Source: Candidatus Hydrogenedentota bacterium (GTDB taxonomy: Bacteria; Hydrogenedentota; Hydrogenedentia; Hydrogenedentales; CAITNO01). Taken from it: a DNA stretch of 64,000 nt. The stretch is taken from the NCBI GenBank assembly GCA_012730045.1, contig JAAYBR010000002.1, positions 28,911-92,910 of the forward strand. Direction: 5' to 3'. The position numbers were made by a program, and so were the translations under genes. Shown here one piece after another: positions 1 to 64,000 of this stretch (the stretch's first letter is position 1; every line of letters begins with the position of its first letter). Below the pieces are notes generated by a model, which saw only the letters and a program-made list of their open reading frames with translations, was not told the DNA's origin and did not search any database.

Positions 1-1
1 C

Positions 2-376
2 CGGGCGGCGCGGGAACGCGTAACCGCCTCGGGGGCCGCCGGCCTGCCCGTGGCGGTGAACGAGATGCAGGCCCCGTTCGTGAAATGGGCGGGGTTCAGG
101 ACCCCCGTGGTCTTTGGCCGCGGGGAGGAGCCGGGGGCGGCGGAACCGGCCGCCCTGGCGGGCGACGCGCGGAAGGCCGGGGTGCGGGCGGTGGTCAACA
201 ACCTGCAGAGCGGCAACCCAAAGGCGGCGGAGACACTGGCGGCGGAACTGGGCGTGCCGCTGGTGACGCTGTCCAATTTCCCGGGCGCGGACCCGGACGC
301 ATCCTCCTGGGAGGCGGCGCTGGATGCAAATCTGGACCGCCTGCTGGACGCGCTGAAGCCCGGCGGCACGGAATGA
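2..376 (+). CDS. C-terminal part of a metal (Zn/Mn) ABC transporter substrate-binding protein, ZnuA/TroA-like; 5' end lies outside the window
   Basis: ORF is open to the window edge. The tail (…VVNNLQSGNPKAAETLAAELGVPLVTLSNFPG…) resembles ZnuA C-termini. Its stop overlaps the ATG of the next ABC ATPase gene (ATGA). Confidence 0.55.
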   Translation, partial: RAARERVTASGAAGLPVAVNEMQAPFVKWAGFRTPVVFGRGEEPGAAEPAALAGDARKAGVRAVVNNLQSGNPKAAETLAAELGVPLVTLSNFPGADPDASSWEAALDANLDRLLDALKPGGTE

Positions 377-1116
377 GCGCGCCGGTCGTCGAGATACAGA
401 ACGCCGTGGTCGCCTACCGTTCGGGGGTGGCGCTGGACGGCGTGTCCCTCTGCGTGAACGCGGGGGAGGCGGTGGGCATTCTCGGCCCCAACGGCACGGG
501 AAAGAGCACCCTGCTGATGCTGGTCAACGGGCTGGTCCGCCCGCAGTCGGGGTCGGTGCGCGTGCTGGGCGGGGAGCCTTTCCGCGCGATGCGGGGTTAC
601 CGGCTCCGCCGCCGCATCGGCTACCTGGCCCAGACCCAGCGGATTGACCCGCGCCTGCCCGTGACGGTGCGCGAGACGGTGGCGGCGGGACGCTACGGCC
701 GCATCGGGCTGCTGCGCCGCATGGGCCGGGCCGACCGGCGCGCCGTGGCGGAGGCGATGGACCGCATGGGCGTGGCGCACCTGTCGGGGCGGCCGCTGGG
801 CCACCTGTCCGGCGGCGAGCTCCAGCGGACGGCGCTGGCGCGCGCGCTGGCCCAGGAGCCGGAAATCCTGCTGCTGGACGAGCCGACGGCGTCGGTGGAC
901 CCCGGCGCGCGCGGCGCGCTGCTGGCGCATGTGGACGCGCTGCCCGCGTTGACGGGCGCGGCGATGCTCTATGTCACCCACGAGACCGGCGCGGTTCCGG
1001 GCGTATGCGCGCGCCTGGCCCTGATGCGGGCGGGGCGCGTGTGGCGCGACGGACCGCGCGCGGAGATGCTGGCGGCGGACACCCTCCGCGCGCTCTACGG
1101 GGAGGAGGGTCTGTGA
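373..1116 (+). CDS. ABC transporter ATP-binding protein, metal-uptake type (ZnuC/TroB-like)
   Basis: Walker A GPNGTGKST, ABC signature LSGGELQR and Walker B ILLLDEP. The start ATG overlaps the upstream stop. Confidence 0.85.
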   Translation: MSAPVVEIQNAVVAYRSGVALDGVSLCVNAGEAVGILGPNGTGKSTLLMLVNGLVRPQSGSVRVLGGEPFRAMRGYRLRRRIGYLAQTQRIDPRLPVTVRETVAAGRYGRIGLLRRMGRADRRAVAEAMDRMGVAHLSGRPLGHLSGGELQRTALARALAQEPEILLLDEPTASVDPGARGALLAHVDALPALTGAAMLYVTHETGAVPGVCARLALMRAGRVWRDGPRAEMLAADTLRALYGEEGL

Positions 1117-1955
1117 GCGGCTGGGCGATTTTCCACTACGCCTACCTGCAGAACGCGGTGCTGGCGGGGCTGCTGGGCGGCGCCGCGTGCGCGGTCGTGG
1201 GGGTGTTTGTCGTGACGATGCACCTCTCCTTCCTGGGCGTGGGCATCGCGCATGCGGCCTTCGCCGGGGCGCTGTTCTCGCTGCTGGTGGGGGCGCCGCC
1301 CCTGTTCGGCGCGCTGCTCTTCGGCCTGGTGACCGCCGCCGCCGTGGGGCCCCTGGCCGACCGCGCGGAGTTCGGCCCGGACACCGCCACGGGCATCCTG
1401 TTCTCCCTCATGATGGGGCTGGCCTTCCTGTTCCTCGGGCTGACGCCGGGGGCCAAGACGGAGGCCCTGGGCCTGTTCTGGGGCAGCATCCTCACGCTCA
1501 CGCGGGGGGACGTGCTGGTGCTGGCGGGGGTGGCGGGCGTCCTCGCGGCCTTCCTCCTGCTGTTCTACAAGGAAATCCAGGCCGTGGTGTGCCACCGCCA
1601 GGTGGCGCGGGCCGTGGGCATCCCCGCGGCGGCCGTCACCTACGGCATCCTGCTCGTCACGGGGCTGGTCATCGCCGCCGCCCTGCCCGGCGTGGGGGGC
1701 CTGCTGGTGTACACCCTGGTCATCAACCCGGCCGCCGCCGCCCACCAGCTCACCTGGCGCTTCCGCAGCATGCTCCTGCTTGCGGCGGTGTTCGGCGTCC
1801 TGTCATGCTGGACCGGCCTCGCCCTGTCGTGGATGTTCAACCTCCCCGCGGGCGCGGTCATTGTGCTGGTGTCCACGGCGGTCTTCGCCGCGGCCGCCGT
1901 GTTTTCCCCGAAGAGAAAGGCCGCCCGATGGACCGAGAAGAACGCCGCCGCCTGA
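1113..1955 (+). CDS. ABC transporter permease (ZnuB/TroC-like, ABC-3 family)
   Basis: Polytopic hydrophobic protein in an operon with the ATPase. GTG start overlaps the upstream stop (GTGA). Confidence 0.8.
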   Translation: MSGWAIFHYAYLQNAVLAGLLGGAACAVVGVFVVTMHLSFLGVGIAHAAFAGALFSLLVGAPPLFGALLFGLVTAAAVGPLADRAEFGPDTATGILFSLMMGLAFLFLGLTPGAKTEALGLFWGSILTLTRGDVLVLAGVAGVLAAFLLLFYKEIQAVVCHRQVARAVGIPAAAVTYGILLVTGLVIAAALPGVGGLLVYTLVINPAAAAHQLTWRFRSMLLLAAVFGVLSCWTGLALSWMFNLPAGAVIVLVSTAVFAAAAVFSPKRKAARWTEKNAAA

Positions 1956-2539
1956 CCCGGAAAACGCGGGGCTTTTTCGACGCCCTCGCCCCCCGGTGGG
2001 AGGGCATCATCGCCGACGGGCACGCCGAACGGCTCCGGGCACTCCTGTCCCCCGTCCTGTTTGACGGCGCGCGGCGCGTGCTGGACGTGGGGGCCGGGTC
2101 CGGCGTGCTGTGGCCCATCCTGCGCGAGAGGCTGGATGCCACTGCCCTGCTGGCCGCCGTGGATTTGTCGGCTGCCATGCTTAAACAGGGTCCGGCGGCC
2201 GCCGCCGCCCCGCTGGTGGCCGACGGCGAGGAGCTGCCGTTCGGCGACGGCGCCTTCGACTGGGTCTTCTGCAACAGCTGTTTCCCCCACTTCACGGACC
2301 AGGGGGCCGCCCTGGCGGAAATGTGCCGCGTGCTGGGGCCGGGGGGCACCCTGGTGGTGTGCCACAGCGAGAGCCGGGCGGCCATCAACGAGATTCACCG
2401 CCAGACCGGGGGCCAGGTCGGCGGGCATGAACTGCCGGAGGATGGGGAGATGGTCCTGCTGGCGCGGGGGTCGGGGCTCACCCCCTCGCTGCTCCTGGAC
2501 GGCAAGAAGGGGTACCTCTTCCTGGCGCAACGTGCCTGA
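1928..2539 (+). CDS. class I SAM-dependent methyltransferase
   Basis: VLDVGAGSG (motif I) and an acidic loop …FDWVFC…, 203 aa. The long upstream extension of the ORF (1187..) runs antisense through the permease and is rejected. Confidence 0.7.
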   Translation: MDREERRRLTRKTRGFFDALAPRWEGIIADGHAERLRALLSPVLFDGARRVLDVGAGSGVLWPILRERLDATALLAAVDLSAAMLKQGPAAAAAPLVADGEELPFGDGAFDWVFCNSCFPHFTDQGAALAEMCRVLGPGGTLVVCHSESRAAINEIHRQTGGQVGGHELPEDGEMVLLARGSGLTPSLLLDGKKGYLFLAQRA

Positions 2540-2641
2540 CAGCGTCCTCCGCGCCCTTCCATTGTGTTATTCCCGCCCAAACGGCTATACTTTGGGCAGG
2601 CAGGCGAGGGGGCACACGATGAAACAGGAGACTACAGCCCG

Positions 2642-3658
2642 GTGATTATTGTAATGGCATCCTCCAAGAAGGAGGACGTGGCCCATGTGGTCCATAAAAT
2701 CGAGGAAATGGGCTACAAGGCCCATGTCATCGTGGGGGTCGAGCGCACGGTGGTGGCGGCGGTGGGCGATGAGCGGGGCAAGGAGCGCCTGATCTCGCTG
2801 GAGGCGCTGCCCCATGTGGAGAAGGTCTTCCCCATCCTGAAGCCGTTCAAACTGGCGGGACGGGAGGTGAAGAGCGACCCCTCCATTGTGTCGGCGGGAA
2901 AGGCCCGGTTCGGCGGGGGCTTCTTCTCGGTGGTCGCGGGGCCCTGCGCGGTGGAGTCGGAGGGGCAGATCAAGGAGAGCGCCCGGCTGGTGCGGGACGC
3001 CGGGGCGGCCATGCTGCGCGGGGGCGCCTACAAGCCGCGCACCTCGCCGTACAGCTTCCAGGGCATGGAGCTGGAGGGGCTCAAGCTGCTGTGGGCCGCC
3101 GGCCAGGAGACGGGGCTGCCGGTGGTGACCGAGGCGGTGACGCCGGACCAGGTCGCCGTGGTGGCCCAGTTCGCGGACATGATCCAGATCGGCGCGCGGA
3201 ACATGCAGAACTTCGCGCTGCTGCGGGCGGCGGGCAGGGCGGGCAGGCCGGTCATCCTCAAGCGGGGCATGATGTCCACCATCAACGAGTTTCTCATGTC
3301 GGCGGAGTACATCCTGTCCGAGGGGAACCCCGACGTGATCCTCTGCGAGCGGGGCATCCGCACCTTTGAGACCGAGACCCGCAACACGCTGGACATCCAG
3401 GCGGTGCCTGTGATCCGGCAGATCAGCCACCTGCCCATAATCATTGACCCCAGCCACGCCGCCGGGCGGTGGGAGCTGGTGACCCCGATGGCCTGCGCCG
3501 CCGTGGCCGCGGGGGCGGACGGCCTCCTGGTGGAGGTGCACCCCAACCCGGCGGAGGCGATGTCCGACGGACAGCAGTCGCTCAAGCCGGAGCGCTTCGT
3601 CCAGATGATGGACGCCGTCAGGCCCCTGCTCGCCGTGATGAAGAAGGAACTGTGCTAG
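2642..3658 (+). CDS. aroF: 3-deoxy-7-phosphoheptulonate (DAHP) synthase, type I-beta (Thermotoga-like, with N-terminal regulatory domain)
   Basis: Strong collinear similarity to Thermotoga-type DAHPS (…GPCAVES…LRGGAYKPRTSPYSFQG…IQIGARNMQNF…ILCERGIRTFE…DPSH…). A GTG start with an AGGAG SD 10 nt upstream gives 338 aa. Confidence 0.9.
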   Translation: MIIVMASSKKEDVAHVVHKIEEMGYKAHVIVGVERTVVAAVGDERGKERLISLEALPHVEKVFPILKPFKLAGREVKSDPSIVSAGKARFGGGFFSVVAGPCAVESEGQIKESARLVRDAGAAMLRGGAYKPRTSPYSFQGMELEGLKLLWAAGQETGLPVVTEAVTPDQVAVVAQFADMIQIGARNMQNFALLRAAGRAGRPVILKRGMMSTINEFLMSAEYILSEGNPDVILCERGIRTFETETRNTLDIQAVPVIRQISHLPIIIDPSHAAGRWELVTPMACAAVAAGADGLLVEVHPNPAEAMSDGQQSLKPERFVQMMDAVRPLLAVMKKELC

Positions 3659-3674
3659 GAACCGCGGGAATCCG

Positions 3675-4286
3675 TTGACCATGACCGAAGAAAACCCCGG
3701 ACAGGACGTCCCCGAGATCGAGGAGTCCGAACTGGAGCTCGAGCAGGTGGAGATGCTTAGCCGGGAGGAGACCCGGCAGGCGCTCTACGCCATGCTGTTC
3801 TCCAGCGACCGCCCCATGAGCGCCTCCCGCCTGGCGGAGGCCCTGGGAGACATAGACGCGGAGATCGTGTCGAACCTGCTCGCCGAACTGGCCCACCAGG
3901 TCAACGGCAACGCGCTGGTGCCCTATGTCCTCAAGGAAATCGCGGGCGGATACCAGCTGCTCACCAAGCCCCAGTACGCGCCGTTCATCCGCCGCCTGCT
4001 CCGGGTGAAGAAGAGCAACCGCATGTCCCGGTCGCTGCTGGAGACGCTGGCCATCATCGCCTACAAGCAGCCCGTGACGCGCGCGGAGGTCGAGGCCATC
4101 CGGGGGGTCAGCGTGTCCTACGCCTTTGACCAGCTCCAGGAAAAGCGGCTGGTCAAAGTGGCCGGCATATCGGACCTGCCCGGCCGCCCGAAACTGTACC
4201 GCACCACCGATGAGTTCCTCGTGACCTTCGGGCTGCGAAGCATCAAGGAGCTCCCCTCCCTGGACGAGCTGCGCGTGCATGACTGA
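3675..4286 (+). CDS. scpB: segregation and condensation protein B
   Basis: Two winged-helix ScpB motifs (…LETLAIIAYKQPVTRAEVEAIRGV…); TTG or ATG start. Confidence 0.85.
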   Translation: MTMTEENPGQDVPEIEESELELEQVEMLSREETRQALYAMLFSSDRPMSASRLAEALGDIDAEIVSNLLAELAHQVNGNALVPYVLKEIAGGYQLLTKPQYAPFIRRLLRVKKSNRMSRSLLETLAIIAYKQPVTRAEVEAIRGVSVSYAFDQLQEKRLVKVAGISDLPGRPKLYRTTDEFLVTFGLRSIKELPSLDELRVHD

Positions 4287-5031
4287 GAACGCCGTCAGAC
4301 TCCAGAAATTCCTCGCCGAGTGCGGCGTCGCCTCGCGGCGCGCCTCGGAGGAGCTGATCGCGGAGGGGCGCGTCGCCGTGAACGGCGTGACGGCGCGGAT
4401 CGGCCAGACGGTGACCCCCGGCGCGGACCGTGTGACGCTGGACGGCCGGGCCGTCGGGGAGACGGAGGAGAAGGTCTACCTGCTGCTGAACAAGCCGCGC
4501 AACTGCGTGACGACCGCCCGGGACACCCACGGCCGCAGGACGGTGCTGGAGTGCGTGCGCGGCCTGAACTCGCGGGTGTTCCCCGTGGGGCGGCTTGACT
4601 TCGACGTGGAGGGCGCGCTGCTCCTGACCAACGACGGCGAGCTGGCCTTCCGTCTGATGCACCCCCGTTTCGAGGTGGAGAAGGTCTATCTGGCCTGGGT
4701 GCTGGGCGCCGTGACGCCGGAGGCGGTCCGCCGGCTGGAAAGCGGCGTGCGGTTGGAGGACGGCATGACCTCCCCCGCGAAGGCGGCGGTCCTAAACGGC
4801 GGGCCGAAGACCTCGCTCATCCGCCTCACGATCCACGAGGGGCGCAAGCACGAGGTGAAGCGCATGTGCGCCGCCGTGGGCCACCCGGTCCACGCGCTGC
4901 GGCGGGTGGAGTTCGCCGGACTGCCCGTGGAGGGGCTCCGCCCGGGCGAGTGGCGCTGCCTGACGGCGGACGAGGTGGCGCGCCTGCGCGCCCTGGCCGA
5001 AGAAGGGTCCCCGCCCCCCCCTACTCCCTGA
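4279..5031 (+). CDS. rluB: RNA pseudouridine synthase, RsuA/RluB family (S4 domain plus catalytic domain)
   Basis: S4 RNA-binding N-terminus (…LQKFLAECGVASRRASEELI…) and the catalytic motif …PVGRLDFDVEGALLLTNDGE…. Confidence 0.85.
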   Translation: MTENAVRLQKFLAECGVASRRASEELIAEGRVAVNGVTARIGQTVTPGADRVTLDGRAVGETEEKVYLLLNKPRNCVTTARDTHGRRTVLECVRGLNSRVFPVGRLDFDVEGALLLTNDGELAFRLMHPRFEVEKVYLAWVLGAVTPEAVRRLESGVRLEDGMTSPAKAAVLNGGPKTSLIRLTIHEGRKHEVKRMCAAVGHPVHALRRVEFAGLPVEGLRPGEWRCLTADEVARLRALAEEGSPPPPTP

Positions 5032-5959
5032 GCAGCCCCGCGCGGCGCTTGCGCCAGGTGTCGTAGAAGACGAGCGTCACCAGCAGCGCCCCGATGAGCA
5101 CCTGCTGCCAGTCCACAGAGATGCCCTCCAGATTGCAGAAGTTGTAGAGAACACTCATGATGAGCGCTCCGGCAATCGCCGCCAGCGCGCCGCCCTCCCC
5201 CCCCGCCAGGCTCGCGCCGCCGATGACGCAGGCCGCAATCGCGTACAGTTCGTGCATTTCCGCCGCCGTGGGCGAGGCGACGCTGGAGCGCGCGGCGAGC
5301 ATCATGCCCCCCAGCCCCGCCATGGCACCGCTTACTGAATAGGCGATGACGCGCACCCGGTCAACCGGAATGCCGGAGAGGCGCGCCGCCTCGGCGTTGC
5401 CGCCGACGGCGTACAGGGCGCGGCCGAACTGGGTGTAGCGCAGGACCAGGGAGAACAGGACCGCCAGCGCCACCATCACGGCCACGGGCATCCACCACCC
5501 CCACGCGCCCGTGCCTCCGAGGATCATGAGCGGCGGCGGCACCGGCACAGGGCGCGCGCCGGACACCACCAGGGTCAGCCCGCGGGCCGCCATCATCATG
5601 CCCAGCGTGGTGATGAAGGGGGCGATGCGGCCCCGGGTGGTCAGGAGCCCGGTGAACAGGCCGCAGGCGAGCCCTGCGGCCACGCCGACCGGCAGGGCCG
5701 CCTGCCACGGCCAGCCATGCTGCACGGCGAGGCAGCCGATCATGCCCCCGAAGGCCGCCACACTGCCCACGGACAGGTCAATGCCCGCAGCCAGCACGAC
5801 CAGCAGCTCGCCCAGGGCGATGACGCCCACCACGGCGGTGCGCTGCGCCACGCTCTTGAGATTGGCGGTCCCCCGGAAGTCCGGGGAATAGACGGCCAGC
5901 ACCACGCAGAGCCCCGCCAGAATGAAGAGGGCTGAATGCCGGGCGAGAAAGCGCTTCAT
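5021..5959 (-). CDS. sugar ABC transporter permease (RbsC/AraH-like); no cognate ATPase or substrate-binding protein in the window
   Basis: About ten hydrophobic helices. Begins MKRFLARH… inside the longer ORF. Confidence 0.75.
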   Translation of the reverse strand: MKRFLARHSALFILAGLCVVLAVYSPDFRGTANLKSVAQRTAVVGVIALGELLVVLAAGIDLSVGSVAAFGGMIGCLAVQHGWPWQAALPVGVAAGLACGLFTGLLTTRGRIAPFITTLGMMMAARGLTLVVSGARPVPVPPPLMILGGTGAWGWWMPVAVMVALAVLFSLVLRYTQFGRALYAVGGNAEAARLSGIPVDRVRVIAYSVSGAMAGLGGMMLAARSSVASPTAAEMHELYAIAACVIGGASLAGGEGGALAAIAGALIMSVLYNFCNLEGISVDWQQVLIGALLVTLVFYDTWRKRRAGLLRE

Positions 5960-6124
5960 GAACGGAATCCTTTGGTCCGATTGGCTTGGGGCGGCGGAAA
6001 CGCGGCGGGGGCAGCCGCGCCCGGCTATTCTATCCGCCCCCCGGGCGCGGTGCAACCCGGAATACGCGAAGGGGCCCGGCCCGCCTCTCGGCGAACCGGG
6101 CCCCGGGTTCAAGATGTCAGCGTT

Positions 6125-9100
6125 TTACCCGCGGCGGCGCCGCAGTGCGGCGGTGCCCGCCAGGGCCAGCCCCGCAGCCGCAGCCGCCAGACCGCCCAGG
6201 CCGGCGACCGGCGTGCCATACGCCACCGTCAGCTCGCACTGGGCCGTCAGGGTGTCGGTGTAGCTGTCGAAGGCGGTCAGCACGTAGGTGCCCGCGTCTT
6301 CAAACGCCACGTTGGTGAGCTGCAGGTCCGAGCCGTTCGGCAGGGTCGCCGTCGGCGCGACGGGCACCCCGTTGAACTGCCATTCGAAGAACACCGGGTC
6401 ATGCCCGCCCGTGGTGCGGACGCGCAGCAGGTAGTCCTTGCCGAAGATCGCCGTGTCCTCCGCCGGAATCGTCTGCGTGAAGGCCAGACGCGCGGCCAAG
6501 GTGAGCGTGGCCTCGTTGGACGGATAGGCGCCGCGGTCGTCCGTCACAACGCACCAGTAGGTGCCCGCGTTGTTCACCGACAGGTTGTTCAGCGTGAGCA
6601 CGGGCGAATTCACGCCCACGTTGGTGACGACGCCCGCCCGCTGGCGCTTCCACTGGAAGGACCGCGTGCCCTTGCCACCGCCCACGACCACCTGGAAGAA
6701 CACGCTGTCATCGTAGTAGGCGCGGCGCGCCTGCGGGTGCTGGATGAACGTGATCAGCTGACCCGCGTAGAGGTTGCGTTCGGCGTAGTCCGAACCGGCC
6801 GTGTTTGTCACCGTGCAGCGGTACAGGCCCTCGTTTGCGGCCTGCACGTTGGTGAAAGAGAGCACCGGTTCCGTGATGCCCGTCACGTTGCCCTCCGCGA
6901 TGGGAGCGCCATCCTTCGTCCACAGGTAGGTGAACGGCGGGGTGCCGCCCGACACCTGGACCGTGAGCGTGGCGGGGCTGCCGAAGGGCGCGACCCCGTC
7001 GCTCGGGTTCGGGGTGATCCCGGAGACCTCGGGCGCCAGGTTCAGGGCGAGCGTGGCGGGGTTGGACACCACGATCCCGTCTGTCCCGTCCAGCTCGCAG
7101 GTGTACACGCCCACATCGGCCTGGGCCGCCGAGGCGATGTTGTATTCAATCACCAGCGGGGCCGCCGCGAGGGTGCCCGCCGCGCCGGGACCCGTGAGCG
7201 CCACACCGTTCAGCTTCCACTGGTAGCCGATCGGCAGTGTGCTGAGATCGCCCACCGTCACGGTGAACGTGACCGGCTCGCCCGGGTCAACGATCACGCT
7301 GGCGGGGTGGCCGACAATGTAGGGGTCGCTGATCCGCAGGTTGGCCATGGCGGAGTCCACGGCACCGTCCGCGCTGGTCACGCGGCAGAAGTAATCGCCC
7401 ACCTCCGCCTCGGTCACCGGGGAGACCACCAGGGTGTCCGTCGTGCTGAGCACCGTCGCGCCGCCATCCTTGAACCACTCATAGGACAGCGCGCTGCCCA
7501 CGGCGCCCACGCTGAACGTGGCCGACCCGTTAAGCGACGCAATCTGACTCTGCGGCTGCATGGTGATGGCCGGGTCGAGCACGTTCAGATCGGCCCGGTT
7601 GCTGAACACGGCGTTCGCGCCGGACTGGTAATCGTTGCTGATGCGGCAGCGGTACCCGCCCGCCGGCCAAGTAGGCGGCTCATCGGCGTTTTCCGCGGCC
7701 GTGATGGTCAGGGTGGACAGGGTGCCCTGGGTGTCCACCGACGCGCGCGGGTTCACTCCGGTCACCTCCTGGTCTTCCTCGTCCAGCCAGGTCATCTGCA
7801 GGCCCGGAAGGCTGCCCACAACGGAGCAGATCAGCGTGGCCGTGTCCCCGTACCTGACGGCGGAACTCACCGGATGCGCAACGACCAGAATCGGCTCGTA
7901 AACGGTGATCTGCGCCCAGTCGGAGTTGACCCAGTCGTTGTCGGGGTCGCCGGTGGTGTTAATGGCGCGGCTCGCCGAGTTGCGGATCTTCACGCGGTAC
8001 CTGCCCGCGTCGGACAGGAGCGCGCCGGTGCCCGAAAGGGGCAGCAGGATCGAGTTCGAGACCGCGGCCCCCGTTGTCAGGCGAAGCAGGATTTCCTCGC
8101 CGGGCTGGCCCTCCTTGACCCACATGTAGTCGAACACCGGCGTGCCGCCGGACAGGCCCACTTCGAGCGTGAAATTTCCGCCCACCGGCACGTTCTGGCT
8201 CAGGGGCATGGTGGCGATCACCGGCACGTTGTTGACCGTGAGCGTGGCCGGGTTGGAGCTCAGGTCGCCGTCGGGCCCCGTGAGCGTGCACACATAGACG
8301 CCCTCGTCCGCGTCACGAACGCCGGTGAGGACCAGCGTCTCCGCAGTGGATCCGGTGATCACCGTGCCCTCGGGCGTGGTGCCGTCCGCGAGGGGCGCGC
8401 CGTCCTTGAACCACTGGATGGCGTTGACGGTGCCCGCCGTGGTCACGGCGAATTCCACCACGGCCAGCGGATCCACGACCTGCGACACAGGCTGCGTCAG
8501 CAGCGCCGGGTCGGAGACGGTCAGCACGCCGCCGGAGAGAAGGAACGAGGCGCCGCCCGCGGAGGGATCGGTCACAAGGCACTCATAGAGGCCCTCGTCC
8601 GCGTTCACGCAGTCGGAGATGGTGAGGATGGCCGTCGCGGCGCCGGCATACTTGGCGCCGTCCGAGAGGTCAATCCCGTCGTGCCGCCACTGGTAGACCA
8701 GGCCGGGGAAGTCCCCGGCAAGCACGGAGAACTGCGCCGGGCCCTCAACGTTGGCCGTCAGGGTCTCAGGCTGCACCTGCGGGAGGCGCACCGCGAGGGC
8801 AAACACGCCCGCAGGCACCGTCGTGGTCCACACCCGGCCGGCGGGAAGCACGCCCGGCGCACCACCCGCGCCGTTGATCAGCACGGGGGGATTCGACCCG
8901 ACCACCACGGCCACATTGTCCATGGGCTGGAGGGAGGTGTTCTTCACCACGAGCTGGTCGTGGCCCTCGTACACGGAGTAGTTCGCCGCCGGGGGCTGTC
9001 GCAGCACGCAGGCGCGCATTTGGCCGTTGTCCGGAAGCAGCGCGTCCACCTGCACCTTGTTCCAGAAGGCGGCCTTGAGCCAGCCGGCCGCCGCGGGGCC

Positions 9101-10948
9101 GCCGTCCAGTTCGGGAATCTTCGGCGTGTCGGTCCCCGTGTAGGAGTTGGCGGCCGTGAGCAGCGCCGGATTCGCCGTGGTGCCCTGCACCACCGACGCG
9201 CCGCCCGTCGTGTCAAAGAGCGGCTTGTTGGCGCTGTGCGCCGTCACGTTCATGTTGGAAATCCAGGTGAACCGGCCATTGTGCTCCGGCGCGTTGTCGG
9301 CGACATTGAGCGCCTTCACCAGCCGGCCGCCCGCGAGCACCACCGACCCCATCACTTTGGCCATGCCGGGCGTGCCGTAGCCCGCCGCGCCGCCGTTGCC
9401 GCCGTTGCCGCCCTTGCCGCCCGCGCCGCCCAGGCCGCCCGCGCCGCCGGAACCGCCGTCACCGCCCCGGGTGCCGCCATTGGTCGCACCCGTGCCACCC
9501 GCACCACCGGCGTAGCCTGAACCGCCCGCACCGCCGGATTGTCCCGTGGCACCCGGGCCACCGTTCGTCTGTCGCGTCGCGGCGCTCACGTCAAACGTGC
9601 TGCCGCTGATGTTCAGCAGGCCCTGAGCGGCCAGCACAAACGCACCGCCGCCGCTGGCACCTGTTGCACCACCTGCGCCGGAGCCGCCGGTACCGCCGGA
9701 GCCGCCCGCGCCGCCCGGCCCGCCGGTACCGAAGGTGCCGCCATTGATGCCGGACCCGTTCGCGCCCCTTCGGGTGTCAGGACTTGGAATGACCGCATTG
9801 GCTCCGGCGAGGGCCGTGTTGCCGCCCATGGCAGGAGCACCCGAACCCTGGACCGCGCCGGAGGAACCCCCGCCGCCGCCCGCGCCGCCGCCGCCGCCCG
9901 CACCGCCGCCGGACGCGCCGCCTGCACCGCCACCACCACCACCGCCACCGCGCACAACAATAGCTGTTGAACCACCGCTTCCACCGCCGCCGCCACCGCC
10001 CGCGCCGCTGCCGCCGGATGCTCCGCCGCCGCCCGCGCCACCCGCACCACCACCACCACCGCCGCCGCCATGCCCGGCCGCCAATGTCAGATCATCTGCA
10101 GGCGCGGTGAATGCGGGCGTCCCGCCCCCACCGCCGACACCCCCGTCTCCACCCGGATTGCCAATGTTGCCTGTATACCCGGCGGCACCCGTACCGCCCG
10201 CCGACCCGTTGCCGCCAATAATCCCGCCACTGCTCCCGCCGCCACCGCCATTACCGCCCGCAACCGCGCCGCCACCGGTCCCCACGGAACCAACAACCCC
10301 ACTTCCACCGCCACTCCCGGCGGTTCCACGGGATGCATATCCCAACGAACCGCTATTGCCATTCAGTCCGGGCTGGCCAGCAAGTCCGCCCGCTCCGGCA
10401 GTGCCGTCAGCACCCTGCAAACCCGCCGACCCATCCGTTCCGCCAGCGTAGACCCCGCTGCCGCCCGCGCCGCCCGCACCGCCCGCGCCGCCCGCACCAC
10501 CCGAGCCGCCAACACCGCCGGCGCCGCCCGCGCCGCCCGTGCCGCCCGTGCCGCCGCCCAGCGTGCCTGCGGGAACAAACAGGTGGGGGCCCCACAAGAT
10601 GTCGCCGGTGGCGGTGATGGACAGAGGTCTCGACCCCGTCACGTTCACGGAAACGCTGGCGCCCACCGTCAAATTGGCGAAGGGAAAGACGGCGACGCCG
10701 TCAATCTCCACGCCGGTCTTGGACTGCGCGCCCCATTGCATGATGAGCGTGTCGGTGTTGATGTTGAGCGCGCCCGCAGTGACCGTCCAGTCGCCCAGCG
10801 ACCCGTCGCTGCCGTAGATGGCCTGGGCCTGCGCGGTGCCCGCCAGGACACACGCGGCGGCCACGAGGAGGACCGCCAGAGGCGCCAGTGAGGTCCGGGG
10901 CACACCCCTGACCTGTGAACGGAAGAAAGATACGATTACGCCTGACAT
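6125..10948 (-). CDS. large secreted surface protein (1607 aa): signal peptide, roughly 400-aa Gly-rich low-complexity region, at least 8 Ig-like (I-set-type) domains, C-terminal hydrophobic helix plus RRRRG anchor
   Basis: N-terminal signal (…LAVLLVAAACVLAGTAQA). Long (GGxGGxGGA)n tracts. Recurrent Ig-like motifs (…ADEGLYECLVTD…, …VGDYFCRVTSADG…, …AGTYWCVVTDDRG…). C-terminus …GLGGLAAAAAGLALAGTAALRRRRG. Confidence 0.8.
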   Translation of the reverse strand: MSGVIVSFFRSQVRGVPRTSLAPLAVLLVAAACVLAGTAQAQAIYGSDGSLGDWTVTAGALNINTDTLIMQWGAQSKTGVEIDGVAVFPFANLTVGASVSVNVTGSRPLSITATGDILWGPHLFVPAGTLGGGTGGTGGAGGAGGVGGSGGAGGAGGAGGAGGSGVYAGGTDGSAGLQGADGTAGAGGLAGQPGLNGNSGSLGYASRGTAGSGGGSGVVGSVGTGGGAVAGGNGGGGGSSGGIIGGNGSAGGTGAAGYTGNIGNPGGDGGVGGGGGTPAFTAPADDLTLAAGHGGGGGGGGAGGAGGGGASGGSGAGGGGGGGSGGSTAIVVRGGGGGGGGAGGASGGGAGGGGGAGGGGGSSGAVQGSGAPAMGGNTALAGANAVIPSPDTRRGANGSGINGGTFGTGGPGGAGGSGGTGGSGAGGATGASGGGAFVLAAQGLLNISGSTFDVSAATRQTNGGPGATGQSGGAGGSGYAGGAGGTGATNGGTRGGDGGSGGAGGLGGAGGKGGNGGNGGAAGYGTPGMAKVMGSVVLAGGRLVKALNVADNAPEHNGRFTWISNMNVTAHSANKPLFDTTGGASVVQGTTANPALLTAANSYTGTDTPKIPELDGGPAAAGWLKAAFWNKVQVDALLPDNGQMRACVLRQPPAANYSVYEGHDQLVVKNTSLQPMDNVAVVVGSNPPVLINGAGGAPGVLPAGRVWTTTVPAGVFALAVRLPQVQPETLTANVEGPAQFSVLAGDFPGLVYQWRHDGIDLSDGAKYAGAATAILTISDCVNADEGLYECLVTDPSAGGASFLLSGGVLTVSDPALLTQPVSQVVDPLAVVEFAVTTAGTVNAIQWFKDGAPLADGTTPEGTVITGSTAETLVLTGVRDADEGVYVCTLTGPDGDLSSNPATLTVNNVPVIATMPLSQNVPVGGNFTLEVGLSGGTPVFDYMWVKEGQPGEEILLRLTTGAAVSNSILLPLSGTGALLSDAGRYRVKIRNSASRAINTTGDPDNDWVNSDWAQITVYEPILVVAHPVSSAVRYGDTATLICSVVGSLPGLQMTWLDEEDQEVTGVNPRASVDTQGTLSTLTITAAENADEPPTWPAGGYRCRISNDYQSGANAVFSNRADLNVLDPAITMQPQSQIASLNGSATFSVGAVGSALSYEWFKDGGATVLSTTDTLVVSPVTEAEVGDYFCRVTSADGAVDSAMANLRISDPYIVGHPASVIVDPGEPVTFTVTVGDLSTLPIGYQWKLNGVALTGPGAAGTLAAAPLVIEYNIASAAQADVGVYTCELDGTDGIVVSNPATLALNLAPEVSGITPNPSDGVAPFGSPATLTVQVSGGTPPFTYLWTKDGAPIAEGNVTGITEPVLSFTNVQAANEGLYRCTVTNTAGSDYAERNLYAGQLITFIQHPQARRAYYDDSVFFQVVVGGGKGTRSFQWKRQRAGVVTNVGVNSPVLTLNNLSVNNAGTYWCVVTDDRGAYPSNEATLTLAARLAFTQTIPAEDTAIFGKDYLLRVRTTGGHDPVFFEWQFNGVPVAPTATLPNGSDLQLTNVAFEDAGTYVLTAFDSYTDTLTAQCELTVAYGTPVAGLGGLAAAAAGLALAGTAALRRRRG

Positions 10949-11146
10949 TGTTCACTCTCCCAAGAGTTGGTTAACCGTACTCCAAGTCTCGAACGCGCCA
11001 CCTCAGATTGCCCTCAAGAAGCCCGCGTCCTAGGGATACCTGTTAAATTGTAGATACAATCGTTTCCAAAGTCAAGGAAAATGCGGAATCTTTTATTTTC
11101 TCCTGTTGCATGGGAGAACAGGCGGAAGGCAGGATGGGGGCGTTTT

Positions 11147-13263
11147 CTACGGCCGGACGGCCTCAAGTTTTTCAGCCAGACGGGGAAAATCCGGGTTCAG
11201 AAGGCGCACCTTCTCAAAGTACTCGCGCGCGCGATCCCTCTGTCCCAGGGCCAGAAGCACCGTGCCCAGGTTGAAATTGGCCCCGAGATGGTCCGGATTC
11301 GCCGCCAGCGGGCGCTCGTAGTGGGCGAAGGCGTCATCCACACGGCCTGCGGCCACCAGTGCGTTCGCCGCCTCCACGCAGAGTTCCGGGTCGCCGGGCC
11401 GCTTTTCCAGCGCGCTGGCGAAGGCGGCCAGCGCGTCCTCCGGCCGGTTCAGGCGCAGCAGGGCGCGCCCCCGGTTCAGGTCGGCGGCAGGGTCGGTGGC
11501 ATGGATGGTGAGTGCCTTGTCAAAGCAGGCCAAGGCCTCGTCCGGTTTTCCCTCGTCCAGGGCAAGGGTGCCGAGGTTGTTGAGGGCGATGGGGAACTCG
11601 GGGATCAGGCGGAGGGCCTCCTGGAAACGCTTTTCCACCTCCTCCTGGCGGCCCTGCTCGGCGAGGAGCTTGCCGATCTTGTGGAGGACGTAGCCAAACT
11701 GCGGCGCGATGCGGAGGGCGGCCTCGTAGTGGCGCATGACCCCCTCCGACTCGCCGCGCCGGGCAAGGTCCGGCTGGTAGGGCACCCACTGCACGGAGAA
11801 GAACACCGCCAGCAGCGCGGGCAACGCGGTGGCCCGCAGGACGCGCCCGGTCTCGCGGGACCGCACGGCGTCCAGAATGCGCGCAAGAACCGGGCCGGCC
11901 ACCACCAGCATCAGGGGAATCGCGGGCACCCGCGCACGTCCGTTCACGAAGAAGGGGATGAAGGAGGCGAGGTACAGCCCGGTGAAAACCAGCAGGAGCA
12001 GGAGCACCTGCCCCGCCGTGGCGCCGCCGGTGTCGCGCCGGAGCCGCCCGCTCAGGGCGTCCGACAGCACGAGCGCCAGCCCGGCCCAGAAAAGCGCCGC
12101 CACCAGCGGGAAACGGGGGAGGAGGTTCAGGGGCGGATAGAAGGCCATCTCGCGCTGCACCACCTTGTTGCAGGTGATCTCCACGGGGCTCCAGATCAGC
12201 ACGGCCTTTTTCAGCATGCGCCGGAGGGTCAGGCCGGGGTTGGCCTTCATGAAGGCCTTCGCGCGGCCGGCGAAATACGATGACACCTCGGTGTGCGTCA
12301 TCTCCGGACGGCCCAATTCCTTCCGCACGCCCTTGACCACGTTGATGTAGTCCTGCGCCGTCCAGTTGCCCGTGCCCTCCAGTTCCTGGAGATAGGGCAG
12401 CCACGGCGTCACGCCGTCGGCGTCCGGGTCGTTGCCGATGAGCAGGTTCTCGCCGAAATAGGTGGCGATGGGCACGAACTCGCCGGAGGCGACGTAGTTG
12501 CGCACCGTCACGGGAATCACCACCAGCACGGTCGTCACGAGCAGAAGCAGCCACGACGCGGGGATCCGCGCCAGCCGGCCCCGCCGCCACGCCACCCAAA
12601 CCATCCAGCGGCGGCCAGCGGCCCCAGCCCGAGGATGTTCGGGCGCATCAGGGCGTAGGAGCCGAAGATCAGCCCCGCCAGAACTGCCCAGCCGGGGGAG
12701 CAGTTGCGCGACCACAGAAACAGCACGTAGACCAGCAGGGGAAACAGGAACACAAAGAGCGCGGGGTCGTTGACCTCGCCCTCCCAGTAGACGAAGATGC
12801 CGAGCACGGCGGCGCAGAACGCGCTGAAGAGCCCCGCCGCCGGGGAGAAGAGCGCGCGCCCCAGCAGAAACAGCACCACGATGGTGCCGAGCCCCAGGAA
12901 CAGGTTCATCAGGCGCGGCGCGAGATAGCTCCCGTCCGTCAGCCCGTAGACCGCCGTCAGCAGGTAGCCGTAGCCCGGCGGACGGAAGAACGGCGTGGTG
13001 CGCATCTCCGGGTCCGTCGTGCCGTCGGGCACCGACCAGTCGCCCGACAGGATCGCGCGGGCGAAATAGTCCTGCACCTGCGGATCCTGCTGGAGGGCGG
13101 CGAAATCCGGGGCCTGGGCCACCTGCGCGAGGTAGGCCACCCGCAGGATTAGCCCCAGCAGCAGGATGAGCGCCAGACGCCGCCATTCCCACGGCGCGAC
13201 GCGCCGTGGAACGCCGGAATCCGTGTCAGCGGGGACGGGGGACGCTGTTGACGGTGTGGTCAC
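11147..13263 (-). pseudogene. GT39/ArnT-like (PMT family) membrane glycosyltransferase with C-terminal TPR repeats; reading frame is disrupted near 12600-12640
   Basis: The N-terminal 242 aa (13263..12535) lie in one frame and have hydrophobic helices typical of GT-C enzymes. The remainder (about 12607..11147) is in a neighbouring frame and includes at least 4 TPR repeats at the C-terminus. The first roughly 195 aa of the 681-aa ORF are frame artefact. Confidence 0.5.
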
Positions 13264-13361
13264 GTAGGCTCCTCAGCAAGACAGGTGGGCGCGCGCCCGG
13301 ACAGCCGGCAGGCCAGGACCGAAGGCCGCGGGGGGTGCAGAAAAAGGGGGCCACGCACGCC

Positions 13362-13511
13362 CTAAAGCATGTACACAAACGGGGAAACCACCCCCGCACT
13401 GCCCGCAAACGCGAACAGGAAGGCGAGCAGCACCAGGGAGATAAGGATGGGCAGGAGCCAGAATTTCTTGCGCACCCGCATGAACGCCCAGAGTTCTTTC
13501 AATGTTTCCAT
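13362..13511 (-). CDS. small conserved-looking membrane protein (49 aa), absent from the ORF track because it is under 60 aa
   Basis: METLKELWAFMRVRKKFWLLPILISLVLLAFLFAFAGSAGVVSPFVYML: basic N-terminal half, one TM helix, PF(V/I)Y motif. Codon usage is typical of the genome. Confidence 0.4.
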   Translation of the reverse strand: METLKELWAFMRVRKKFWLLPILISLVLLAFLFAFAGSAGVVSPFVYML

Positions 13512-13654
13512 GGACACATCCTGTTTTTGGACAACGACTTCACGCAGGAATGGTACCGTCCCCCGCCCGGCAAGTCAACCTTTCGGCGACGCTGGGATTC
13601 CCGCAGGGGGAAGAACGCGCGGCGAGGGCGGCCTGCATCGGCGGCACAGCTCCG

Positions 13655-13727
13655 CAGTCCATACCGTCCATCCAGTCCATATCGTCCATCAAATGGACGG
13701 AATGGACTAAACGGACACTATGGACCT
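13655..13727. promoter_or_regulatory. array of 7 GTCCAT/ATGGAC hexamers with 9-bp periodicity, upstream of the Tat-secreted phosphodiesterase gene
   Basis: GTCCAT at 13657, 13666, 13675 and 13684. The inverted ATGGAC at 13692, 13701 and 13719. Confidence 0.4.
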
Positions 13728-13825
13728 GGCCCAATCCCGGAAAGAGAACCGGTGCCGGGGGTGTTTGCTAGAATGCTCTCTCCGGCGGGGTGTTGCGCCG
13801 GGCAACGGTTTACGGAGTGACTGTC

Positions 13826-15817
13826 ATGCAGATGAAGAAGAATGCCGGGCTTTCCCGGAGGGCGTTTCTGGGCGCGGTGGCGGCGGGGGGCGCGTTTGCC
13901 ATCGGGGCGGGCGGTCGCGCGGCGGCGCAGGCGGGAGGCCGGGTGGTCATGCTCGGGTTCGACGGCGCGGAGCCCCGGATTATCGAGGAGATGCTGGGCC
14001 GGGGCGAACTGCCCAACCTGGCAAAACTGCGGGACCAGGGCGGCTTCCACGACTTGGGCTCGACGGTGCCGCCGCAGTCGCCGGTGGCTTGGAACACCTT
14101 CGCGACGTGCAAGAACCCCGGCGGGCACAACATCTTCGACTTCATCCGCCGGAACCCGCAGGGGCCGACGGGCCCCTTCCCCGTGGTGGGCACGGGCAAG
14201 CTGGAGTCCGTCCGCCTGACGCCGCAGGGCATGGTGGAGGCACCGGCAAGCGGGGTCAACTACCGCCGGGGCACGCCGTTCTGGGCCGTGGCGGACGAGC
14301 AGGGCAAACGCGCGAAAATCCTGAACGTGCCGTTCATCTTCCCCGCGGACCCGATGAAGAACGGGCTGATGCTGTGCGCCCTGGGGGTGCCGGACGTGCG
14401 CGGCACGTCGAGCACCTATTTCTCCCTGTCGGACCGGTTCACGGACGGACAGCTCCGCGAGCCCCTCTCGGGCGGCCAGCGCATGAAGCTGGCCTTTGAC
14501 GGCACGGACACGGCGGAGGTCGCCCTGCCGGGGCCGCGCGACGGGCGGGTGAAGTTTGGCCAGCCGGGGGCGCACACCACGGTCCCCGTGCGCGTCCAGG
14601 TGGACCGCAAGGCGGGCAAAGGCTTCGCCGAATCGGACGGGAAACGCGTGGAGCTGGTGCGGGGCGAATGGTCCGAGTGGCTGGAGCTGCGCTTCAAGAT
14701 GTCGGACAGCTTCTCCGTGGAGGCGCTGACGCGTTTCTACCCCATGGAGATCGGGGAGGCCGTGCGCGTCTACGCGGGGTGCGTGCAGTTCCACCCACGC
14801 GCGCCCTACGCCCCCTTCACGCACCCGAGCGAGTATTCGGCGGAGCTGGCGGAGCGCTACGGGCTCTACAAGACCGTCGGCTGGGCCTATGACACCCACG
14901 CCCTGCGCCAGGGCGACCTGGACGAGGAGGCCTTCCTGAAGGACATTGACCAGACCATGGCATGGCGCGAGCGGCTGACGCTGGACGAGCTGGACCGGGG
15001 CGGCTTTGACATGCTGGTGAGCGCGTGGACCGCCACGGACCGGGTGGGCCACATGTTCTGGCGGTTCCGCGACCCGAAACACCCGCTCTACCAGCCGGAC
15101 GCCCCGGAGAAGTGGGCCAAGGCGCTGGAGGCGTCCTACCGCCGCGCGGACGAGGCCACGGGCCGCGTCATGGAACGCCTCACGCCGGAGGACACGCTGT
15201 TCGTCCTGTCGGACCACGGCTTCGGCACGTGGCGGACGGGCTTCGACGTGAACGCGTGGCTCAAGGAGCGGGGCTGGCTGGCCGTGGCCGATCCGGCGAA
15301 GGCCGGCGAGGGCTTCCTCCAGGGGATTGACTGGGCAAAGACGCGGGCCTACGCCGTGGGCCTCAGCTCGGTCTACCTGAACCTCCAGGGCCGCGAGACG
15401 CGCGGCGTCGTGGCGAAGGCGGACGCGGAGCGGCAGGTCCAGGAGCTGGCCGCCGCGCTGCTGGAGGTCAAGGACCCGGACACGGGCGCGAAGGTGTTCG
15501 ACAAGGTCCACCCGGGGTCGGCGTACCGGGGCGAGGCCATGGCCGACGCGCCGGACCTTGTGCTGGGCTACGCCGCGGCCTACCAGAACCACAAGACGGC
15601 GGCGAAGGGCGGCGTGGGCGAAAAGCTGTTCGAGCCGAACGCGGACAAGTGGAGCGGGGACCACGCCTCGACCGAGTGCTCGCTGTGCCCCGGCATGCTG
15701 TTCAGCAACCGCAAACTGGCGAAGACCGCGCCGAACATCCAGGACCTCGGCGTGACGGCGCTGCGCGCCCTGGGCGCGTCGGTGCCCGCGGACTATGAGG
15801 GCGACATGATCCTGTGA
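13826..15817 (+). CDS. alkaline-phosphatase-superfamily phosphodiesterase / nucleotide pyrophosphatase (type I phosphodiesterase family) with a Tat signal peptide
   Basis: Twin-arginine motif SRRAFLGAVAAGG…; metal-site region …VVMLGFDGAEP… …LSDHGFG…. Confidence 0.8.
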   Translation: MQMKKNAGLSRRAFLGAVAAGGAFAIGAGGRAAAQAGGRVVMLGFDGAEPRIIEEMLGRGELPNLAKLRDQGGFHDLGSTVPPQSPVAWNTFATCKNPGGHNIFDFIRRNPQGPTGPFPVVGTGKLESVRLTPQGMVEAPASGVNYRRGTPFWAVADEQGKRAKILNVPFIFPADPMKNGLMLCALGVPDVRGTSSTYFSLSDRFTDGQLREPLSGGQRMKLAFDGTDTAEVALPGPRDGRVKFGQPGAHTTVPVRVQVDRKAGKGFAESDGKRVELVRGEWSEWLELRFKMSDSFSVEALTRFYPMEIGEAVRVYAGCVQFHPRAPYAPFTHPSEYSAELAERYGLYKTVGWAYDTHALRQGDLDEEAFLKDIDQTMAWRERLTLDELDRGGFDMLVSAWTATDRVGHMFWRFRDPKHPLYQPDAPEKWAKALEASYRRADEATGRVMERLTPEDTLFVLSDHGFGTWRTGFDVNAWLKERGWLAVADPAKAGEGFLQGIDWAKTRAYAVGLSSVYLNLQGRETRGVVAKADAERQVQELAAALLEVKDPDTGAKVFDKVHPGSAYRGEAMADAPDLVLGYAAAYQNHKTAAKGGVGEKLFEPNADKWSGDHASTECSLCPGMLFSNRKLAKTAPNIQDLGVTALRALGASVPADYEGDMIL

Positions 15818-15826
15818 CCCGGCGGC

Positions 15827-17605
15827 TCAGGCCTGGTCGGGCGGGTACTTGACCACGAGGTGCAGCTCGTCAAGCTGGCGCTGCTCCACCGTGCCGGGCG
15901 CGCCCATGAGCAGGTCCTGCGCGCGCTGGTTGAGCGGGAACGCGATGACCTCGCGGATGTTCGGCTCGTCGGCCAGCAGCATGACGATGCGGTCGAGGCC
16001 CGGGGCGATGCCCCCGTGGGGGGGGGCACCGTAGTGGAAGGCCTTCCACAGGGCGGGGAACTTCGACTTCACGACGCTCTCGGGGTACCCGGCGATCTCG
16101 AAGGCCTTCAGCATGACCTCGGGCCGGTGGTTGCGGATGGCGCCGGACGACAGCTCGATGCCGTTGCACACGATGTCGTACTGGTAGGCCAGCACCTCCA
16201 GCGGGTCCTGGTTCAGCAGGGCGTCCATGCCGCCCTGGGGCATCGAGAAGGGGTTGTGGCAGAAGTCCACCTTGTTGAAGTCCTCGTTCCACTCGAACAT
16301 GGGGAAGTCCACGATCCAGCAGAACGCGGCGAGGGACGGGTCAATCAGGTCCAGCTTGCGGCCGAGATAGGCGCGCACCTTGCCCATGAGCCCGTTGGTC
16401 TCCGCCCGCTTGCCCGCGCCGAAGAAGAGGGCGTCGCCGTCCTCCGCGCCGGTCCGCGCGATGAGGCCGCGCTTCTCGTCCTCGCTGAGGAACTTCGCGA
16501 TGGGGCCCTTGAACTCGCCGCCGCGCAGGGCCAGCCAGGCGAGGCCCTTGGCCCCCTCGGACCGGGCGTGGCGCTCGGCGTCGTCGAAGAACTTTCGGGG
16601 CTGGTCGGCCGCGCCCTTGGCGTTGAGCACCTTCACCGCGCCGCCCGTCTCGACCTGGGCGCTGAACACCTTCAGCTCGCAGGCGCCGAACAGGTCGGTG
16701 CAGTCGGTCATCTTCATCTCGAAGCGCAGGTCCGGCTTGTCCGTGCCGTACAGCTCCACGGCGTCGCGGTAGGTCACGCGCGGGAACACGGGGTTCTGGA
16801 TGCGCTTGGACGACAGCTCGCTGAACACGCGGACCAGGAGCCTCTCCAGCTCCAGGAACAGGTCCTCCTGCGTGATGAAGGACATCTCGATGTCAATCTG
16901 GTAGAACTCGCCCGGGCTGCGGTCCGCGCGGGAGTCCTCGTCGCGGAAGCACGGGGCGATCTGGAAGTACTTGTCGAAGCCGGAGACCATGAGGAGCTGC
17001 TTGAACTGCTGGGGGGCCTGCGGCAGGGCGTAGAAGGCGCCCGCGTACAGGCGGCTGGGCACCAGGTAGTCGCGCGCGCCCTCGGGGGACGACGCCGTGA
17101 GGATGGGCGTGTGGAACTCCGTGAAGCCCCGCTCGACCAGGTGCTGGCGCACCAGCGCGGCGGTCTGCGAGCGCAGGAGGATGTTGCGGTGCATGTGGTC
17201 GCGGCGCAGGTCGAGGAAGCGGTGTTCGAGACGCGTCTCCTCGGGGCAGTCCAGTTCCTGGTTCACCGGGAAGGGCAGCGTCTCCGCCGTGGACTCCACG
17301 AGGAAGGCGTCGGCGACGACCTCGATGTCGCCGGTGGCCATGTTCGGGTTCACCGTCTCCGCCGCACGCGCCACCACCGCGCCCGTCACCGTCACGACAT
17401 ACTCGTTGCGCGCGCGCTCGGCCTCGGCAAAGCACGGGCTGCCGGGGTTCACCACCACCTGGGTCACGCCGTAATGGTCGCGCAGGTCAATGAAGACCAC
17501 CCCGCCGTGGTCCCGCTTGCGGTGGACCCAGCCGGAGAGCTTGACCGTCGTGCCCGCGTCCGTCTTGCTCAGGGCGCCGCAGGTATGGGTGCGAAAGGGG
17601 TGCAT
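15827..17605 (-). CDS. aspS: aspartate--tRNA ligase
   Basis: Full-length class II aaRS: OB anticodon-binding domain, …[18 protein letters not shown]…, GAD insertion, C-terminal …GLDRIVMLL…. Confidence 0.95.
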
Positions 17606-17810
17606 GGGGGGCCTCCAGAAGAAAAACGGGCCTTCCGGCCCTTATTCCAAGTGCGACAGGCGTTTCCGCGTCCACGCGGAACTTTCGGAATGGTAGCAAT
17701 CCCCGCGAAAAATGTCAAACCGCGCGGGACGGAAGGTGGCGCGGGGCTTCCCTGCGGGCTTATGATGGGGTGCCCTGCCCCGGCAGGCGGGCGGGCGGAG
17801 GGTTCCCGCC

Positions 17811-19121
17811 ATGCGCAGCGCGATATTTGTTGACTTCGACAATGTCTTCATCGGCCTGAACGCCCAGGACGAGGCGCTTGCGCGGTCTTTCGCGACGGCC
17901 CCGCTCAAGTGGCTGGAATGGTTTGAAAAATCACTGCCCCTCCACGAGGGCACGCCGGCCCTGGGCCAGCGGCGCATTCTGGTGCGCCGGTGCTACCTGA
18001 ACCCGAAGCAGTTCGGCGACTACCGCCCCTACTTCATCCGCGCCGGGTTTGAGACGGTGGACTGCCCCGTCCTCACGACGTACGGAAAGACCAGCGCGGA
18101 TGTCCACATGGTGCTGGACATTCTGGAACTGCTGAACTATGAGGTGCGGCCGGAGGAGGTCATCCTCCTGTCCGCAGACGCCGATTTCACGCCGGTTCTC
18201 CTGAAACTGCGCAAGTGGGACCTGCGCACCGTGGTGGTGGCCGTGGGCCCCTCGGCGGCGGCCTACCGCGCGGCGGCCGACATTGTCGTGGACCAGGACG
18301 TCTTTGTGGACCTGGCGCTCCAGGCGGTGGGGGAGCAGCGGCCCCGCCGCACCGCGCCCCCGCGCCCGAAGCCGCCCGCGCCGGAACCCCTGGGCGGGGA
18401 GACGGCCCCGCCGCCCGCCCGCAGGCCCGCCCCGCGTCCGGCGGCCCCCGCCGAGCCCGCCGCCAAACGGGAGAAGGACCCCTTCTCCGAGTACCTGCGG
18501 GTCCTCGTGGACGCGGCGTCGGAGCCCATCGCCATGGCGACGCTGGCCGCGTCCTTCCGGCATCAGTTCCCCGATCTGGGGGACACCTGGGGCGCCCACA
18601 GCACCTTCAAGCAGTTTCTCGCGGGACTGGACCTGACGGGCCTGGAAATCTCCAGCGCGTCCCCCGGGCACATCTATGACCCGGCGCGGCACGCGCCGCC
18701 CAAGGACGCCCTGCCCGAATACGAGGAGACGTTCCGGACGAAGCACCCCGACCTGGAGCCGCTGGCCCGAAAAATCAGCCAGCTCACGGACACCCCCTTC
18801 CTGATGCCGGAGGACTACGCCTTCGTCCTGCGCGCCATGGCGGAGGAGACGGGCCCCTCCTACGAGAGCCTGAGCGAGCTGGCCAAAAAGGTCCGGGACA
18901 AGTGCCGCGAGACGGGCATCCCCGTGGGGCGGCAGGCCGTGAACTTCATCGTGCGCGGCATCACCTTCGGCGGGCACCGCTTCGGCAAGACGCAGGACAC
19001 GGCGGCGAAACTCGCCGACCTCTTCATCCAGAACACCGCGACCCTCTGCAGCGGCGCGCAGTTCAACCTGAGCGACAAGGAGACGCGCCTGCTGAAGACC
19101 TGGATCAAGCAGTCCCTCTGA
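17811..19121 (+). CDS. NYN (LabA-like PIN-fold nuclease) domain protein with a Pro-rich linker and C-terminal OST-HTH/LOTUS-like region(s)
   Basis: N-terminus AIFVDFDNV… is typical NYN. The Pro/Ala-rich spacer is PRRTAPPRPKPPAPEP…, and the C-terminal segments resemble OST-HTH. Confidence 0.75.
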   Translation: MRSAIFVDFDNVFIGLNAQDEALARSFATAPLKWLEWFEKSLPLHEGTPALGQRRILVRRCYLNPKQFGDYRPYFIRAGFETVDCPVLTTYGKTSADVHMVLDILELLNYEVRPEEVILLSADADFTPVLLKLRKWDLRTVVVAVGPSAAAYRAAADIVVDQDVFVDLALQAVGEQRPRRTAPPRPKPPAPEPLGGETAPPPARRPAPRPAAPAEPAAKREKDPFSEYLRVLVDAASEPIAMATLAASFRHQFPDLGDTWGAHSTFKQFLAGLDLTGLEISSASPGHIYDPARHAPPKDALPEYEETFRTKHPDLEPLARKISQLTDTPFLMPEDYAFVLRAMAEETGPSYESLSELAKKVRDKCRETGIPVGRQAVNFIVRGITFGGHRFGKTQDTAAKLADLFIQNTATLCSGAQFNLSDKETRLLKTWIKQSL

Positions 19122-19130
19122 CCCGGCGGA

Positions 19131-19172
19131 GAAAAGAAAAACGCCGCGCGCGGCGTGAAACCGCGCGCGGCG
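19131..19172 (-). terminator. rho-independent terminator downstream of rplL; the palindrome may also terminate the convergent NYN gene
   Basis: 12-bp GC stem (CGCCGCGCGCGG…CCGCGCGCGGCG) followed on the minus strand by TTTTTCTTTT. Confidence 0.6.
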
Positions 19173-19193
19173 CAAGAGTCTGCGGGGCGGGGA

Positions 19194-19580
19194 TCAGACG
19201 TTGCCCTTGAGTTCGACGGTGGCGCCGGCCTCTTCGAGGGAGGTCTTGAACTTGTCGGCCTCTTCCTTCGTCAGGCCTTCCTTGATCGGCGTCGGGGCCT
19301 TCTCGACCAGGTCCTTGGCTTCCTTCAGACCGAAGCCGCCGAGGTCCTTCACGACCTTGATCACGCCGATCTTCTGGGCGCCGAAGTCCTTCAGGATCAC
19401 GTCGTAGGAGGAGGGCTCCTCGGGGGCCGCGGCGGCCTCGGCGGCCGGCATCGCGCCCATCATCATGGGGGCGGCGGCCGTCACGCCGAACTTGTCCTCA
19501 AGGGCCTTCACCAGCTCGCTCAGCTCAAGCACGGTCAGGTTGGCCACGCTCTCGATAATCGCATCAAGCTTCTCAGACAT
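19194..19580 (-). CDS. rplL: 50S ribosomal protein L7/L12
   Basis: [33 protein letters not shown]…ATVELK. Confidence 0.95.
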
Positions 19581-19643
19581 GGGTCACTTTTCCTCTTGTA
19601 TGGCCGCCCGGGGCGGCCGTGTTGTTTTCTGTCATCCGCCGTC

Positions 19644-20165
19644 TTAGGCGGCCTGTTCCTTCTGTTGACGAATCTGGTCGAGCACGTTGACCAGGTTGCG
19701 CGGCAGTGCGGCAAGCACGCCGACGGTGTTGCGGAGCGGCATCGCCATGGTCCCGACGACCTGGGCAATGAGCTGCTCGCGCGGCGGAAGACCGGCAAGC
19801 GCCTCGAGCTGGGCCGCCGTGACCGGCTTCCCCTCAAGCACGCCTCCGACCATGGACACAAAGGAAACCTCCTTGCCGAACTCCTTGAGGATCTTCGCCG
19901 GGGCGACGGGGTCCTTGCTGAACGCCCACGCCGTCGGGCCCTCCATGAAGTCCGCGGCGGCCTCCATCCCCTGCGAGCGCAGGGCGCGGCGGGCCAGCGT
20001 GTTCTTGTAGACCTTGAACTCGATGCCGGCGGCCCGGAGGCGGTTCCGCAGCTCGGAAGCCTGCGCCACATTGATCCCCACATACTTCGCGGCGACCGCA
20101 ATCTGGCAGCCTTCCAAACGCTGGGTCATCTCGGCGACCGCGTCAATTTTCTGCTGTGTTGGCAA
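19644..20165 (-). CDS. rplJ: 50S ribosomal protein L10
   Basis: TTG start preceded by AAAGGAGGTG. Sequence …PTQQKIDAVAEMTQRLEG… is typical L10. The longer ORF (to 20336) is an upstream artefact. Confidence 0.9.
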   Translation of the reverse strand: MPTQQKIDAVAEMTQRLEGCQIAVAAKYVGINVAQASELRNRLRAAGIEFKVYKNTLARRALRSQGMEAAADFMEGPTAWAFSKDPVAPAKILKEFGKEVSFVSMVGGVLEGKPVTAAQLEALAGLPPREQLIAQVVGTMAMPLRNTVGVLAALPRNLVNVLDQIRQQKEQAA

Positions 20166-20340
20166 AACGCATTCACCTCCTTTCAAGAGAACCGCGCTTT
20201 CGCGCGCGCGGCGCGGCAACGGCCGCGCCAGGTAAAAAAATCCCCGCGCCGTGGGTGACAGCGCGGGGACTTGGCATTCCAAACCTGCCGGGGCGTTTCC
20301 GCCCCGCCATGCCCTGCGGCATGGACTAGTCCGCATCTCG
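20166..20340 (-). promoter_or_regulatory. putative structured 5' leader of rplJL (L10-leader-like autoregulatory region)
   Basis: Several stable stem-loops sit immediately upstream of rplJ. The assignment is by position only. Confidence 0.3.
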
Positions 20341-20548
20341 GCTGGGTATTAAGGCCCTGCGGCCACCGGCTGTCTGCGACACGCGTCCCGCAAAACTTCG
20401 CGGGGACAGGGCTAAGAATACCAAAAACACGCCGTCCGATGCAAGACACGGACGGATGACAAACGACGCACCGCCCCTGATCCACGGACAAGACATCGTG
20501 AAAACCGGCGCCGAGGCGGGAACGAGGTTGCTTCAGGCGCTGCGCGCC

Positions 20549-20608
20549 TTCGCAATGACGCGTATTTCCGCAGTCATTGCGAGCGAAGCGCGGCAATCTC
20601 GTTCCCGC
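20549..20608. repeat. short palindromic dispersed repeat, family 2 (tcgcaatgac…gtcattgcgagcgaagcg…caatctcg), single copy
   Basis: Shares about 40 of 55 positions with the tandem copies at 62104..62244 and has an internal inverted repeat. Confidence 0.4.
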
Positions 20609-20697
20609 CAACGCCTCGACCTACGCTACGGGCCGCCACGAAAACCCTTCGTCGGAAAGCCCCGGGTCCGTCCGTGTCCGTCCGTGCGGTTTCCGGA

Positions 20698-21822
20698 CTA
20701 CCGCCAGCCCTTGTCCCGCTCAATCCTTCGGATCTCCTTCGCGATCCCCCGCCAACGGGTCTTCTCGATCTGGCGGGCGCTCTGTTCCTGGCGCAGCTCC
20801 TGGTACCGGATCTCCCGCCGCAGTTTTTCGTAGCTGCGGAAGCGGCCCCCATCCAGCGTGCCGCCCTCGAGCGCGGCGCGCACCGCGCACCCGGGCTCGT
20901 TCTCATGCGTGCAGTCGGCAAACCGGCACTGCGCCGCCAGGGCCTCCACGTCGGCGAAGGCCGTCTCCAGCCCGTCGTCGTCCGACCAGATCTGCAGCTC
21001 GCGCATGCCGGGCGTGTCCATGATCAGGCCGCCCCCGGGCAGCGGGATCAGCTCCCGCTGCGTCGTTGTGTGGCGGCCCCGGCTGTCGTCAGCGCGCACG
21101 GCCCGCACGGCCTGGCGCTCCCGGCCGAGCAGGGCGTTCACCAGCGACGACTTCCCGACACCCGACGACCCGAGAAGGGCCCCCGTGGCGCCCGGCGGCA
21201 GCAGCGCGCGCAGCGCGTCCACACCGCGTCCCGTCGCCGCGCTCAGCACGGCCACCGGCGCGCCGGGGGCCGCGGCCTCGGCCTCGGCCACGCGGGCGTC
21301 CACCTCCCCGCAGAGGTCCGCCTTGTTCAGCACGACCACCGGCCGCGCGCCGCTGTCCCACGCCACCGTCAGGTAGCGCTCCAGACGGCGGAGGTTGAAG
21401 TCGCCGTCCAGGCTCGTCACCAGAAACACGACATCCACGTTGGCCGCGACCACCTGCTCCTCCGTGCGGTCACCCGCCGCGGTGCGCGAAAAGCGGCTCC
21501 GCCTCGGAAGCACCGCGTGCACCGTCGCCGCGTCCTCCTCCTCGCGCGGCGACACCGCCACCCAGTCGCCCACGGCGGGCCACTCCGCCCGCGCCGGGTG
21601 CTCATGGCGGAACCGGCCGGAAAGCTCCGCCCAGAGGTCGCCCGACGCCCCGGCCGCCACATACGCCTCGCGGTGCTCGCACACCACCCGCGCGGGTTCC
21701 CACCCGCGCCCCAGATACGGTTCCATCTGCCCGGCCCACCGGGCGTCCCAGCCAAGGGCCGCCAGCGCCGGACACACGGGGACGGAATCGTCCCCGAAAG
21801 GCTCATCATGAGGGATGCTCAT
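20698..21822 (-). CDS. rsgA: ribosome small-subunit-dependent GTPase A
   Basis: Circularly permuted GTPase motifs (…VLNKADL… then …GSSGVGKSSLVNAL…DTPG…) and a C-terminal zinc-finger with Cys residues. Starts at MSIPHDE. Confidence 0.85.
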   Translation of the reverse strand: MSIPHDEPFGDDSVPVCPALAALGWDARWAGQMEPYLGRGWEPARVVCEHREAYVAAGASGDLWAELSGRFRHEHPARAEWPAVGDWVAVSPREEEDAATVHAVLPRRSRFSRTAAGDRTEEQVVAANVDVVFLVTSLDGDFNLRRLERYLTVAWDSGARPVVVLNKADLCGEVDARVAEAEAAAPGAPVAVLSAATGRGVDALRALLPPGATGALLGSSGVGKSSLVNALLGRERQAVRAVRADDSRGRHTTTQRELIPLPGGGLIMDTPGMRELQIWSDDDGLETAFADVEALAAQCRFADCTHENEPGCAVRAALEGGTLDGGRFRSYEKLRREIRYQELRQEQSARQIEKTRWRGIAKEIRRIERDKGWR

Positions 21823-22113
21823 TGCTGTTCTCCGTTGAAAAGGCACACTTCTCTCATCAGGGAAAGAACGGAAAACGTGCGACGGCGCGGGCTGAAGACA
21901 CACAGCCACCCCGGACGGGCGGCGAAAAGGCGGGAAAGGAAACTACCCCAGCCCTCAGCGGCCGGACCGGAAGCGCGGCATCGCACACTGCACGGCAATA
22001 TCCATAACGCCTCCATGGTTGGTTGGGCCCTCCAACAAGGGCGACCCCGGTTCATTCAACGGGGGATATTGTAGTGCATGCGGGGGCGCGGTGCAAACTG
22101 TAAGCGCAAGAAG

Positions 22114-22322
22114 GAAGAGGGCGCGGCAAGCGGCGCCCCTACATGCCCGTACCCTGGGCATGCGCGAAACACCGGGTCATCCTCCCGCAGGGGCGCTGCT
22201 TGCCGTGCCCTGTGCGCATGCCAAATACCCGGTCGCTCGCCCGTAGGGGCGCTGCTTGCCGCGCCCTGTGTGCATGACAAATACCCGGTCACTCGCCCGT
22301 AGGGGCGCTGCTTGCCGCGCCC
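22114..22322. repeat. REP/MITE-like palindromic element, family 1: one full copy plus two tandem 62-bp partial units
   Basis: Core AGAGGGCGCGGCAAGC(A/G)GCGCCCCTAC and its inverted partner flank a roughly 50-bp centre. The same element occurs at 27854..27952 and, inverted, at 63217..63318. Confidence 0.6.
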
Positions 22323-22440
22323 GGGCGCGGGCACGATAGCCGTCGCTTGTCCGGTGACTGGGGCGCCACGGTCCCACACGCCGCCCACGCCGCCGGTCTG
22401 GTAAAATGGCCCCCGCACAACGGCAGAAAGACGCCCCCGC

Positions 22441-23379
22441 ATGATCCTCACAGTCACCCCGAACCCCTGCGTGGACAAGACGGTCTTCATCGCGCGCCTG
22501 GAGCCCGGCGGGCGTTTCCGCAGCCCGAAATGCACCCACATCCCCGGCGGCAAGGGCACCAACGTGTCGCGTGCCGTGAAGGCCCTCGGCGGCGACACGG
22601 CGGCCCTGGTCATCGTGGGCGGGCACACGGGCCGCCACGTGGTGGACATGATCGAACAGCAGGACGGGGTGCGCTGCGTGCCCGTGTGGGTAGCCGGCAT
22701 GACCCGCGTCATCACCACGGTGCTGGAGACGGACGTCCACCGCCAGACCGCCCTCTTCGACCCCGGCTCCCCCGTGACCGCCGCAGAGGGGGACGCCGTG
22801 GCGGCCGCCTTCGGCCGCGAGGTGCGCGGCGCCGCCGTCGCCACGTTCAACGGCTCCGTGCCCGACCCCGCCCTCGTGGACCTCTATGTCCGGTGCATCC
22901 CCCTCGCGCGGGAGGCCGGCGCCTTCACCATCCTCGACTCCTACGGCGAGGAGTTCCGCCGCGGCATCGCCGCCGGGCCGGACATGGTCAAGCCGAACCG
23001 CGAGGAGGCGGAGCGCCTGCTCGGGCGGAAACTGGAGACCCGCGCCGACTGCTGGGCCGCCGTGGACGCCTTCCACGCCATGGGCGTGCCGCTCGTCGTC
23101 CTGTCCCTGGGCGCTGAAGGCGCGCTCGTCTCCCGGAAAGGCGGCACCCGCCTCGAAGTGACCCCGCCCCCCATCGAGGAGGTCAACCCCGTCGGCTCCG
23201 GCGACGCGCTCGTCGCCGGGTTCGCCGTCGGCATCGAGCGCGGTCTCCCCCTCGACGAAACCGCCCGCCTCGCCGTCGCCTGCGGCACCGCCAACGCCCT
23301 CTCCTGGGACATCGGCCACTTCACCGCCAAAGAGGTGGAGGAGCTCGCCGCCCGCGTGCGGGTGGCGGCGATAGTCTAA
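22441..23379 (+). CDS. PfkB-family sugar kinase (1-phosphofructokinase / tagatose-6-phosphate kinase-like)
   Basis: N-terminal …LTVTPNP(C/S)VDKT… and C-terminal …NPVGSGDALVAGF… motifs typical of FruK/LacC. Confidence 0.8.
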   Translation: MILTVTPNPCVDKTVFIARLEPGGRFRSPKCTHIPGGKGTNVSRAVKALGGDTAALVIVGGHTGRHVVDMIEQQDGVRCVPVWVAGMTRVITTVLETDVHRQTALFDPGSPVTAAEGDAVAAAFGREVRGAAVATFNGSVPDPALVDLYVRCIPLAREAGAFTILDSYGEEFRRGIAAGPDMVKPNREEAERLLGRKLETRADCWAAVDAFHAMGVPLVVLSLGAEGALVSRKGGTRLEVTPPPIEEVNPVGSGDALVAGFAVGIERGLPLDETARLAVACGTANALSWDIGHFTAKEVEELAARVRVAAIV

Positions 23380-23689
23380 GCCTCTTGGACGCAACACAGA
23401 GGTTGGTATAGACAGACCGCAACACTCTCATCACTGAACCGACTACAGGCCCATCGAATCCACAAGACGCCGTCTGTCCACAGGAACCCTTTTCCACCTC
23501 GAATCGCACGCTAGTGAGCGTTTCTTCGTGCTCGTAATCAGGCAAGGCCCACCAGGCAAGAGAGTACCCTGGACTTGTGTACGGTGTGCTCCTGATCGAC
23601 AGAGACCCACGCCCCGCGCGGGCATCTGACTACCTGCTTGCGCGCTATCGCTAGCCCTGCGTAAGGCCTGTATACAAGATGCGGTCCGG

Positions 23690-24523
23690 CTAGTTAATCC
23701 GGCTCATCAGCAGCAAAGCCACACGGGTGGCAACCTCAGTTGCTGAACCAAGCTTAACCTCCTCGGTGGTCGCCGAAGCCATGACCCGCCCATCGGAAAG
23801 GGAAATGGCCTTGGCAATGATCACGGGCACTTCAACCGCATAGTCTCCGGAGACTTTCCGCACCATGCTTTGGCCCTTCTTCACCCGGGCACTAACCACA
23901 ATGTCCGCATGTTCTTTTACAGACGCCACCTGCGCCTGTTGCGCCTGTGGCAGCTCCGGATTAGCGAAAACAGCGTCCACATCGATACCTGACAGGCCGA
24001 TCGCCACGCTCCGGTCAACCAGCACCGCGCCGCCATCCATGAAGGGGCGCTCCAGACTGTGCTGAATAGATTCAAGCTCGTCTTCCGTGAAGTCGTTTGC
24101 GCCGGGTCCCTTGGGAACATAGACTTCCTCCACCGACTCGCCACGGGCCTTAAAGGTTCCTTCTTGGCTTGACTCCGCAGTGACCGATGCCGCTCCCGTC
24201 ACCTTCAGCACCTTCTGCATCGTCCGATCATCGTTATCCTGCATGTCACGGTTCACCAAGACTATGACTCGTGGGGCTTTTTTCCCTGAAAATGCCGTCC
24301 TGAATGCCTCTATTCCGTCCCTCGCCTCTTCCGACATGGTCGGGGTTCGCCTGTCAATTTGCTGCGCAAGTGGGGGGCGGTCAGGTGAAGGCACCACATG
24401 CGGCCTCTGGGGTAGTTCTGCTGAAGGAGCAACCACCGTGTTGGAAGACTGCGTCATGGCCACGCCCTGGAAGGCGCAAACCGACACGACCATGAAAGCC
24501 AGCATCCTTATATGTACCACCAT
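23690..24523 (-). CDS. hypothetical secreted/lipoprotein (277 aa), last gene of the low-GC lipoprotein operon
   Basis: Signal peptide, AGGAGG SD, about 52-55% GC. No family is confidently recognised. Confidence 0.55.
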   Translation of the reverse strand: MVVHIRMLAFMVVSVCAFQGVAMTQSSNTVVAPSAELPQRPHVVPSPDRPPLAQQIDRRTPTMSEEARDGIEAFRTAFSGKKAPRVIVLVNRDMQDNDDRTMQKVLKVTGAASVTAESSQEGTFKARGESVEEVYVPKGPGANDFTEDELESIQHSLERPFMDGGAVLVDRSVAIGLSGIDVDAVFANPELPQAQQAQVASVKEHADIVVSARVKKGQSMVRKVSGDYAVEVPVIIAKAISLSDGRVMASATTEEVKLGSATEVATRVALLLMSRIN

Positions 24524-24534
24524 GACCGAACCTC

Positions 24535-24957
24535 CTATCGCTCCATTCTGATGCGAATGGAGTATTGTTGTGATCTTTCGTTCAGAGCGACCGCCTTGTA
24601 AGTGGACTGGCCGTTAGGCGGGAGAATGAGTGTCACCCAGGCCGTCTCATCACCAGAAGAAAATCCAGCATCGTCCTTGAAGACTGTCTGCGCTTGGACG
24701 TTCACCGCATTGTCGGAATTGTTTCTGAGAATTGCCTCGGCGATAATCCGACCTTCAGTAGTGTAGCTGGCACGTTGGGCGTCTACGCTGATGAGTTTCT
24801 GCAGGGGCTTGTCAAGCAGAACCAGAGACTCTGTTCCTTCTAGGCTTGTCCCACGTTTAAGGGGTGCGTAGGGACCTTGCGTTTGACATCCCACTCCAAC
24901 CAGCAGGAATGCAATTAGAATGAGAGTCATCACCGCATATTGAACGTTAGTTTTCAT
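24535..24957 (-). CDS. small lipoprotein, YcfL/DUF1425-like
   Basis: Signal plus lipobox-like LLVGVGC; AAGGAG SD; size and pattern resemble E. coli YcfL. Confidence 0.55.
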   Translation of the reverse strand: MKTNVQYAVMTLILIAFLLVGVGCQTQGPYAPLKRGTSLEGTESLVLLDKPLQKLISVDAQRASYTTEGRIIAEAILRNNSDNAVNVQAQTVFKDDAGFSSGDETAWVTLILPPNGQSTYKAVALNERSQQYSIRIRMER

Positions 24958-24986
24958 AGTAATTCTCCTTGATGTGTTCACGTTGT

Positions 24987-26729
24987 TCATGTTTTTTCTC
25001 GCGACTTTTTGGAAGACGACTTCGGAGTGCTCTCGTCGTTCTTCCCAACAGATTTAGATATCTTGTACTTTCCGATTTCGGACATTCCTGATGCACTTAC
25101 AAAGTATGCTGTCCCCGTGGAGGCTGTGGAACTCTTCGATGTCTTTCCTGTCAACAGCAGATGCATGGACTTGTCAGGGGTGCAGTGATATTCAATTCGC
25201 ATGGCTTTTTTATCAATTGCACCCGAACAGGGAAACACTCCTTCAGGCCACCCCCCACCTGTTGTCTTGACGTAACCAGCGAAGGTCTCGTCCTGCCTAG
25301 AAATGACTGCCAGTTCAATGTTAACCTGCTCTTTCTTCTTTCCCCAACCGCCTGTCCATCTTTCAGACGCGTTACCAATCAGAGATGCGCCCTCTTCGGT
25401 GTATTTGGCGAAGCGCACATTGTTGACCTGGACGCCAAAACTTGGATCCCATGCAGTTAAGACATCAAATGGCTGGTCGCTTCGTGTAATCTGACCATCA
25501 GTGACCGTCCCCGTTTCCGTGCATTTTATCTGTATAGTGTGGGTGCCTGGGGAGAGGTTCAGTGGTATGATGTAGATATCATCTGGAACAGACAACATTC
25601 GAATATCGGCCGCAGGATTGGCTGCGGCGGATATTCCCTTGGAAATCAGACCTAGCACCATTAACCCCGCTCCCACCCCCGGCGCTGAGTCGCTGTCCCC
25701 AACGCCGGCGGCCAAAGCCCCGGAAACGATAGCAAGGTCGCCCGCCACGCTGGCCCCCTTCTTGAACTGGGCCTTTCCCTTGAGAATGGCATCAACAGCC
25801 CTCCCCCCCCGCGTCATGGCCTGAAAAGACATGTTGTCCAGCGGACCGTCCATGGTTGCAACGGAAGTTCCATTAATCAGGACATCGAGTGGACCAGACG
25901 CGCCACTTCCCGAATTGAAACGCAGAAACTGGGCATATTCTCCTGTCGCGTATTTTTTTGGACCGACACCAAGACCAATAACCAAAAGGGAATTAACGCC
26001 ATCAGGAATCGGCAACACGGCGTTTTCACTTCTCGCATGCTCCCGAGACACTTTTAGGCACTCATCGGAACGGTCCTGCAAGCCGAGCATCGTGTTGCAT
26101 ACCGCCTCGCAATAGTCCATCTCAGCAAGATCATCGTGATACTCCTCATCCTTTTTGGCATCTTCAGAGGAGCGATCAACAAGAGCACCCGACCTAAACA
26201 TAGCGCGGGCATTCTCATAATCACCTGCGCACATGTATAGAAGCCCTCGCTGGAGGTAGATCATGGCCTGCTCATATGGTTCACCGCGGAAGTTCTTCTC
26301 ATCCTCGCCTTTGAAAGTGGAGCGGGCTTTCTTGGCACTTTCATCGCCAGCACTGGAGCCCCCTATTCGTGTCAGAATCAGATCAAGAACGCGAGTCGCC
26401 TCTTCCATGTTTTTCGCGGCGAGTTGCTGATGGTAGATATGCCAGAGAACTAGCACAGCGCCGCGGTTTCCGACTTCCTCAAGAGATTTATATTCCGCTT
26501 GGAGTTCTGGCGGCATCTCCGAAAGATTAGGCGGCATGCAGTCCTGCACTTGCTCTATAGCTGCCTTTTGCTCGTCTTTCTTCTTTTGCTTATTTCTTTT
26601 CATATAGTCGTCCGCAGAATCGGCAATTGCTGAAACCGAAAAAAGAGCGATCGAAATAATGAAAAACAGTATTGACTTCAATGCTGAAGTGGAACCCATT
26701 TCTAATCTCCTTTTTGTGATGAATCGCAC
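24987..26729 (-). CDS. hypothetical secreted protein (about 570-580 aa) with signal peptide, Lys/Glu-rich N-terminal segment and Ser/Lys-rich C-terminus
   Basis: Signal …ILFFIISIALFSVSA; low GC; stop overlaps the next gene. No family recognised. Confidence 0.6.
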   Translation of the reverse strand: MRFITKRRLEMGSTSALKSILFFIISIALFSVSAIADSADDYMKRNKQKKKDEQKAAIEQVQDCMPPNLSEMPPELQAEYKSLEEVGNRGAVLVLWHIYHQQLAAKNMEEATRVLDLILTRIGGSSAGDESAKKARSTFKGEDEKNFRGEPYEQAMIYLQRGLLYMCAGDYENARAMFRSGALVDRSSEDAKKDEEYHDDLAEMDYCEAVCNTMLGLQDRSDECLKVSREHARSENAVLPIPDGVNSLLVIGLGVGPKKYATGEYAQFLRFNSGSGASGPLDVLINGTSVATMDGPLDNMSFQAMTRGGRAVDAILKGKAQFKKGASVAGDLAIVSGALAAGVGDSDSAPGVGAGLMVLGLISKGISAAANPAADIRMLSVPDDIYIIPLNLSPGTHTIQIKCTETGTVTDGQITRSDQPFDVLTAWDPSFGVQVNNVRFAKYTEEGASLIGNASERWTGGWGKKKEQVNIELAVISRQDETFAGYVKTTGGGWPEGVFPCSGAIDKKAMRIEYHCTPDKSMHLLLTGKTSKSSTASTGTAYFVSASGMSEIGKYKISKSVGKNDESTPKSSSKKSREKT

Positions 26730-26749
26730 AAATATTTATGAGGGGGCCG

Positions 26750-27361
26750 TTACCTATAGGCTGCGTCCTCAACACCTTCCTTTTTTATTTCAGAGAACTC
26801 TTCCCACTCCTCTATCCCCGTTTCCGCATTAATCAGCCTAAATGTATAGAGAATGTAGTCAGATTGACCTGTGGAAGAAGCTTGCGAAAGCCCCGTAAGC
26901 TCTCCCGTAAGAAAGTAATCGACTCCCGCCATAATACCTTCACCCGAAGACCCGACCATGCCCTCGCGCTTCATCTCTCGCTCTCTCTCCACCGCCTCTA
27001 TCCGGTCACGTGCGACAAACTGAACCGCCCCCCTGCATTGGGTGTTAAGTAAGGCTTTTATACGTTTATTGAATATGTCCTTGTTGATTGGAAATCGCGT
27101 GTCGTTCACCACCGGAAGCAATCCTATAACCGGAGGAGTTTGGGCGTTGGCAATCGCGGGGGTTGAAAGAACAGACCTAGCCATCTTGTCGCTCACTTCC
27201 TGAAGATCCTGTGATCCCACCCCAGTGCCCTCACCCTTACTCGGCTGGCTCGGATCAACCCTGCGCGGACCTATGCCTCCGGGGTTGTCGACCCCTGATG
27301 TGGCGCAACCGCATATCATCGCAACAACCAGACACAACGCCAACGCGACCAAATTTCTCAT
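26750..27361 (-). CDS. LpoB-like lipoprotein (COG3417; PBP1B activator family)
   Basis: Signal and lipobox; collinear motif pattern with E. coli LpoB (…LLPVVNDTR… / …VDYFLTGEL… / …YILYTFRLINAETGIEEWE…). Confidence 0.6.
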   Translation of the reverse strand: MRNLVALALCLVVAMICGCATSGVDNPGGIGPRRVDPSQPSKGEGTGVGSQDLQEVSDKMARSVLSTPAIANAQTPPVIGLLPVVNDTRFPINKDIFNKRIKALLNTQCRGAVQFVARDRIEAVEREREMKREGMVGSSGEGIMAGVDYFLTGELTGLSQASSTGQSDYILYTFRLINAETGIEEWEEFSEIKKEGVEDAAYR

Positions 27362-27853
27362 GACCTTATTCACTCCTCTAAAACAGTTGGGACTCCCTGC
27401 AACACATGGCGACATTCACCATGAGATTCGCTCGCTTCTGCTGTTCTGCGTCTGGAAGGGTGCTCTCCCGATTCGCCCCTTCCGCCAAGGGGGAAAGAAC
27501 GGGCATGTCTCCAGAGAGGCTCTCCCCCAAAAGCCTCGGCCTCCCAGAAGGAGCCGCCAGCGACCCGTCTGACCGCTCCCCCGCGCACCGGCAGTCCCCG
27601 GGAAAGAAATGCGAACCGATATATCCGCTGTGAGTGGCACACAGCCCCACGGGGACGGCTACTTTTTCCAAGAACCTCACCATACGCGCCAATTTAGCAG
27701 AATATATCCGCAATGTCAATAGGGAACGCCCATCCCTCCCGCCGGATACGGCGGGGAACGGAATCAGGCGCGTTGTGTTAACGCGCAGAGGAATTCATGC
27801 TGGCGAGAAAGGGATGCCCCTCACCCGCCAGGTAGGACGATCCTGCCGGGAAA

Positions 27854-27952
27854 GAAGAGGGCGCGGCAAGCGGTGGCCCTTACCTGCCTATGCCTCGGCA
27901 CACACGAAAACGCCGGGCAACCCGCTTGCAGGGGAGCCACTTGTTGCGCCCT
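27854..27952. repeat. REP/MITE-like palindromic element, family 1 (diverged copy)
   Basis: AAGAGGGCGCGGCAAGCGGTGGCCCTTAC … GCAGGGGAGCCACTTGTTGCGCCCT with terminal inverted repeats. Confidence 0.5.
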
Positions 27953-28119
27953 GGAGCGAACACATAGGCCATCGCTTATCCGACGATCCTGGACCCATCC
28001 GATTTGCCGCTCTTGCAATCGGCGGGCGCATGCGCCAGAATAGGGGGTGCAAGGGACCGGGCATCCGGTGGCCATTTCCGGCGGGGGTTTCCGCCGGACA
28101 ACCCAAGGAGACACAGGAC

Positions 28120-29445
28120 ATGGAGATTTCCCGCAGGCATTTTCTTAACTCGTCGGCGGCGGTGCTGGCGGCGGGCGTCATGGCGCACGGGCGCGTCTGG
28201 GGCGCCAACGAGAAGATCGGGGTGTGCGTCGTGGGCGTGAACGGCCGCGGCGGCTCGCACATTGAGGGGTTCAGCAAGAGCCCGGATTCGGAGGTGGTGG
28301 CGCTGTGCGACGTGGACGCGCGGGTGCTGGAGCGCGTGGCGAAGCAGGTGGAGAAGGAGACCGGGAAGAAGCCGAAGACCTACCGCGACATGCGGGAGGC
28401 CTTCGCGGACCCGGATGTGGACGCGGTGGGCATCGCCACGCCGAACCACTGGCACACGCTGGCGGCGGTCTGGGCGGCGCAGGCGGGCAAGCATGTCTAT
28501 GTGGAGAAGCCGGCGACGCACAACATCTACGAGGGCCAGCAGCTGGTGGCGGCGGCGGAGAAGTACAATGTGGTGATCCAGCACGGCACGCAGTCGCGCT
28601 CGGACAGGCAGTGGCTGCGCGACATCGCGCTGCTCCAGTCGGGGGAGATCATCGGGCCGCTGTACATGGCCCGCGGCCTCGGCTACAAGAACGGGAACCG
28701 CGGCGCCATCGGCAACGAGCCGGACTCGGACGCGCCCGAGACGCTCGACTGGGACCTCTGGCAGGGGCCGGCGTCGCGCAAGCCGTTCAACAAGATGTAC
28801 CACCCCTACAACTGGCACTGGTTCTGGCACTGGGGCAACGGCGAGATCGGCAACCAGGGCATCCACCAGCTGGACATCGCGGCGTGGGGCATGAACCGGG
28901 GCCTGCCGGTGCGGGTGGACAGCGTGGGCGGCCGTTACACCTACGAGGACGCGGGCGAGACGCCGAACACGAACGTGGCCACGTTCATCTACGAGGACGG
29001 CACCATGCTGGTCTTCGAGGTGCGCAACCGCTGGACCAACGACGAGGGCGGCCGCATGCTCGGCGACAAGTTCGCGGGCGGCGTCGGCGTGGGCAACCTA
29101 TTCTACGGCGACGGCGGCTACTATGTGGAGGACCAGGGCTTCTTCGACAAAAAGAACGAGCCGATCCCGGTGGACAACGCGAAATACCCGTTCCCGGAGT
29201 CGAAAGGCTGCTGGCAGAACTTCCTGGAGGCGGTGAAGGCGAACGACAAGACGAAGGTGTACGGCGACATGAAGGCGGCGCACGTCTCCTCCGGCATGGC
29301 GCACCTGGCGGGCATCTCCTACCGCCTGGGCACCTCGCTGAAGTTCGACCCGAAGACCGAGACCTTCACCGGCGCGCCGTCCGAGGCGAACGCGATGCTC
29401 ACGCGCGAGTACGCGAAGGGCTTCGAGGTCCCGAAACTCGCCTGA
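28120..29445 (+). CDS. Gfo/Idh/MocA-family NAD(P)-dependent oxidoreductase with Tat signal
   Basis: MEISRRHFLNSSAAVLAAG twin-arginine signal; Rossmann motif GVCVVGVNGRGGSH; AAGGAG SD 9 nt upstream. Confidence 0.85.
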   Translation: MEISRRHFLNSSAAVLAAGVMAHGRVWGANEKIGVCVVGVNGRGGSHIEGFSKSPDSEVVALCDVDARVLERVAKQVEKETGKKPKTYRDMREAFADPDVDAVGIATPNHWHTLAAVWAAQAGKHVYVEKPATHNIYEGQQLVAAAEKYNVVIQHGTQSRSDRQWLRDIALLQSGEIIGPLYMARGLGYKNGNRGAIGNEPDSDAPETLDWDLWQGPASRKPFNKMYHPYNWHWFWHWGNGEIGNQGIHQLDIAAWGMNRGLPVRVDSVGGRYTYEDAGETPNTNVATFIYEDGTMLVFEVRNRWTNDEGGRMLGDKFAGGVGVGNLFYGDGGYYVEDQGFFDKKNEPIPVDNAKYPFPESKGCWQNFLEAVKANDKTKVYGDMKAAHVSSGMAHLAGISYRLGTSLKFDPKTETFTGAPSEANAMLTREYAKGFEVPKLA

Positions 29446-29600
29446 TCCCCTGCGGGGCCTGACGTCGGCGGGGCCTCCTGAGGTGGCATGGGCATCTTGA
29501 CCATGTTCTTGAGCGTGCGCAAGCGCCCCGACCACGGGCTGGAAGCCCGTGCCACCTCAAGGGCGGCTTCGCGTGGGGAACCGGTCTGTGGTGCTTTGAA

Positions 29601-29650
29601 AAAACAGCGCCGGGCGCGGCTGCAGGGGCCGCGCCCGGCGTTCTTTCTAA
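29601..29650. terminator. bidirectional rho-independent terminator between convergent genes
   Basis: A-tract, 13-bp GC stem (CGCCGGGCGCGGC/GCCGCGCCCGGCG), then TTCTTTCT. Confidence 0.55.
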
Positions 29651-29659
29651 TCCGTCCGC

Positions 29660-30778
29660 TCAGTGGTGGGAGAAACAGCGCTCCAGGGTGAAGAGCATGG
29701 CCGCGCCGGCCTCGTTGCAGGCCTCGATGGCCTCGTAGTCGTTCATGCTGCCGCCGGGCTGCACGATGGCCGTGATCCCCGCGCCCGTGGCGGCATCCAC
29801 CGCGTCGCGGAATGGGAAGAAGCCGTCGGACGCCATGACGGCGCCCTCCAGGGACTCGGCCCCCTTGTACTTCGCCTTGGCCTTGGCGATGGCCTGCTGC
29901 ACCGCGCCCACGCGGTCCTGCTCGCCCGTGCCGACGGCGAGGGTCTGGCCGTTGCGCGCGATGACCACGCCGTTCGACCGCACGTGGATGTTCACATACC
30001 ACGCGAAGAGCAGGTCGTCGAGCTCCTGCGGCGTCGCCACGCGGGCGATGTCCATGCGGCCCTTCTTCGGGTGGTCGTTGTAGGCGGGCACGAGGTCGGC
30101 CGTGGAGCGCACGCGCGACAGGTAGGGCTTCGCCAGCACGATGCTGCCGTCGTCGAACACCTTCATCTCCCACGCGCGCGGCGTGTCGTCCACGTATTTC
30201 GGCAGCGCGTCGAATCCGGGCGTCTGGATGATGCGGATGTCGCGGTTCCTCTTGAAGCGGTCGGCGTCCTGGAACGCCTCCAGGGCCCCGGGTGCGAAGG
30301 CCGGCGCCACCACGCACTCCACGATGGTCTGCATGATCTCCGCCGCCGTGTCGCCGTCCACCTCGCGGTTGAACGCGCACACGCTGCCGAAGGCCGCCTG
30401 CGCGTCCGCGTCGCGCGCGCGCTGGTACACCTCCACAAGCGGCTGGCCGCCGTTCTGCAGCGCCACGCCGGAGGGGTTGCAGTGCTTCATGACGGCGCAA
30501 GCCGGGCGCGGCATGAACTTAAGGATGCCGAGGGCGTGCTGCATGTCCTCGAGGTTGGTCTGCGACAGGCCGGCCTTGCCGGTCTTGAGCATCCTGTAGG
30601 CGCCGAGCACGAGCCCCTCGCCGTCCGCCGGACGGTAATACGCCGCCGGCTGGTGCGGGTTCGTGCCGTAGCGCAGGTCCTCCACCTTCACATAGGCGCG
30701 CCCGATCACGTCTATCGTCTCCGGGAAGTCCCCCTCGGTCCGGGTGCGGTACATTTTCTTGAGGTCCTGGTCGGCCAT
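29660..30778 (-). CDS. stand-alone AICAR transformylase domain protein (PurH C-terminal AICARFT domain; no MGS/IMP-cyclohydrolase domain)
   Basis: 372 aa with …ASDGFFPFRDAVDAA… and …AIVQPGGSMNDYEAIEACNEAG… typical of the PurH formyltransferase half. Confidence 0.8.
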   Translation of the reverse strand: MADQDLKKMYRTRTEGDFPETIDVIGRAYVKVEDLRYGTNPHQPAAYYRPADGEGLVLGAYRMLKTGKAGLSQTNLEDMQHALGILKFMPRPACAVMKHCNPSGVALQNGGQPLVEVYQRARDADAQAAFGSVCAFNREVDGDTAAEIMQTIVECVVAPAFAPGALEAFQDADRFKRNRDIRIIQTPGFDALPKYVDDTPRAWEMKVFDDGSIVLAKPYLSRVRSTADLVPAYNDHPKKGRMDIARVATPQELDDLLFAWYVNIHVRSNGVVIARNGQTLAVGTGEQDRVGAVQQAIAKAKAKYKGAESLEGAVMASDGFFPFRDAVDAATGAGITAIVQPGGSMNDYEAIEACNEAGAAMLFTLERCFSHH

Positions 30779-31288
30779 GGCGTGCGTCTCCTGGGTGGGG
30801 TTGCGGTTTGACGCCGCCTATTGTGCCACAGCGGCCCGCGCCGGGGCATCCCGCAGGGCAATCGCACTAAAATCTGGCCACCCTTTCTGACAAAGAGTTC
30901 TTTCGCCCCCTGCTCCGTGTTCTTTTCAACGCTGAAAGCGTTGCCGAATATAGCCCAGGCCAGGCCGCCGCCCGAAGGGCCAGGCCTGCCCTGGGTTGCC
31001 CGGACAGAAAGAATCATGCCCCAACGGGGCAGCCGAAATTGCGGCGGGGAGTGCCGTGCCGGCCTTGGGGGAAACGCGCGGTAACGGGTCGTCTTTTGTG
31101 TGCCCCCGCGCGGGCAAGCCCACGCGAAGAAAGGCGGCAGCAAGCTACCGCACTCCAAGGCGCTGCGCGCTGTGCGGACCCGGGGCTGCGGTAATGGGCG
31201 GCGGGCGTTGACAACACGGAGATAACCGGCTATAATTCTTTCCAGTTAGTGGCCTAACTGGAACAATTTCTTACCGGATGAGTGATCC

Positions 31289-32602
31289 ATGCTGGAGACC
31301 GTCAAATCACTCCTGCTCGATTTTCAGGAAATGCGCCTGGACACCGGCGTGCCCCGCCGTCTGCAGATGGAGACGGTCCGGAACAAGGCCGCCGTGTGCA
31401 TTGGCGTGCGGCGGAGTGGAAAGTCCACCTTTCTCTTCCAGTCCATAGAACGCCTCGTCGGCGGGGGAGTTCCCCGGGAGAACATCCTTTATCTGAACTT
31501 CTTCGATGACCGTCTTCATGGTCTCCGGCAGGACAATATCGGCCTCGTTATGGAGGCCTATTACTCCCTGTATCCCGAGAAGAAGGGCCGTGAGACAATC
31601 CATTGTTTCTTCGATGAAATCCAGGCGGTGCGGGGATGGGAGTCCTTTGTGGACCGGCTGATACGGACAGAGAAGTGCGTTGTCCACCTGACGGGCTCCT
31701 CGGCGGGCATGCTTTCCAAGGAAGTGGCCACACAGATGCGCGGACGGGCGCTTTCCTGGGAGATGTTCCCCTTTTCCTTCCGGGAGTTCCTTGACTTCAA
31801 GAAAATTGACGCGGCGACGCCCCTTTCAACACGAAAACGGCTGCTGGTCAAGAAAGCTTTTTCCGAATACTGGGAAACGGGGGGATTTCCGGAAGTCGCC
31901 GGCCTGCCCGGCCATCTGCGGGTGAAAATCCATCAGGAGTACTTCCAAACGATCCTCTTCAGGGATCTTGTGGACCGGCACGACGTCCAGCATCCCCGGG
32001 CGGTGCGTGATCTCGCGCACCGGCTGGTGGACAACCCGGCCTCCCTATACACGATCAACCGCCTTACCGCTTATCTGAAGTCGCTGGGACACAAGGTGCC
32101 GAAATCCTCCGTCTCGGACTACCTGGCGTGGTTTGAGGACGCCTATTTCCTTTTCACTGTCCGCGTGTTCGACGCGTCGTCTGCGCGCCGGGAGACCAAC
32201 CCAAAACGCGTGTACTGCGTGGACCACGCGCTGGTGTCCTCGGTCTCATCGGGCATCCTGGTGAATGCCGGGCACCTCTTGGAGAATCTGGTCTTCGTCG
32301 CCCTGCGGCGCCTGCATCCGACGCTCCACTATTACAAGACCAAGACAGGCCGGGAGGTTGATTTTGTCGTTCCGGGACGTGGCGGCGCACGGGCACTGGT
32401 TCAGGTGTGCGAATCACTGGCGGAGGAGGAGACACGAAAACGGGAGGTGACGGCTCTGGAGGAGGCGATGTCCGAGCTGGGCCTCGAGGAGGGCACCATT
32501 GTGACCCGCAGTGAGGAGGAAGGCATCCGGGGCGGGGCGGGACGAATCCGGGTGGTTCCCGCGTGGCATTTTCTTCTGGAGCTTCCGGACATGCCCGACT
32601 AG
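31289..32602 (+). CDS. AAA+ ATPase (AAA_14 plus DUF4143 family, COG1373)
   Basis: Walker A GVRRSGKST and a C-terminal DUF4143-like region. Local GC about 58-60%. Confidence 0.75.
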   Translation: MLETVKSLLLDFQEMRLDTGVPRRLQMETVRNKAAVCIGVRRSGKSTFLFQSIERLVGGGVPRENILYLNFFDDRLHGLRQDNIGLVMEAYYSLYPEKKGRETIHCFFDEIQAVRGWESFVDRLIRTEKCVVHLTGSSAGMLSKEVATQMRGRALSWEMFPFSFREFLDFKKIDAATPLSTRKRLLVKKAFSEYWETGGFPEVAGLPGHLRVKIHQEYFQTILFRDLVDRHDVQHPRAVRDLAHRLVDNPASLYTINRLTAYLKSLGHKVPKSSVSDYLAWFEDAYFLFTVRVFDASSARRETNPKRVYCVDHALVSSVSSGILVNAGHLLENLVFVALRRLHPTLHYYKTKTGREVDFVVPGRGGARALVQVCESLAEEETRKREVTALEEAMSELGLEEGTIVTRSEEEGIRGGAGRIRVVPAWHFLLELPDMPD

Positions 32603-32708
32603 GCAGCCCGGCATGCGGCGGGCGAATCCGTTGCATTTCGGCGGGGTCCGCGATATGATGGGGGCGGCCCGCGGAGGCGGGGACAACGCGCGCGGCGCAG
32701 GAGGTGTC

Positions 32709-33071
32709 ATGCACAGCGACCCCATGGAAAGACGGCGGTATCCGCGAAGCCGCAGGAGCGTCTCGCTCATCCACGACGACGAGGGGCCCGGCGTGCTCAA
32801 CCATGTGGACAACATCAGCGCATCGGGGGTGCTCTGCCACACGGTGAAGCCGGTGCCGCTGATGATGAAAATCGGCATGGCGCTGGAGATGCCGAAGCCG
32901 TGCGCGCGCCGGATTGACGCCGAGGGCGTGGTGGTGCGCTGCGAGCAGGACGAGATGGGGGACGACCGCTTCCAGGTGGCGATCCTCTTCACGCACATCG
33001 CCCCGGAGGACCAGCAGGCGCTCGAGGCCTTCGTGGAAAACGACCTGCAGTGCCCGGACGCGGAAGACTGA
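32709..33071 (+). CDS. PilZ-domain protein (c-di-GMP-binding candidate)
   Basis: RRYPRSRR … DNISASG matches the RxxxR / DxSxxG PilZ signature. Confidence 0.55.
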   Translation: MHSDPMERRRYPRSRRSVSLIHDDEGPGVLNHVDNISASGVLCHTVKPVPLMMKIGMALEMPKPCARRIDAEGVVVRCEQDEMGDDRFQVAILFTHIAPEDQQALEAFVENDLQCPDAED

Positions 33072-35062
33072 CCCGGTTCGCGGCCCAACCAAGGAGACGG
33101 ACCGTGCTGGTGACGACCTGCCTTTCGATTTTCTGCGCCCTTTCGGCGCCGGGGGCCCCGGAGGACGCGCGCGCCGCGGAGGCGCGGCACACGGACACGG
33201 TGTTTGAGATGACGGAATTTGCGGACAGGGCGGCCTGGGAGGCCTTTGCGGACCGCCTGCGGAAGCGCATCCTGCTGTCCTCGGGCCTGGTGCCCATGCC
33301 GCCGGAGACCCCGCTGAACGCGAAGATCACCGGCCGGGTGGAGCGGGACGAATACACCGTGGAGAAGGTGTGCTTCGAGGTGCGGCCCGGCTTCTTTGCC
33401 ACGGGAAACCTCTACCGCCCGAAGGGGGGCGGCCCCTTCCCCGCCGTGGTCAACCCCCACGGCCACTGGGAAAAGGGGCGCCTGGAGGATTCTGAGCGGG
33501 GTTCCGTGCCCGCGCGCTGCATCACCCTGGCGCGCATGGGCGCGGTGGCGTTCGCCTACGACATGATCGGCTATGTGGACAGCCGGCAGTTCGTCCACAA
33601 CTGGGGCCGCGACCAGGAGAAACTCTGGGGCGTCCACCCCTTCGCCCTCCAGCTGCTCACGAGCCTGCGCGCGGTGGACTTCGTGCTGTCCCTGCCGGAG
33701 GTGGACCCCGGCCGCATCGGCTGCACGGGCGCCTCGGGCGGCGGCACGCAGACCTTCGCGCTGACGGCCGTTGACCCGCGCGTGAAGGCGGCGGCCCCGG
33801 TCAATATGATCTCGTCCATCATGCAGGGCGGATGCCTCTGCGAGAACGCCCCGCTCATCCGCCTGGAAAACTCGAACATGGAGGTCGGCGCGCTGGCCGC
33901 GCCCCGGCCCCTCATGATGGTCTCCGCCACCGGCGACTGGACCAAGAACACGCCGCAGGTGGAGTTCCCCGCCATCCGAAGTGTCTACGCCCTGTACGGC
34001 GCGGAGGACAAGGTGGAGAACGTCCATCTCGACTTCGAACACAACTACAACCGGCCAAGCCGCGAGGCGGTGTACCGGTTCTTAGGGAAGCACCTCATCG
34101 GCGGGCGCGACTGGTCGGATTTCACCGAACCCCCGTATCAGAAGGAACCCGACGAGGCGCTGCGCGTGTTCCCGGGCGAGGGACCGCTGCCGGACGCGAA
34201 GCAGCGGGCGGAAATCATTGAAGACCTCGTCGCCATGCAGAAGGAGAAGTGGGCGGCGGTACTCCCGAAGGACACGGCGGGCGTGGACGCCTTCCGGCGG
34301 GACTACGGCTTCGTGCTTCCCGGCGTGACGGGCGCCGAAGCGCCCGCGCCTGAAGGCCTGCGCTGTGAGAAGACGGCCACGGAAACCCTCGGCGGCTTCA
34401 CCGCCGAGCGGTGGGTGCTGGGCCGCGCGGGAAAGGGCGACGCGGTGAGCGCGGTGCTCTTCCTCCCGCAGAACGCGGGGACCGCCGAGGCGGTGCTGCT
34501 GGCGCACGGAAGCGGCAAGGCCGCCCTGCTTGACCCCAAGACCGGCGGGCCGGGAGAACTGGCCGCCGCGCTCCTCAAGCGCGGGGCCGCGGTGCTGTGC
34601 GCCGACCTTTTCCTGCAGGGCGACGGCGCGCCGAAGGAGCGCGGGGAGTCCGGCAAGTTCCCGGACACCTTCAAGCCGACGGACACGGCGGAGCGGGTGC
34701 AGGACATTCTGACCGCCGCGGCCTTCCTGCGGGGGCCCGCGGGGCTCGATGTGGCCGCCGCGGCCGGCCTGGAGGACGCGGGCCTGTGGTGCCTGCTGGC
34801 GGCCGCGATGGACCCCGCAGTCGGGCGCGTGTTCGCCGACCTGAACGGGTTCGCCCTGGACGATGACGACGCCTGGGCGGCGCGCCACTACATCCCGTGC
34901 ATCCGCAGCGTGGGCGATGTCCGCACGGCCCTGGCCCTGGTCGCGCCGCGCCCGTGCCTGCTGGCCGGCGTCAACACGGCGGAGGCGCCCGCCCTGACCT
35001 GGCTGGGCGCGGAGACGGCCGGGGACACCGGAGCCGGCACCCTGGCGAAATGGCTGAGATAA
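33050..35062 (+). CDS. secreted alpha/beta-hydrolase (acetyl-xylan-esterase/dienelactone-hydrolase-like N-terminal domain) with a roughly 300-aa C-terminal extension; start codon uncertain
   Basis: Signal-like …VLVTTCLSIFCALSAPGAPEDARA; nucleophile elbow GCTGASGGG. The start could be the GTG at about 33104. Confidence 0.65.
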   Translation: MPGRGRLTRFAAQPRRRTVLVTTCLSIFCALSAPGAPEDARAAEARHTDTVFEMTEFADRAAWEAFADRLRKRILLSSGLVPMPPETPLNAKITGRVERDEYTVEKVCFEVRPGFFATGNLYRPKGGGPFPAVVNPHGHWEKGRLEDSERGSVPARCITLARMGAVAFAYDMIGYVDSRQFVHNWGRDQEKLWGVHPFALQLLTSLRAVDFVLSLPEVDPGRIGCTGASGGGTQTFALTAVDPRVKAAAPVNMISSIMQGGCLCENAPLIRLENSNMEVGALAAPRPLMMVSATGDWTKNTPQVEFPAIRSVYALYGAEDKVENVHLDFEHNYNRPSREAVYRFLGKHLIGGRDWSDFTEPPYQKEPDEALRVFPGEGPLPDAKQRAEIIEDLVAMQKEKWAAVLPKDTAGVDAFRRDYGFVLPGVTGAEAPAPEGLRCEKTATETLGGFTAERWVLGRAGKGDAVSAVLFLPQNAGTAEAVLLAHGSGKAALLDPKTGGPGELAAALLKRGAAVLCADLFLQGDGAPKERGESGKFPDTFKPTDTAERVQDILTAAAFLRGPAGLDVAAAAGLEDAGLWCLLAAAMDPAVGRVFADLNGFALDDDDAWAARHYIPCIRSVGDVRTALALVAPRPCLLAGVNTAEAPALTWLGAETAGDTGAGTLAKWLR

Positions 35063-35946
35063 TGACCCCGGAGGACGCGTCCGGCGACCGGGTGGTCCAC
35101 GCCACGGATCCGCATTTCTGGCGCGTGACCCTGAACCCCGCCCGGCTCGCGGGGAAGCGCGCCCTGGGCATGGCCAATCTGGTCCTGCGGCGGCGCCGGC
35201 ACCTCCGGACGGACCTGGCGGAGATCTTCGCGCGGGAGATCGCGGCAACGGGCGCCGGGACGGTCATCATCAGCGGTGACCTCACAACGACCTCGCTGGA
35301 GGCGGAGTTCGCCGCGGCGCGGGCGTTTCTGGACAGGCTGGCCTCCCTGGGACCGCGAATCCTCGTCATTCCCGGAAACCATGACGTGTACACCTTCTCC
35401 TCGGCCCGACGCCGCCTCTTTGAGCGTTTCCTGGGAGACTACCTGCCCGCACCGGAGCTGCCCGCGCGGGTCCTCCTGCCCCGGGGAGCGCCGGTGGTCT
35501 TCTATCCGGGAACAGGGCCCAACGTCATCACGTCGCGCGGCCGCATGGACCGTGCGGTCATCGAGCGGACGGCGGCGCTGGTCGCGGACGCGCCCGCCGG
35601 CCGCCCCGTGCTGCTGGTGGGGCACTATCCCCTGCTCCCGCAGACGGAGGCCTACCGGGAGGCATGGTCCCACCGGCTGCCCCGCGCCCGGGAACTCCGG
35701 GCGGCCCTGGCCGCCACGGGACGGACCCTCCTGTGCGCCGCGGGACATGTGCACCGGTTCTCGCTGGTCAGGGATCCGGAGCACCCCGTCCTCTTCCATC
35801 TCACGACGCAACCGCTTTTCATGCGCAGCGCGGCGCACGCGGGCGCGTTCTCTGTCCTCCGCTGCTCCCCTGCCGGGTTCGAGGTGAGCCGCTGCACCCG
35901 CCGGGACGATGCCTGGCACGAGTCCCCCCTCCCCGCCTTCCCCTGA
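35050..35946 (+). CDS. calcineurin-like metallophosphoesterase
   Basis: …VIISGDLT… …VIPGNHD… …GHYPL… …GHVHR… metal-ligand motifs; overlaps the upstream stop by 13 nt. Confidence 0.75.
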   Translation: MAEIMTPEDASGDRVVHATDPHFWRVTLNPARLAGKRALGMANLVLRRRRHLRTDLAEIFAREIAATGAGTVIISGDLTTTSLEAEFAAARAFLDRLASLGPRILVIPGNHDVYTFSSARRRLFERFLGDYLPAPELPARVLLPRGAPVVFYPGTGPNVITSRGRMDRAVIERTAALVADAPAGRPVLLVGHYPLLPQTEAYREAWSHRLPRARELRAALAATGRTLLCAAGHVHRFSLVRDPEHPVLFHLTTQPLFMRSAAHAGAFSVLRCSPAGFEVSRCTRRDDAWHESPLPAFP

Positions 35947-36021
35947 CCTCCCCACCCCCTTCACCGAATCGGAACAAAAAAAAGCCCTCCGGCGGTGTCG
36001 CCGAAGGGCTGGAAGGTTTTT

Positions 36022-36580
36022 AGTGAGATGCCGGCAGGGGGCGGCCGGCATCTCCGGTAAGGTGCGTTGCCCCGCCGGGGAGGCGGGGCGTCACAGAGGA
36101 GAACGGATAAGACCAGTGGAGATGCCGGCAGGGGGCGGCCGGCATCCCCGGTGAGGTGCGTTGCCCCGCCGGGGAGGCGGGGCGTCACAGAGGAGAACGG
36201 ATAAGACCAGTGGGAATGCCGGCAGGGGGCGGCCGGCATCCCCGGTGAGGTGCGTTGCCCCGCCGGGGAGGCGGGGCGTCACAGAGGAGAACGGATAAGA
36301 CCAGTGGGAATGCCGACAGGGGGCGGCCGACATCCCCGGTGAGGTGCGTTGCTCCGCCGGGGAGGCGGAGCGTCACAGAGGAGAACGGATAAGACCAGTG
36401 GAGATGTCGGCAGGGGGCGGCCGACATCCCCGGTGAGGTGCGTTGCCCCGCCGGGGAGGCGGGGCGTCACAGAGGAGAACGGATAAGACCAGTGGAGATG
36501 CCGGCAGGGGGCGGCCGGCATCCCCGGTGAGGTGCGTTGCTCCGCCGGGGAGGCGGAGCATCACAGAGGAGAACGGATAA
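36022..36580. repeat. tandem array of a 94-bp repeat (5.9 near-identical copies) with a further diverged partial copy at about 36672-36770
   Basis: Period of 94 bp read directly from the sequence. Each unit carries two GC-rich hairpins (GATGCCGGC-AGGGGGCG-GCCGGCATC and CCCCGCC-GGGGAG-GGCGGGG). Units 4 and 6 carry a paired C>T / G>A change that keeps the second stem intact. Confidence 0.9.
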
Positions 36581-36786
36581 ACCGTCCAAGCCGGAACCGG
36601 GCTCCGGCCTTCCGCGCGGCACCCATCCCCGCCAATCGGCAGGGGAACACGCGGAGATACATGTGAATGAATTCGGGAGATGCCGGCAGGGGGCGGCCGG
36701 CATCTCGGGGTGAGGTGCGTGCCCTGACTGGCGTCAGGGCGGGTAGAGGACTTGCGTCCTCTGTCTTGGGGGCAAAACTCTTTCTC

Positions 36787-37863
36787 TCACCTAAAGAGGC
36801 GAAAACGCAACACCAGAAGAAGCGCCGCACCCGCCACCAGCACGCCTGCTATCAGGCCGCCGCGCATCCCGCGGGAGGGTGTCCCGCGGCCCGTGGCCGG
36901 TGTCCCGGCTTCTCCGGAGAATGTATGTGTGACCGTGTCTCCGTTAGCACGTCGTTCAATTGTCAAAGAGCGCGGCGCGTCTTCCACGCGCCCCATATCC
37001 AAGTCTTCCCGCGCCGCAGTGTCTCCCGCGGCAACCGTCGGACCGGTTTCGGGAACGCCTTCGCCCGCGAGGCGGCTTTCGCCCGCCTGCTCTCTTAGAG
37101 CGGCAACGGCGTCCCGCATTTCTGCGCCTGATGTGGGAACGGGTCCGGCGTCCGGGCCGTCGGCGGCCTTCTCGGGGACCTCCCGCCCTTCTGAGGGCGC
37201 AACCGGCACTGCCGCCACGCCTTCCCCGGCCAGGGTGGTCAGCCGCCCCGGTTGGACTCCGTTGGACGGTTTGTCTTCCGGGTCGGCGGGAACGGGCGGC
37301 TCCTCGGGCGTTTCACCCTCCGGAGTGTCCTCCCCTTCTTCGGTGTCTTCCCGTTCTGGCAGGGACACTGCAACCGCCCCCCCCTCAGAGGGGAGCGCCT
37401 TGCCGTCCCACGAGGCCAGTGTGGGCTGCTGCACCGCGACCGTGGTCACCCCCCCGTCCTGTCCTCCAATTCGCCGCAACAGCACCACGGCAACCAGACC
37501 ATCTTCCAACGCTGTCTGGTTGAGGCCGAGGACCACCACAATGAACCTGCCCGGCTCTGCGGCGTTGGCGGTGACCACCTTGCCCGCCTGCAGGGCGGCC
37601 GGTCCCGGTTCTGCGGCGACCGGCTCAAACACGGCCGGATCGAAGACAAGATGGAAATCCAAGGCCGCCACCTGGTTCTCACTTCCGGAAAGAAGAAGGG
37701 GTACCTGACATTCCCACTCTTCAACTGTAACCGCACCCGGCTGGACACTGCCTGCCCACCCTCCGGATGCCACAGCGATAATCAGGACAAACCCGAAAAC
37801 CACTGACTCACCCACACCTCGGCTGCCCCGCTGTTTCGGGGCCACGTCCCTAGTGTATCGCAT
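36787..37863 (-). CDS. secreted cohesin-domain-like protein with acidic Pro/Glu-rich linker and C-terminal hydrophobic helix plus basic tail anchor
   Basis: Signal, cohesin-like beta-sandwich motifs (…ALDFHLVFDPAVFEPV…TANAAEPGRFIVVVLG…) and C-terminus …RGGLIAGVLVAGAALLLVLRFRLFR. Confidence 0.6.
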   Translation of the reverse strand: MRYTRDVAPKQRGSRGVGESVVFGFVLIIAVASGGWAGSVQPGAVTVEEWECQVPLLLSGSENQVAALDFHLVFDPAVFEPVAAEPGPAALQAGKVVTANAAEPGRFIVVVLGLNQTALEDGLVAVVLLRRIGGQDGGVTTVAVQQPTLASWDGKALPSEGGAVAVSLPEREDTEEGEDTPEGETPEEPPVPADPEDKPSNGVQPGRLTTLAGEGVAAVPVAPSEGREVPEKAADGPDAGPVPTSGAEMRDAVAALREQAGESRLAGEGVPETGPTVAAGDTAAREDLDMGRVEDAPRSLTIERRANGDTVTHTFSGEAGTPATGRGTPSRGMRGGLIAGVLVAGAALLLVLRFRLFR

Positions 37864-38064
37864 ATGCCTTGGGAACGCAATGGATTGAGGCCGGGTTAAC
37901 CGATGGACTAGAGACGCCATAAGTCTTTTCTCTACAAGTGGATGCATGGATGCAGAGGCGAAAAACGACCCATTGTCTCCGGGCGGGCATGACACCTTCT
38001 ACGGATGCCCGTGCGCCTTATTTGTAATCTGGATTACACAAATGAATCCCGGCACGAAGGCCGG

Positions 38065-38676
38065 CTAGTGCCCTTCATCGGCGGAAGAATCCCCCCCTTT
38101 TCTGGAAATCATCGCCTCGTTGGTTTCGGATTTCGCGTCCCCAGCGGGCGCGCCGCGCCGTCCCCCGGAGAGAAACGTGGGCATCCGCCGAAACACCTCC
38201 GCGTTGCCGCCGAGATAGTAGCGGAGAAGCAGGAAGGCCAGATAGAGCCAGAGAATGCCCTTGGACGCCAGTGTGCCCATAATTAACCAGCGGAGCACGG
38301 GCGAGGCGATCAGCACCAGATCCCGCTGCTCCTCCAGGGGGAAGGGCATGAATGCGATGAGCCCGAGCAGCCCCGCCTGCACCCCCTTGTCCCCCGCCTC
38401 CGGCCCGGAGTCCCCCCCCTCCCTGCATCGGAAGGCCACGAAGACTCCCAAGAAGGCGGACAGGGCGAGGGTGACCAGCCAGGCATTGTTGATGAGGGCA
38501 TTGATGGTGGAGACCCGGCCCGCCTCCCGCAGAAGGTCGAAGGCCGCGTCCGGCGCAAGGCCGGCGGCGAACAGGGGGATCCACGCGGCCAGCGCGGGCG
38601 CGCGCCACCAGTCGGGCGATTGCGGGTGTGTGTCCAATGCAGGCGGACTCCTTGGCCCCCGGGCGGGCCCCGTCAT
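38065..38676 (-). CDS. hypothetical integral membrane protein (about 5 TM helices; Yip1-like topology). Start uncertain
   Basis: Hydrophobicity pattern only. Confidence 0.45.
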   Translation of the reverse strand: MTGPARGPRSPPALDTHPQSPDWWRAPALAAWIPLFAAGLAPDAAFDLLREAGRVSTINALINNAWLVTLALSAFLGVFVAFRCREGGDSGPEAGDKGVQAGLLGLIAFMPFPLEEQRDLVLIASPVLRWLIMGTLASKGILWLYLAFLLLRYYLGGNAEVFRRMPTFLSGGRRGAPAGDAKSETNEAMISRKGGDSSADEGH

Positions 38677-38738
38677 TGGAACAGACCGGCGGCGCGCAAG
38701 TCAAACGGGTTCGCCGCGCGCGGGGCCGTTCGGGTAAA

Positions 38739-40136
38739 ATGCGCGCCATGGCCCCCCGTGACGACAAACCGCTTTCCGTGACCGAACTGACCCGCAGGAT
38801 CAAGCTGCTCCTGGAGCGGGAGGTCGGGGCGGTGTGGGTGGCGGGGGAAATCTCCAACTGGCGGGTGGCCGCGTCGGGCCACGCCTATTTCACCCTCAAG
38901 GACGCGCAGGCGCAGATAGACGCCGTGATGTGGAAGGGGACGCTGTCGCGGGCGCGGTTCGAGCCGGAGAACGGGCTGGAAGTGCTGGCGCAGGGCCAGG
39001 TCACGGTGTACGAGCGGCAGGGCCGCCACCAGCTGGTGGTGTCCGACATGCAGCCGCGGGGACTGGGGGCGCTCCAGCTCCAGTTTGAGCGCCTGAAAGC
39101 GAGACTGCAGGCCGAGGGCATTTTCGACCCCGCCCTCAAGAAGCCCCTGCCCCTCCTGCCGCGCACCATCGGCATTGTGACATCGCCCACGGGCGCGGCG
39201 ATCCGCGACATGCTCAACGTGATCGGGCGCCGTTTCGCCAGCGTGCGCATCGTGCTGGCCCCCGCGCGGGTGCAGGGGGACGGCGCGGCGGCGGAGATCG
39301 CCGAGGGCATCCGGCGGCTGGACGCCTTCGGCGTGGACGTGATGATCGTGGGCCGCGGCGGCGGCTCGCTGGAGGATCTGTGGCCGTTCAACGAGGAGGC
39401 GGTGGTGCGGGCGGTGCACGGGGCGCGCACGCCGGTCATCTCCGCCGTGGGCCATGAGACGGATTTCACCCTGTGCGACTTCGCGGCGGACCTGCGCGCG
39501 CCGACGCCCTCCGCGGCGGCCGAGCTGGTGGTGCGGGAGCAGGCGGCGCTGCTGGAGCGGGTGACCGGGGCGCGCCAGCGCGCCCTGCGCGCCGTCCGGC
39601 GGGGGGCGGACGGGGCACGGATGCGGCTGGACCGCGCGGCGCGCCATTATCTTCTCCAGCGGCCCGATGAGCTGCTGCGCCAGGCGCGGCAGGAGGCCGA
39701 CAGCCTCCGGGAACGGCTCGAGGGGGCAATGGCGGGGCGGGTGGCGCTGCTCGCGCAGCGCCGCGAACGGGCGGCCCACGGCCTCGCGCTGCAGTCGCCG
39801 GCGCAGCGGCTGGCCCGGATGCGGGAACGCGGAACGGCCGCGGCGGCCCTGCTTTTCCGAAGAGGCGAGGCGCTGACAGCCGCGCCCCGCCGGGATCTGG
39901 GCGCGGCGGCGGGCCGCCTGAACGCGCTGAGCCCGCTGGGCATTCTGGAGCGGGGCTACGCCCTCGCCTGGCGGCTGCCGGAACGCGAACTCGTGCGCGA
40001 GGCCGCGGCGCTTTCCGTTTCGGACCGTTTGGAGCTGCGTTTTGGAACGGGCACCGCGGAGGTGTCGGTGGAAGAAGTCCGCCCCGCCCCGAAAGGAACG
40101 GAACACTCCGGGCCCTCCGGCCCGGGGCAAGACTAA
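38739..40136 (+). CDS. xseA: exodeoxyribonuclease VII large subunit
   Basis: OB-fold N-terminus (…VWVAGEISNW…HAYFTLKD…) and catalytic core (…IGIVTSPTGAAIRD…RGGGSLEDLW…); long coiled-coil C-terminus. Confidence 0.9.
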   Translation: MRAMAPRDDKPLSVTELTRRIKLLLEREVGAVWVAGEISNWRVAASGHAYFTLKDAQAQIDAVMWKGTLSRARFEPENGLEVLAQGQVTVYERQGRHQLVVSDMQPRGLGALQLQFERLKARLQAEGIFDPALKKPLPLLPRTIGIVTSPTGAAIRDMLNVIGRRFASVRIVLAPARVQGDGAAAEIAEGIRRLDAFGVDVMIVGRGGGSLEDLWPFNEEAVVRAVHGARTPVISAVGHETDFTLCDFAADLRAPTPSAAAELVVREQAALLERVTGARQRALRAVRRGADGARMRLDRAARHYLLQRPDELLRQARQEADSLRERLEGAMAGRVALLAQRRERAAHGLALQSPAQRLARMRERGTAAAALLFRRGEALTAAPRRDLGAAAGRLNALSPLGILERGYALAWRLPERELVREAAALSVSDRLELRFGTGTAEVSVEEVRPAPKGTEHSGPSGPGQD

Positions 40137-40150
40137 AGGAGACTGGTGTC

Positions 40151-40489
40151 ATGGCGAAGGGAAAGCGTGCGGAAGACTCGTTTGAAAAGGACCTGGAGCG
40201 GCTTGAGTCCATCGTGGCCGCGCTGGAGGAGGGGGGTGTGCCCCTGGAGGAGTCGCTCCGGCAGTTCGAGGAGGGGGTCCGGCTCGCGCGGAAGTGCGAT
40301 GAGGTGCTGAAGTCCGCCGAAAAACGGATTGAACTCCTCCTTAAGAACCGCGAGGGGGAACTGGAGACCGTCCCCTTCGCCGGGGACGACGCGCCCCCGC
40401 CCGCGGACACCGCGTCCGGGGAGGATGACGCCCCCTGGGATGAAGAAGGGGGGGACGGCGACGACGAGGAGAAGGAGCTCCTGTTTTGA
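40151..40489 (+). CDS. xseB: exodeoxyribonuclease VII small subunit
   Basis: …FEKDLERLESIVAALEEGGVPLEESLRQFEEGVRLARKC…; follows xseA; acidic C-terminal tail. Confidence 0.85.
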   Translation: MAKGKRAEDSFEKDLERLESIVAALEEGGVPLEESLRQFEEGVRLARKCDEVLKSAEKRIELLLKNREGELETVPFAGDDAPPPADTASGEDDAPWDEEGGDGDDEEKELLF

Positions 40490-41352
40490 GTGCGGCGGAG
40501 GATTTTCTGCGGGCGAAGTCGCTGCGGACCGATGAGGCGCTGCGGGGGGTGGTCGCCGGATGGCGGGGCGCGCCGCCGCGCCTGGTGGAGGCCGTGAGCC
40601 ACAGTCTCTTCGCCGGCGGGAAACGACTGCGCCCGGCGCTGGCCCTGGGCGCGTGCGAGCTGGTGTGCGGCGCGGACGTCCCCGCCCTGCCCGCCGCGTG
40701 CGCCCTGGAGATGATCCACACCTACAGCCTGATCCACGACGACCTGCCCGCCATGGACGACGACGACCTGCGGCGCGGGCGGCCCACCTGCCACAAGGTG
40801 TACGGGGAGGCCACGGCCATCCTCGCGGGGGACGCCCTGCTGACCATGGCCTTTGACACGGCCTCGGAAACGGAAAGCGTGGAGGTGGTCCGGGAACTGG
40901 CCCGGGCCGCCGGCATCTGCGGCATGGCGGGGGGCCAGCAGCTGGACATGGACGCCGAGGGGGAGGCCCTGACGCTGGACGAGCTGCGCCGGGTCCACGC
41001 GCTGAAAACGGGCGCGCTGATCCGGGCCGCCGCGCGCTGCGGGGCGCTCTGCGGGGGGGCGGACGCGGCGGGGACGGCGGCGCTGGCGGAGTATGGGGCG
41101 CGGCTGGGGCTCGCGTTTCAGATCACGGACGACATCCTGGACGTGACGGGGGACGCGGCGGCGCTGGGGAAGCGCACCGGGGCGGACGCGGCGCACACGA
41201 AGGCCACCTACCCGGCGCTGGCGGGACTGGAGGCCTCACGGCGTCTGGCGGAGGAGGCCGTGGCGGGGGCCGTGGCGGCGCTGGACGGGTTCGGGCCGGG
41301 GGCCGCCGCCCTGCGGGAGCTCGCCCTGTTCGTGCTGGGGCGCGACCGCTGA
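40486..41352 (+). CDS. ispA: polyprenyl diphosphate synthase (farnesyl/geranylgeranyl diphosphate synthase)
   Basis: FARM …LIHDDLPAMDDDDLRRG… and SARM …FQITDDILD…; TTG start overlaps the xseB stop; classic xseB-ispA linkage. Confidence 0.85.
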   Translation: MSAAEDFLRAKSLRTDEALRGVVAGWRGAPPRLVEAVSHSLFAGGKRLRPALALGACELVCGADVPALPAACALEMIHTYSLIHDDLPAMDDDDLRRGRPTCHKVYGEATAILAGDALLTMAFDTASETESVEVVRELARAAGICGMAGGQQLDMDAEGEALTLDELRRVHALKTGALIRAAARCGALCGGADAAGTAALAEYGARLGLAFQITDDILDVTGDAAALGKRTGADAAHTKATYPALAGLEASRRLAEEAVAGAVAALDGFGPGAAALRELALFVLGRDR

Positions 41353-41368
41353 GCGCGCCGGACGCGCG

Positions 41369-42547
41369 TCAGCCGAACACCTGGCGCATGCGGTCGCAGT
41401 AGTACCGCACGTTGTCGTATTCCGCGTCGGGGGCGATGCGGTGGTCCGGACAGGGGATGTAGCCGCCCAGGTCCACCAGGGGGCGCAGGCGTTCGATCTC
41501 GGCGTCCACGGCGGCGCGGTCGTGGCTGAAGACCACCTTGTTCATGCCGCCTACCCCGCGCAGTTCGCTTCCGTACTGTTTGCGCCACGGGGCGATGCTG
41601 GCGTTCCAGGTACCCACCTCGACGGGGAACATGGTGTTGACCCCGTTGTTGATCCACGTCGGCACGAGGGCGTCTATGCACCCGTCGCAGTCGAGGGAGA
41701 TGACGGAGACGCCGTGGTCCCGCAGCAGCCCCGTGACCCGCCGGTAGTGCGGCCCGACCAGGTCCTCGAACAGGGACGGAATGATGAGGGGGCCGTTCTT
41801 GAAGCAGATGTCCTCCCAGAAATGCCCGAAGTCGAAGAGCGCCCCCTGCTCCAGCGCAAACCTGGTGTTCTGGTAGGACAGCTCGGCGATGGTGTCTATG
41901 ATCTCCACGAAGAGGTCCATGTCCTCGGCGAAAAGGGTGCTCTGCGCGCCGATGATGTCGCGCACGTATCCGTAGAGGCTGCCGCAGAAAAGGCCGTAGG
42001 CGTATTCACGCCCGGGCCGGCGCAGCCAGTCGAGCCCGCCCGCGTCGAAGCGGACACGCTCCCCCGCGTCCGTGGTGACCCAGGACTTCAGCACGCGGTC
42101 CGGGTGCCACTGGAACCGGTGGCGGTAGTGTTCCTCCCAGTCGGCGCGGGTCTTCAGGGTGTGGTCGAATTCCATCGGGATGGAGCGGGTTCCCGGCTTC
42201 TCCAGGATGACCACCCCCTGCGGATTGAGGGCTTTGCGCGACCCGTCCGGGAACTCCTCCAGAATGCGCGGCTCGAATTCCGGCATCAGGTTGGCATTGG
42301 GGGAAAAGTGGGAGGCCCAGTTGAAGTCGAACCCTAGAATGCCGCAGAGCCGCCGGTCCGCGGCGTTCCCGTCGGCATGGCCCTCCGCGTCCGCCGCGGT
42401 GAGGCGGCCCTCGTCCACCCATTTCTGGAGGGTTTCCCCCCAGAAGCCGAAATGGACGACGGGCATACGGTCATGGGGCTGATAATTCAGCACCGCCAGG
42501 GCGCGCTCTCGGTGGTTCATGGGGGGCAACTCCGGATTCAGGGACAT
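41369..42547 (-). CDS. uroporphyrinogen-decarboxylase (URO-D) family protein (MtaA/CmuA-like fold; function unassigned)
   Basis: Size and TIM-barrel URO-D-like pattern; assigned at family level only. Confidence 0.65.
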   Translation of the reverse strand: MSLNPELPPMNHRERALAVLNYQPHDRMPVVHFGFWGETLQKWVDEGRLTAADAEGHADGNAADRRLCGILGFDFNWASHFSPNANLMPEFEPRILEEFPDGSRKALNPQGVVILEKPGTRSIPMEFDHTLKTRADWEEHYRHRFQWHPDRVLKSWVTTDAGERVRFDAGGLDWLRRPGREYAYGLFCGSLYGYVRDIIGAQSTLFAEDMDLFVEIIDTIAELSYQNTRFALEQGALFDFGHFWEDICFKNGPLIIPSLFEDLVGPHYRRVTGLLRDHGVSVISLDCDGCIDALVPTWINNGVNTMFPVEVGTWNASIAPWRKQYGSELRGVGGMNKVVFSHDRAAVDAEIERLRPLVDLGGYIPCPDHRIAPDAEYDNVRYYCDRMRQVFG

Positions 42548-42617
42548 CCCTTGAAACGCAGGCCCCTCCGGCGGTCACCGAAGGGGCCTGGCTTGTCATG
42601 CGATGTTGGGACGGGGC

Positions 42618-45113
42618 TCACTTGCCGGCGGAGGCGCGCTGCCCTTCCCTGACCAGCTTTCGGACAGCCGTCAGGTACTGCTCCAGGGGCACTGCGGTGG
42701 GCACCAGACCGGCGTCGGGCGCCGCGTCCGCGTCGGCGGCCTTCGCCGGGGCAGAGATGTCCAGCGCGGCTTTCAGGAACGGGTCCGTCACCTGGACAAC
42801 CTTCGCGTCCGCCGACTTCTTCTCGGATTTCTCTTCCGCCGCCTCTTCCTCTTCCTCCTCCGCCGGCGCCGGCGCGGGGGTGATCACCTGCTTTCCCCGG
42901 TCGCCGCCGTAAAGGACCAGGCCCCGGTCGCGGCGGACCATGTAGAAGACGGCCTCCTCACCGGCGGTGAACTTGGGGATCCCGCTGGCGGACATGACGA
43001 ACCCGTCCATCTGGCCGCCAATGACGGAGAAGGAGACCTGGGAACCCACATTGATGTCGCCCTTCTCCACCCGGCTCACCTCCACGACAACATCGGTGAA
43101 GATGCGCGTGCTGGGCGGGGCGCTGGTGGGGGGGTACCAGCGGGCCTGGGTGGAGAGAACCTTGCCGACGAAGATGTCCGAGACGTTCGCCGTGAAGTCG
43201 GCGGCGGAGATGGGAAGCATCTGCGCCCCCGCGCCGAAACCGAACAGGAGCACGGCACCCGCAAGCGCCAGCGCGGCCGCTTTCCGGGCCTTCAGCAGAC
43301 GGACGCGGGACCACGCAGCCCCCGCAAGAGCCAGCCCCGCCAGGAGCATCCAGTGCGCCATAACCCACTCCGTTGCCGCCGCGGTCCGGCGGAAGGCCTC
43401 CAGTGCCGACGGGTTGCGGACGAGCATCCGCGCCACGGCCGGCGCCGCCGTGTAATACAGGTCCACGAGCGCGGTGCCCGCGGCCGACTTCATCAGGAAC
43501 CCGTCGCGGAAGGCGCGCAGGCGCTTGGAGGACAGCACGGTGGTCACGTCAATGTTGCCCGTGTCAATGCCGCCGGTGCCGCCGATGCCGTCCAGAACGT
43601 TCATGGGGCAGACATCGTTCGGATCGCCGAACATGGGCCGGTTGAGCGGCAGCATGGAGGGAAGCGTCTTCCCGGATATCTGGCTCACCACCTTGTTCTT
43701 CCTGAAGTCCCACACGAGGGGCGTGCCCGCGGCGTTGTTCTCAATGCCGTAGATGTTGCCGTCCTCGTTGAAGACCTCCGAGGGGTAGTTGCTGGCGAAC
43801 TCCGTCTCAGCGCGGACGTTGGTCGTGAAACTGACGGGAAGACTTCCCTGAAGGGTGTCACAGGAGCCGGCGGTCATGCCCGCGGGGGCCTGCCGCTCGA
43901 CCCCGCCACCGGTCAGGGGATTCATGGTCATCACATAGGTCGGCTCGAACATGGCGCCGGCGCCGGAGGGGATCTCCAGCTGCTTCCACATGCCCGGCAG
44001 GTAAAACTTCCCGACGAGGTTGGTGTTGGTGTAGAGCGTGTAGAGGCCGCTCATGGTGCTGAACAGCGGAATCCGCTGCCCGTTGCCGCCGTTGCTGACA
44101 TCGGCCCAGGCCACGATGTGCGCCCCGGAAACGGGGGAGGACGGGATGCCCGTGCCCCGGCGCGTGTGGGTCCGCGCCTCCTGCGACACCAGGAAGAAGT
44201 TCTCCTGTCCATCCTCCCGCGGGTAGAGCCAGGAAACGCCGGAGATGTCGTCCGGGGCGAGGTCCTTGGATCCGAAGGTCTGCGTGCCCGACAGATCCTC
44301 GGTCAGGAAAAGCATGGAGAACATGCTGGGCGTCGCGCCGACCATGCGGGCAACGCCGTCGGGACCGGTGAACTGAAGCACGGGCGACTCAGTGGGGATT
44401 CCCAGGGCGTCCGCATCAACGGGGCCCACGTTGTTAAGGGGGGTCAGACCCAGGCCGAGCATGAGGCCGGAGGCGGTGACGATGGAGGCGGTCAGATCAA
44501 GGGCGCCAATGCTGGACAGCGCGCTCGCCGACCGGTGCACGGACGCGTTCACGATGATGTCCGAGTCCAGGATGTTCCCGGCGGGCACAGTGACAACGGA
44601 CCCGCCGCTGGTGATGGGCACGTCGGTGATGGCGTAGAGCGTGAGCACCAGTCCGGCCAGGGCCTCCACCTCCGGGAGGATAAAACCGACATCGTCCGGC
44701 TCAATGTTGCTGGACCCGTCGGGAACGCTGGTCACCTGCATGAACACCGTGGGCAGATAGTCGGGGGTGGTGTATCCGGGGACGATCGGGTCCTCAATGG
44801 GGCCGACGAAACGGAAGGAGGCATAGCTGCTGGGCACGTCGGCCCACACCTGGAACCCCGCCTTCATCCGTTCGACCTCGTCGGCGGTGAAGCCCCGGGG
44901 GCCTCCCTCGTAGCGGATCTCCAGGCCCTCGCCCGGCTCGATCACGCCGTTGTTGTTCGTGTCGAAGTCCTGGGCGGGCCACACGGCATACCGGACCTGC
45001 CCGAACTGGTTAAACCCGCCGACCGGAAAGAAGGCCGCCGCGTTTGGCGCGACCGCCAGCGCGGCCAGCGCGCAACACCCCGCCAGGAGGGCTATCTGTC
45101 TGCCTTTGCTCAC
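42618..45113 (-). CDS. hypothetical secreted protein (about 831 aa) with an internal hydrophobic helix plus basic stretch separating two extracytoplasmic-looking halves
   Basis: GTG start followed by signal …IALLAGCCALAALAVAPNAAA. Mid-protein …HWMLLAGLALAGAAWSRVRLLKARK is immediately followed by a second signal-like AAALALAGAVLLFGFGAGAQM. The C-terminal part contains an (E)6-rich linker. Confidence 0.55.
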   Translation of the reverse strand: MSKGRQIALLAGCCALAALAVAPNAAAFFPVGGFNQFGQVRYAVWPAQDFDTNNNGVIEPGEGLEIRYEGGPRGFTADEVERMKAGFQVWADVPSSYASFRFVGPIEDPIVPGYTTPDYLPTVFMQVTSVPDGSSNIEPDDVGFILPEVEALAGLVLTLYAITDVPITSGGSVVTVPAGNILDSDIIVNASVHRSASALSSIGALDLTASIVTASGLMLGLGLTPLNNVGPVDADALGIPTESPVLQFTGPDGVARMVGATPSMFSMLFLTEDLSGTQTFGSKDLAPDDISGVSWLYPREDGQENFFLVSQEARTHTRRGTGIPSSPVSGAHIVAWADVSNGGNGQRIPLFSTMSGLYTLYTNTNLVGKFYLPGMWKQLEIPSGAGAMFEPTYVMTMNPLTGGGVERQAPAGMTAGSCDTLQGSLPVSFTTNVRAETEFASNYPSEVFNEDGNIYGIENNAAGTPLVWDFRKNKVVSQISGKTLPSMLPLNRPMFGDPNDVCPMNVLDGIGGTGGIDTGNIDVTTVLSSKRLRAFRDGFLMKSAAGTALVDLYYTAAPAVARMLVRNPSALEAFRRTAAATEWVMAHWMLLAGLALAGAAWSRVRLLKARKAAALALAGAVLLFGFGAGAQMLPISAADFTANVSDIFVGKVLSTQARWYPPTSAPPSTRIFTDVVVEVSRVEKGDINVGSQVSFSVIGGQMDGFVMSASGIPKFTAGEEAVFYMVRRDRGLVLYGGDRGKQVITPAPAPAEEEEEEAAEEKSEKKSADAKVVQVTDPFLKAALDISAPAKAADADAAPDAGLVPTAVPLEQYLTAVRKLVREGQRASAGK

Positions 45114-45190
45114 CGTACCTGTTCCTTTCCATTTTCCGGGCGGCGCGCCGCGCCGGAAGCCACAACCTCTCGCAAGACGTCCCCGGCGCG

Positions 45191-48100
45191 TCACCCGCGG
45201 CCCGCGGCCCGGCGCCGCCGGCCCGCCAGTGCGAGCAGACCGGCCGCGGCCAGCATCACCGCCGCATCGGCCCAGGACGTCCCCGAAGCCGTTCCGGGGG
45301 CGCATCCGATATAGCCGAGGAACTTGTTTCTGTTGTCGTCGTTGACGTACTCAAAGCCGTCCACAAGGATGTCCTCCTTGTTCTTGGCGGCGTTGCCCAC
45401 CTTGACATCCATTTTTCCGGTCTGGGCCATGCCGCCGACGGGGAACCCGACCACGAGGCGGGTGCCGTCGGGCGATCCGCCGATGACGGGCATGAGCGTC
45501 TTCCCGAAGTAGACCTGCGCCGACTGCACATCGCCAAGGTCCTCGCCGTACAGGGTGACGGGGAACTTCTTGCGCGAGGCGCGCTTCGGGTCAACGCGCA
45601 GCACCTTCGGGCTGCGCTCGGGCGTTCCGGGCGACAGCGAGAAGAGGTCCGAACGGCTGACCTCCTGCCCAGTGGCCGTGTTCCGGACGAGGAGCACGAT
45701 GGGCTCCACGGGCGGATCGTCGGACCGCGAGCTGACGGACAGGCTGATGGTGGTGTTCGTGGCGCCGGTCACGACGACGTCGTAGCCGCTCATGACCACC
45801 ACGGGCCGCGTGCCGAAGTTCTGGCCGTAGATCACGAAGCGGAACGGCTCGCCGGGCAGCGTCTGCGAGGGCAGCTCGGCCTGCGACACCGAGTCAATGG
45901 CGATGGTGGTCGGGCCCACCACGCGCGCCCGCGCCTCGAGCACGCCGGAAAGCTGCTTCTTCATCGTGTGGGACCGGATCCAGTTGAAGCCGCTGCTGTC
46001 CGGGCGGACCCCCGCCTTGGCGCCGTCCATCCAGTAATAGGCGGGCGGCGTGCGGAAGAAGGTCACGAACCCGAGGCCGCGCTGCGCCCACTGGAACTCG
46101 CGGAACTTGCGGAAGTCGTTGCGGTCCTCGCCGGGGAGGTTGGCCCACGTGTCGGGATCGGGCTCTGTCGGGGTGTTCGGACCCCACGAGACGATGCCGG
46201 CGCGGAAGCTGTCGCCCTCCTGCATGCCCTGGGCCGCGCGGACCACGACGAAGAAATCAGGGCCGTAGTCCAGGTCGTTGATGGAGACGCCGAAGGTCGG
46301 CTGAATCCACTGGCGGTTCCGCGACTGCTGCTCGCGCGGCAGCGGCTGGTCATCCGTGCCCGGGGTCGAGAAGACGAACCGGACCTGGATGTCGTCGGCG
46401 GTCTGCCCGGTGAAACGCGGCGGCCCGTCGAGCTGGATCGGGATGTCAATGCCGGGGTCGAAGTACCCGTTGCGGTTCTCGGGATGGTTGTCGTTGTCCC
46501 GGTAGAGGGCCACGCCGCTGATCCGCTGGTCCCTGCTCAGGGGAAGCAGGTCGGTCAGCGGGTTGAAGATGGCGTTGGCGCCGTTCTGGTACAGCTCGAC
46601 GGTCAGCTCCTCGAGGAACGACGGATCGCGCACGACGCGCCAGGCGCCGTTGCGCGGCGTCCCCGCGCGCAGCGTCAGCTCGTTCGCGGAGTTTCCGAGA
46701 ATCTCGTAGGTCTCGTACCCCGAGTCCACCAGCCAGTCGCCGGCAAGGGCGCCCGGCACCCACGCCGCCGAGGGCACGCGGTACCCGGACACGAGACCGA
46801 TGCCGCCGTTGCCCGCAGCAAGGATGTCGCCAGGGCGGTTCGTGGCCAGGTCGAGCCCGAGCACGGGAACGGCCTCGCCGCCGATGTTCAGCTTGGCGTT
46901 GCGGTTGGTAAGGTCCACCATGCGGACCGGGACGTTGACTTCCAGCATGTCATGCCCGTAGAAGTCCTGGACCGGGTCCTCGTCGGGGCTCGACTTGACG
47001 AAGGCCGTGCCGCTGGTGTTGACCGAGGGGAAGAACTGGATGCCGCCGCGGCGCTGGTTGTCGGGCCGCGTGGGCAGGTTGGCGGGGATGACGGCGCGAA
47101 TCTTCGAGAAGCGCGCCACGCTGTCCGAGGTGCTGATCGAGATGAACAGGTCGTCGCCGGGCTGGAGCACCTCGGGATCGAGGGCCTTCGCGCCGGGGGC
47201 CGCCTGCTGCACCCCGTTCACCTGGAGCGCGGTGGAGACGGGGCCCGCCCCCGCCGCCTTGTTGTCGTTGGGAATCTCGAAGTCGAACTCGTACCCGTCC
47301 AGGCGCGGCACCGTCCAGTTGCTCCTGGGATACAGCGTGAGCACCCAGGCCCGGTCGGCGTCGTCCACGATGCCGTTGCCGTCCATGTCGTCCGCACGGC
47401 CGTCCCCGTCGAGGTCCACCAGTTCGGGCTGGGACGCCCACTTGACGTTGGTCACGGGGACAATCCTGTCAAGCAGGGGAAGCGCGGCGCCGCTGCCGGC
47501 GTAGTTGTTCAAGTCCTGCGTGTTGAGGAAGATGCCGTTCTGGTCGGCGTCCTCCCACAACAGCACGCCGGAATCCAAGCTCTGGTTGTCGTTGGTGTCC
47601 GGGTCAAGCGTCCGGAGCATCGCCGGGGTAAAGTCCGGTCCCCAGAAGGCAACCGTGATCTGGCTGACGGCCACCGGCTCGCCGGTCGAGGTGACAATCG
47701 GGTCGGAGGATGCGACCAGGTTCATACCCAGCATGGGCATATGCGCGCTGTTGCCGTCCACTTTCTGGGCGAGCAGACGCGCGCCCGCGTTGGCGGACCG
47801 CCACTGGCTGGCCCGCGGATACTCGCCGGGGAGCAGCTCGGCGCTCCAGGTGCTGTAGCGGGGCAGCGCGGGCTGCTGCGGCGGCACGGGGTATGCCGAG
47901 GAACGCGGCCCGACAGGCGGCGCGTCACCAAGGGTGGACAGCGGACTGAAGAACGGCACCGTCTCGTAGGCGAACTGCCCCCAGCGTCCGGTGTCATCGT
48001 AGAGGAAGTTGACCTGGAAGAGGCCGAAGTCCACCACGCGCGCGCCAAAGAGACGCCAGTCGCGCACGTCCACCGTGTGGCCGTTCTCGAACTTGATCTG

Positions 48101-51100
48101 CTCCAGACCGAAGGGGTCGAGCCACTGGTCGAAGCCGCTGAGCATGCCCACACCGATGTCCGTGTAGCCGCCCAGGGTCACGTTGTCCAGGTCCACGTTG
48201 CCCGGGTTGTACACGTCCACGCTCGGGATGTAGAAGAGGTCCGTCTGGTTGCGGTAGGGCGAGTCGGACTCGTAGGTGATGACCAGGTCATGCACGTCCA
48301 CGCCCACGCGGATAGGCTTGGCCGTTGCCTGGTTGAAGGTGCGCTGCGGCCACCAGGGCTCATATTCGCCCCAGCGCGGGTCATTCTGCCACGGGTAGAG
48401 CGCCGTCGCGCCGAGCTTGACCCCCTGCGCGGGGATCATGCTGTCCACAAACACACCGCCCTCCCAGTTGCCGGACTCGGGGTTGAAGCGCCGCGGCTCG
48501 ATGAAGGCCCGGAAATCCGCGCCGTAGGTGATGCCCTGGCCGTCCCCCGGGGCGAGGGAAATGTCGCGGAAGCCGCTGTCGGTACGCACCACCACAAAGT
48601 AGTCCGGGGACGCCTCGGCGCCGAAATTGCCCATGGGGCCTTCGGCGTAGTTGTCCGGGGTCTTCTCGAGAAATCCCTCTGTAAATCCCTTGTCATAGGC
48701 GCCGTAGTTGCCGAGCTTGCGGGTGCCGCCCCACAGGCGCAGGGAAATCTTCCACCACGGGTCTCCGCCTCCCGGCGGCAGCGGGATGTACTCCCAAGTC
48801 GGCATGAGCTCCACGCTGGAGGAGGCGTTCGCGAGCATCGGGTAATCGCCGGCGAACGTGAGCCCGCCGATGGCATTCGGCGTGGGCGCGTCAAAGACAC
48901 CGTTGTTGTTGGTGTCGTGCCACACCCAGGTGCCGTTGTAGGTCAGCTCGCGGCCGAACACCTCCTCGTTGTAGAGCGGAAGCCCCCAAAGCTGTTCGGT
49001 GATGTCCTCCAGACCCGTCCGCGGGTCGAAGCCGCCGTTGCCGGGCGCACCGTAGGGGTCGCCGCCGATGTCGGTCAGGATGACGTTGACCTCGCGGAGC
49101 TGCGCCGCGTTTTTCTCGGAAATGTCGCGTGTAATCTCCGTGTCGGCGAAATGCACCGAGTTGGTGGAGTGAGCGTTGATCCCGAGGACGGACGACCAGG
49201 AGTCCACGCCCAGGAGCTTGCGCATCTGGAGAAACTCGCCCGCCACCACGTCAAGAAGCTGGTCCGGCTTGTTCCAACGCGGACGGGAATACTCCGCCAT
49301 GGGGGTGTACAGGAAATTCGGGTGACTCCAGGCGTCATGGAAAATGGGGGCCTGCCGCCCGGAGGGGGAACCCACATAGTCGTAGACCGTGAAGGAAGAG
49401 CTGTAAAACTGCTTGTCCTCCAGAATCTCGCCATCCCAGAAGTTCGGGGAGTAACTGTCGGTGGGCAGCCCCTCCTCGTCCACCGGGTAGGTTCCCGTGC
49501 GCGGGTCAACCATCACCGCGTCCAGCACCTCGACGCCCATGGTGAGCTGGCTGCGCCAGGTGGCGGAGGAGCGCACGGCCACGATGTACGAGTTGCCGTC
49601 CGGCCGGAAGTCCTCGTTTACCTCGCCTGCAGGCACGTCAAACTGCGGACGCGCCGCCGTTCCGTTGCCGATAAAGTCGAGCTCGTAGACGATGCCGGAG
49701 TACTGCTGGAGCCCGGTGATTTCGCCCACGGGGGCGCCCAGATTGTCCCAGGTGAACATCAGCTCGTCGTATTGGGAGTCAAGGATGCCGTTGAGCGGAC
49801 CAAGCACCTCCTCGGCCTCCTCACCGGCCTTGTTCTCGATGAACAGGCCGAACTCGAGCAGGTCCGTGAAATAGGGCGCGCCCATGTTGAGGTAATTCAG
49901 GTCGTCGTTGTTCCGGCTGTCCGGGCGAACCCAGTACGTCAGGGACTTCAGCTTGCGCGGCGCGAAGTTGTCGTTCTCCTCCTCGCTTTCCCCGTAGCTC
50001 ATGGTGAACCGGAAGAGGGGCACCCAGTCGGAGAGGGGCAGCACGGACTCCCGGTCCGCGACCAGGGTGGAGAAGGAGATGTCGGCCGTCGGCTCGTCCG
50101 TCTGGCCCTCACCCTCGCCCTCGCCCTCCCCCTCGCCTTCCCCTTCACCCTCGCCCTCAGTGCCGCACCCGATGCACTCGAGCACCTCGATGTAGTTCTC
50201 CCGGGTGAACTGGCGGGTGACCAGCGCGCCGCCGTTGCAGTTGTCACGGTAAGTCACCGTCAGAACCACGTCGTAGATGCCGGGCGCGGTGTAGCGGTGC
50301 ACGGGGTTGCGCTCGGTGGACGACTGGCCGTCGCCGAAGTTCCAGTACCAGCCCACGGGCGCGAAACAGCTGTCGCCCACGGAGAGGTCCGTGAAGGTCA
50401 CCGCCAGGGCGGGCACGGGGTTCGCGGGCGTGATGTTGCCGCGCGTCGGCGTCGCCGAGAAGTCCACATACGGCGTGGCCAGTATCTCGATGTACTCGGT
50501 CTTGGTGACCGTGGTCGTCACGCCGTACTGGTTGGTCACCGCGACCGACACGGTGTAGAAGCCCGTCGCGGTGTAGATGTGGACGGGGTTGATCTCGTTC
50601 GAGGCCTGCCCGTCGCCGAAGCTCCACGCCACGCTGGCGGCCTGGTTTGCCCCGATCAGCGTGAAGGCCACGCTGCCGTTGACGATCTGCCGGCGCGGGG
50701 TGCCGGTGAAGTCCAGGGTTGCCGGCGTGGTCGCCGTGACCGTCTGGGTGAGGTTGGCCACCGGGGTGTTGGTGCGGATCCAGTTGCGCAGGGCGGCGAA
50801 GTCGGGGCCGTCCTGGCTGCGGTCCACATCGGTCCGCGGAATCACGCTCATCTTGTCCTTGTCGAAGCCCCAGTAGCGCACGGGCCGCGGCCGCTGGAAG
50901 AGGGTGATGTACCCGACGGCGCGGCTTCCCCAGGGGAACTCGGAGAAGAGGTCAAACTCATCGGCGTTCTGCCCGGGAAGGGGCGGCGAGGCCAGGCTGA
51001 CCGTGAAGTTGTCCGGGTCGGGCTCGGTGGGGGTGTTCGGGCCCCAGGACACGATGGCGGCCTGGAACTGGTCGCCCTGGTTCATGGCCGTGGCGGCGCG

Positions 51101-54100
51101 CACCACGACGAAGAAGTCGGGGCCGAAGTCCGCGTCTGTGGGCGCGGCGCCGGGGGTCATGGGCACCCACTGGCGGTTGCGCGGCTGCGAGACGTAGGGG
51201 GTCGCGTCGCGGCCGATGAAGCTGTCCGTGCCGGGGGAGGCGAAGGTCATCTTGACCTGGTACTCGGGCTCGCCGCCGACCGCGCCGATCAGCACGGGCG
51301 GGTTGTCGAGGCGGACCGGAAGGTCAATGTACTCCGTGACATTCCCCTGGGCGTCGCGGACCGGCGGGTCATACACGCCGTTGCGGTTGCCGGGGTGGAA
51401 GTCGTTGTCGCGGTAAACCGAAACGCCGCTGAAGAGCCCGTTGATCGGGTCCTCATGGTCCAGGGGCACGAGGTCGCTCACCAGGTTGAAGGCGCCGGTG
51501 CGCGCGACGTCGTAGAACTCGACCACAAGCTGCTCGAGGAAGCTCGGGTCCTTGACAACGTACCAGGCCCCGTCGGTGCGCGGGGCGCCGGCGCGCAGCG
51601 TGAGGGTGCGCCCGCCGACCGCGGTGATCTCATAGGCCTCGACGCGCGGGTGGCTCCCCTGCGAAAGGCCGATAAGGTACAGCCCGACCGCGTTGGCGGT
51701 CCAGGCCCCGGAGGCGTAATAGGACGCGTTGGCGCCGGTGATGTCGGCCTCCGTCGGGATGAAGCTGGAGGCGGTGGTCTGCGCGCCCGTACCCTGGCCG
51801 CGCGCCACGATGTTCTCCGGCCGGTTCACCGAGCAGTCCAGGCCGAGCACGGCCGACTCCGCGCCGCCGGGCTGGATGGAGCCCGTGGACGTGTCAAAGA
51901 CCAGCGTGCGCACGTTGACGGGCAGCATGTCGTGCCCGTAATAGTCCTGCAGCGGGCTTTCCTCGATGTTGTGCTTGGTCATGGTGTCCACCACGTCGTA
52001 GGCGCGCGGCATCATCTGCAGCCCCGCGAGCTTGCGGGCGTCGGGCGTGCGCGTGGGCAGGTTGGCCGGCACCACGGCGCGGAACTCCATGAAGGCCTTG
52101 GCCTGCTGGCTGGTCCGCACGACCACGAACAGGTCGGCGCCCGGGCTGCCCGCGGCGATATTGAGGGCCTTCTCGTCGGCGGCCTTCAACGCCAAGTCCA
52201 CGAAGGAGGGGGCGTCAAGCCAGTAGTCCGGCCAGTCCGCAGCATCCTTGGCGCGGTCCCCGGCGGACTTGTAGAGGCTCACTCCGGTCTCGGTGTCCTT
52301 GTAGGGGACATCCCACTTTGTGCGCGGGATCAGCGTGAGCACCCAGGCGCGGTCGGACAGGCCGTCCCACGCCGCAAGCTCCGCCGCGCTGAGCCGCGCG
52401 ACGTCGGCGGGCACCAGCGGATCGCCGTCAAACACGACACCGTCGCCGCTGAGGTCGTCCGGCAGGTAGTCGTCGTCGAGGTCTATGACCTCCGGGGCCT
52501 GCGCCCACGACAGGCTGCCCTCCGCCAGCGGCACGATCCGGTCGGTGAACGACGGGGAGGTCACCCCGCTCGTGAGGAAGGGGCCGTCGAAGACACCGTT
52601 GTTGTTGCTGTCCTCGTAGAGCAGGACGCCGGAGGTGAAGAGGGCGCCGTCCACGTCCAGGCCGGAGAGCTGGCCGGGCGTGAAGTCGGGGCCCCAGAAC
52701 GCGACCGTGGCGTTGCTGAGGCTGATGGGGCTGTAGGCGTTGACTGCGGGGTCGTCGGTGCCGGCCAGGTTGAACCCGAGCATGGCCGTGGGCAGGGTGT
52801 CCACGCCGATGTACTGCTTGAGCAGGCGGGCCGCCCACGCGTTGGAGGCGTTCAGCAGCCGCTCGGGCCGCCAGTCCTCCAGCCGCGGATACACGCTCCG
52901 GGGAAGGGTGTCCTCCACGATCATCCAGCGACCGCGTGAAACGGCGTTGCCGATGCCCACGCCGACACCGTAGGGGTAGTCCGGAACACTCAGATCGACG
53001 GGGGCCTGCGAGCGGTCAAGATAAGCGCCGTGGCCCTCGCGCAGGGTGAGCGAGTTTCCGCTGTTGCTGAGGATGTAGTACCGGCCGCCGTAGTTGTCCA
53101 CCAGCCATTTTCCCGCGAGGTCCCCCGCGAGGGGGCCGAGGTGCGGGCCGTTCACGACGAACACATAGACGTCGTCGGCGTAGGTGGCCTCCGCCCCGCT
53201 GGCGCCGGTGAGGTTGTACGGCACGTTGGCCTGGGCGCCCTCGCTGGCCAGGTAACAGAGGCTGGTGTCGCCCCAATTAATGATCGTCTGGCCGCCCTGG
53301 TACCCGGCCCAGGTGGAGTAGCGCGGAAGCGTGGGCTGGGACGGCGGATCGGGCCAGAAGGTGGACCGCGGCTCGGCCAGCTCCTCATCCAGACCGTCCC
53401 CCTCCAGCTTGAAGGGCACCGTCTCAAAGGCGTAGTGGGTCATGAGCCACTCGCCCGCGCCCCGGAAGGAGTCGAAATAGTCGGGGAACATGAACGGGTT
53501 GTGCCGGTGGAAGAAACGCAGCTCGCCCATTCCGTAGAAATCGACGAGGTCCTTCGCCTGGAAAGCGTCCCAGATGTACCGGGGGGGGCCCGACGGATAG
53601 TATTCATAACCGGGGACGTCAATGTCGTCGGTGTTAAAGAACGCCGGATCGGTCCACAGGGAGATGGCGGTGCGGCCGTTCCATTCGGCATCCAAAAAAA
53701 TTTGACGCGCTAACCCGGTGACCGGGTCAATATAACCGAAAAAGTCGAACGCGTCCAGGGACTGGCCCGCCATGGCGGGGGTCACCTTGGCCCAGCGGTT
53801 GTCCGTGGCGTAGGTCAGCACGAGATCGTGCACCTCGGCGCCGCAGCGCACCGCCTTGACCGTGTCCCGGTTGTGGCTGCGCTCGGTCCACCACCCGTAC
53901 TCGCGCTTGATCACGTAGGAGCACGGGAAGTCGGAGGGATCGCAGACGAGGTCGTTCGCGGCGGCGTTCTGCCACAACACGCCAAACGTCTCGCCGACCG
54001 TGAGCTTCTCCCGGGCCTTGTCCGGCCACGGATTAATTGGCGTGCCGTTAATCGTGATGCCGGCCAGGTATTCGGCCATCACCTTGTACTGGATGTTGAA

Positions 54101-56398
54101 GAGAATGCCGCCGTCCCAGGAGCCCCCCTCGGTGCCCTTGGGGTTCCACCGGCGTGGCTGCACGAAACAGCGGGTGTCGGCGCCCAGTTTCATCCCGACG
54201 CCGTCGCCCTCCACGCCCGACACGTCGCGGAAACCGCTGTCGGCGCGCATCACCACGAAGTAATCCATTTTGGGCGGATAGTTCATGAGGAGGTTGTAGT
54301 TCGCAATGGCGTCCGGCGTCCCCTCCATGGCGCCCGTGGGCGTGTCGCCGGGGTTGCGCCGGCGGCCGCCGGAGAATCCGAGCCCGATGGTCCACCACGG
54401 GTCGCCGCCGCCCGGCGGGAAGGGCTCGTAGCCCCACTGCTGCATGCCGGGAAGTATGGGCTGGGTCTCGCCAAACGTGCCCGGAAGATACGGATACATG
54501 GGGTAGTCGGTGAACTGGATGCCGAGCGTGCCGCGGGGCGCCGGGGGGTCAAACTGGCCGTTGCCGTTGGTGTCGTGCCACAGCCAGAGGCCGTTGTACG
54601 CGAAGTCCTCGCCGGTGGCGTTCTCCGCGTCCACCCTGCCCACGGTCGTGAATTTTTCCAGCCTCTCGCTCGGGTCGCCGAGGCCGCCGTTGCCGGGGGG
54701 GCCGAAGGGGTCGCCGCCCACGTCCGTGATGGCCATGTGCAGCGACGTGGGCTGGGGGATTCCGCCGACGCCCGGCAGGCCGTGGGCGTCTATGCCCAGC
54801 AGGGGCACCCAGGACTCCACGGAGAAGAGCTGGCGCATGTCCACCGCCTCGCCGATGAGGGCCTGCAGGGAGGCCGTGGCCAGGTCCCAGCGCGGGCGCA
54901 CAAACTGCTCCAGGGGGGTGTAGAGCGAAGGCTGGTCGTTCCAGCTGTTGTAGCGCATGGGAAGGACGCCGCCGCGCACGTCGAACACGCCGAAACTCGA
55001 CGAGTACGCCTCCTCGGGCGCCAGGGTTTCCCCCTTGAAGAAGTCCGGGGAGAAGGTGTCCATCGGAACCCCTTCATCGTCCAGGGGCATCGTCTGCATC
55101 CGCACCTCGCCCGTGGTGAGGTCAACGTAATACGGCTGCATGCAAACGTTGGTCAACTCCATGCTGAGGGAGGTGCCGGTCTGCCAGGCGGACGACAGCC
55201 GCACGGCCACGACATAGTTGTTGCCCGTCGGCGAGGTCGTGATCCACTCGCCCTCGGGGCGGAAGGGGCCGGGCGCCGTGGACCCGAAAATTTCGCTGCC
55301 CGGATTGTTGACGGCCACCGGGAAGTCCGGGTCCGTGCTGTCGTAAATGAAGCTGAGGTTGTAGACGTTGTCGTTGATGTTGTACTTGAGCCCGTTGGGG
55401 GCGACGGTGTTTCCGCTAAAGGCCGGCATGTCGTACGGCCAGCCGTGGCTGTCCCATTCATACAGGGGTTCGGAATAGGCCACCACCTCGGGAATGTCCG
55501 GCAAACCCACCTGCACGTTGTCCCCGGAAGGCAGGCCGTCGCCGTCCAGGTTGAAGACCTGATGGACGGAGAAAATCAGATAGTCGCTCTCCTGGGGGGA
55601 GATGTTGTTGATGTAGCCGCGGTCTGTCATGGAGACCGGGTCTCTCTTCAGGCGGAAACTCAGGCGTGTCAGGGCGCGGGGCGCGGGCTCATTCTCGTTG
55701 CTCCACTTGAGGGTGAATCCGAAAAGGGGCACCCAGTCGTTCAGCGGAACCAGGCCGGCGGCGTCGGTGATGTACTCCTCCGCGGTGAAGTCCGCCGTGG
55801 CGACCTCCGCGACGGTGATGGCCTCCACGAGGTCCACGCGGCATATCTGGGTCGTGCTGTCGGGCATGATGATGACCGCCTCAACGATCACATCGTAGTC
55901 GCCGCCGTTGGCGATGCTCCCCGTCACGGTGGGCAGGTCGGCGACGGTGCCTGCGGGGGTCTGGTTCACGGCGTTGGCGTTGGGGTTGGGCTTGGGCTCG
56001 GTCCGGTCGGCAAACCAGGCGCGGTAGAGGTCCACGTCCTCCTTGACATACCAGTAGCGCGCGCGCTCAATGCGGACGGGGATGCGGCTGGGCAGTGAGA
56101 ACGCCCGGGCGAGCAGCTGAAAACTGCCGCCGGGTGTCACGGGGTTCGGCGACACGCTCAGCTCAACGCTCACCTGGTAGGGCGGGAGGAGGCAGTCAAT
56201 CTGGCCGGGCGCGAGGCTGGCCGAGACCAGGCCCGCCAGAGCCGCGTCGCTCCCCGCAAAGGCGACCCGCATGGGTTCCGCCCGCCGGGCGTCCTGGGAT
56301 AGAACGCCCGGTGCGCGTGCCACCAGGAACCCCGCCAGTCCCACAAGCACAAGACCCCACAGGGCCACTCTGATTGTCGCGCGAAGTCGTGTGTTCAC
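45191..56398 (-). CDS. giant secreted surface protein (about 3735 aa): two roughly 1.3-1.8-kaa tandem modules separated by a PKD-domain pair and (GE)9 linker, C-terminal IPT/TIG-like domains, Cys plus hydrophobic helix plus RRRR anchor
   Basis: GTG start with signal peptide VNTRLRATIRVALWGLVLVGLAGFLVARAPG. PKD motifs WSFGDGQ…NPVHIY…GFYTV and WNFGDGQ…NPVHRY…GIYDV. C-terminus …GCAPGTASGTSWADAAVMLAAAGLLALAGRRRRAAGRG. The internal duplication is visible at DNA level. Confidence 0.8.
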   Translation of the reverse strand: MNTRLRATIRVALWGLVLVGLAGFLVARAPGVLSQDARRAEPMRVAFAGSDAALAGLVSASLAPGQIDCLLPPYQVSVELSVSPNPVTPGGSFQLLARAFSLPSRIPVRIERARYWYVKEDVDLYRAWFADRTEPKPNPNANAVNQTPAGTVADLPTVTGSIANGGDYDVIVEAVIIMPDSTTQICRVDLVEAITVAEVATADFTAEEYITDAAGLVPLNDWVPLFGFTLKWSNENEPAPRALTRLSFRLKRDPVSMTDRGYINNISPQESDYLIFSVHQVFNLDGDGLPSGDNVQVGLPDIPEVVAYSEPLYEWDSHGWPYDMPAFSGNTVAPNGLKYNINDNVYNLSFIYDSTDPDFPVAVNNPGSEIFGSTAPGPFRPEGEWITTSPTGNNYVVAVRLSSAWQTGTSLSMELTNVCMQPYYVDLTTGEVRMQTMPLDDEGVPMDTFSPDFFKGETLAPEEAYSSSFGVFDVRGGVLPMRYNSWNDQPSLYTPLEQFVRPRWDLATASLQALIGEAVDMRQLFSVESWVPLLGIDAHGLPGVGGIPQPTSLHMAITDVGGDPFGPPGNGGLGDPSERLEKFTTVGRVDAENATGEDFAYNGLWLWHDTNGNGQFDPPAPRGTLGIQFTDYPMYPYLPGTFGETQPILPGMQQWGYEPFPPGGGDPWWTIGLGFSGGRRRNPGDTPTGAMEGTPDAIANYNLLMNYPPKMDYFVVMRADSGFRDVSGVEGDGVGMKLGADTRCFVQPRRWNPKGTEGGSWDGGILFNIQYKVMAEYLAGITINGTPINPWPDKAREKLTVGETFGVLWQNAAANDLVCDPSDFPCSYVIKREYGWWTERSHNRDTVKAVRCGAEVHDLVLTYATDNRWAKVTPAMAGQSLDAFDFFGYIDPVTGLARQIFLDAEWNGRTAISLWTDPAFFNTDDIDVPGYEYYPSGPPRYIWDAFQAKDLVDFYGMGELRFFHRHNPFMFPDYFDSFRGAGEWLMTHYAFETVPFKLEGDGLDEELAEPRSTFWPDPPSQPTLPRYSTWAGYQGGQTIINWGDTSLCYLASEGAQANVPYNLTGASGAEATYADDVYVFVVNGPHLGPLAGDLAGKWLVDNYGGRYYILSNSGNSLTLREGHGAYLDRSQAPVDLSVPDYPYGVGVGIGNAVSRGRWMIVEDTLPRSVYPRLEDWRPERLLNASNAWAARLLKQYIGVDTLPTAMLGFNLAGTDDPAVNAYSPISLSNATVAFWGPDFTPGQLSGLDVDGALFTSGVLLYEDSNNNGVFDGPFLTSGVTSPSFTDRIVPLAEGSLSWAQAPEVIDLDDDYLPDDLSGDGVVFDGDPLVPADVARLSAAELAAWDGLSDRAWVLTLIPRTKWDVPYKDTETGVSLYKSAGDRAKDAADWPDYWLDAPSFVDLALKAADEKALNIAAGSPGADLFVVVRTSQQAKAFMEFRAVVPANLPTRTPDARKLAGLQMMPRAYDVVDTMTKHNIEESPLQDYYGHDMLPVNVRTLVFDTSTGSIQPGGAESAVLGLDCSVNRPENIVARGQGTGAQTTASSFIPTEADITGANASYYASGAWTANAVGLYLIGLSQGSHPRVEAYEITAVGGRTLTLRAGAPRTDGAWYVVKDPSFLEQLVVEFYDVARTGAFNLVSDLVPLDHEDPINGLFSGVSVYRDNDFHPGNRNGVYDPPVRDAQGNVTEYIDLPVRLDNPPVLIGAVGGEPEYQVKMTFASPGTDSFIGRDATPYVSQPRNRQWVPMTPGAAPTDADFGPDFFVVVRAATAMNQGDQFQAAIVSWGPNTPTEPDPDNFTVSLASPPLPGQNADEFDLFSEFPWGSRAVGYITLFQRPRPVRYWGFDKDKMSVIPRTDVDRSQDGPDFAALRNWIRTNTPVANLTQTVTATTPATLDFTGTPRRQIVNGSVAFTLIGANQAASVAWSFGDGQASNEINPVHIYTATGFYTVSVAVTNQYGVTTTVTKTEYIEILATPYVDFSATPTRGNITPANPVPALAVTFTDLSVGDSCFAPVGWYWNFGDGQSSTERNPVHRYTAPGIYDVVLTVTYRDNCNGGALVTRQFTRENYIEVLECIGCGTEGEGEGEGEGEGEGEGEGQTDEPTADISFSTLVADRESVLPLSDWVPLFRFTMSYGESEEENDNFAPRKLKSLTYWVRPDSRNNDDLNYLNMGAPYFTDLLEFGLFIENKAGEEAEEVLGPLNGILDSQYDELMFTWDNLGAPVGEITGLQQYSGIVYELDFIGNGTAARPQFDVPAGEVNEDFRPDGNSYIVAVRSSATWRSQLTMGVEVLDAVMVDPRTGTYPVDEEGLPTDSYSPNFWDGEILEDKQFYSSSFTVYDYVGSPSGRQAPIFHDAWSHPNFLYTPMAEYSRPRWNKPDQLLDVVAGEFLQMRKLLGVDSWSSVLGINAHSTNSVHFADTEITRDISEKNAAQLREVNVILTDIGGDPYGAPGNGGFDPRTGLEDITEQLWGLPLYNEEVFGRELTYNGTWVWHDTNNNGVFDAPTPNAIGGLTFAGDYPMLANASSSVELMPTWEYIPLPPGGGDPWWKISLRLWGGTRKLGNYGAYDKGFTEGFLEKTPDNYAEGPMGNFGAEASPDYFVVVRTDSGFRDISLAPGDGQGITYGADFRAFIEPRRFNPESGNWEGGVFVDSMIPAQGVKLGATALYPWQNDPRWGEYEPWWPQRTFNQATAKPIRVGVDVHDLVITYESDSPYRNQTDLFYIPSVDVYNPGNVDLDNVTLGGYTDIGVGMLSGFDQWLDPFGLEQIKFENGHTVDVRDWRLFGARVVDFGLFQVNFLYDDTGRWGQFAYETVPFFSPLSTLGDAPPVGPRSSAYPVPPQQPALPRYSTWSAELLPGEYPRASQWRSANAGARLLAQKVDGNSAHMPMLGMNLVASSDPIVTSTGEPVAVSQITVAFWGPDFTPAMLRTLDPDTNDNQSLDSGVLLWEDADQNGIFLNTQDLNNYAGSGAALPLLDRIVPVTNVKWASQPELVDLDGDGRADDMDGNGIVDDADRAWVLTLYPRSNWTVPRLDGYEFDFEIPNDNKAAGAGPVSTALQVNGVQQAAPGAKALDPEVLQPGDDLFISISTSDSVARFSKIRAVIPANLPTRPDNQRRGGIQFFPSVNTSGTAFVKSSPDEDPVQDFYGHDMLEVNVPVRMVDLTNRNAKLNIGGEAVPVLGLDLATNRPGDILAAGNGGIGLVSGYRVPSAAWVPGALAGDWLVDSGYETYEILGNSANELTLRAGTPRNGAWRVVRDPSFLEELTVELYQNGANAIFNPLTDLLPLSRDQRISGVALYRDNDNHPENRNGYFDPGIDIPIQLDGPPRFTGQTADDIQVRFVFSTPGTDDQPLPREQQSRNRQWIQPTFGVSINDLDYGPDFFVVVRAAQGMQEGDSFRAGIVSWGPNTPTEPDPDTWANLPGEDRNDFRKFREFQWAQRGLGFVTFFRTPPAYYWMDGAKAGVRPDSSGFNWIRSHTMKKQLSGVLEARARVVGPTTIAIDSVSQAELPSQTLPGEPFRFVIYGQNFGTRPVVVMSGYDVVVTGATNTTISLSVSSRSDDPPVEPIVLLVRNTATGQEVSRSDLFSLSPGTPERSPKVLRVDPKRASRKKFPVTLYGEDLGDVQSAQVYFGKTLMPVIGGSPDGTRLVVGFPVGGMAQTGKMDVKVGNAAKNKEDILVDGFEYVNDDNRNKFLGYIGCAPGTASGTSWADAAVMLAAAGLLALAGRRRRAAGRG

Positions 56399-56793
56399 CA
56401 CGCCACTCTCCCAGAAAGGCGTTCCCGCGCGCCGCCGCACCTGCGGTGCGCGCCGGGGGCCGCCAATGCTTCGTAACACCCTGCCGGCACCCGCCGCCGC
56501 CGAAAAACCCGGCTGCACGGCGGCGCGCACGCGCCCGGAACACAAATCCCGGACACGTCCGCTGGCATCCTTTCGTCTGCCGACCGACCTGTCATGGCAC
56601 ATTTTTCCCGTTGTCCACTCCGTTTTTATATCACAGCCGGGCCAAAGTGTCAATAGAGAAGTTGCCTGCAATTCCAAATGATGCTTGAATTTAGGTTGCC
56701 GAATGCCACGGAGCATATCGGCAGATTTCGCATTTCAGTGTAAAGTAATTCCTGTCCGCCGCGCAAAACTTCGCGCGCCCTCGCCGTAACCGC

Positions 56794-58638
56794 CTACGAT
56801 GAGGGCACTTCCTCCAACCCCTCAAGGGCGTCCCGCAGGGCGTCCACCGCGTCCTGACTCACCCGAAACACCCCCGCCTTGCCCTCCAGGGTCGCAAACC
56901 GCTCCCGGGAATTTTCCGGCGAGACGCCGCCGATGCGCAGGGGACCGATGCGCTCGCCCGCCGCGGGCGGCGCCACGGGGGCCATGCGGACATAGAGGGT
57001 GAAGACGGGCTTGTCCAGCCCGTAGACGGACAGGTCGCGCGGCGCCTCCGGGGCCGCGAGCCCCGTGATGCGCAGGGGGCTGACCGCCGCGAGCAGGGCC
57101 TCGGCGTCCGACTGGTTCTTCAGTCGGAGGGTCTCGGGCCGCGTCACGACCCACTGGCCGTGGCGCCTCTCCAGAACCGCGCCCAGGTTCTCGAACTGGA
57201 ACTCCAGCACCTCCGCATCCGGCCGGTTGAAGCGCAGCAGCTCCATGGAGCGGAATTTGTCCGCTGTCAGCAGCAGCGCGTCCACGGCCACGCCGCGCAG
57301 CGCGACCACGCCGCCGCTGTCCTGGGTGGCGTACCACAGAGACGCGTTGTCCGGGCTGGGCCAGAGGGAGAGCGACGCGGTTGCGCCGTCGTCGTGGGAC
57401 AGGGTGATGGAGACCTGCGGGGCGACGCCGCCGGGCAGGGTCTCTGGGGCAACGTCGAGCGGCTCGCCCCGGCTCTCCTTGAGCACGGCGAGGAACCCGG
57501 ACACGGCGAACTGGTTGACCTCCGGCAGGGCCGGCGCCGTGAGGCTCCAGGCCCCGTCCGCGCCGCGTTCGAGCACAAGCGTCTCCTCCCCCCGCCGGTA
57601 CTCGACCTTTTTGAGCTCGCTCAGGCGGCGGGTGATCAGGCGCGTCTCGCGCCAGGCATCGGGCTTGCGCGGCAGGAGCATCATGATCTGTGCGTCCATC
57701 TGGAAGACGGCGCGCTGGCCCGCCACCTGGGCCCACACGCCCCCCTTCTCGCCGTCCACGGCGCCGAGAAGAATGTTCTGCGCGCGGCCGCTTTTGCCGT
57801 CCACCACCGTGATCCGCGCGGCCGCCGGGCTGAGGCCGTAGTCCGACAGGTTCTCCGGCGCGTCCACAAACTCGCGCCCGACGGCGAACTGCACCTCTTT
57901 GACCACCTCGTCAACCTTCTCCTGGTCGGCCATGGCGTCCAGCGGCGCTTCGAGGCGCCAGGGCTCGCCGGCGGCGGCGCGCCGCACGACGACCTCGGTG
58001 GACTCCTCGCCGACGGCGGGCTGGTCCTCCGGGGGGGCCGCGTCGGTGCCGGTCCAGATCCAGGCGAACCGGAATTCCAGAATGTCCGCCTCGCGGTCCT
58101 CGACCAGGAAGCGGTGGCGCAGCTCCTCCAGGGATCGGTTGACCTCGAAGAACTCGCGCGTGTCCGCGAGGAGGAGCGGCCCGCCGTTAAGGCGCGCGTA
58201 CCGGTGGCGCTGGGTGGGTTCCACATCGCCGAAGACCACGGTGGCGGGCGCCGCGTCCCCGGCCTCCACCGTGACCGTGAGGGCGGGCACGTCAAGGCCG
58301 TACTCCGCGGGGTCCGCCGGCGTCTCCGCCACGGTGCGCTGGCTGCGCAGGGTGGAGAGGTTGTCCGCCACGCGGTCCCACAGCATCTGCAGCGGGGGGA
58401 TGGTGTCGTTGGGCGCGGTGATGCGCCACGCGCCGTCCGCGCCGCGCTCGCCGGTCACGGCGGGCTGGCCGACCTGGGCCAGGGTCAGGCGGCGCACATC
58501 CTTCCCCTGAAAGTCGAAGAGCCGCGCGGCCTCGGCCGCCCGCTCCGCCGTGCGGCGGCCGCGTTGGCGCATGCCCCAGTAGACGCCGCTGAGCAGGGCC
58601 AGCGCGAGCAGGAGCAGGAGCGTGGAGCGGAACTTCAT
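56794..58638 (-). CDS. DUF4340-domain protein (GldG-associated periplasmic protein)
   Basis: Signal/TM MKFRSTLLLLLALALLSGVYWG. Repeated DUF4340-like modules (…W.L..P…D…V……L..L……). Start overlaps the gldG-like stop (ATGA). Confidence 0.65.
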   Translation of the reverse strand: MKFRSTLLLLLALALLSGVYWGMRQRGRRTAERAAEAARLFDFQGKDVRRLTLAQVGQPAVTGERGADGAWRITAPNDTIPPLQMLWDRVADNLSTLRSQRTVAETPADPAEYGLDVPALTVTVEAGDAAPATVVFGDVEPTQRHRYARLNGGPLLLADTREFFEVNRSLEELRHRFLVEDREADILEFRFAWIWTGTDAAPPEDQPAVGEESTEVVVRRAAAGEPWRLEAPLDAMADQEKVDEVVKEVQFAVGREFVDAPENLSDYGLSPAAARITVVDGKSGRAQNILLGAVDGEKGGVWAQVAGQRAVFQMDAQIMMLLPRKPDAWRETRLITRRLSELKKVEYRRGEETLVLERGADGAWSLTAPALPEVNQFAVSGFLAVLKESRGEPLDVAPETLPGGVAPQVSITLSHDDGATASLSLWPSPDNASLWYATQDSGGVVALRGVAVDALLLTADKFRSMELLRFNRPDAEVLEFQFENLGAVLERRHGQWVVTRPETLRLKNQSDAEALLAAVSPLRITGLAAPEAPRDLSVYGLDKPVFTLYVRMAPVAPPAAGERIGPLRIGGVSPENSRERFATLEGKAGVFRVSQDAVDALRDALEGLEEVPSS

Positions 58639-60305
58639 TGGTGCCTCCCGCGCAGGGCGCGCGCCAGCAGGCCCGCCGCGGCCACGGCCTGCACGAGGCA
58701 CATGACGGCGACCCAGGCCGCGGCCCGGCGCTGCGTGTCCGTGAGGATCAGGGGGGCGGCCTCGGCCCCCGTCGGGCGGATGGCGATCAGCTCCTCGCTC
58801 TCGTTCATCCACGCAAAGGTGTTCATGAGGAAGTTCAGGTGGCCGGGCACGGTGACCTGCCCGTTCGTGGCGAAGTCCGCGTCGCCCACCACGACCACGC
58901 GGGCGTCCCCCCTGCCCTTCGGGCTCTTCTCCTGGTCCACCCGCACCTGGACGGCCGCGGCCACGGGGATCGGACCCTTCGCGTCCGCCTCGTCCCGCTT
59001 GGCCTGGCCCGTCTCCAGCAGTTTCGCCGTGTCGGTCTCGGCCCAGAAATCCGGCGTGGTCCGCAGCAGCTCCACGCCCGACACGCCCGCGGGGGGCTTT
59101 TCCGCCAGCCGCACGCTGCGCAGCGCCTGCAGGAGCATGGTCTGGTCGAAGCCCCGGGTGACGGGATGGTCCTTGTGGTAGCAGCCCTGGTATTCCATGA
59201 ACCCGGCGTCCACGCCCTCGAACGGCTTCCCGTCATAGGAGAGCTCGGCCTGCCACTTGTTCGAGGAGGCGTCGGTGATGACCAGGTCGCCGCCGACGGT
59301 GATCCCGAAGCGGCGCGCCAGCCAGGGCCGCAGCTGCTCCCCGGACACCGCGCCCTGCGGGGCGGCGCGCCACGGGTCCATCAGCACCAGCAGGCGGCCG
59401 CCGGCGTCCACAAAGGCGTCCAACGCCTCGATCTCCAGGGGGTGCAGGTCCGTCTGCGGATTGGCAATCACCAGCACGTCCACGTCCTTGGGAATCTCCG
59501 GCTGGGCGAGCTTGATGTTCAGGCGGTCCAGGGCGAAGGACTCCCCCGTAAGAAGCTGCACCAGCCCCGACAGGCCGCGCTCGTCCTGCCCCGCCGGGTC
59601 GCGCTCCTCGTGCCCCCCAAGGAAGGAGACCTTCGGCTCCGTGTCGCGCAGGACGTTGATGAGGGCGTTGGTGAATTCGCGCTCCTCGAGGCGCGGGCTG
59701 CCGCCCGAGAGGGTGATCACCCGCTGGCGGTCGCCCGCGCGCACGACCACGGTGCCCTGCGTGGACGCGTGGGTGATCTTCAGCTCCTCCACCCGCCCGC
59801 GCTCCACCGTCGGGTCGAGCACCTCCACCTGGATCTGGTCGGTGAGTTTCCGGCACTGTTCCAGAAAGCGCAGCGTCTTGTCGCGCGCGATGACCACCAG
59901 CTCGTCGTCCACGTCGAGGAAGAAACAGATGACCTCGACGGGCTGCGTGATGTTGCGCAGCACCTGCGCGGTGAGCGGCGACAGGTCGCGCCGCCCCTCC
60001 TTCGTCAGGTCCCATTTCGCGTCCCAGGACTGCACAAAGAGGTAGGCCACCACGCAGATGCCCAGAAAGGCAGCCGTGGACACGGCGGCGTTGAGGCCGC
60101 CGAGCGAGCGCTCCTCCGCCGCCCCGCGCACAAAGTAGGAGAACAGGGTGAGCCCGGCCCACGCCAGCCCGAGCGCCGCGGACAGCCCCAGCGGGGCTGT
60201 CACGGGGAGGGAGAACGGGTCGGACACCCAGAAGACCGCGTTGAGCGCCGCCACCGCGCACAGGATGGAGAACACGCCCGCCAGCTGCCGCGCCCGCCGC
60301 ATCAT
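58635..60305 (-). CDS. GldG-like ABC-transporter auxiliary protein (ABC_transp_aux family), N- and C-terminal TM anchors
   Basis: Start MMRRARQLAGVFSILCAVAAL…; large periplasmic region; C-terminal TM …AAWVAVMCLVQAVAAAGLLA. Overlaps the permease stop (ATGA). Confidence 0.7.
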   Translation of the reverse strand: MMRRARQLAGVFSILCAVAALNAVFWVSDPFSLPVTAPLGLSAALGLAWAGLTLFSYFVRGAAEERSLGGLNAAVSTAAFLGICVVAYLFVQSWDAKWDLTKEGRRDLSPLTAQVLRNITQPVEVICFFLDVDDELVVIARDKTLRFLEQCRKLTDQIQVEVLDPTVERGRVEELKITHASTQGTVVVRAGDRQRVITLSGGSPRLEEREFTNALINVLRDTEPKVSFLGGHEERDPAGQDERGLSGLVQLLTGESFALDRLNIKLAQPEIPKDVDVLVIANPQTDLHPLEIEALDAFVDAGGRLLVLMDPWRAAPQGAVSGEQLRPWLARRFGITVGGDLVITDASSNKWQAELSYDGKPFEGVDAGFMEYQGCYHKDHPVTRGFDQTMLLQALRSVRLAEKPPAGVSGVELLRTTPDFWAETDTAKLLETGQAKRDEADAKGPIPVAAAVQVRVDQEKSPKGRGDARVVVVGDADFATNGQVTVPGHLNFLMNTFAWMNESEELIAIRPTGAEAAPLILTDTQRRAAAWVAVMCLVQAVAAAGLLARALRGRHQ

Positions 60306-61135
60306 TTGCCCCTCCAGTGGCGGCTTTCCAGCGCGCGGAAAGTCAGGAAAAGGAAGAACGCCGAAACCAGCAGATAGTACGCGATGTCCGGGGGCGACAC
60401 GACGCCCAGGGCCATGTCCCGCGCGTGGTTGTCCAGCGCAAGCTCCATCACCAGCCCGCGGAACAGGGCGTAGCCGCCGCCGAAAGCCGTGCGCACCGTC
60501 TCGGGCCACGCCGCGGGCGCCGGGTTGGCCGCGGGCAGCTTCTCGCCCACGTTGCCCAGGATGTACAGCAGGAGGAACCCGCCGAAGGTGACAATGCCCG
60601 CCGTGATCTGGCTGCGCGCCAGGGCGGACACGAACAGGCCGATGGCGAGGAAGGCCATGCCCATGAGCCACACGGTGCACACGCCGAAGATGATCACCGC
60701 GGGCTCCAGCGCGACAAACCGGGACACGACCAGCAGGTGCACCGAGACAATGAGCATGAGCACGAGCAGGATGCCCAGCGACGCGAGGTATTTTCCGAAG
60801 ATGATCTCCCGGTCGCGCAGGGGCCAGGTCAGCAGCAGCTCCATGGTGCCCCGGTGCCGCTCCTCGGCCAGCAGCCGCATGGTGATCAGCGGCGACAGGA
60901 ACATGATCCAGATTCCCGTGAACACCAGATAGGGGCTCAGGAAGGTCTCCGCGAAGTCCGGCACGGTGGAGTAGCCGTAGGAGGTCGGGTCCACGGACAT
61001 CTTGGCGTAGGTGAACAGGGACAGCGCGAAGGCCAGCCCGGAAATGAGGGCGAACACCCCCGTCACGATGTACCCGACGGGCGTCAGGAAAAAGGCGGAA
61101 AACTCGCGGCGGCAGACGGCCCAGGTGTTTCTCAT
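60302..61135 (-). CDS. ABC-2 family permease (GldF-like)
   Basis: Six-TM ABC-2 pattern, …RELLAEERHRGTMELLLT… motif. Confidence 0.8.
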   Translation of the reverse strand: MRNTWAVCRREFSAFFLTPVGYIVTGVFALISGLAFALSLFTYAKMSVDPTSYGYSTVPDFAETFLSPYLVFTGIWIMFLSPLITMRLLAEERHRGTMELLLTWPLRDREIIFGKYLASLGILLVLMLIVSVHLLVVSRFVALEPAVIIFGVCTVWLMGMAFLAIGLFVSALARSQITAGIVTFGGFLLLYILGNVGEKLPAANPAPAAWPETVRTAFGGGYALFRGLVMELALDNHARDMALGVVSPPDIAYYLLVSAFFLFLTFRALESRHWRGK

Positions 61136-61890
61136 GCCGCGCCCCCCCCGGACGCGCCGCGCTCCTCCGACGCGATCACCCGCATGAAGACCTCCTCCAG
61201 GGGCCGCTTCCCCTCACCGGTCAGGTTGGCCAGGCTGTCCTGCACCACCACGCGCCCCCGGTGGATGATGATCACCCGGGAGCAGGTCATGGTCACCTCG
61301 GGGAGGATGTGCGTGCTGAGGAGGATCGTGTGCTCGCGCCCCAGTTCCTTGATCATGTTGCGTATCTCGACGATCTGGCCCGGGTCCAGCCCCACCGTCG
61401 GCTCGTCGAAAACGAGCACCGGCGGGCTCCCCACCAGCGCCTGCGCCAGCCCCACGCGCTGACGGTAGCCCTTCGACAGGTTCCCCGTCAGCCGCTTCGC
61501 CATGTGCGTCAGGCCGCAGCGCTCCATCACCCGGTCCGCCTCCGCCCGCCGCGCCGAACGCGGCACCCCCTTCACCACCGCCACATGGCGCAGGAACGAC
61601 TCCACCACCATCTCCTCGTACAGCGGCACGCTCTCCGGCAGGTAGCCCACCCGCCGCTTCACCTCCAGCGGCTGGTCGTGCACCTCGAACCCCGCCACCC
61701 GCGCGCGCCCCCGCGTCGCCGGGGTGAACCCCGTCAGGATGCGCATGGAGGTGCTTTTCCCCGCGCCGTTGGGCCCGAGAAACCCCACGATCTCCCCCTT
61801 GCCCACCTGGAAGGAGACGTCCTCCACGGCGGGAATCGCGCCGTAATACTTGGTCAGGCCCTCAGCCTCAATCATGATTTCCTGGCTCAT
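61132..61890 (-). CDS. ABC transporter ATP-binding protein (GldA-like)
   Basis: Walker A GPNGAGKST, signature LSKGYRQR, Walker B LVFDEP. Starts at MSQEIMIEAEGL. Confidence 0.85.
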   Translation of the reverse strand: MSQEIMIEAEGLTKYYGAIPAVEDVSFQVGKGEIVGFLGPNGAGKSTSMRILTGFTPATRGRARVAGFEVHDQPLEVKRRVGYLPESVPLYEEMVVESFLRHVAVVKGVPRSARRAEADRVMERCGLTHMAKRLTGNLSKGYRQRVGLAQALVGSPPVLVFDEPTVGLDPGQIVEIRNMIKELGREHTILLSTHILPEVTMTCSRVIIIHRGRVVVQDSLANLTGEGKRPLEEVFMRVIASEERGASGGGAA

Positions 61891-62103
61891 GCGGCCATTA
61901 TCCCTCTCAGGCGGTTTATGCCGGAGCCACCCCAAATACCGGCGGCGGCATACGACATATTGAACGCGTCTTGACCGGAACACATCATATTGTGCGCCGA
62001 ACCGCACCCCAAACGCAACCTGTGGGGCGGGTCCGTTACCAAGAAAATGCGCCCGGCCGGAGTCCTTCCGACAAGAGATTGCCGCGCCGGCCGGGGCGAC
62101 CGG

Positions 62104-62244
62104 CTCGCAACGACGCGGAGATTTCCGTCATGGCGAGCAAAGCGACGCCATCTCGTTCTCGCGCAGGCCAGGGCAGCCGTCTCGCAACAACGCGGAGATT
62201 TCCGTCATGGCGAGCGAAGCGACGCCATCTCGCTCCCGCGCCGG
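62104..62244. repeat. two tandem about 76-bp units of palindromic repeat family 2 (…ctcgcaacgacgcggagatttccgtcatggcgagcgaagcgacgccatctcg…)
   Basis: Direct tandem duplication read from the sequence; related copy at 20549..20608. Confidence 0.5.
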
Positions 62245-62299
62245 CCTAAAAAAGGAAACCGCCCGGACGTGAACACGCCGGGCGGCAGAATGATGATAA

Positions 62300-63085
62300 T
62301 CAGTCCCGGTCCTCCGGGGCCAGGCCGGAAACCTCCTCCAACCCCGCCGGATCGGAGGAATCCAACACCTCCATCTCGGGTCCCTTCTTCTCCTCGGCCG
62401 CCGGGGCGGGCCGCTCCACCACCACGGTGTCGTCCAGCGTGAGGGCGGACAGCGGGGGGCGCGCCAGCGCCACGGCCATGCGGTTGGTCAGGGAGCCCTT
62501 GTCGGACTCCACCTCGTCGCGGATCTTCTGGGCCGTGCTGTTGGCGTCCACATGCACGCCCACCACGTTCAGCTTCACCTCGACCATGTCCTCCAGGCCG
62601 AAGGCCGTGCTCACGGTGTGGGCGATGCAGTCGGACACCACGGCCGACGTGCGGCGCAGGCCGGCGTCGGCGCAGTTCTGGAGCACCACCGCGGCGTGCA
62701 CATTAATCTTGCGGGCCGTCCGGTCCGGCGCGACGCGCACCTTGATGCGGCGGACCTCCGGCAGCGCGCCGATGACCTTGGCCAGGGTCTGCTGGATGGG
62801 GCGCAGCTCGATGGAGACATTGCCCCGCTCGGTGCGGAAAGTGATCGCCGCGCCCGCTCGGCGCTCCGGCAGCAGCCCTATCAGACCCAGCAGCACCAGC
62901 ACCCCGCCGATGGCCCCCACCCACGCGGCCACGGGCACCCCGGCCACCGCGCCCGTGTCCGTGATCCGGTTCAGCAGTTCCACCGACCGCATGACCCAGT
63001 CGCCCGGGTCGGCGGCCACCACAATGACGCCCGCCCCGGCCACGACCACCACAAAGCTCAGCAGTTTGAACAGCAGGGTCTTCAT
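62300..63085 (-). CDS. Asp23/Gls24-family (alkaline shock protein 23-like) envelope-associated protein with N-terminal membrane anchor
   Basis: Asp23 domain pattern (…VHVDANSTAQKIRDEV…), N-terminal TM segments, acidic C-terminus. Confidence 0.65.
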   Translation of the reverse strand: MKTLLFKLLSFVVVVAGAGVIVVAADPGDWVMRSVELLNRITDTGAVAGVPVAAWVGAIGGVLVLLGLIGLLPERRAGAAITFRTERGNVSIELRPIQQTLAKVIGALPEVRRIKVRVAPDRTARKINVHAAVVLQNCADAGLRRTSAVVSDCIAHTVSTAFGLEDMVEVKLNVVGVHVDANSTAQKIRDEVESDKGSLTNRMAVALARPPLSALTLDDTVVVERPAPAAEEKKGPEMEVLDSSDPAGLEEVSGLAPEDRD

Positions 63086-63216
63086 CTCGCGTCCTCCGGC
63101 AGGTTGAACTTCCCACGGCGCGCCCGGGCGGCCACTCCGCCCATTGTAGCAGGGACGCGGCGGTTTTGAAAAGCGCGGTTTTCACCCCGGCGGACAAGAC
63201 GGTCCTGCCGCGAAAA

Positions 63217-63318
63217 AAGAGGGCGCGGCAAGCAGCGCCCCTACGGGAGGATGACCCGGCGTTTATCGCGCATGCCCAGAGTGCTGGCATGTAGGGGCGC
63301 TGCTTGCCGCGCCCTCTT
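63217..63318. repeat. REP/MITE-like palindromic element, family 1 (clean copy with perfect 27-bp terminal inverted repeats)
   Basis: AAGAGGGCGCGGCAAGCAGCGCCCCTAC … GTAGGGGCGCTGCTTGCCGCGCCCTCTT. The centre is the reverse complement of the centre of the 22114 copy. Confidence 0.6.
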
Positions 63319-63349
63319 GATTCATAAATTGACCGTCTCCCGGCGGGCC

Positions 63350-63838
63350 TCAGCGTTTGGCGGTCATGCGTGCCAGGAGCCTTTCCATGCGGGCGCGGTT
63401 GTGGCGCTGGGTGATGATGGGGGGGGCGTTGGCGAGGGCGGCGTAGAGGAACATGCCGACGCCGAGGTGCCAGGGGTTCCAGAGGAAGAAGAGTCCGGCG
63501 CACCAGAAGGCCGCCCAGTGGACCCATTCGCCGCGGCAGGTCTCGCGGACAAACCGGGCGAGGTATTCGGGGTCGCGGGAGAGGAGGCTCTTCTTGGGAA
63601 ACCCCCTTTTAAAAAGTGCGGCGCCATCGGGCAGGCGGTCCTTCCACGCGGAGACGCGGAAGAGCCGCTCGTAGACGCGGCCGCCGTCCTCCCAGGGCCG
63701 GATGCGGCAGACGAAGCCGTCCGGGCGGAAGAGGCGGTCGGGGAGCTGGGTGCCGGCCCAGGCGACGGCCATGTGGATGACGAACCACGCCGCGAAGTCG
63801 GTGACCACGAGCATCAGGGGGGAAAGTTCAACGAGCAT
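63350..63838 (-). CDS. small membrane acyltransferase of the glycosyl-4,4'-diaponeurosporenoate acyltransferase (CrtO-like) family
   Basis: Conserved pattern W.GT.LPD…W…LPDG…HW…AN.P.II.QR.NR.R shared with staphylococcal CrtO. Confidence 0.6.
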   Translation of the reverse strand: MLVELSPLMLVVTDFAAWFVIHMAVAWAGTQLPDRLFRPDGFVCRIRPWEDGGRVYERLFRVSAWKDRLPDGAALFKRGFPKKSLLSRDPEYLARFVRETCRGEWVHWAAFWCAGLFFLWNPWHLGVGMFLYAALANAPPIITQRHNRARMERLLARMTAKR

Positions 63839-64000
63839 GGCCGTCCCCCCCCGCCGCGCCGCCGACGGTGCGGCCCTTCCACACCACGCCGCCGCCCTTC
63901 GCGGCGCGCACGGACCGGGTGAACACGGCCAGGTAGAAGACCAGCGGCACGGGATAGAGCAGCGCCGCCCACGGGGAAAAGGCGCCGATGCGCCGCAGCA
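63828..64000 (-). CDS. 3' end of a gene that continues beyond the window (possibly a membrane glycosyltransferase of the same carotenoid-modification cluster)
   Basis: Open frame to the window edge, hydrophobic C-terminus. Its stop overlaps the CrtO-like start. Confidence 0.3.
   Translation of the reverse strand, partial: LRRIGAFSPWAALLYPVPLVFYLAVFTRSVRAAKGGGVVWKGRTVGGAAGGDGHAR

Follow-up and report, generated by a model that had tools for sequence, protein, structure and literature searches.

Three otherwise unrelated secreted proteins encoded in one window of Hydrogenedentota DNA (the whole stretch analysed, 64,000 nucleotides) end in much the same way, which raises the question of whether they carry one common sorting signal or merely comparable membrane-spanning ends. 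For this organism the material comprised the ~64 kb window plus its flanks, and related loci were used for comparison. A preliminary description had reported a C-terminal hydrophobic helix followed by a basic cluster on an Ig-domain protein, a giant PKD/IPT protein and a cohesin-like protein, and translation of the minus-strand ORFs confirmed this, reproducing the quoted endings letter for letter. The domain content given there was likewise correct, with Pfam matches to Ig_3/I-set in the Ig-domain protein and to PKD in the giant protein, and a sub-threshold match to Cohesin (22.1 bits, cutoff 24.1) in the third. Of the "poly-Arg" ending ascribed to the tails, the basic cluster was found in all three, but that of the cohesin-like protein reads RFRLFR and is not poly-Arg.

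The tail-bearing proteins all start with signal peptides, as judged by inspection of n-, h- and c-regions. In the Ig-domain protein, the N-terminal signal peptide is followed by a Gly-rich region (residues ~105-548) and about nine Ig domains, and the sequence ends in ...AYGTPVAGLGGLAAAAAGLALAGTAALRRRRG; the gene is called identically in L001 and L012. The giant protein, whose stop codon lies at 45191..45193 and whose ORF remains open to 56716 with a likely start at 56398, has an N-terminal signal/anchor sequence, two large internal repeats, two PKD domains and, in the AlphaFold2 model, two IPT-like beta-sandwiches ahead of the tail, which ends in ...FLGYIGCAPGTASGTSWADAAVMLAAAGLLALAGRRRRAAGRG. 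The cohesin-like protein consists of an N-terminal signal/anchor sequence, the sub-threshold cohesin domain and an acidic Pro-rich linker, and ends in ...RGGLIAGVLVAGAALLLVLRFRLFR. The hydrophobic segments of the tails comprise 15-22 residues, and the three window proteins stop 0-9 residues past the basic cluster. Among ~124 ORFs of the window and related loci, a helix plus basic ending was observed on the three tails, a GldG-like ABC-transporter accessory protein, one polytopic ABC-transporter permease and one protein from the related locus L006.

Table 1 Positions of the genes and tail elements discussed in the text, numbered within the window.
Feature	Position	Strand	Basis
Ig-domain protein gene, 1607 aa	6125..10948	-	ORF translation, Pfam
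Ig tail, whole	6128..6223	-	translation
Ig tail, linker AYGTP	6209..6223	-	translation
Ig tail, 22-residue Ala/Gly/Leu hydrophobic segment	6143..6208	-	translation
Ig tail, basic cluster RRRRG	6128..6142	-	translation
Cohesin-like protein gene, 358 aa	36787..37863	-	ORF translation
Cohesin-like tail, whole	36790..36861	-	translation
Cohesin-like tail, 18-residue hydrophobic segment GGLIAGVLVAGAALLLVL	36808..36861	-	translation
Cohesin-like tail, basic end RFRLFR	36790..36807	-	translation
831-aa partner gene	42618..45113	-	ORF translation
831-aa protein, invariant VCPMN[VI] upstream of CFI-box-CTERM-like domain	43596..43613	-	orthologue alignment
831-aa protein, CFI-box-CTERM-like domain (residues 531-577)	43383..43523	-	NF041770 score
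831-aa protein, internal transmembrane hairpin	43224..43355	-	translation, orthologue alignment
831-aa hairpin, helix 1	43311..43355	-	translation
831-aa hairpin, basic loop SRVRLLKARK	43281..43310	-	translation
831-aa hairpin, signal-peptide-like helix 2, ending AGA/Q (slash, AxA-type site)	43224..43280	-	translation
Giant protein gene, 3735 aa	45191..56398	-	ORF translation, Pfam, AlphaFold2
Giant protein, (GE)8 linker	50108..50155	-	translation
Giant tail, whole, from KFLGYIGCAPG	45194..45325	-	translation
Giant tail, invariant Cys codon	45302..45304	-	orthologue alignment
Giant tail, W-A-D after variable spacer	45266..45274	-	translation
Giant tail, 15-residue hydrophobic segment	45221..45265	-	translation
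Giant tail, basic cluster RRRRAAGRG	45194..45220	-	translation
GldG-like ABC-transporter accessory protein, C-terminal helix AAAWVAVMCLVQAVAAAGLLA + RALRGRHQ (control)	58638..58724	-	translation

The tails are not read-through artefacts but translated sequence that evolves under purifying selection, since most codon differences between orthologous tails are synonymous. Over 33 codons, the Ig tail of the window and that of L016 differ by 17 synonymous and 2 non-synonymous changes, and the orthologue comparison of the giant tail gave 12 synonymous against 5 non-synonymous changes in 45 codons. In four Ig orthologues (P0005, L016, L017 and L018; 69-93% identical) the pattern G-x-P-V-A-G-L-G-G-L...RRRR is retained. 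A 27%-identical Ig-repeat protein (L020) terminates without a tail, and closer orthologues each retain their own. The Ig hydrophobic segment consists to 68% of Ala and Gly and is therefore weakly hydrophobic; this, together with conservation of the exact sequence beyond its hydrophobicity, counts against a role of the Ig tail as an anchor. In the cohesin-like orthologues L003 and L019 (67% identical) the distal LLLVLRFRLFR is unchanged, while L019 reads RGVLIA where the window protein has RGGLIA, so that the Gly-Gly before the helix is lost. After the last folded domain neither the Ig nor the cohesin-like tail contains Cys.

The giant tail does contain one. In nine orthologous tails, 38-90% identical to that of the window and drawn from genomes of 50-69% G+C, this Cys is invariant; the residue before it is always Gly, Ala or Ser, and [AG]-P usually comes after it. 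Farther on, an Asp starts a hydrophobic segment of 14-16 residues, which is followed by an Arg/Lys cluster. From Cys to C-terminus the window tail measures 37 residues. In the AlphaFold2 prediction the Cys falls in a linker with pLDDT < 50 that joins the last IPT strand to the helix. The segment from the invariant Asp to the Arg cluster is short for a stable membrane anchor, and a plain anchor does not account for the invariant Cys, whose linker is predicted to be disordered; both observations count against an anchor. A profile built from the giant tail gave 69-80 bits for the orthologues P0001-P0004 when run locally. Against a word-index database of 5.8 billion proteins it returned no match and missed even these known orthologues, which makes that search uninformative. 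Against 1.84 billion representative proteins it added a single orthologue fragment (P0006), and among the ORFs of the window and the related loci it matched no other ORF, both at low sensitivity. These negative results weigh little because the profile misses even distant orthologous tails (L006, 10.6 bits; L005, not listed).

The gene for an 831-aa protein lies directly 3' of the giant gene, as does its homologue wherever a related locus extends far enough upstream (L002, L005, L006), and the partners at the loci of the giant-tail orthologues are 44-86% identical. The preliminary description had placed a helix plus KARK of the same kind in the middle of this protein. The element is present, but it is not a C-terminal tail: residues 587-630 read HWMLLAGLALAGAAW-SRVRLLKARK-AAALALAGAVLLFGFGAGA, a conserved transmembrane hairpin of which the helix plus KARK is one half and which lies behind a CFI-box-CTERM-like domain, and the hairpin with its AxA-type site was found in 6/6 orthologues. 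The segment ahead of the helix matches the CFI-box-CTERM model NF041770 at its threshold, with 39.4 bits in the window protein against a cutoff of 40, and 42.3, 40.7 and 36.7 bits in the orthologues from L005, L002 and L006; the matches cover only profile positions 18 to 63-66 of 69. In contrast to the modelled domain, the 831-aa protein has VCPMN[VI] and an insertion of variable length where the CFI box stands, and the domain is internal, followed by a second helix and a further domain of ~200 residues. A literature search returned no paper describing the CFI-box-CTERM domain. As a dedicated sorting protease the 831-aa protein was rejected, since its membrane part is a two-helix hairpin and Pfam finds no protease domain. 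Its N-terminal domain was considered as a degenerate metzincin (DDISG[VI]SWLYP, no HExxH), an assignment that neither Pfam nor a PDB sequence search supported.

In L006 the giant tail is itself internal. There its reading frame continues into the signal peptide of the following protein, giving the junction ...GDLTLLAALGAALTFSRRRFRSFTLLLVLTLLFAVTPGQA/FFP... (slash, fusion point) and a helix-basic-helix hairpin, and ~830 residues follow; the fusion was found in a single MAG, as assembled. This natural fusion of the tail to a signal peptide provides sequence-based support for its membrane topology. Taken with the junction in the 831-aa protein, it suggests that the helices span the membrane with a cytoplasmic basic loop and that a C-terminal position is unnecessary. 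In a further, rather unlikely reading, both helix-basic-helix junctions could mark bacterial polyproteins that are cut by signal peptidase at internal signal peptides.

Haft (10.1101/2023.06.07.544157) lists eight attributes of tripartite C-terminal sorting signals. The tripartite architecture seen in the preliminary description is real, as signal peptide, large ectodomain, C-terminal helix and basic cluster are all present. The three window tails are C-terminal, but the 831-aa helix and the giant orthologue of L006 are not, and no signature motif is common to the three tails; the Cys and Asp are conserved among giant orthologues only. Ahead of the helix stand AYGTP/GxPVAG in the Ig tail, GC[AG]P...G[WF]xxD in the giant tail and RG[GV]L in the cohesin-like tail, and the conserved cores (GxPVAGLGGL, GC[AG]P...G[WF]xxD and the distal LLLVLRFRLFR, respectively) are equally distinct. 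Pairs of tails from the three unrelated proteins do not align beyond composition. The proposal of a single undescribed signal on all three is thus not supported, for want of a common motif and because each tail is conserved only within its own orthologues, and their likeness ends at architecture. That no known signature motif fits was borne out when 15 tails were compared with the NCBIfam sorting-domain models at E<=10: none reached a cutoff, the best score being 13.7 bits for PVV (cutoff 27), and the weak matches (including MYXO-CTERM at 7-9 bits with a cutoff of 20, JDVT, PGF, IPTL, LPXTG and VPLPA) span only the helix and basic part. Membership in PEP-, GlyGly-, PGF-, IPTL-, VPLPA-, PVV-, PID-, JDVT- and MYXO-CTERM and in LPXTG was rejected on model scores.

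The common Ala/Gly/Leu/Arg appearance of the tails is explained by the amino-acid composition of the organism. No residues are commoner in the window proteins than Ala, Gly and Leu, Gly accounts for 10.5%, R/(R+K) is 0.72, and other helices in the window are equally rich in A+G+L (0.62-0.84). Relatives at 50-54% G+C have tails with less Ala+Gly and with Lys (RRKAKV, and KKK on an unrelated L006 protein). Furthermore, the GldG-like control shows the same ending architecture on a protein that is not expected to be sorted. A cognate enzyme was sought as well. All window genes with >=4 predicted transmembrane segments encode transporter permeases or a PMT_2 glycosyltransferase, and since every such gene is thereby assigned, the window holds no exosortase-, rhombosortase- or CPBP-like gene, in agreement with the preliminary description as regards exosortase and rhombosortase. 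No intramembrane protease gene was found in the window or beside the giant gene in the scanned related loci (L002-L007), and a literature search on Hydrogenedentota with sorting systems returned nothing.

Our preferred explanation, to which we give a probability of about 0.55, is that the tails are three independent C-terminal membrane anchors and not copies of one sorting signal. An N-terminal signal peptide would direct each protein into Sec export; the hydrophobic segment at the C-terminus would then halt transfer within the cytoplasmic membrane (stop-transfer), the Arg cluster would be kept cytoplasmic, in line with the positive-inside rule, and the Ig, PKD/IPT or cohesin-like ectodomain would remain tethered outside the cytoplasmic membrane. 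The tails would look alike because every such anchor requires a helix and a positive cluster, and because a Hydrogenedentota genome of 69% G+C builds them from Ala/Gly/Leu helices and Arg clusters. In the 831-aa protein, helix plus KARK would form the first half of the hairpin, the basic loop also serving as n-region of the internal signal-peptide-like helix. The giant tail would follow the same anchor scheme with a conserved motif added: a small residue and Cys, then Asp where the helix begins. Such a motif suggests that the tail does something more at the membrane surface, perhaps being processed and lipidated, or else binding the 831-aa partner as a dock. One consideration counts against anchors: the host is presumably a diderm, so that inner-membrane-anchored adhesin-like proteins of 1,600-3,700 residues would be confined to the periplasm, and for large adhesin-like proteins in that position cleavable sorting tags are usually the answer.

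Alternatively, the tail of the giant protein alone might be a new lineage-specific Cys-type tripartite signal of the MYXO-, JDVT- or CGP-CTERM kind, with the Ig and cohesin-like tails as plain anchors. After Sec export the protein would be held in the inner membrane, its Cys modified, the helix and Arg cluster removed by an intramembrane protease, probably a CPBP member, whose gene would lie elsewhere, and the product transferred to the surface. We regard this as possible but rather unlikely. It fits a Cys that is invariant across genomes of such different G+C content when Cys makes up 0.9% of residues in the window proteins, and that lies outside any fold; it also fits the short Gly/Ala-rich segment between invariant Asp and Arg/Lys cluster, and a Cys-to-end length similar to that of MYXO-CTERM and JDVT-CTERM (~34 residues; 10.1101/2023.06.07.544157). 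A second, unrelated secreted protein of L006 (13404..14402) terminates in CGCKGCCGCKGCSG...GLADWLLLSLSVLALVSFSHSKKK, which favours the same reading. Yet the giant tail stays under the cutoff of all Cys-type models, the single orthologue fragment among representative proteins is a further, weak, negative, an adjoining CPBP gene, expected of a one-client system like JDVT-CTERM, is missing, and the tail of L006 is internal. The fully specified form is more doubtful still, namely a Hydrogenedentota tag in which small residue-Cys-[AG]-P and G-[WF]-x-x-D, separated by ~10 residues, precede a helix of 14-16 residues and an Arg/Lys cluster, and which is cut and lipidated by a myxosortase-related protease; such a tag would perhaps also occur on other secreted proteins, e.g. 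L006 13404..14402.

An improbable alternative takes the giant tail and the 831-aa hairpin as assembly elements of one membrane complex, the Cys and Asp serving helix-helix or disulfide contacts. The two genes adjoin (L002, L005) and are fused in frame in L006, and in-frame gene fusion is a classical hint of protein-protein interaction; the motifs GC[AG]P (giant protein) and VCPMN[VI] (partner) also both place an invariant Cys shortly before a helix and basic cluster. But contact between the two is conjectural, the pairing of two Cys that would both lie in the oxidising periplasm is hypothetical, and the fusion comes from one assembly. The original proposal, in which a single exosortase- or rhombosortase-type signal, served by one housekeeping enzyme encoded elsewhere, occurs in variant form in the three tails and in the internal element, seems highly improbable, even though 64 kb of DNA encodes three unrelated adhesin-like proteins with signal peptides and a tripartite layout, Gly-Gly immediately precedes the Ig and cohesin-like helices, and genes with the prepilin-type N-methyl domain (N_methyl, PF07963) lie just beyond the window (L012). 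Against it, zero residues ahead of the helix are common to the three tails, the cohesin-like Gly-Gly is not retained in L019, the GlyGly-CTERM and PEP-CTERM models give no match even at E<=10, and the internal example is part of another domain, for which a model exists (CFI_box_CTERM). The sole rhomboid near an orthologous locus, in L005, was rejected as a rhombosortase (37.3 bits, cutoff 84); it lies five genes off on the other strand, and its position is not conserved, the window having no counterpart. A genome-wide family of tails with a loose motif may nevertheless exist.

If the tails are plain anchors, the finding is an ordinary one: C-terminal anchors of G+C-rich genomes would all resemble PEP-CTERM or MYXO-CTERM tags, and architecture alone is therefore no proof of a sorting signal. 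Of more lasting interest is the giant tail, with its invariant Cys before a short helix, which is conserved in Hydrogenedentota genomes of 50-69% G+C and not recognised by current models. It could add a fifth signal to the Cys-type sorting systems and help to find the cognate protease in an uncultured phylum, and were this true, Cys-type sorting would extend to a candidate phylum without a cultured member.

Among known systems, GlyGly-CTERM (rhombosortase; TIGR03501/TIGR03902) resembles the Ig and cohesin-like tails in the Gly-Gly right before the helix and the basic cluster after it, but Gly-Gly is expected by chance given the Gly content of the proteome, the model scan and L019 speak against it, and no rhombosortase is present. 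PEP-CTERM (exosortase, TIGR02595) has the tripartite layout in common with the tails, which lack the PEP motif. The [LMT]-P-V-A-G before the helix of the Ig orthologues bears a remote resemblance to the LPXTG/LPXAG of sortase substrates (TIGR01167); however, LPXTG_anchor scores 7.5 bits (cutoff 15.9), the first motif position is L, M or T even among close orthologues, and no sortase or exosortase gene lies nearby.

The giant tail is closer to the Cys-type systems. With MYXO-CTERM (MrtX, CPBP family; TIGR03901.2/TIGR03382) it shares Gly-Cys, a short uncharged Gly/Ala-rich helix and an Arg cluster, a similar length, and a place on a large signal-peptide-bearing surface-type protein. It differs in score (7.4 bits, cutoff 20; over the tails the two models, with cutoffs of 20 and 15.85 bits, gave 7.3-10.3 bits), in a longer spacer between Cys and helix (12-16 residues) that closes in the invariant Asp, and in origin, since MYXO-CTERM is reported from Myxococcota and Bradymonadales only; the Ig and cohesin-like tails, being without Cys, differ further. 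No myxosortase (CPBP core, NF040914) was found in the window or in L002-L007. JDVT-CTERM (MrtJ; NF033191/NF033192) likewise combines a single Cys with a conserved Asp associated with the helix, and there is possibly one client per genome for the giant tail as well. Its best score is 11.4 bits (cutoff 27), reached by the L005 giant orthologue only. Its DP lies nine residues past the Cys and within the helix, whereas the lone Asp of the giant tail comes 12-16 residues past the Cys and before the helix; and its CPBP protease gene is adjacent in 16/17 cases, whereas the giant gene is flanked by genes for the 831-aa non-protease and a DUF4340 protein.

Ordinary bitopic (type I) proteins differ from the giant tail, whose segment is short with an invariant Cys ahead, and from the Ig tail, whose helix is unusually rich in Ala/Gly. 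They share with the tail-bearing proteins the signal peptide, the ectodomain, the single C-terminal helix and the cytoplasmic Arg/Lys, a comparison for which the positive-inside rule is the established basis.

Three secreted proteins of the window, an Ig-domain protein, a giant PKD/IPT protein (3735 aa) and a cohesin-like protein (358 aa), end in a hydrophobic helix followed by a basic cluster, and translation reproduced exactly the ending previously quoted for each. Signal-peptide-like N-termini were recognized by inspection on all three and on the 831-aa protein encoded directly downstream of the giant gene; Ig and PKD domains were confirmed by Pfam, and the cohesin match was sub-threshold. 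Codon differences from orthologues are mostly synonymous, both in the Ig tail (17 synonymous vs 2 non-synonymous) and in the giant protein's tail (12 vs 5), and by this comparison the tails are translated and evolve under purifying selection. Ahead of its nine Ig domains the Ig-domain protein has a low-complexity region. The giant protein is internally duplicated, residues ~200-1890 matching ~2100-3490 with 33-40% identity. Between the duplicated halves lie a (GE)8 linker and two PKD domains, and the ~1,700-residue repeat unit matched no Pfam family.

Features of the window and of related contigs, with translated endings or elements
Feature	Coordinates	Strand	Ending, element or basis
Ig-domain protein	6125..10948	-	...AYGTPVAGLGGLAAAAAGLALAGTAALRRRRG
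Ig-domain protein, residues ~105-548	9305..10636	-	>40% glycine, GGAGGAGG-type runs
Island of lower G+C	23690..27415	-	~53% G+C vs ~69% G+C of the window
Cohesin-like protein	36787..37863	-	...RGGLIAGVLVAGAALLLVLRFRLFR
831-aa protein, residues 587-630	42618..45113	-	internal HWMLLAGLALAGAAW-SRVRLLKARK-AAALALAGAVLLFGFGAGA
CFI-box-CTERM-like domain, VCPMN[VI] and hairpin of 831-aa protein	43224..43613	-	NF041770 match, alignment
Giant protein	45191..56398	-	...FLGYIGCAPGTASGTSWADAAVMLAAAGLLALAGRRRRAAGRG
(GE)8 linker of giant protein	50108..50155
ABC transporter gene set	56794..62007	-
GldG-like ABC accessory protein	58635..60680		...AAAWVAVMCLVQAVAAAGLLARALRGRHQ
L006, fused giant/831-aa ORF	4229..12523		...GLLGCGPAEESGRIGWLGDLTLLAALGAALTFSRRRFRSFTLLLVLTLLFAVTPGQAFFPKGGW...; in-frame junction near 9980..10060
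L006, 332-aa secreted protein	13404..14402		CGCKGCCGCKGCSG...GLADWLLLSLSVLALVSFSHSKKK
L012, prepilin-type gene	4297..5253		~0.5 kb left of the window

By Haft's criteria, a tripartite sorting signal must carry a signature motif that proteins of the same genome share without being related in other respects (10.1101/2023.06.07.544157). Among orthologues from related loci (L numbers) and databases (P numbers), the Ig tail keeps G-x-P-V-A-G-L-G-G-L and RRRR (P0005, L016, L017 and L018; 69-93% identical). The cohesin-like tail keeps its distal LLLVLRFRLFR exactly in L003 and L019 (67% identical), and its pre-helix residues vary, Gly-Gly becoming Gly-Val. Nine orthologous tails of the giant protein, 38-90% identical to that of the window and from genomes of 50-69% G+C, share an invariant Cys with Gly, Ala or Ser before it and mostly [AG]-P after it, followed by a variable spacer, G-[WF]-x-x-D, just 14-16 hydrophobic residues and an Arg/Lys cluster. 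No pre-helix position was common to all three families in this comparison. The preliminary description had seen one shared sorting signal on the three proteins; with different residues conserved in each family this was not supported, and the common look of the tails is, judged from sequence, one of composition. No residues are commoner in the window's proteins than Ala, Gly and Leu, and R/(R+K) is 0.72. The summed Ala, Gly and Leu content is equally high in other helices of the window, among them both hairpin helices of the 831-aa protein, the cores of signal peptides and the helix at the C-terminus of the GldG-like protein. Tails from relatives of lower G+C have fewer Ala and Gly, and carry Lys. 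The ending of the GldG-like protein shows this architecture on a protein for which sorting would not be expected.

G+C is 65-71% throughout the window except for one island of lower G+C, which comprises four genes whose products start with lipoprotein-type or signal-peptide sequences, one of them LpoB-like (PF13036) and the others without a family match, and which was probably acquired horizontally. Ordinary chromosomal genes of the window encode DAHP synthase, ScpB, AspRS, ribosomal proteins L10 and L7/L12, RsgA, XseA, a polyprenyl synthase and ABC transporters. Identical copies of window proteins are found on ENA and JGI metagenome contigs and on DAITVY010000003.1 of the NCBI MAG GCA_036841565.1, and the orthologues of the tail-bearing proteins come from MAGs named Candidatus Hydrogenedentes/Hydrogenedentota, which places the organism among the uncultured members of this phylum, for which ~179 genomes are catalogued in PMC11406978. 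Samples that contain the organism include anaerobic-digester material (for example JGI 3300026252). A contig extending to the left (L012) carries a gene with a prepilin-type N-methyl and an SBP_bac_10 domain; at least one protein of the prepilin type, to which type II secretion pseudopilins and type IV pilins belong, is therefore encoded in the genome.

The 831-aa protein had been described as carrying a similar helix plus KARK in its middle. The sequence is present as described, but it is one arm of a transmembrane hairpin that follows a CFI-box-CTERM-like domain: the helix and basic loop are followed by a second, signal-peptide-like helix with an AxA-type end (AGA|Q, SHA|M, GHA|G, ANA|G), and the hairpin is kept in six of six orthologues. 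The stretch of ~47 residues upstream of the hairpin (531-577) scored 39.4 bits against CFI_box_CTERM (NF041770, cutoff 40), and orthologues scored 42.3 (L005) and 40.7 bits (L002), each match spanning profile positions 18 to 63-66 of 69; in place of the CFI box stand an invariant VCPMN[VI] and a variable insertion. The internal helix element thus belongs to an already modelled domain, here internal and not C-terminal; our literature search found no paper on the CFI-box-CTERM domain. Signal peptidase may cleave the protein at an internal site, which would make it resemble a small polyprotein. Its N-terminal domain (residues ~60-330; …TASGLMLGLGLTP…, DDISGVSWLYP) was considered as a metzincin without HExxH, for which Pfam and PDB sequence searches gave no support.

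Comparison with sorting-domain models agreed with the earlier statement that no known defining motif is clearly present. Fifteen tail sequences (the three themselves, two of them also in shortened form, orthologue tails and one unrelated protein of L006, a Candidatus Hydrogenedens MAG contig) were scanned against NCBIfam at E<=10, and none reached a curated cutoff: MYXO-CTERM scored 7-9 bits (cutoff 20), GC_trans_RRR 7-10 (15.85), JDVT-CTERM 11.4 (27), PVV-CTERM 13.7 (27), PGF-CTERM 12.4 (24.5) and the LPXTG anchor 7.5 (15.9), with zero matches to the PEP-CTERM and GlyGly-CTERM models. The weak alignments were confined to helix and basic cluster, the generic part common to all such sorting domains. 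The window was likewise confirmed to encode no exosortase or rhombosortase, as its ORFs with at least four predicted helices all encode transporter permeases or a PMT_2 glycosyltransferase. Across the related loci scanned there was a single intramembrane protease, a generic L005 rhomboid, which was rejected as a rhombosortase (37.3 bits vs cutoff 84) and is encoded on the opposite strand, at a distance of five genes from the giant gene.

The 831-aa gene lies directly 3' of the giant gene in the window (77 bases apart), L002 and L005. The L005 contig (CAZBNU010000032.1), labelled 'uncultured Nitrospirales', may be mis-binned or its MAG misclassified; the gene pair is otherwise found only in Hydrogenedentota MAGs. 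In L006 (JAAYJV010000009.1; 50% G+C) the two orthologues form one ORF, in which the tail helix and its RRR cluster lead without a break into the hydrophobic core and AxA cleavage site of the partner's signal peptide, the same helix-basic-helix layout as in the internal 831-aa hairpin. We read this ORF, seen in one MAG assembly, as a natural gene fusion forming a predicted transmembrane hairpin, and it supports use of the giant protein's tail helix as a putative membrane-spanning segment with the basic cluster cytoplasmic. The Cys/Asp motif is kept in this ORF, where the tail is not C-terminal. The giant gene is immediately preceded, on its own strand, by genes for an ABC ATPase, an ABC-2 permease, the GldG-like protein and a DUF4340 protein; since this adjacency does not recur in L005 and L006, it is doubtful that they are functionally linked to the giant protein.

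Three independent stop-transfer anchors, together with a transmembrane hairpin behind a CFI-box-CTERM-like domain, best explain these observations (probability roughly 0.55). The likeness of the anchors would arise from membrane biophysics and G+C-driven composition, and the internal 831-aa element would be that hairpin. A single signal common to all three tails is very unlikely, as the families differ at their pre-helix positions and resemble each other in composition. It is improbable, though less so, that Cys and Asp of the giant tail serve assembly with the 831-aa partner.

The alternative that comes closest to independent anchors, though clearly less likely, is that of the three tails just the giant protein's is a sorting tag, of an undescribed Cys type. 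When its last 278 residues were modelled with AlphaFold2 (mean pLDDT 58.9; 70-83 in most of the domain cores), two IPT-like beta-sandwiches were followed by the Cys (residue 242), which lies in a stretch of pLDDT <50 between the last strand and helix 253-272. Being outside any confident fold, it is probably not conserved for the sake of one. Against such a tag, a profile search of low sensitivity found no further bearer; the word-index search with a 47-column profile gave zero matches at E<=10, a negative that is untrustworthy for short, low-complexity profiles because four database proteins scoring 69-80 bits locally were missed. The only further unrelated protein seen with a Cys-rich motif, helix and KKK is the 332-aa secreted protein of L006, which has acidic GEPVEPVE and GEGGD repeats and matched no NCBIfam or Pfam model. 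The giant tail also differs from known Cys-type systems in being unrecognized by their models, and from one-client systems such as JDVT-CTERM in that no CPBP gene adjoins the giant gene. It nevertheless resembles MYXO-CTERM, for which Cys-dependent cleavage by a CPBP-family protease has been demonstrated in work on TraA and MrtX (PMC11980579), and other Cys-type signals in its invariant Cys, though Cys makes up 0.9% of the window's residues, in the small residue ahead of it, in its short, Gly/Ala-rich helix and in its Arg cluster.

What the first reader, a model, noticed from the sequence alone, without database searches (positions are those of the whole stretch)
22114..63318. Dispersed REP/MITE-like palindromic element (family 1) present in three copies including a tandemised one
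A roughly 100-bp element bounded by perfect 27-bp inverted repeats (AAGAGGGCGCGGCAAGCAGCGCCCCTAC … GTAGGGGCGCTGCTTGCCGCGCCCTCTT) occurs at 63217-63318. It occurs in inverted orientation with two extra 62-bp tandem sub-units at 22114-22322, and as a diverged copy at 27854-27952. All copies are intergenic. The terminal repeat itself is an imperfect palindrome (GGGCGC…GCGCCC). Such elements can act as transcript-stability, termination or recombination sites and are useful strain markers. The family does not look like classic enterobacterial REP, BOX or ERIC elements.
Basis: seen in the sequence. Interest (0 to 1): 0.5.

Follow-up and report, generated by a model that had tools for sequence, protein, structure and literature searches.

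The report
GTAG-tagged REP dimers in Hydrogenedentota
The three repeats are real copies of a small palindromic "REP" element, the kind thought to be copied around bacterial genomes by a dedicated RAYT transposase; this is an ordinary class of element, but the same 24-base unit turns up unchanged in at least eleven bacterial phyla and inside the transposase gene itself.

Summary

**What it is**
- The unit is a 24-nt REP, GTAG-GGGCGC-YGCTTGCY-GCGCCC. It has the unpaired GTAG tag that defines the REP superfamily.
- In the window, two inverted units with GTAG facing inward flank a conserved, asymmetric 44-46 nt spacer.
- Copy 1 adds two head-to-tail units. Copies 2 and 3 are nested in an outer palindrome; copy 3 folds as a 162-nt hairpin (z = -8.7).
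- All three copies are intergenic.

**Where else it occurs**
- The source is a Candidatus Hydrogenedentota MAG. The same composite element sits at unrelated loci in other Hydrogenedentota MAGs, so it is a dispersed family and not a local duplication.
- The 24-mer occurs in at least 11 phyla, at host GC of 45-74%.
- In seven loci from other genomes it flanks, overlaps the stop codon of, or lies in frame inside a RAYT-type Y1 transposase gene.

**Limits and verdict**
- No RAYT gene is in the window, and the rest of the source genome could not be searched.
- Verdict: a new member of a known kind (a REP/REPIN- or BIME-like element).
- Mobilisation by a RAYT acting in trans is inferred, not shown. 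A terminator role is plausible for copy 3.
- Interest is moderate to low. The RAYT-internal REP is the part worth following up.

The parts
22115..22142 (-). Copy 1, left REP unit. On the minus strand it reads GTAGGGGCGCCGCTTGCCGCGCCC followed by TCTT. Together with the following CTTCCTTCTT it is also a terminator-like hairpin on the minus strand.
22143..22186 (+). Copy 1, asymmetric 44-nt spacer: a small hairpin ATGCCCGTACCCTGGGCAT, then GCGCGAAACACCGGGTCATCCTCCC.
22187..22210 (+). Copy 1, right REP unit of the dimer (GCAGGGGCGCTGCTTGCCGTGCCC). Its GTAG tag is degenerated to GCAG.
22211..22322 (+). Copy 1, two extra head-to-tail units of 56 nt. Each is a 32-nt spacer-like segment plus a REP unit; the REP units are at 22243-22266 and 22299-22322.
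   Evidence: (D8, D9)
22323..22365 (+). Copy 1, right ('B-type') flank. It contains the outer-arm motif GCCGTCGCTTGTCCGGTGA (22339-22357), which is shared with copy 2 and with copies in other Hydrogenedentota MAGs.
27824..27854 (+). Copy 2, left ('A-type') flank and outer arm. It is 81% identical to the left flank of copy 3 when aligned together with the start of the REP.
   Evidence: (D19)
27855..27952 (+). Copy 2, diverged core: AAGA plus a reverse REP (to 27883), a 45-nt spacer, then a forward REP GCAGGGGAGCCACTTGTTGCGCCC (27929-27952).
27953..27995 (+). Copy 2, right ('B-type') flank with the outer-arm motif GCCATCGCTTATCCGACGA (27968-27986).
63186..63216 (.). Copy 3, left outer arm (CCCGGCGGACAAGACGGTCC) plus a linker. 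It pairs with 63331-63347 in the predicted fold.
63217..63244 (-). Copy 3, left REP unit with AAGA. On the minus strand it reads GTAGGGGCGCTGCTTGCCGCGCCC followed by TCTTTTTT, which is terminator-like.
63245..63290 (-). Copy 3, 46-nt spacer, in the opposite orientation to the spacers of copies 1 and 2.
63291..63318 (+). Copy 3, right REP unit plus TCTT. It is the perfect 28-bp inverted partner of 63217-63244.
   Evidence: (I8)
63319..63347 (.). Copy 3, linker and right outer arm (GACCGTCTCCCGGCGGG). The full hairpin spans 63186-63347 and ends 3 nt from the crtO-like stop codon.

Best explanation
The three loci are copies of a REP-type repeat in a Candidatus Hydrogenedentota genome.

**Anatomy.**
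- The basic unit is a 24-nt GTAG-tagged hairpin: GTAG, a 6-bp G/C stem, one conserved mismatch, and a G-C pair closing a CTTG loop.
- In this lineage the unit that is copied is a dimer of two inverted REPs. Their GTAG tags face inward ('tail-to-tail') around a conserved 44-46 nt spacer.
- The dimer is often extended by head-to-tail units and often nested in an outer palindrome. This makes it a REPIN- or BIME-like element.

**Proposed mechanism.**
- I propose that a RAYT (REP-associated tyrosine transposase, HUH/Y1 family) encoded elsewhere in the genome spreads and maintains these elements in trans.
- The RAYT would recognise the folded single-stranded hairpin together with its GTAG tag.
- Once inserted, copies are mostly neutral passengers in intergenic DNA.
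- Where the REP followed by its T-rich 'TCTT...' flank faces the 3' end of a gene, as at copy 3, it probably also acts as a Rho-independent terminator or 3' mRNA stabiliser.

**Shown:** the sequence anatomy, hairpin potential, GTAG tag, dispersal to unrelated loci and species, and physical linkage of this exact REP to RAYT genes in other genomes.

**Inferred:** that a RAYT exists in this genome, that it mobilises these copies, and that any copy terminates transcription.
For: **Real, non-chance repeat.** Six 24-mer units are found against 0 expected. The core alignment of 8 copies has 84% mean column identity.

**GTAG tag.** 'GTA' precedes the scanned 21-mer in 121 of 141 hits, although it was not part of the search pattern. 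This matches the definition of GTAG REPs in PMC3733652.

**Palindromy and dimer hairpin.**
- Copy 3 folds as a 162-nt hairpin: -109.3 kcal/mol, z = -8.7.
- Copy 1: z = -4.8.
- Copy 2: z = -2.7.

**Dispersed family.**
- The same oriented core scores 69.9-86.3 bits only in the window and in Hydrogenedentota loci: L026/L131/L135, L073, L132/L134, L116 and L129/L136.
- L129 has two loci in 14.7 kb. The window has three in 64 kb.
- Flanking genes differ between these loci.

**Source organism.** It is confirmed as a Hydrogenedentota MAG.

**RAYT linkage for this exact REP.**
- RAYT-like ORFs are adjacent to the REP, or contain it, in L035, L072, L085 and L096.
- They match NCBIfam REP_Tyr_transpos at E of about 1e-16 to 1e-17.
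- There are at least 7955 homologue clusters, many named RayT or carrying PF01797.
- 44 of the best 120 homologues contain the peptide GAASSAPT, which is the REP read in frame.
- In three homologues chosen by protein similarity alone, that peptide is encoded by the REP DNA itself.

**Terminator-like geometry.** It is present on the minus strand at copies 1 and 3.

**Other.** No Rfam family matches, and no target-site duplication is seen by direct reading.
Against: - No Y1/RAYT gene lies in the 64-kb window (Pfam on about 30 of the roughly 38 predicted ORFs). The rest of the source genome could not be searched.
- The genome-wide copy number is unknown. A pattern specific to the composite element found only 8 stretches in the JGI metagenome collection, so the family may be low-copy.
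- In RAYT-linked genomes the REP mostly occurs as single units or head-to-head dimers (99 singles, 29 HH, 25 HT). Tail-to-tail dimers with the 44-46 nt spacing seen in the window were 5 of the 9 TT dimers, so this architecture may have its own biology.
- Orthologous copies of locus 3 in four other samples are 100% identical. This gives no gain/loss polymorphism to demonstrate mobility.
- Covariation in the dimer stem is minimal: 3 of 28 pairs show double changes. Structure is supported by palindromy, not by compensatory evolution.
Confidence: 0.75

Rival explanations
1. The element is primarily a host cis-regulatory RNA or DNA structure, kept for that function rather than as a mobile repeat. 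Candidates are a bidirectional terminator or insulator, or a 3' mRNA stabiliser.
For: - On the minus strand, the REP hairpin is followed by CTTTTTTCGC (copy 3) or CTTCCTTCTT (copy 1). Both score as terminator-like.
- Copy 3 starts 3 nt after the crtO-like stop codon, and a sigma-70-like promoter follows it.
- All three copies sit upstream of a promoter-like site for the next minus-strand gene.
- The spacer sequence is conserved between MAG species.
- Some copies are in convergent 3'-end positions (L116, L129).
Against: - Copies 1 and 2 lie between divergent genes, and the predicted promoters lie outside them. They are probably not in any mRNA.
- Terminator-like hits are not above the shuffle expectation: 1-2 found against 0.5-0.8 expected.
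- There is no Rfam match.
- Almost no covariation is seen.
- The identical 24-mer at unrelated sites in 11 phyla, and next to RAYT genes, points to a spread element.
- This reading is compatible with the main explanation as a secondary role.
Confidence: 0.3
2. The three copies are the product of a local segmental duplication within this 64-kb region and are not a dispersed family.
For: - Only three loci were seen in the window.
- Copies 1 and 2 are 5.5 kb apart in the same orientation.
Against: - Similarity stops about 40-50 nt outside the REP dimer, and the flanking genes are unrelated.
- The same core occurs at unrelated loci in several other Hydrogenedentota MAGs and metagenome contigs.
- The REP unit occurs in more than 120 loci of other genomes.
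Confidence: 0.02
3. It is a classical MITE: a deletion derivative of a DDE-transposase insertion sequence, with terminal inverted repeats and target-site duplications.
For: - Length of about 100-190 nt.
- No coding capacity.
- Long inverted termini.
- Intergenic position.
Against: - No direct repeat flanks either the REP dimer or the outer palindrome (direct reading).
- The 'TIR' is a self-complementary GTAG-tagged hairpin that also occurs alone and in head-to-tail arrays, which DDE-type MITEs do not do.
- No DDE transposase is in the window.
- The same hairpin flanks Y1 (HUH) transposase genes.
Confidence: 0.04
4. The inverted REPs form a recombination or inversion module, or an integration hotspot. 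Their significance here would be to mark the boundary of the low-GC island (about 23380-27850).
For: - Copy 2 abuts the right edge of a 53%-GC island in a 68%-GC genome.
- The REP-spacer-REP core occurs in both orientations relative to its outer flanks in different copies. This is what recombination between inverted REPs would produce.
Against: - Copy 1 is separated from the island's left edge by a native-composition pfkB gene.
- No integrase or recombinase is in the window.
- Copy 3 and the copies in other MAGs are not next to islands.
- With three copies, one adjacency is not beyond coincidence.
Confidence: 0.05

Closest known systems
GTAG-tagged REPs (Di Nocera, De Gregorio & Rocco 2013, PMC3733652; RAYT-associated REPs of Nunvar et al. 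2010, PMC2817692)
   Same: - A 20-40 nt GC-rich imperfect palindrome with an unpaired GTAG at one end.
- Occurs as single units, head-to-head, tail-to-tail and head-to-tail dimers, and clusters.
- Mostly extragenic.
- The same REP flanks RAYT genes and overlaps their ends ('REPtrons').
- Dimers can be nested inside longer palindromes, as described for A. variabilis GTAG-15 and T. roseum GTAG-23.
   Different: - This sequence type was not found in the text or supplements of that paper. Its figures, which carry the family consensus sequences, could not be read.
- The host phylum, Hydrogenedentota, is not among those surveyed there.
- The same 24-mer is shared base-for-base across at least 11 phyla, whereas most described REP families are species- or genus-specific.
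- No RAYT has been shown in the source genome.
REPINs (REP doublets forming hairpins; Bertels & Rainey 2011, Pseudomonas fluorescens SBW25; background knowledge, see also PMC8049555)
   Same: - Two inverted REPs at a fixed short spacing.
- The doublet folds as one long hairpin.
- The whole doublet, including the spacer, is what is conserved between copies.
   Different: - The spacer is longer (44-46 nt), asymmetric and conserved across species.
- There is an extra outer palindrome and head-to-tail extensions.
- No population-level evidence of replication, and no cognate single-copy RAYT, has been shown here.
E. coli BIMEs / RIP (REP-IHF-REP) elements (Gilson, Bachellier and colleagues; background knowledge)
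   Same: - A mosaic of REPs in alternating and tandem orientation.
- The REPs are separated by conserved non-REP motifs.
- Located between genes.
- Proposed roles in termination, mRNA stability and protein binding.
   Different: - Unrelated sequence.
- No evidence here that the conserved spacer (GCGCGAAGACACC...CCTCCC) binds IHF, gyrase or any other protein.
RAYT / TnpA-REP Y1 (HUH) transposases (PF01797; NCBIfam NF047646; E. coli TnpAREP structure, PMC3479197; PMC8266576)
   Same: - The proteins next to this REP in other genomes have the HUH motif (NHxHG) and the WQRNYY(E/D)HIIR motif.
- They match REP_Tyr_transpos at E of about 1e-17.
- They are flanked by the REP.
   Different: - They score below the NCBIfam equivalog cutoff (59-64 bits against 80).
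- This clade carries the REP in frame inside the gene (peptide GAASSAPT before LGxIxRAFKS) in 44-62 of the 120 best homologues. I did not find this feature described.

Membership tests
REP (GTAG superfamily) | Short (20-40 nt) imperfect palindrome able to form a stem-loop. | tested here: met
   The 24-nt unit has a 6-bp GGGCGC/GCGCCC stem, a Y-Y mismatch, and a G-C pair closing a CTTG loop.
REP (GTAG superfamily) | Conserved unpaired GT(A/G)G tetranucleotide at one end. | tested here: met
   - Five of 6 well-conserved window units have GTAG and one has GCAG.
- GTA precedes the scanned 21-mer in 121 of 141 hits elsewhere, although it was not in the pattern.
REP (GTAG superfamily) | Many dispersed, mostly extragenic copies in one genome. 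| tested here: inconclusive
   - Three intergenic loci (8 units) are in the 64 kb.
- Two loci are in a 14.7-kb related contig.
REP (GTAG superfamily) | Association with a RAYT gene flanked by the same REP (REPtron). | tested here: met
   - Met in other genomes: L035, L072, L085, L096, L140 and L141, plus L142, which carries one GTGG-tagged internal unit.
- Not testable in the source genome. There is none in the window.
REPIN | Two inverted REPs at a fixed short distance that fold as one hairpin and are conserved as a unit. | tested here: met
   - Spacing is 44-46 nt in 5 of 9 tail-to-tail dimers.
- The whole core is conserved: 84% mean column identity over 8 copies.
- The folds are long hairpins.
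REPIN | Replicates within the genome together with a vertically inherited, single-copy RAYT. | not testable with these tools
   This needs the complete genome and related genomes. Orthologous locus-3 copies from four samples are identical and so uninformative.
BIME-like mosaic element | REPs in alternating or tandem orientation separated by conserved non-REP motifs. | tested here: met
   - Copy 1 is a tail-to-tail dimer plus two head-to-tail units of 56 nt.
- L116, L129 and L133 are similar.
- The spacer motif is conserved across MAGs.
BIME-like mosaic element | Binding of host proteins (IHF, DNA gyrase, Pol I) to the element. | not testable with these tools
MITE (DDE-type) | Target-site duplication flanking the terminal inverted repeats. 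| tested here: not met
   No direct repeat is seen at the ends of the REP dimer or of the outer palindrome in any of the three copies (direct reading; flanks aligned).
CRISPR array | Direct repeats separated by unique spacers, usually with cas genes nearby. | tested here: not met
   - The 32-nt intervals between the direct REPs are copies of one another: 71-75% to the first unit, 93% in TRF.
- No cas genes are in the window.
Curated RNA family (Rfam 15) | Score at or above a family's gathering threshold. | tested here: not met
   - There are 0 hits at gathering thresholds over the whole window.
- At permissive E-values there are only generic long-hairpin matches to plant miRNA precursors, far below threshold.
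Intrinsic (Rho-independent) terminator | GC-rich hairpin followed by a U-run at the 3' end of a transcription unit. | tested here: inconclusive
   - The consensus scan is positive on the minus strand at copy 1 and copy 3, but not above the shuffle expectation.
- Only copy 3 follows a gene's stop codon.
- No transcript data are available.

The most novel reading that the evidence does not exclude
This 24-nt REP and one large clade of RAYT transposases may form a single horizontally spreading unit, in which the REP is part of the transposase's own coding sequence.

- In frame, the REP encodes GAASSAPT. It sits between the HUH motif and the LGxIxRAFKS helix, often as a whole in-frame REP dimer.
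- The gene's stop codon is often the TAG of a downstream GTAG REP.
- That arrangement would explain why one REP sequence is identical across at least 11 phyla and across host GC of 45-74%, unlike the species-specific REPs of proteobacteria.
- It would also suggest either self-targeting and self-regulation of the RAYT gene by its own REP, or that genomic REPs are seeded from the gene.
- The tail-to-tail composite in Hydrogenedentota would then be a lineage-specific derivative of this pan-bacterial system.
Probability: 0.35. Interest if true: 0.65.

Novelty: new member of a known kind. Interest (0 to 1): 0.38.

Why it matters
For this genome the finding is mainly useful for annotation. These elements explain the long intergenic hairpins. 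They may terminate or stabilise neighbouring transcripts, and they can serve as strain markers or assembly breakpoints in Hydrogenedentota MAGs.

The wider point is the cross-phylum identity of the REP and its presence inside RAYT genes. REP-RAYT systems are usually described as vertically inherited, species-specific 'domesticated' pairs. A single REP type shared by Chloroflexota, Armatimonadota, Acidobacteriota, Desulfobacterota, Bacillota, Pseudomonadota and others, and physically built into the transposase gene, would give two things:
- a tractable case for how REP specificity is maintained and spread;
- a ready substrate-enzyme pair for biochemical tests.

Tried and rejected
- **rRNA operon between copies 1 and 2.** The 53%-GC stretch suggested one. 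It was rejected: there are no Rfam or tRNA hits, and the stretch is a four-gene low-GC island.
- **Rfam at permissive thresholds on copies 1 and 3.** Only spurious long-hairpin miRNA matches appeared.
- **CRISPR-like reading of the 56-nt array.** Rejected because the 'spacers' are repeats of each other.
- **Further copies, or 'empty' outer palindromes, in the window.** None were found.
- **Y1/RAYT, integrase or DDE transposase in the window.** None were found.
- **Empty-site test of mobility.**
  - Exact-protein look-ups gave contigs identical at locus 3.
  - More distant homologues of the 261-aa neighbour are not syntenic and carry no element.
  - Look-ups for pfkB and the oxidoreductase failed, probably because the called start codons differ.
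- **Metagenome scan with a composite-specific 25-mer.** It returned only 8 stretches.
- **Covariation on the 8-copy core alignment.** Too little variation to support or reject an RNA structure.
- **IMG/VR scan.** The REP is present on 48 predicted viral contigs, but no RAYT lies in the fetched flanks.
- **Literature search by sequence string.** No paper was found that spells out this REP.
- **Genome scan cap.** Neither a per-genome count nor a RAYT search in Hydrogenedentota genomes was possible afterwards.

Full report
**1. The observation**

- At 63217-63244 and 63291-63318 there are two perfectly complementary 28-nt arms, AAGAGGGCGCGGCAAGCAGCGCCCCTAC and GTAGGGGCGCTGCTTGCCGCGCCCTCTT.
- At 22115-22322 the same arms flank a related spacer in the opposite orientation. 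Two further direct units follow, with a period of 56 nt, not 62 (D8; TRF 2.5 copies, 93% matches).
- At 27855-27952 lies a copy that is 73-74% identical to the other two.
- The 24-mer GTAGGGGCGCTGCTTGCCGCGCCC matches six times at up to 3 mismatches, against 0.00 expected.
- A profile of the about 100-nt core finds these three loci and nothing else in the window.

**2. Anatomy**

The basic unit is 24 nt: GTAG, then GGGCGC, an 8-nt centre (Y)GCTTGC(Y), then GCGCCC. This gives a 6-bp G/C stem, a pyrimidine-pyrimidine mismatch that is kept in all variants, and one G-C pair closing a CTTG loop.

In the window, two inverted units have their GTAG ends facing inward. Di Nocera et al. (PMC3733652) call this a 'tail-to-tail' (TT) dimer.
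- The dimer flanks an asymmetric spacer of 44-46 nt. The spacer holds a small hairpin (ATGCC...GGCAT) and the motif GCGCGAA(A/G)ACnCCGG...CCTCCC.
- The spacer gives the element a polarity. Copies 1 and 2 point one way and copy 3 the other.
- Similarity extends 30-45 nt beyond the REPs (D19). One side is an 'A-type' flank (...GACGGTCCTGCCG.GAAA.AAGA). The other is a 'B-type' flank (...CACGATAGCCGTCGCTTGTCCGGYGA).
- These flanks are partly complementary to each other, so copy 3 folds as one 162-nt hairpin, 63186-63347 (-109.3 kcal/mol, z = -8.7).
- Copy 1 (z = -4.8) lacks the left outer arm. Copy 2 is weaker (z = -2.7).

**3. Context in the window**

Exact-sequence look-ups place the window in a Candidatus Hydrogenedentota MAG (NLV39716.1 and neighbours, a 112-kb contig). 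Identical contigs occur in several metagenome assemblies.

The region is ordinary chromosome. It carries aspS, rplL, rsgA, xseA, purH, a DAHP synthase, scpB and similar genes.

All three copies are intergenic.
- Copy 1 lies between the divergent genes rsgA and pfkB.
- Copy 2 lies between an LpoB-like gene and a Tat-signal Gfo/Idh/MocA oxidoreductase. That gene's real start is near 28120.
- Copy 3 starts 3 nt after the crtO-like stop codon.

On the minus strand, the A-side REP is followed by a T-rich run: CTTTTTTCGC at copy 3 and CTTCCTTCTT at copy 1. The consensus scan calls these terminator-like, although not above shuffle expectation. Each is followed by a sigma-70-like promoter with TACAAT for the next minus-strand gene.

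No Y1/RAYT, DDE transposase or integrase is encoded in the window.

**4. A dispersed family in the lineage**

The genome-collection scan with the REP centre and the metagenome scan with a composite-specific 25-mer recovered the same oriented core, with the same spacer motif and the same two kinds of flank. These copies are at unrelated loci in other Hydrogenedentota MAGs and contigs: L026/L131/L135, L073, L132/L134, L116, L129/L136, L133, L024 and L007.
- Head-to-tail extensions recur there, with periods of 57-69 nt.
- L129 carries two loci within 14.7 kb.
- Gene contexts are mixed: convergent, divergent and unidirectional.
- This excludes a local segmental duplication.
- In L073/L132 the core is inverted relative to the A/B flanks compared with copy 2, L026, L116 and L129. 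Copy 3 has A-type sequence next to both REPs.
- Two explanations fit: recombination between the inverted REPs flips the spacer, or the dimer inserts in either orientation into a palindromic site. Di Nocera et al. describe REP dimers nested in longer palindromes.
- The outer-arm motif does not occur without a REP dimer in the window.

**5. The REP unit is pan-bacterial**

The hits came from Chloroflexota, Armatimonadota, Acidobacteriota, Desulfobacterota, Hydrogenedentota, Bacillota, Pseudomonadota, Planctomycetota, Myxococcota, Methylomirabilota and Nitrospirota. They include the isolates Geobacter hydrogenophilus, Nitrolancea hollandica and Iodobacter sp..
- These are not chance matches. GTA, which was not in the pattern, precedes 121 of 141 hits.
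- Host-locus GC ranges from 45 to 74%.
- Several genomes were hit on multiple contigs.
- Across these loci and the window there are 208 units at up to 4 substitutions: 99 single units, 29 head-to-head dimers, 25 head-to-tail and 9 tail-to-tail. Five of the nine TT dimers have the window's 44-46 nt spacing.

**6. Link to RAYT transposases**

Six-frame searches of the fetched loci found Y1 transposase genes next to or around this exact REP in L035, L072, L085 and L096.
- They match NCBIfam REP_Tyr_transpos at E of about 1e-16 to 1e-17, below the equivalog cutoff.
- In L035 and L096 the gene's TAG stop codon is the TAG of a downstream GTAG REP, and REP dimers lie upstream. In L072, L085 and L096, REP dimers sit in frame inside the gene.
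- A homologue search returned at least 7955 clusters, many named 'REP element-mobilizing transposase RayT'.
- Of the best 120 homologues (39-100% identical to the query, mostly 45-60%), 44 contain GAASSAPT and 62 contain it or a near variant. GAASSAPT is the REP read in reverse, frame 2. It always lies immediately before the conserved LGxIxRAFKS and after the HUH motif. Protein lengths vary from 130 to 301 aa.
- In three homologues picked by protein similarity alone, from loci of 52-59% GC, that peptide is encoded by GGGCGC(G/A)GCAAGCAGCGCCCC(T/C)AC. This is the REP itself, not synonymous variants.
It could not be answered for the source genome.

**7. Most likely mechanism**

*Shown:*
- a GTAG-tagged hairpin unit;
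- a conserved dimer that folds as a long hairpin;
- dispersal to unrelated intergenic sites within the lineage;
- no target-site duplication;
- physical linkage of the same REP with RAYT genes elsewhere.

*Inferred from established knowledge of TnpA-REP/RAYT and IS200/IS605 enzymes (PMC3479197, PMC8266576, PMC2817692):*
- A RAYT encoded elsewhere in this genome binds the single-stranded hairpin plus its GTAG.
- It cuts and rejoins nearby, copying or moving the units without duplicating the target.
- Tandem and inverted arrangements arise by repeated action, slippage and recombination.

*Secondary, also inferred:* copy 3, placed right after a stop codon with a U-run after the hairpin, terminates or stabilises the crtO-operon transcript.

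**8. Rivals**
- **Purely regulatory RNA or DNA structure.** This is compatible with copy 3. It fits poorly with copies 1 and 2, which lie between divergent promoters. It also lacks covariation support and any Rfam match.
- **Segmental duplication.** Refuted.
- **DDE-type MITE.** It fails the target-site-duplication test.
- **CRISPR.** It fails the unique-spacer test.
- **Island-boundary or recombination module.** This is suggested only by copy 2 abutting the low-GC island and by the core inversions. It remains a minor possibility.

**9. Comparison with known families, and novelty**

The element works like a REP/REPIN/BIME and meets the structural criteria for one. Two criteria remain open: genome-wide abundance, and a cognate RAYT in the same genome.

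It is therefore a new member of a known kind, in a phylum where REPs have not, to my knowledge, been described. Two lineage-specific features stand out: the tail-to-tail dimer with a conserved asymmetric spacer, and the outer palindrome.

The more surprising result lies outside the window: one REP sequence is shared across phyla and embedded in frame in its RAYT clade. I did not find this described in the held literature. However, the figures of the key survey could not be read and the literature search was limited.

**10. What could not be done**
- An empty-site test of mobility.
- Any transcript or biochemical evidence.

Noticed in passing
L072:19-996, L085:7669-8000, L096:1778-2520, L035:5310-6016, L140:9962-10519, L141:8667-10180, L142:10001-10576; proteins P0001-P0120: A very large RAYT clade (at least 7955 clusters) carries this same REP inside its coding sequence.
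- The peptide GAASSAPT (44 of the 120 best hits; 62 counting near variants) lies just before LGxIxRAFKS.
- It is encoded by the REP DNA itself.
- There is often an upstream VGAGLALP or VGAPLAAP partner, forming an in-frame REP dimer of variable length.
- The stop codon is frequently the TAG or TAA of a downstream GTAG REP.
   Followed up: partly
L001-L120, L143-L190: - The 24-mer GTAGGGGCGCYGCTTGCCGYGCCC is identical in genomes of at least 11 phyla, including three cultured isolates, at locus GC of 45-74%.
- It is also present on 48 IMG/VR predicted viral contigs, none with a RAYT in the fetched flanks.
   Followed up: partly
window 63186-63347 vs 27824-27995; L073, L132, L026, L116, L129: The REP-spacer-REP core occurs in both orientations relative to its A-type and B-type outer flanks in different copies. 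This suggests either inversion by recombination between the inverted REPs or orientation-free insertion into a palindromic site.
   Followed up: partly
window 23380-27850: A low-GC island (about 53% against 68%) with four minus-strand genes lies here.
- The genes are an unknown 277-aa protein, a YcfL/DUF1425 protein of 151 aa, an unknown 580-aa protein and an LpoB-like lipoprotein of 221 aa.
- It was probably acquired horizontally.
- The diverged REP copy 2 sits at its right edge.
- The same cluster is present on metagenome contigs L121-L124.
   Followed up: partly
window 35934-36709 (TRF 36025-36580): A tandem array of a 94-nt unit lies here: 5.9 copies at 95% identity, with degenerate copies at both ends.
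- Each unit holds two GC-rich hairpins (GATGCCGGC...GCCGGCATC and GCCCCGCC...GGCGGGGC).
- The array lies after a terminator-like hairpin at about 35980-36020, at the start of an about 2-kb stretch in which no ORF passed the GC3 coding filter, although long ORFs exist there.
   Followed up: no
window 62082-62246 and 20573-20608: A second repeat family is present: a 77-nt unit in tandem (2.1 copies, 87%) containing the palindrome GTCATGGCGAGCGAAGCGACGCCATCTCG, with a lone related unit 41 kb away. The lone unit is not intergenic: it lies about 125 nt beyond the rsgA stop, inside unannotated overlapping ORFs listed.
   Followed up: no
window 6125-10951 (minus strand) and 45191-56734 (minus strand): - One very large ORF is a 1609-codon protein with immunoglobulin-like domains. 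It contains a long Gly/Ala-rich region encoded by 9-nt repeats (window 9374-10555).
- A second is a 3848-codon ORF with internal repeats.
   Followed up: no
L141:562-18686: In a Desulfobacca MAG, the REP-flanked RAYT gene sits inside a BREX-type defence locus (PglZ, BrxL, an MmeI-like methyltransferase) and is surrounded by at least 10 REP units within 1.5 kb.
   Followed up: no

Follow-up and report, generated by a model that had tools for sequence, protein, structure and literature searches.

A low-GC genomic island in a Hydrogenedentota genome carries a widespread envelope module with LpoB-family and DUF1425 lipoproteins

The closest described systems are found in Campylobacter and Helicobacter, where Cj0091 and HP1457 are reported to be LpoB homologs, syntenic with the reported TPR lipoproteins Cj0089 and HP0018 (453–469 aa; PMC3100323, PMC11394524). 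Cj0091 is located at the outer membrane and influences adherence and colonisation (Oakland et al. 2011, PMC3100323). Deletion of HP0018 in H. pylori leads to loss of helical shape and to hypervesiculation, and the protein co-immunoprecipitates with AmiA and MltD (PMC11394524). We assigned Cj0090 (PDB 4GIO) to DUF1425 by Pfam (E = 1e-18). A more distant system is that of E. coli K-12, in which ycfL stands immediately upstream of lpoB, a neighbourhood that an earlier note on the DNA studied here had cited correctly.

The window that we analysed is a 64-kb stretch of DNA (64,000 nucleotides) from a Candidatus Hydrogenedentota bacterium, and the four packed minus-strand genes that the earlier note had listed in it, here called g1 to g4, were recovered in place as open reading frames. 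Judged by composition, the module they form is probably equivalent to the cj0089-cj0090-cj0091 and HP0018/HP1457 operon. Both systems consist of co-operonic genes for three proteins, secreted or lipidated, that match in size and type: a TPR protein (453–469 aa there and typically 390–450 aa in the g2 family, likened by size and type), a DUF1425 lipoprotein of ~120–140 aa, and an LpoB-family outer-membrane lipoprotein of ~205 aa. The gene order differs by cyclic permutation, g1-g2-g3 here versus TPR-DUF1425-LpoB in C. jejuni. The present locus also has a fourth gene, g4, its g2 has a signal peptide but no lipobox and bears an added C-terminal avidin-like barrel, and the island that holds the module was transferred recently. 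Like these systems, E. coli has DUF1425 and LpoB-family lipoproteins in one operon, both with lipoboxes, but in the order ycfL, lpoB and without g2 and g4; ycfL-lpoB looks like a reduced, distant relative of the module.

Direct reading of the sequence bore out the AGGAG-type ribosome-binding sites and the signal peptides or lipoboxes that had been claimed for all four genes. GAGGAG precedes the g1 start (ATG 27361), from which the protein runs through MRNLVALALCLVVAMICG|C, a lipobox; AAGGAGA precedes g2 (ATG 26699), whose signal peptide ends in ...SAIA|DS; AAGGAGA also precedes g3 (ATG 24957), which enters its lipobox at ...LLVGVG|C; and TAGGAGG precedes g4 (ATG 24523), with a signal peptide ending in ...GVA|MT. 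We moved the start of g2 from GTG 26729, which had given a 580-aa frame, to ATG 26699 (570 aa), because a Shine-Dalgarno sequence stands before this ATG and homologs are 567–574 aa long. With the starts supported in this way the intergenic gaps are 50, 29 and 11 nt and no genes overlap; the ATGA overlaps described earlier reduce to one, seen only with a longer alternative g3 frame starting at 24990.

The first gene, g1 (26750–27361, minus strand), encodes a 203-aa LpoB-family outer-membrane lipoprotein composed of a lipobox (Cys19), a disordered linker of ~30 aa and a globular domain. It matched the full-length Pfam LpoB domain (PF13036; 58.9 bits, E = 7e-16, gathering cut-off 22.3), and in this respect the resemblance to LpoB reported in the earlier note stood. 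Against the TIGR02722 equivalog g1 scored 54.9 bits, well under the cut-off of 110.55, and E. coli LpoB reaches 218 bits. Aligned directly with E. coli LpoB, g1 gave an hhalign probability of 38% (E = 3e-4, 15% identity), the g1 family profile found no LpoB chain in the PDB, and the Pfam match to CsgG was weak (16.1 bits, under the cut-off of 20.8). G18 and C19 are invariant in the family and the C-terminus, ...IKKEGVEDAAYR, is near-invariant, being conserved in all 83 sequences. g1 and E. coli LpoB share a Pfam family and the succession of disordered linker and globular domain, but the g1 linker is half as long (~30 versus ~57 aa) and the invariant tail of its family, ...DAAYR-COOH, is absent from E. 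coli LpoB. On these profile matches g1 is a member of the LpoB family, though not a demonstrated PBP1B activator.

The g2 product (24987–26699, minus strand) is a secreted protein in which a TPR domain (~64–221) is followed by a beta domain, a glycine-zipper-like hydrophobic helical hairpin (~304–359), a second beta domain and a clade-specific, 8-stranded avidin-like barrel at the C-terminus (~446–549). Residues 315–360 form two moderately hydrophobic helices rich in Gly and Ala, and the best fold matches of the TPR domain are TPRs that bind C-terminal peptides (Sgt2, PP5, Sti1/Hop and CHIP). The family spans at least 591 species genomes; relatives occur in Verrucomicrobiota, Alpha-, Beta- and Gammaproteobacteria, Thermodesulfobacteriota and Methylomirabilota. 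The g3 product (24535–24957, minus strand; 140 aa, lipobox at Cys24) is YcfL-like, as had been proposed, with a match to DUF1425 (PF07233; 37 bits, E = 3e-9, cut-off 28.3), and its family profile hit DUF1425 structures, namely 3o0l (E = 0.005) and the Cj0090 structure 4gio (E = 0.15). C24 is invariant in this family, and the conserved C-terminus of g3, ...YSIRIRMER, corresponds to a near-invariant family tail, ...RVRxAR-COOH, that E. coli YcfL lacks. The 277-aa g4 product (23690–24523, minus strand) is secreted and combines a Pro-rich linker with a globular domain that has the TolB-N/CsgG/PelC/LpoB-type fold; its family evolves fast and has no Pfam model. Compared with lipoproteins of the CsgG/PelC/TolB-N superfold, g4 lacks a lipobox, and we saw no significant sequence similarity, transmembrane hairpin, barrel partner or substrate genes.

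The gene neighbourhood proposed for a search, COG3417 and DUF1425 with both remaining genes, proved to be conserved: g1, g2 and g3 lay in this order in 81 of the 85 related loci, and g4, an optional fourth gene, came next in 41. Although earlier described as lacking any recognisable family, g2 and g4 are each part of a conserved family that accompanies g1 and g3. All four genes are also present on a Sphingomonas plasmid. The genes studied here are very probably a member of a conserved, widespread envelope lipoprotein module, g1-g2-g3(-g4). In 80 other genomes the difference between cassette and flank GC averaged +0.004 (range −0.05 to +0.07), and this native composition together with the housekeeping-gene surroundings suggests that the cassette's role is mostly that of a vertically inherited core function.

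Here the same difference was −0.15. Sliding-window GC bore out the low-GC segment in a high-GC background that the earlier note had described, with a trough of 0.44–0.60 (400-nt windows) at ~23400–27800 and 0.65–0.77 on both sides, and with 0.534 (53%) for the island against 0.685 (68%) for the remainder of the window. The contrast was greater in GC3, which was 0.55, 0.53, 0.53 and 0.65 for g1 to g4 and 0.94, 0.88, 0.96 and 0.96 for the flanking PfkB, RsgA, Gfo/Idh/MocA and PurH-like genes. We delimited a 4.63-kb island (23376–28008) by this composition and by blastn and alignments against two metagenome contigs (L091 and L092), in which the site is empty. Its left end is the stop codon of a native PfkB-family sugar kinase (22441–23379, plus strand; PF00294), convergent with g4, and a native Gfo/Idh/MocA oxidoreductase (28117–29445, plus strand; PF01408) flanks it on the right. 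In both contigs these two genes are joined via ~200 bp of GC-rich spacer unrelated to the island; the flanks are 96–97% identical to the window, and 4.6 kb of the window has no counterpart. Homology ends at the PfkB stop codon (~23375) and restarts at ~28009, from where the right flank shows 97% nucleotide identity to both. Since close relatives of the host do not have the 4.6-kb piece, it is very probably an acquired island of foreign origin, and the horizontal acquisition suggested earlier is supported by its composition, by the empty site and by the native GC of the cassette in 80 genomes. The nearest cassette relatives (L001–L003) reside in DNA of 46–52% GC, one of them adjoining an integrase, an anti-restriction gene and RadC. 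The island resembles genomic islands of atypical composition: it forms a discrete insert whose GC and codon usage are foreign, it is present or absent among >95% identical strains, and it carries an accessory operon. Unlike them, it has no integrase or transposase or other mobility gene in the region examined, no tRNA target, there being no tRNA in the entire window, and no flanking direct, inverted or terminal repeats; the absence of integrase and tRNA had been correctly noted before. The island takes the place of the ~200-bp spacer, precisely from one of the convergent or tandem native genes to the other, and this fits homologous or illegitimate recombination better than site-specific integration. 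Purifying selection acts on each of the four genes (dN/dS 0.12–0.32).

We give the following overall reading a probability of roughly 60%: an acquired island without mobility genes placed a complete, self-contained copy of an ancient envelope operon in a 68%-GC genome, probably with its own promoter. The four proteins would come together on the inner face of the outer membrane, with g1 as the outer-membrane LpoB-family lipoprotein, g3 as an Ig-like DUF1425/YcfL lipoprotein, g2 as a secreted scaffold and g4 as a periplasmic protein of TolB-N/CsgG/PelC-like fold. The glycine-zipper hairpin of g2 would associate with the membrane, and its TPR domain would dock partners, possibly via the C-terminal tails of g1 and g3, although such tail docking is a rather doubtful part of the proposal. 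The complex might modulate peptidoglycan-remodelling enzymes or the coupling of outer membrane to wall, distinct from the enterobacterial LpoB-PBP1b switch; a function in peptidoglycan or outer-membrane homeostasis is tentative. The neighbours of the loci offered no clue to function: penicillin-binding proteins, amidases and lytic transglycosylases were not enriched among them.

An assembly or binning chimera, in which the low-GC segment would be foreign to this genome, might be suspected from the sharp composition step at both ends and from several related contigs that break near window position 27806. This reading was in effect refuted, and we regard it as extremely improbable: both junctions are contained in the window itself, divergence between strains is comparable for island and flank, and the same filled junction, with the high-GC PfkB gene (GC3 0.92) attached to the low-GC g4, is crossed by contigs from at least five independent samples (L086–L090). 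The low GC is thus not the artefact that the earlier note had named as a possible objection, and its question about close relatives is answered by the island being absent from L091 and L092 and filled in these five. Alternatively, g1 could be a true LpoB, and the cassette would then provide an outer-membrane activator of a class A PBP of the PBP1b type, as in E. coli, together with accessory factors. The whole-domain Pfam match, the lipobox with disordered linker and the DUF1425 partner agree with this, but the equivalog score, the low identity and hhalign probability, the short linker and the C-terminal tail missing from real LpoB all speak against it, and a match to LpoP reflects generic TPR similarity. 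The module is also spread over many phyla, whereas LpoB and the UB2H docking domain are, reportedly from work by Typas in 2010, confined to Enterobacteria and close relatives, and we find this alternative improbable.

It is somewhat less improbable, though still unlikely, that the module works as a CsgG/HfaB/PelC-type machine for export or assembly at the outer membrane. Lipoprotein rings of g1 and g4, with a PelB-like TPR partner, would then secrete an adhesin, amyloid or polysaccharide. In favour of this, g1 has its weak match to CsgG, a Sphingomonas homolog is labelled 'CsgG/HfaB family protein' by PGAP, the Cj0091 mutant is defective in adhesion (PMC3100323), and polysaccharide genes lie near three loci (L004, Wza/Wzz; L002, Alginate_exp; L139, nucleotide sugar dehydrogenase). 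However, this CsgG match is sub-threshold, a protein of 203 aa is too small for the CsgG transmembrane hairpins, the cassette has no substrate or barrel gene, the shared fold is frequent in periplasmic lipoproteins (e.g., TolB-N, LptE and LpoB), and polysaccharide or secretion families showed no enrichment among the 66 to 67 neighbours on each side. The acquisition seen here, the relative next to an integrase and anti-restriction gene, and the plasmid copy would also suit a mobile cargo that alters the cell surface against phage adsorption or other exogenous attack, as TraT, Llp and Cor lipoproteins do; if g2 belongs to COG3014, so would a preprint (10.64898/2026.04.04.715981) in which a protein with a COG3014 domain is one of the listed predictors of Vibrio phage host range. 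Yet no PADLOC model matched any of the four proteins, the module was not found in 50,697 phage records or in IMG/VR, a g2 relative occurred on only 2 of 72,556 plasmids, and the cassette stands at native GC among housekeeping genes in 80 genomes, which makes a defensive cargo a poor prospect.

The upstream portion of the island (27362–28008, 59–63% GC) differs from L086 by 4-nt and 1-nt indels and is therefore not coding, and it had no Rfam match. Within it, the element at 27822–27888, previously taken for a REP-like repeat at 27854, occurs once in the window (3 mismatches tolerated), so the REP reading was not borne out. A consensus scan placed a candidate sigma-70-like promoter (27691–27719, minus strand; TTGACA-17-TAAATT, with a TG upstream) inside the island, ~330 nt before the g1 ATG; this is a pattern match only, as chance alone predicts 2.4 such sites for the region and 1 was observed. 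The nucleotide identity of PfkB to the window was 97.5% in L091 and 95.0% in the other filled strain; by this gene the empty-site strains are nearer to the window than the other filled strain is, which weakens the case for gain over loss.

Base composition changes abruptly just beyond the PfkB gene (22441–23379, plus strand): in 400-nt windows, GC falls from 0.70–0.75 (22.4–23.4 kb) to 0.44–0.60 (23.4–27.8 kb), the deepest trough of the 64 kb at 1-kb resolution, and returns to 0.65–0.69 beyond 27.8 kb. GC was 0.534 in the segment 23376–28008, hereafter the island, compared with 0.685 in the remainder of the window, and GC3 was 0.55, 0.53, 0.53 and 0.65 for the genes g1 to g4 compared with 0.94, 0.88, 0.96 and 0.96 for the four nearest native genes, so the GC step described in the earlier note is real and sharp. 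As that note had also proposed, the island encodes four ORFs on the minus strand, and in the sequence we could read an AGGAG-type ribosome-binding site 6–9 nt upstream of each ATG and an N-terminal secretion signal on each product: g1 (26750–27361, lipobox ...MICG/C), g2 (24987–26699, signal peptide ...AIA/DS), g3 (24535–24957, lipobox ...GVG/C) and g4 (23690–24523, signal peptide ...GVA/MT). The start of g2, previously placed at a GTG at 26729, was corrected to the ATG at 26699 (homologs are 567–574 aa long). With the chosen starts, the intergenic spacings are 50, 29 and 11 nt (g1–g2, g2–g3 and g3–g4), and the ATGA overlaps reported earlier disappear, an ATGA overlap arising only with an alternative, extended form of the g3 ORF.

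The island holds these four genes and non-coding DNA, with no further genes. We consider the 650 nt upstream of g1 non-coding because they carry frame-breaking indels relative to L086, a metagenomic contig with the same cassette; pattern matching gave one sigma-70-like match in this region (27719–27691), and Rfam gave no riboswitch or leader RNA. The element at 27822–27888 that had been called REP-like occurs once in the window and has no Rfam match, and was therefore rejected as a REP or MITE.

When metagenomes were scanned with the PfkB protein from the flank, two contigs with an empty site were identified, L091 and L092, which are 95–97% identical to the window on either side of the island. 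In both, an unrelated, GC-rich spacer of ~200 bp separates PfkB from sequence matching the window from 28009 onward, and homology on the other side ends at the PfkB stop codon (~23375). Because homology breaks at ~23375 and 28009, the window carries 4.63 kb (23376–28008) where its close relatives carry 0.2 kb; atypical composition thus coincides with an empty site in close relatives, as expected of a genomic island. An assembly chimera, which the earlier note had named as one of two refuting outcomes, would also join DNA of discordant composition. However, five contigs from independent samples join the cassette to the same PfkB gene (L086–L089 at 90% identity, L090 at 98.6%) through an identical junction, and show the same contrast (GC3 of 0.92 for PfkB versus 0.52–0.64 for the cassette), and a chimera can thus be considered excluded for practical purposes. 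We also considered whether the genes themselves impose a low GC through amino-acid composition or expression level, and rejected this because cassette GC follows host GC in 80 other genomes, where the difference between cassette and flank averages +0.004 (range −0.048 to +0.069) and is −0.15 here. From the GC and GC3 contrast, the empty site and the native GC of the cassette elsewhere, we conclude, with a probability of roughly 0.9, that the island is well-delimited, horizontally acquired foreign DNA.

The nearest relatives of the cassette, which have a long form of g2 (L001–L003), sit in DNA of 46–55% GC, making their lineage a plausible donor. In one of these, a 60% identical relative (L001, 178–5738), the cassette adjoins an integrase, a second integrase fragment, an anti-restriction protein, RadC and a GP88-like gene, a context that suggests an integrative element. 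The island itself shows none of the hallmarks of mobility (integrase or transposase, tRNA target, flanking repeats): the earlier statement that it lacks an integrase and a tRNA holds, the whole window being free of tRNA genes, and we found no terminal direct or inverted repeats at its ends. Since the window PfkB is closer to that of empty L091 (97.5% identity) than to that of filled L086 (95.0%), recombination or secondary loss must have taken place. Comparison of the window with L086 shows purifying selection on each of the four genes (dN/dS of 0.16, 0.12, 0.14 and 0.32 for g1 to g4; PfkB, 0.19). Synonymous divergence from L086 is uneven (dS of 0.19 for g1 and g4, 0.40 for g2, 0.77 for g3 and 0.13 for PfkB), a pattern that may reflect recombination within the island or a mosaic origin. 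Three contigs that were assembled independently, L086, L088 and L089, stop at the same window position, 27806, each leaving ~36 terminal bases unaligned, and L087 ends at 27804 with none; these ends suggest strain heterogeneity or a repeat just inside the island's right-hand boundary in the samples concerned.

Starting from the four proteins, we built HMMs in iterative rounds and used them to search six-frame ORFs of 85 related loci. The genes g1, g2 and g3 were adjacent, in the same orientation and in fixed order in 81 of these; of the four exceptions, three are cut by contig ends and one (L061) has g1 elsewhere on the opposite strand. Downstream of g3, g4 was present in 41/85 loci, and many of the loci lacking it have a different or diverged ORF of 250–300 aa in its place. 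By sequence comparison, g1-g2-g3(-g4) is thus very probably a conserved module to which the island genes belong. A complete four-gene copy lies on the 114-kb, non-mobilizable Sphingomonas hankookensis plasmid pSZ.B2R2_2 (L139; NZ_CP117027.1, 57894–61272), where the adjacent genes encode a nucleotide sugar dehydrogenase and a diguanylate cyclase/phosphodiesterase; the g1 homolog of this copy carries a signal peptide and lacks the lipobox cysteine.

No recurring function emerged from a Pfam scan of cassette neighbours (66 upstream, 67 downstream). A link to polysaccharide export, considered because such genes occur in three loci, was rejected, as the scan revealed nothing more than housekeeping synteny specific to individual lineages (His_biosynth in 16, CTP synthase, DNA ligase). 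The sole small signal was Gly-zipper lipoproteins directly upstream in 5/66 loci, several from Verrucomicrobiota (Gly-zipper_YMGG, Gly-zipper_OmpA and Rick_17kDa_Anti families), which may be related to the glycine-zipper-like hairpin of g2. The module was not found in phage records or IMG/VR, PADLOC models gave no match to g1–g4 at E ≤ 0.01, and plasmid carriage is rare, with hits on two plasmids. Because of these results and the uninformative neighbours, we regard the module as an envelope operon that is usually chromosomal and inherited vertically, and the window as an instance of its rare and recent transfer.

The 570-aa product of g2 had been described as having no recognisable family, which proved incorrect: we found at least 173 cluster-level homologs and relatives in at least 591 species-representative genomes. 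A g2 homolog is also present in the genome of Horticoccus luteus, which can be cultured. The family alignment contains the invariant motifs KxFxGEPYE, YRGLLY, ENARA, FQAxTRGGR and NPxADxR. It belongs to the TPR proteins by sequence model or fold, and structural searches match its TPR domain best to TPRs that hold C-terminal peptides in a clamp. Its AF2 model (pLDDT 85.4, pTM 0.80) has a beta domain, a helical hairpin (~304–359) of two long Gly/Ala-rich, moderately hydrophobic helices, and a second beta domain; no solved structure matching the whole protein was found. The hairpin is a predicted glycine zipper, and one clade of g2 proteins additionally has an avidin-like barrel. The resemblance of g3 to YcfL held up: it matches DUF1425 (PF07233) with 37 bits (cut-off 28.3), has a lipoprotein signal with a Cys24 that is invariant within its family, and its family profile matches both DUF1425 structures in the PDB, 3o0l and 4gio, whose membership Pfam confirms. 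The predicted structure of g4 resembles CsgG/HfaB in fold and no further, and hhalign matches the fourth Sphingomonas protein to the g4 family (probability 96.8%, E = 2.5e-10). We rejected the idea that g4 is a diverged paralog of g1, as the two share only a fold class with no sequence signal (hhalign probability 0.6%). The analysis therefore adds to the module a recurrent fourth component with a predicted CsgG/TolB-N-like fold.

The combination of LpoB-family and DUF1425 lipoproteins encoded with a TPR protein, found in the window and the 85 related loci, is that of cj0089–91 and HP0018–HP1457. In C. jejuni, cj0089 encodes a 453-aa TPR lipoprotein and cj0091 a 207-aa outer membrane protein of the LpoB/COG3417 type, whose mutant shows weaker adherence and early chick colonisation (PMC3100323). 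Cj0090 (122 aa, solved as 4GIO; PMC7857515) is DUF1425 by our Pfam search and is the counterpart of g3. HP0018 of H. pylori is the Cj0089 homolog, and synteny between it and the LpoB homolog HP1457 is seen in enterohepatic Helicobacter species. Cells deleted for HP0018 are less helical and form chains of outer-membrane vesicles, and the protein co-immunoprecipitates with AmiA and MltD (PMC11394524). We took the identities of Cj0089/HP0018 and Cj0091/HP1457 from these reports (PMC3100323, PMC11394524). Sizes, domain types and operon membership match g2, g3 and g1, and the module is probably equivalent to the Campylobacter/Helicobacter operon, with the g2–Cj0089 link drawn from composition, sizes and literature; among the g2 family matches listed, none was from Campylobacterota by name. 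E. coli K-12 has a two-gene version (hinT-ycfL-lpoB-thiK-nagZ). The island carries a four-gene variant of a known, mechanistically uncharacterised envelope operon.

The earlier reading of g1 as LpoB-like stood at the level of the family. The lipobox is present and g1 matches Pfam LpoB (PF13036) over the whole profile (1–147/147; E = 7e-16, 58.9 bits, cut-off 22.3), but it scores 54.9 bits against the TIGR02722 equivalog, below the cut-off of 110.55, and E. coli LpoB scores 218 bits. Single-sequence and small-profile searches for a direct link to E. coli or PDB LpoB were empty, the g1-family profile matched no LpoB chain in the PDB, and beyond Pfam and TIGRFAM only a weak hhalign match to E. 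coli LpoB connects them (probability 38%, E = 3e-4, 15% identity over 133 columns). Between Cys19, the lipobox residue invariant within the family, and the start of the aligned globular domain (~S50), g1 has a linker of ~30 aa compared with ~57 aa in E. coli LpoB; in that reference, a disordered linker of about 55–60 aa is able to reach PBP1b. A canonical LpoB acting on PBP1b would account for the Pfam match, yet this role is improbable because of the equivalog failure, the short linker and the spread of the module across a wide taxonomy, and we would caution against annotating g1-type proteins as "PBP activator LpoB". LpoB function further calls for a partner in the genome, a class A PBP carrying a UB2H docking domain, and in those parts of the 64-kb window that we inspected no PBP was identified. 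The score of g1 against CsgG/HfaB (PF03783) is also below the cut-off (16.1 bits versus 20.8), and its Sphingomonas homolog reaches 19.9 bits.

All four proteins carry export signals, and g1 and g3 have invariant lipobox cysteines, showing at the sequence level that both are lipoproteins. Across phyla, in 83 related loci, these two end in near-invariant tails (g1 ...IKKQGLEDAAYR-COOH, encoded at 26750–26785; g3 ...YTIRVRQAR-COOH, encoded at 24535–24570). The g1 consensus is I-K-K-Q/E-G-L/V-E-D-A-A-Y-R-COOH, with Y and R invariant in 83/83 sequences and the YR end retained even in the divergent Sphingomonas copy (...GVLYR), and that of g3 is ...Y-T-I-R-V-R-x-A-R/H. No such conservation was seen at the C-termini of g2 and g4 in the family sequences, and E. 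coli LpoB and YcfL lack the g1/g3 tails.

The module is conserved and under selection, and its module-specific tails lend support to a model in which the four proteins would form a complex beneath the outer membrane with g2 as scaffold. Because the tails are conserved and the g2 TPR domain resembles TPRs that clamp C-terminal peptides, we propose, tentatively and at odds clearly below even, that this domain docks the tails of g1 and g3. Such a complex might control peptidoglycan remodelling or outer-membrane-to-wall coupling, since the Helicobacter phenotypes point that way; a function in peptidoglycan or outer-membrane homeostasis is accordingly the reading of function that we favour, at somewhat less than an even chance. 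Export of the CsgG/PelC kind is less supported and appears doubtful, and a role in surface protection, also less supported, appears unlikely. More speculatively, the module could be a new, phylum-spanning envelope machine in which g2 clamps g1 ...DAAYR-COOH and g3 ...RVRxAR-COOH and, with g4, controls either outer-membrane tethering or the enzymes that hydrolyse or synthesise peptidoglycan. Enterobacterial LpoB and YcfL would then be its stripped-down descendant. We give this a low likelihood; if true, it would account for how LpoB arose and for the unexplained ycfL–lpoB linkage, and the island would be evidence that the complete machine can pass between distant bacteria as a 4.6-kb unit.

Hundreds of species, Campylobacter and Helicobacter among them, carry the LpoB-like/TPR/DUF1425 operon, to which no mechanism has been assigned. 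To this system our analysis contributes the conserved core and its order, the fourth component, the g2 hairpin and barrel, and the g1/g3 tails, from which a concrete docking hypothesis follows. As the island illustrates, the module behaves as a portable unit, and strains with and without it, ~97% identical in shared flanks, offer a clean natural experiment on its role. This is a moderate lead that overturns no current understanding, and its main use lies in the filled/empty strain pair and in structural hypotheses for the HP0018/Cj0089–LpoB-like–DUF1425 system.

Other differences lie nearby. A ~4.4-kb segment of native-like GC (17742–22110) is missing from 96%-identical L091 (locus 4321 to 4344); it encodes an NYN-domain protein (17811–19121), a Ribosomal_L10-domain ORF (19644–20336, minus strand) and an RsgA GTPase (20698–21909, minus strand). 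The ~150 bp at 29450–29603, between the Gfo/Idh/MocA gene and a PurH-like gene, are reduced to ~8 bp in L091 and L092, genomes otherwise 95–97% identical. A second, shallower GC trough (~31200–32200, 0.555–0.59) coincides with a gene for an AAA_14 + DUF4143 ATPase (31289–32602, plus strand), which L092 carries at 88% identity without window positions 30853–31202 directly upstream, and whose product strongly matches the PADLOC candidate defence family PDC-S01 (E = 4e-103).
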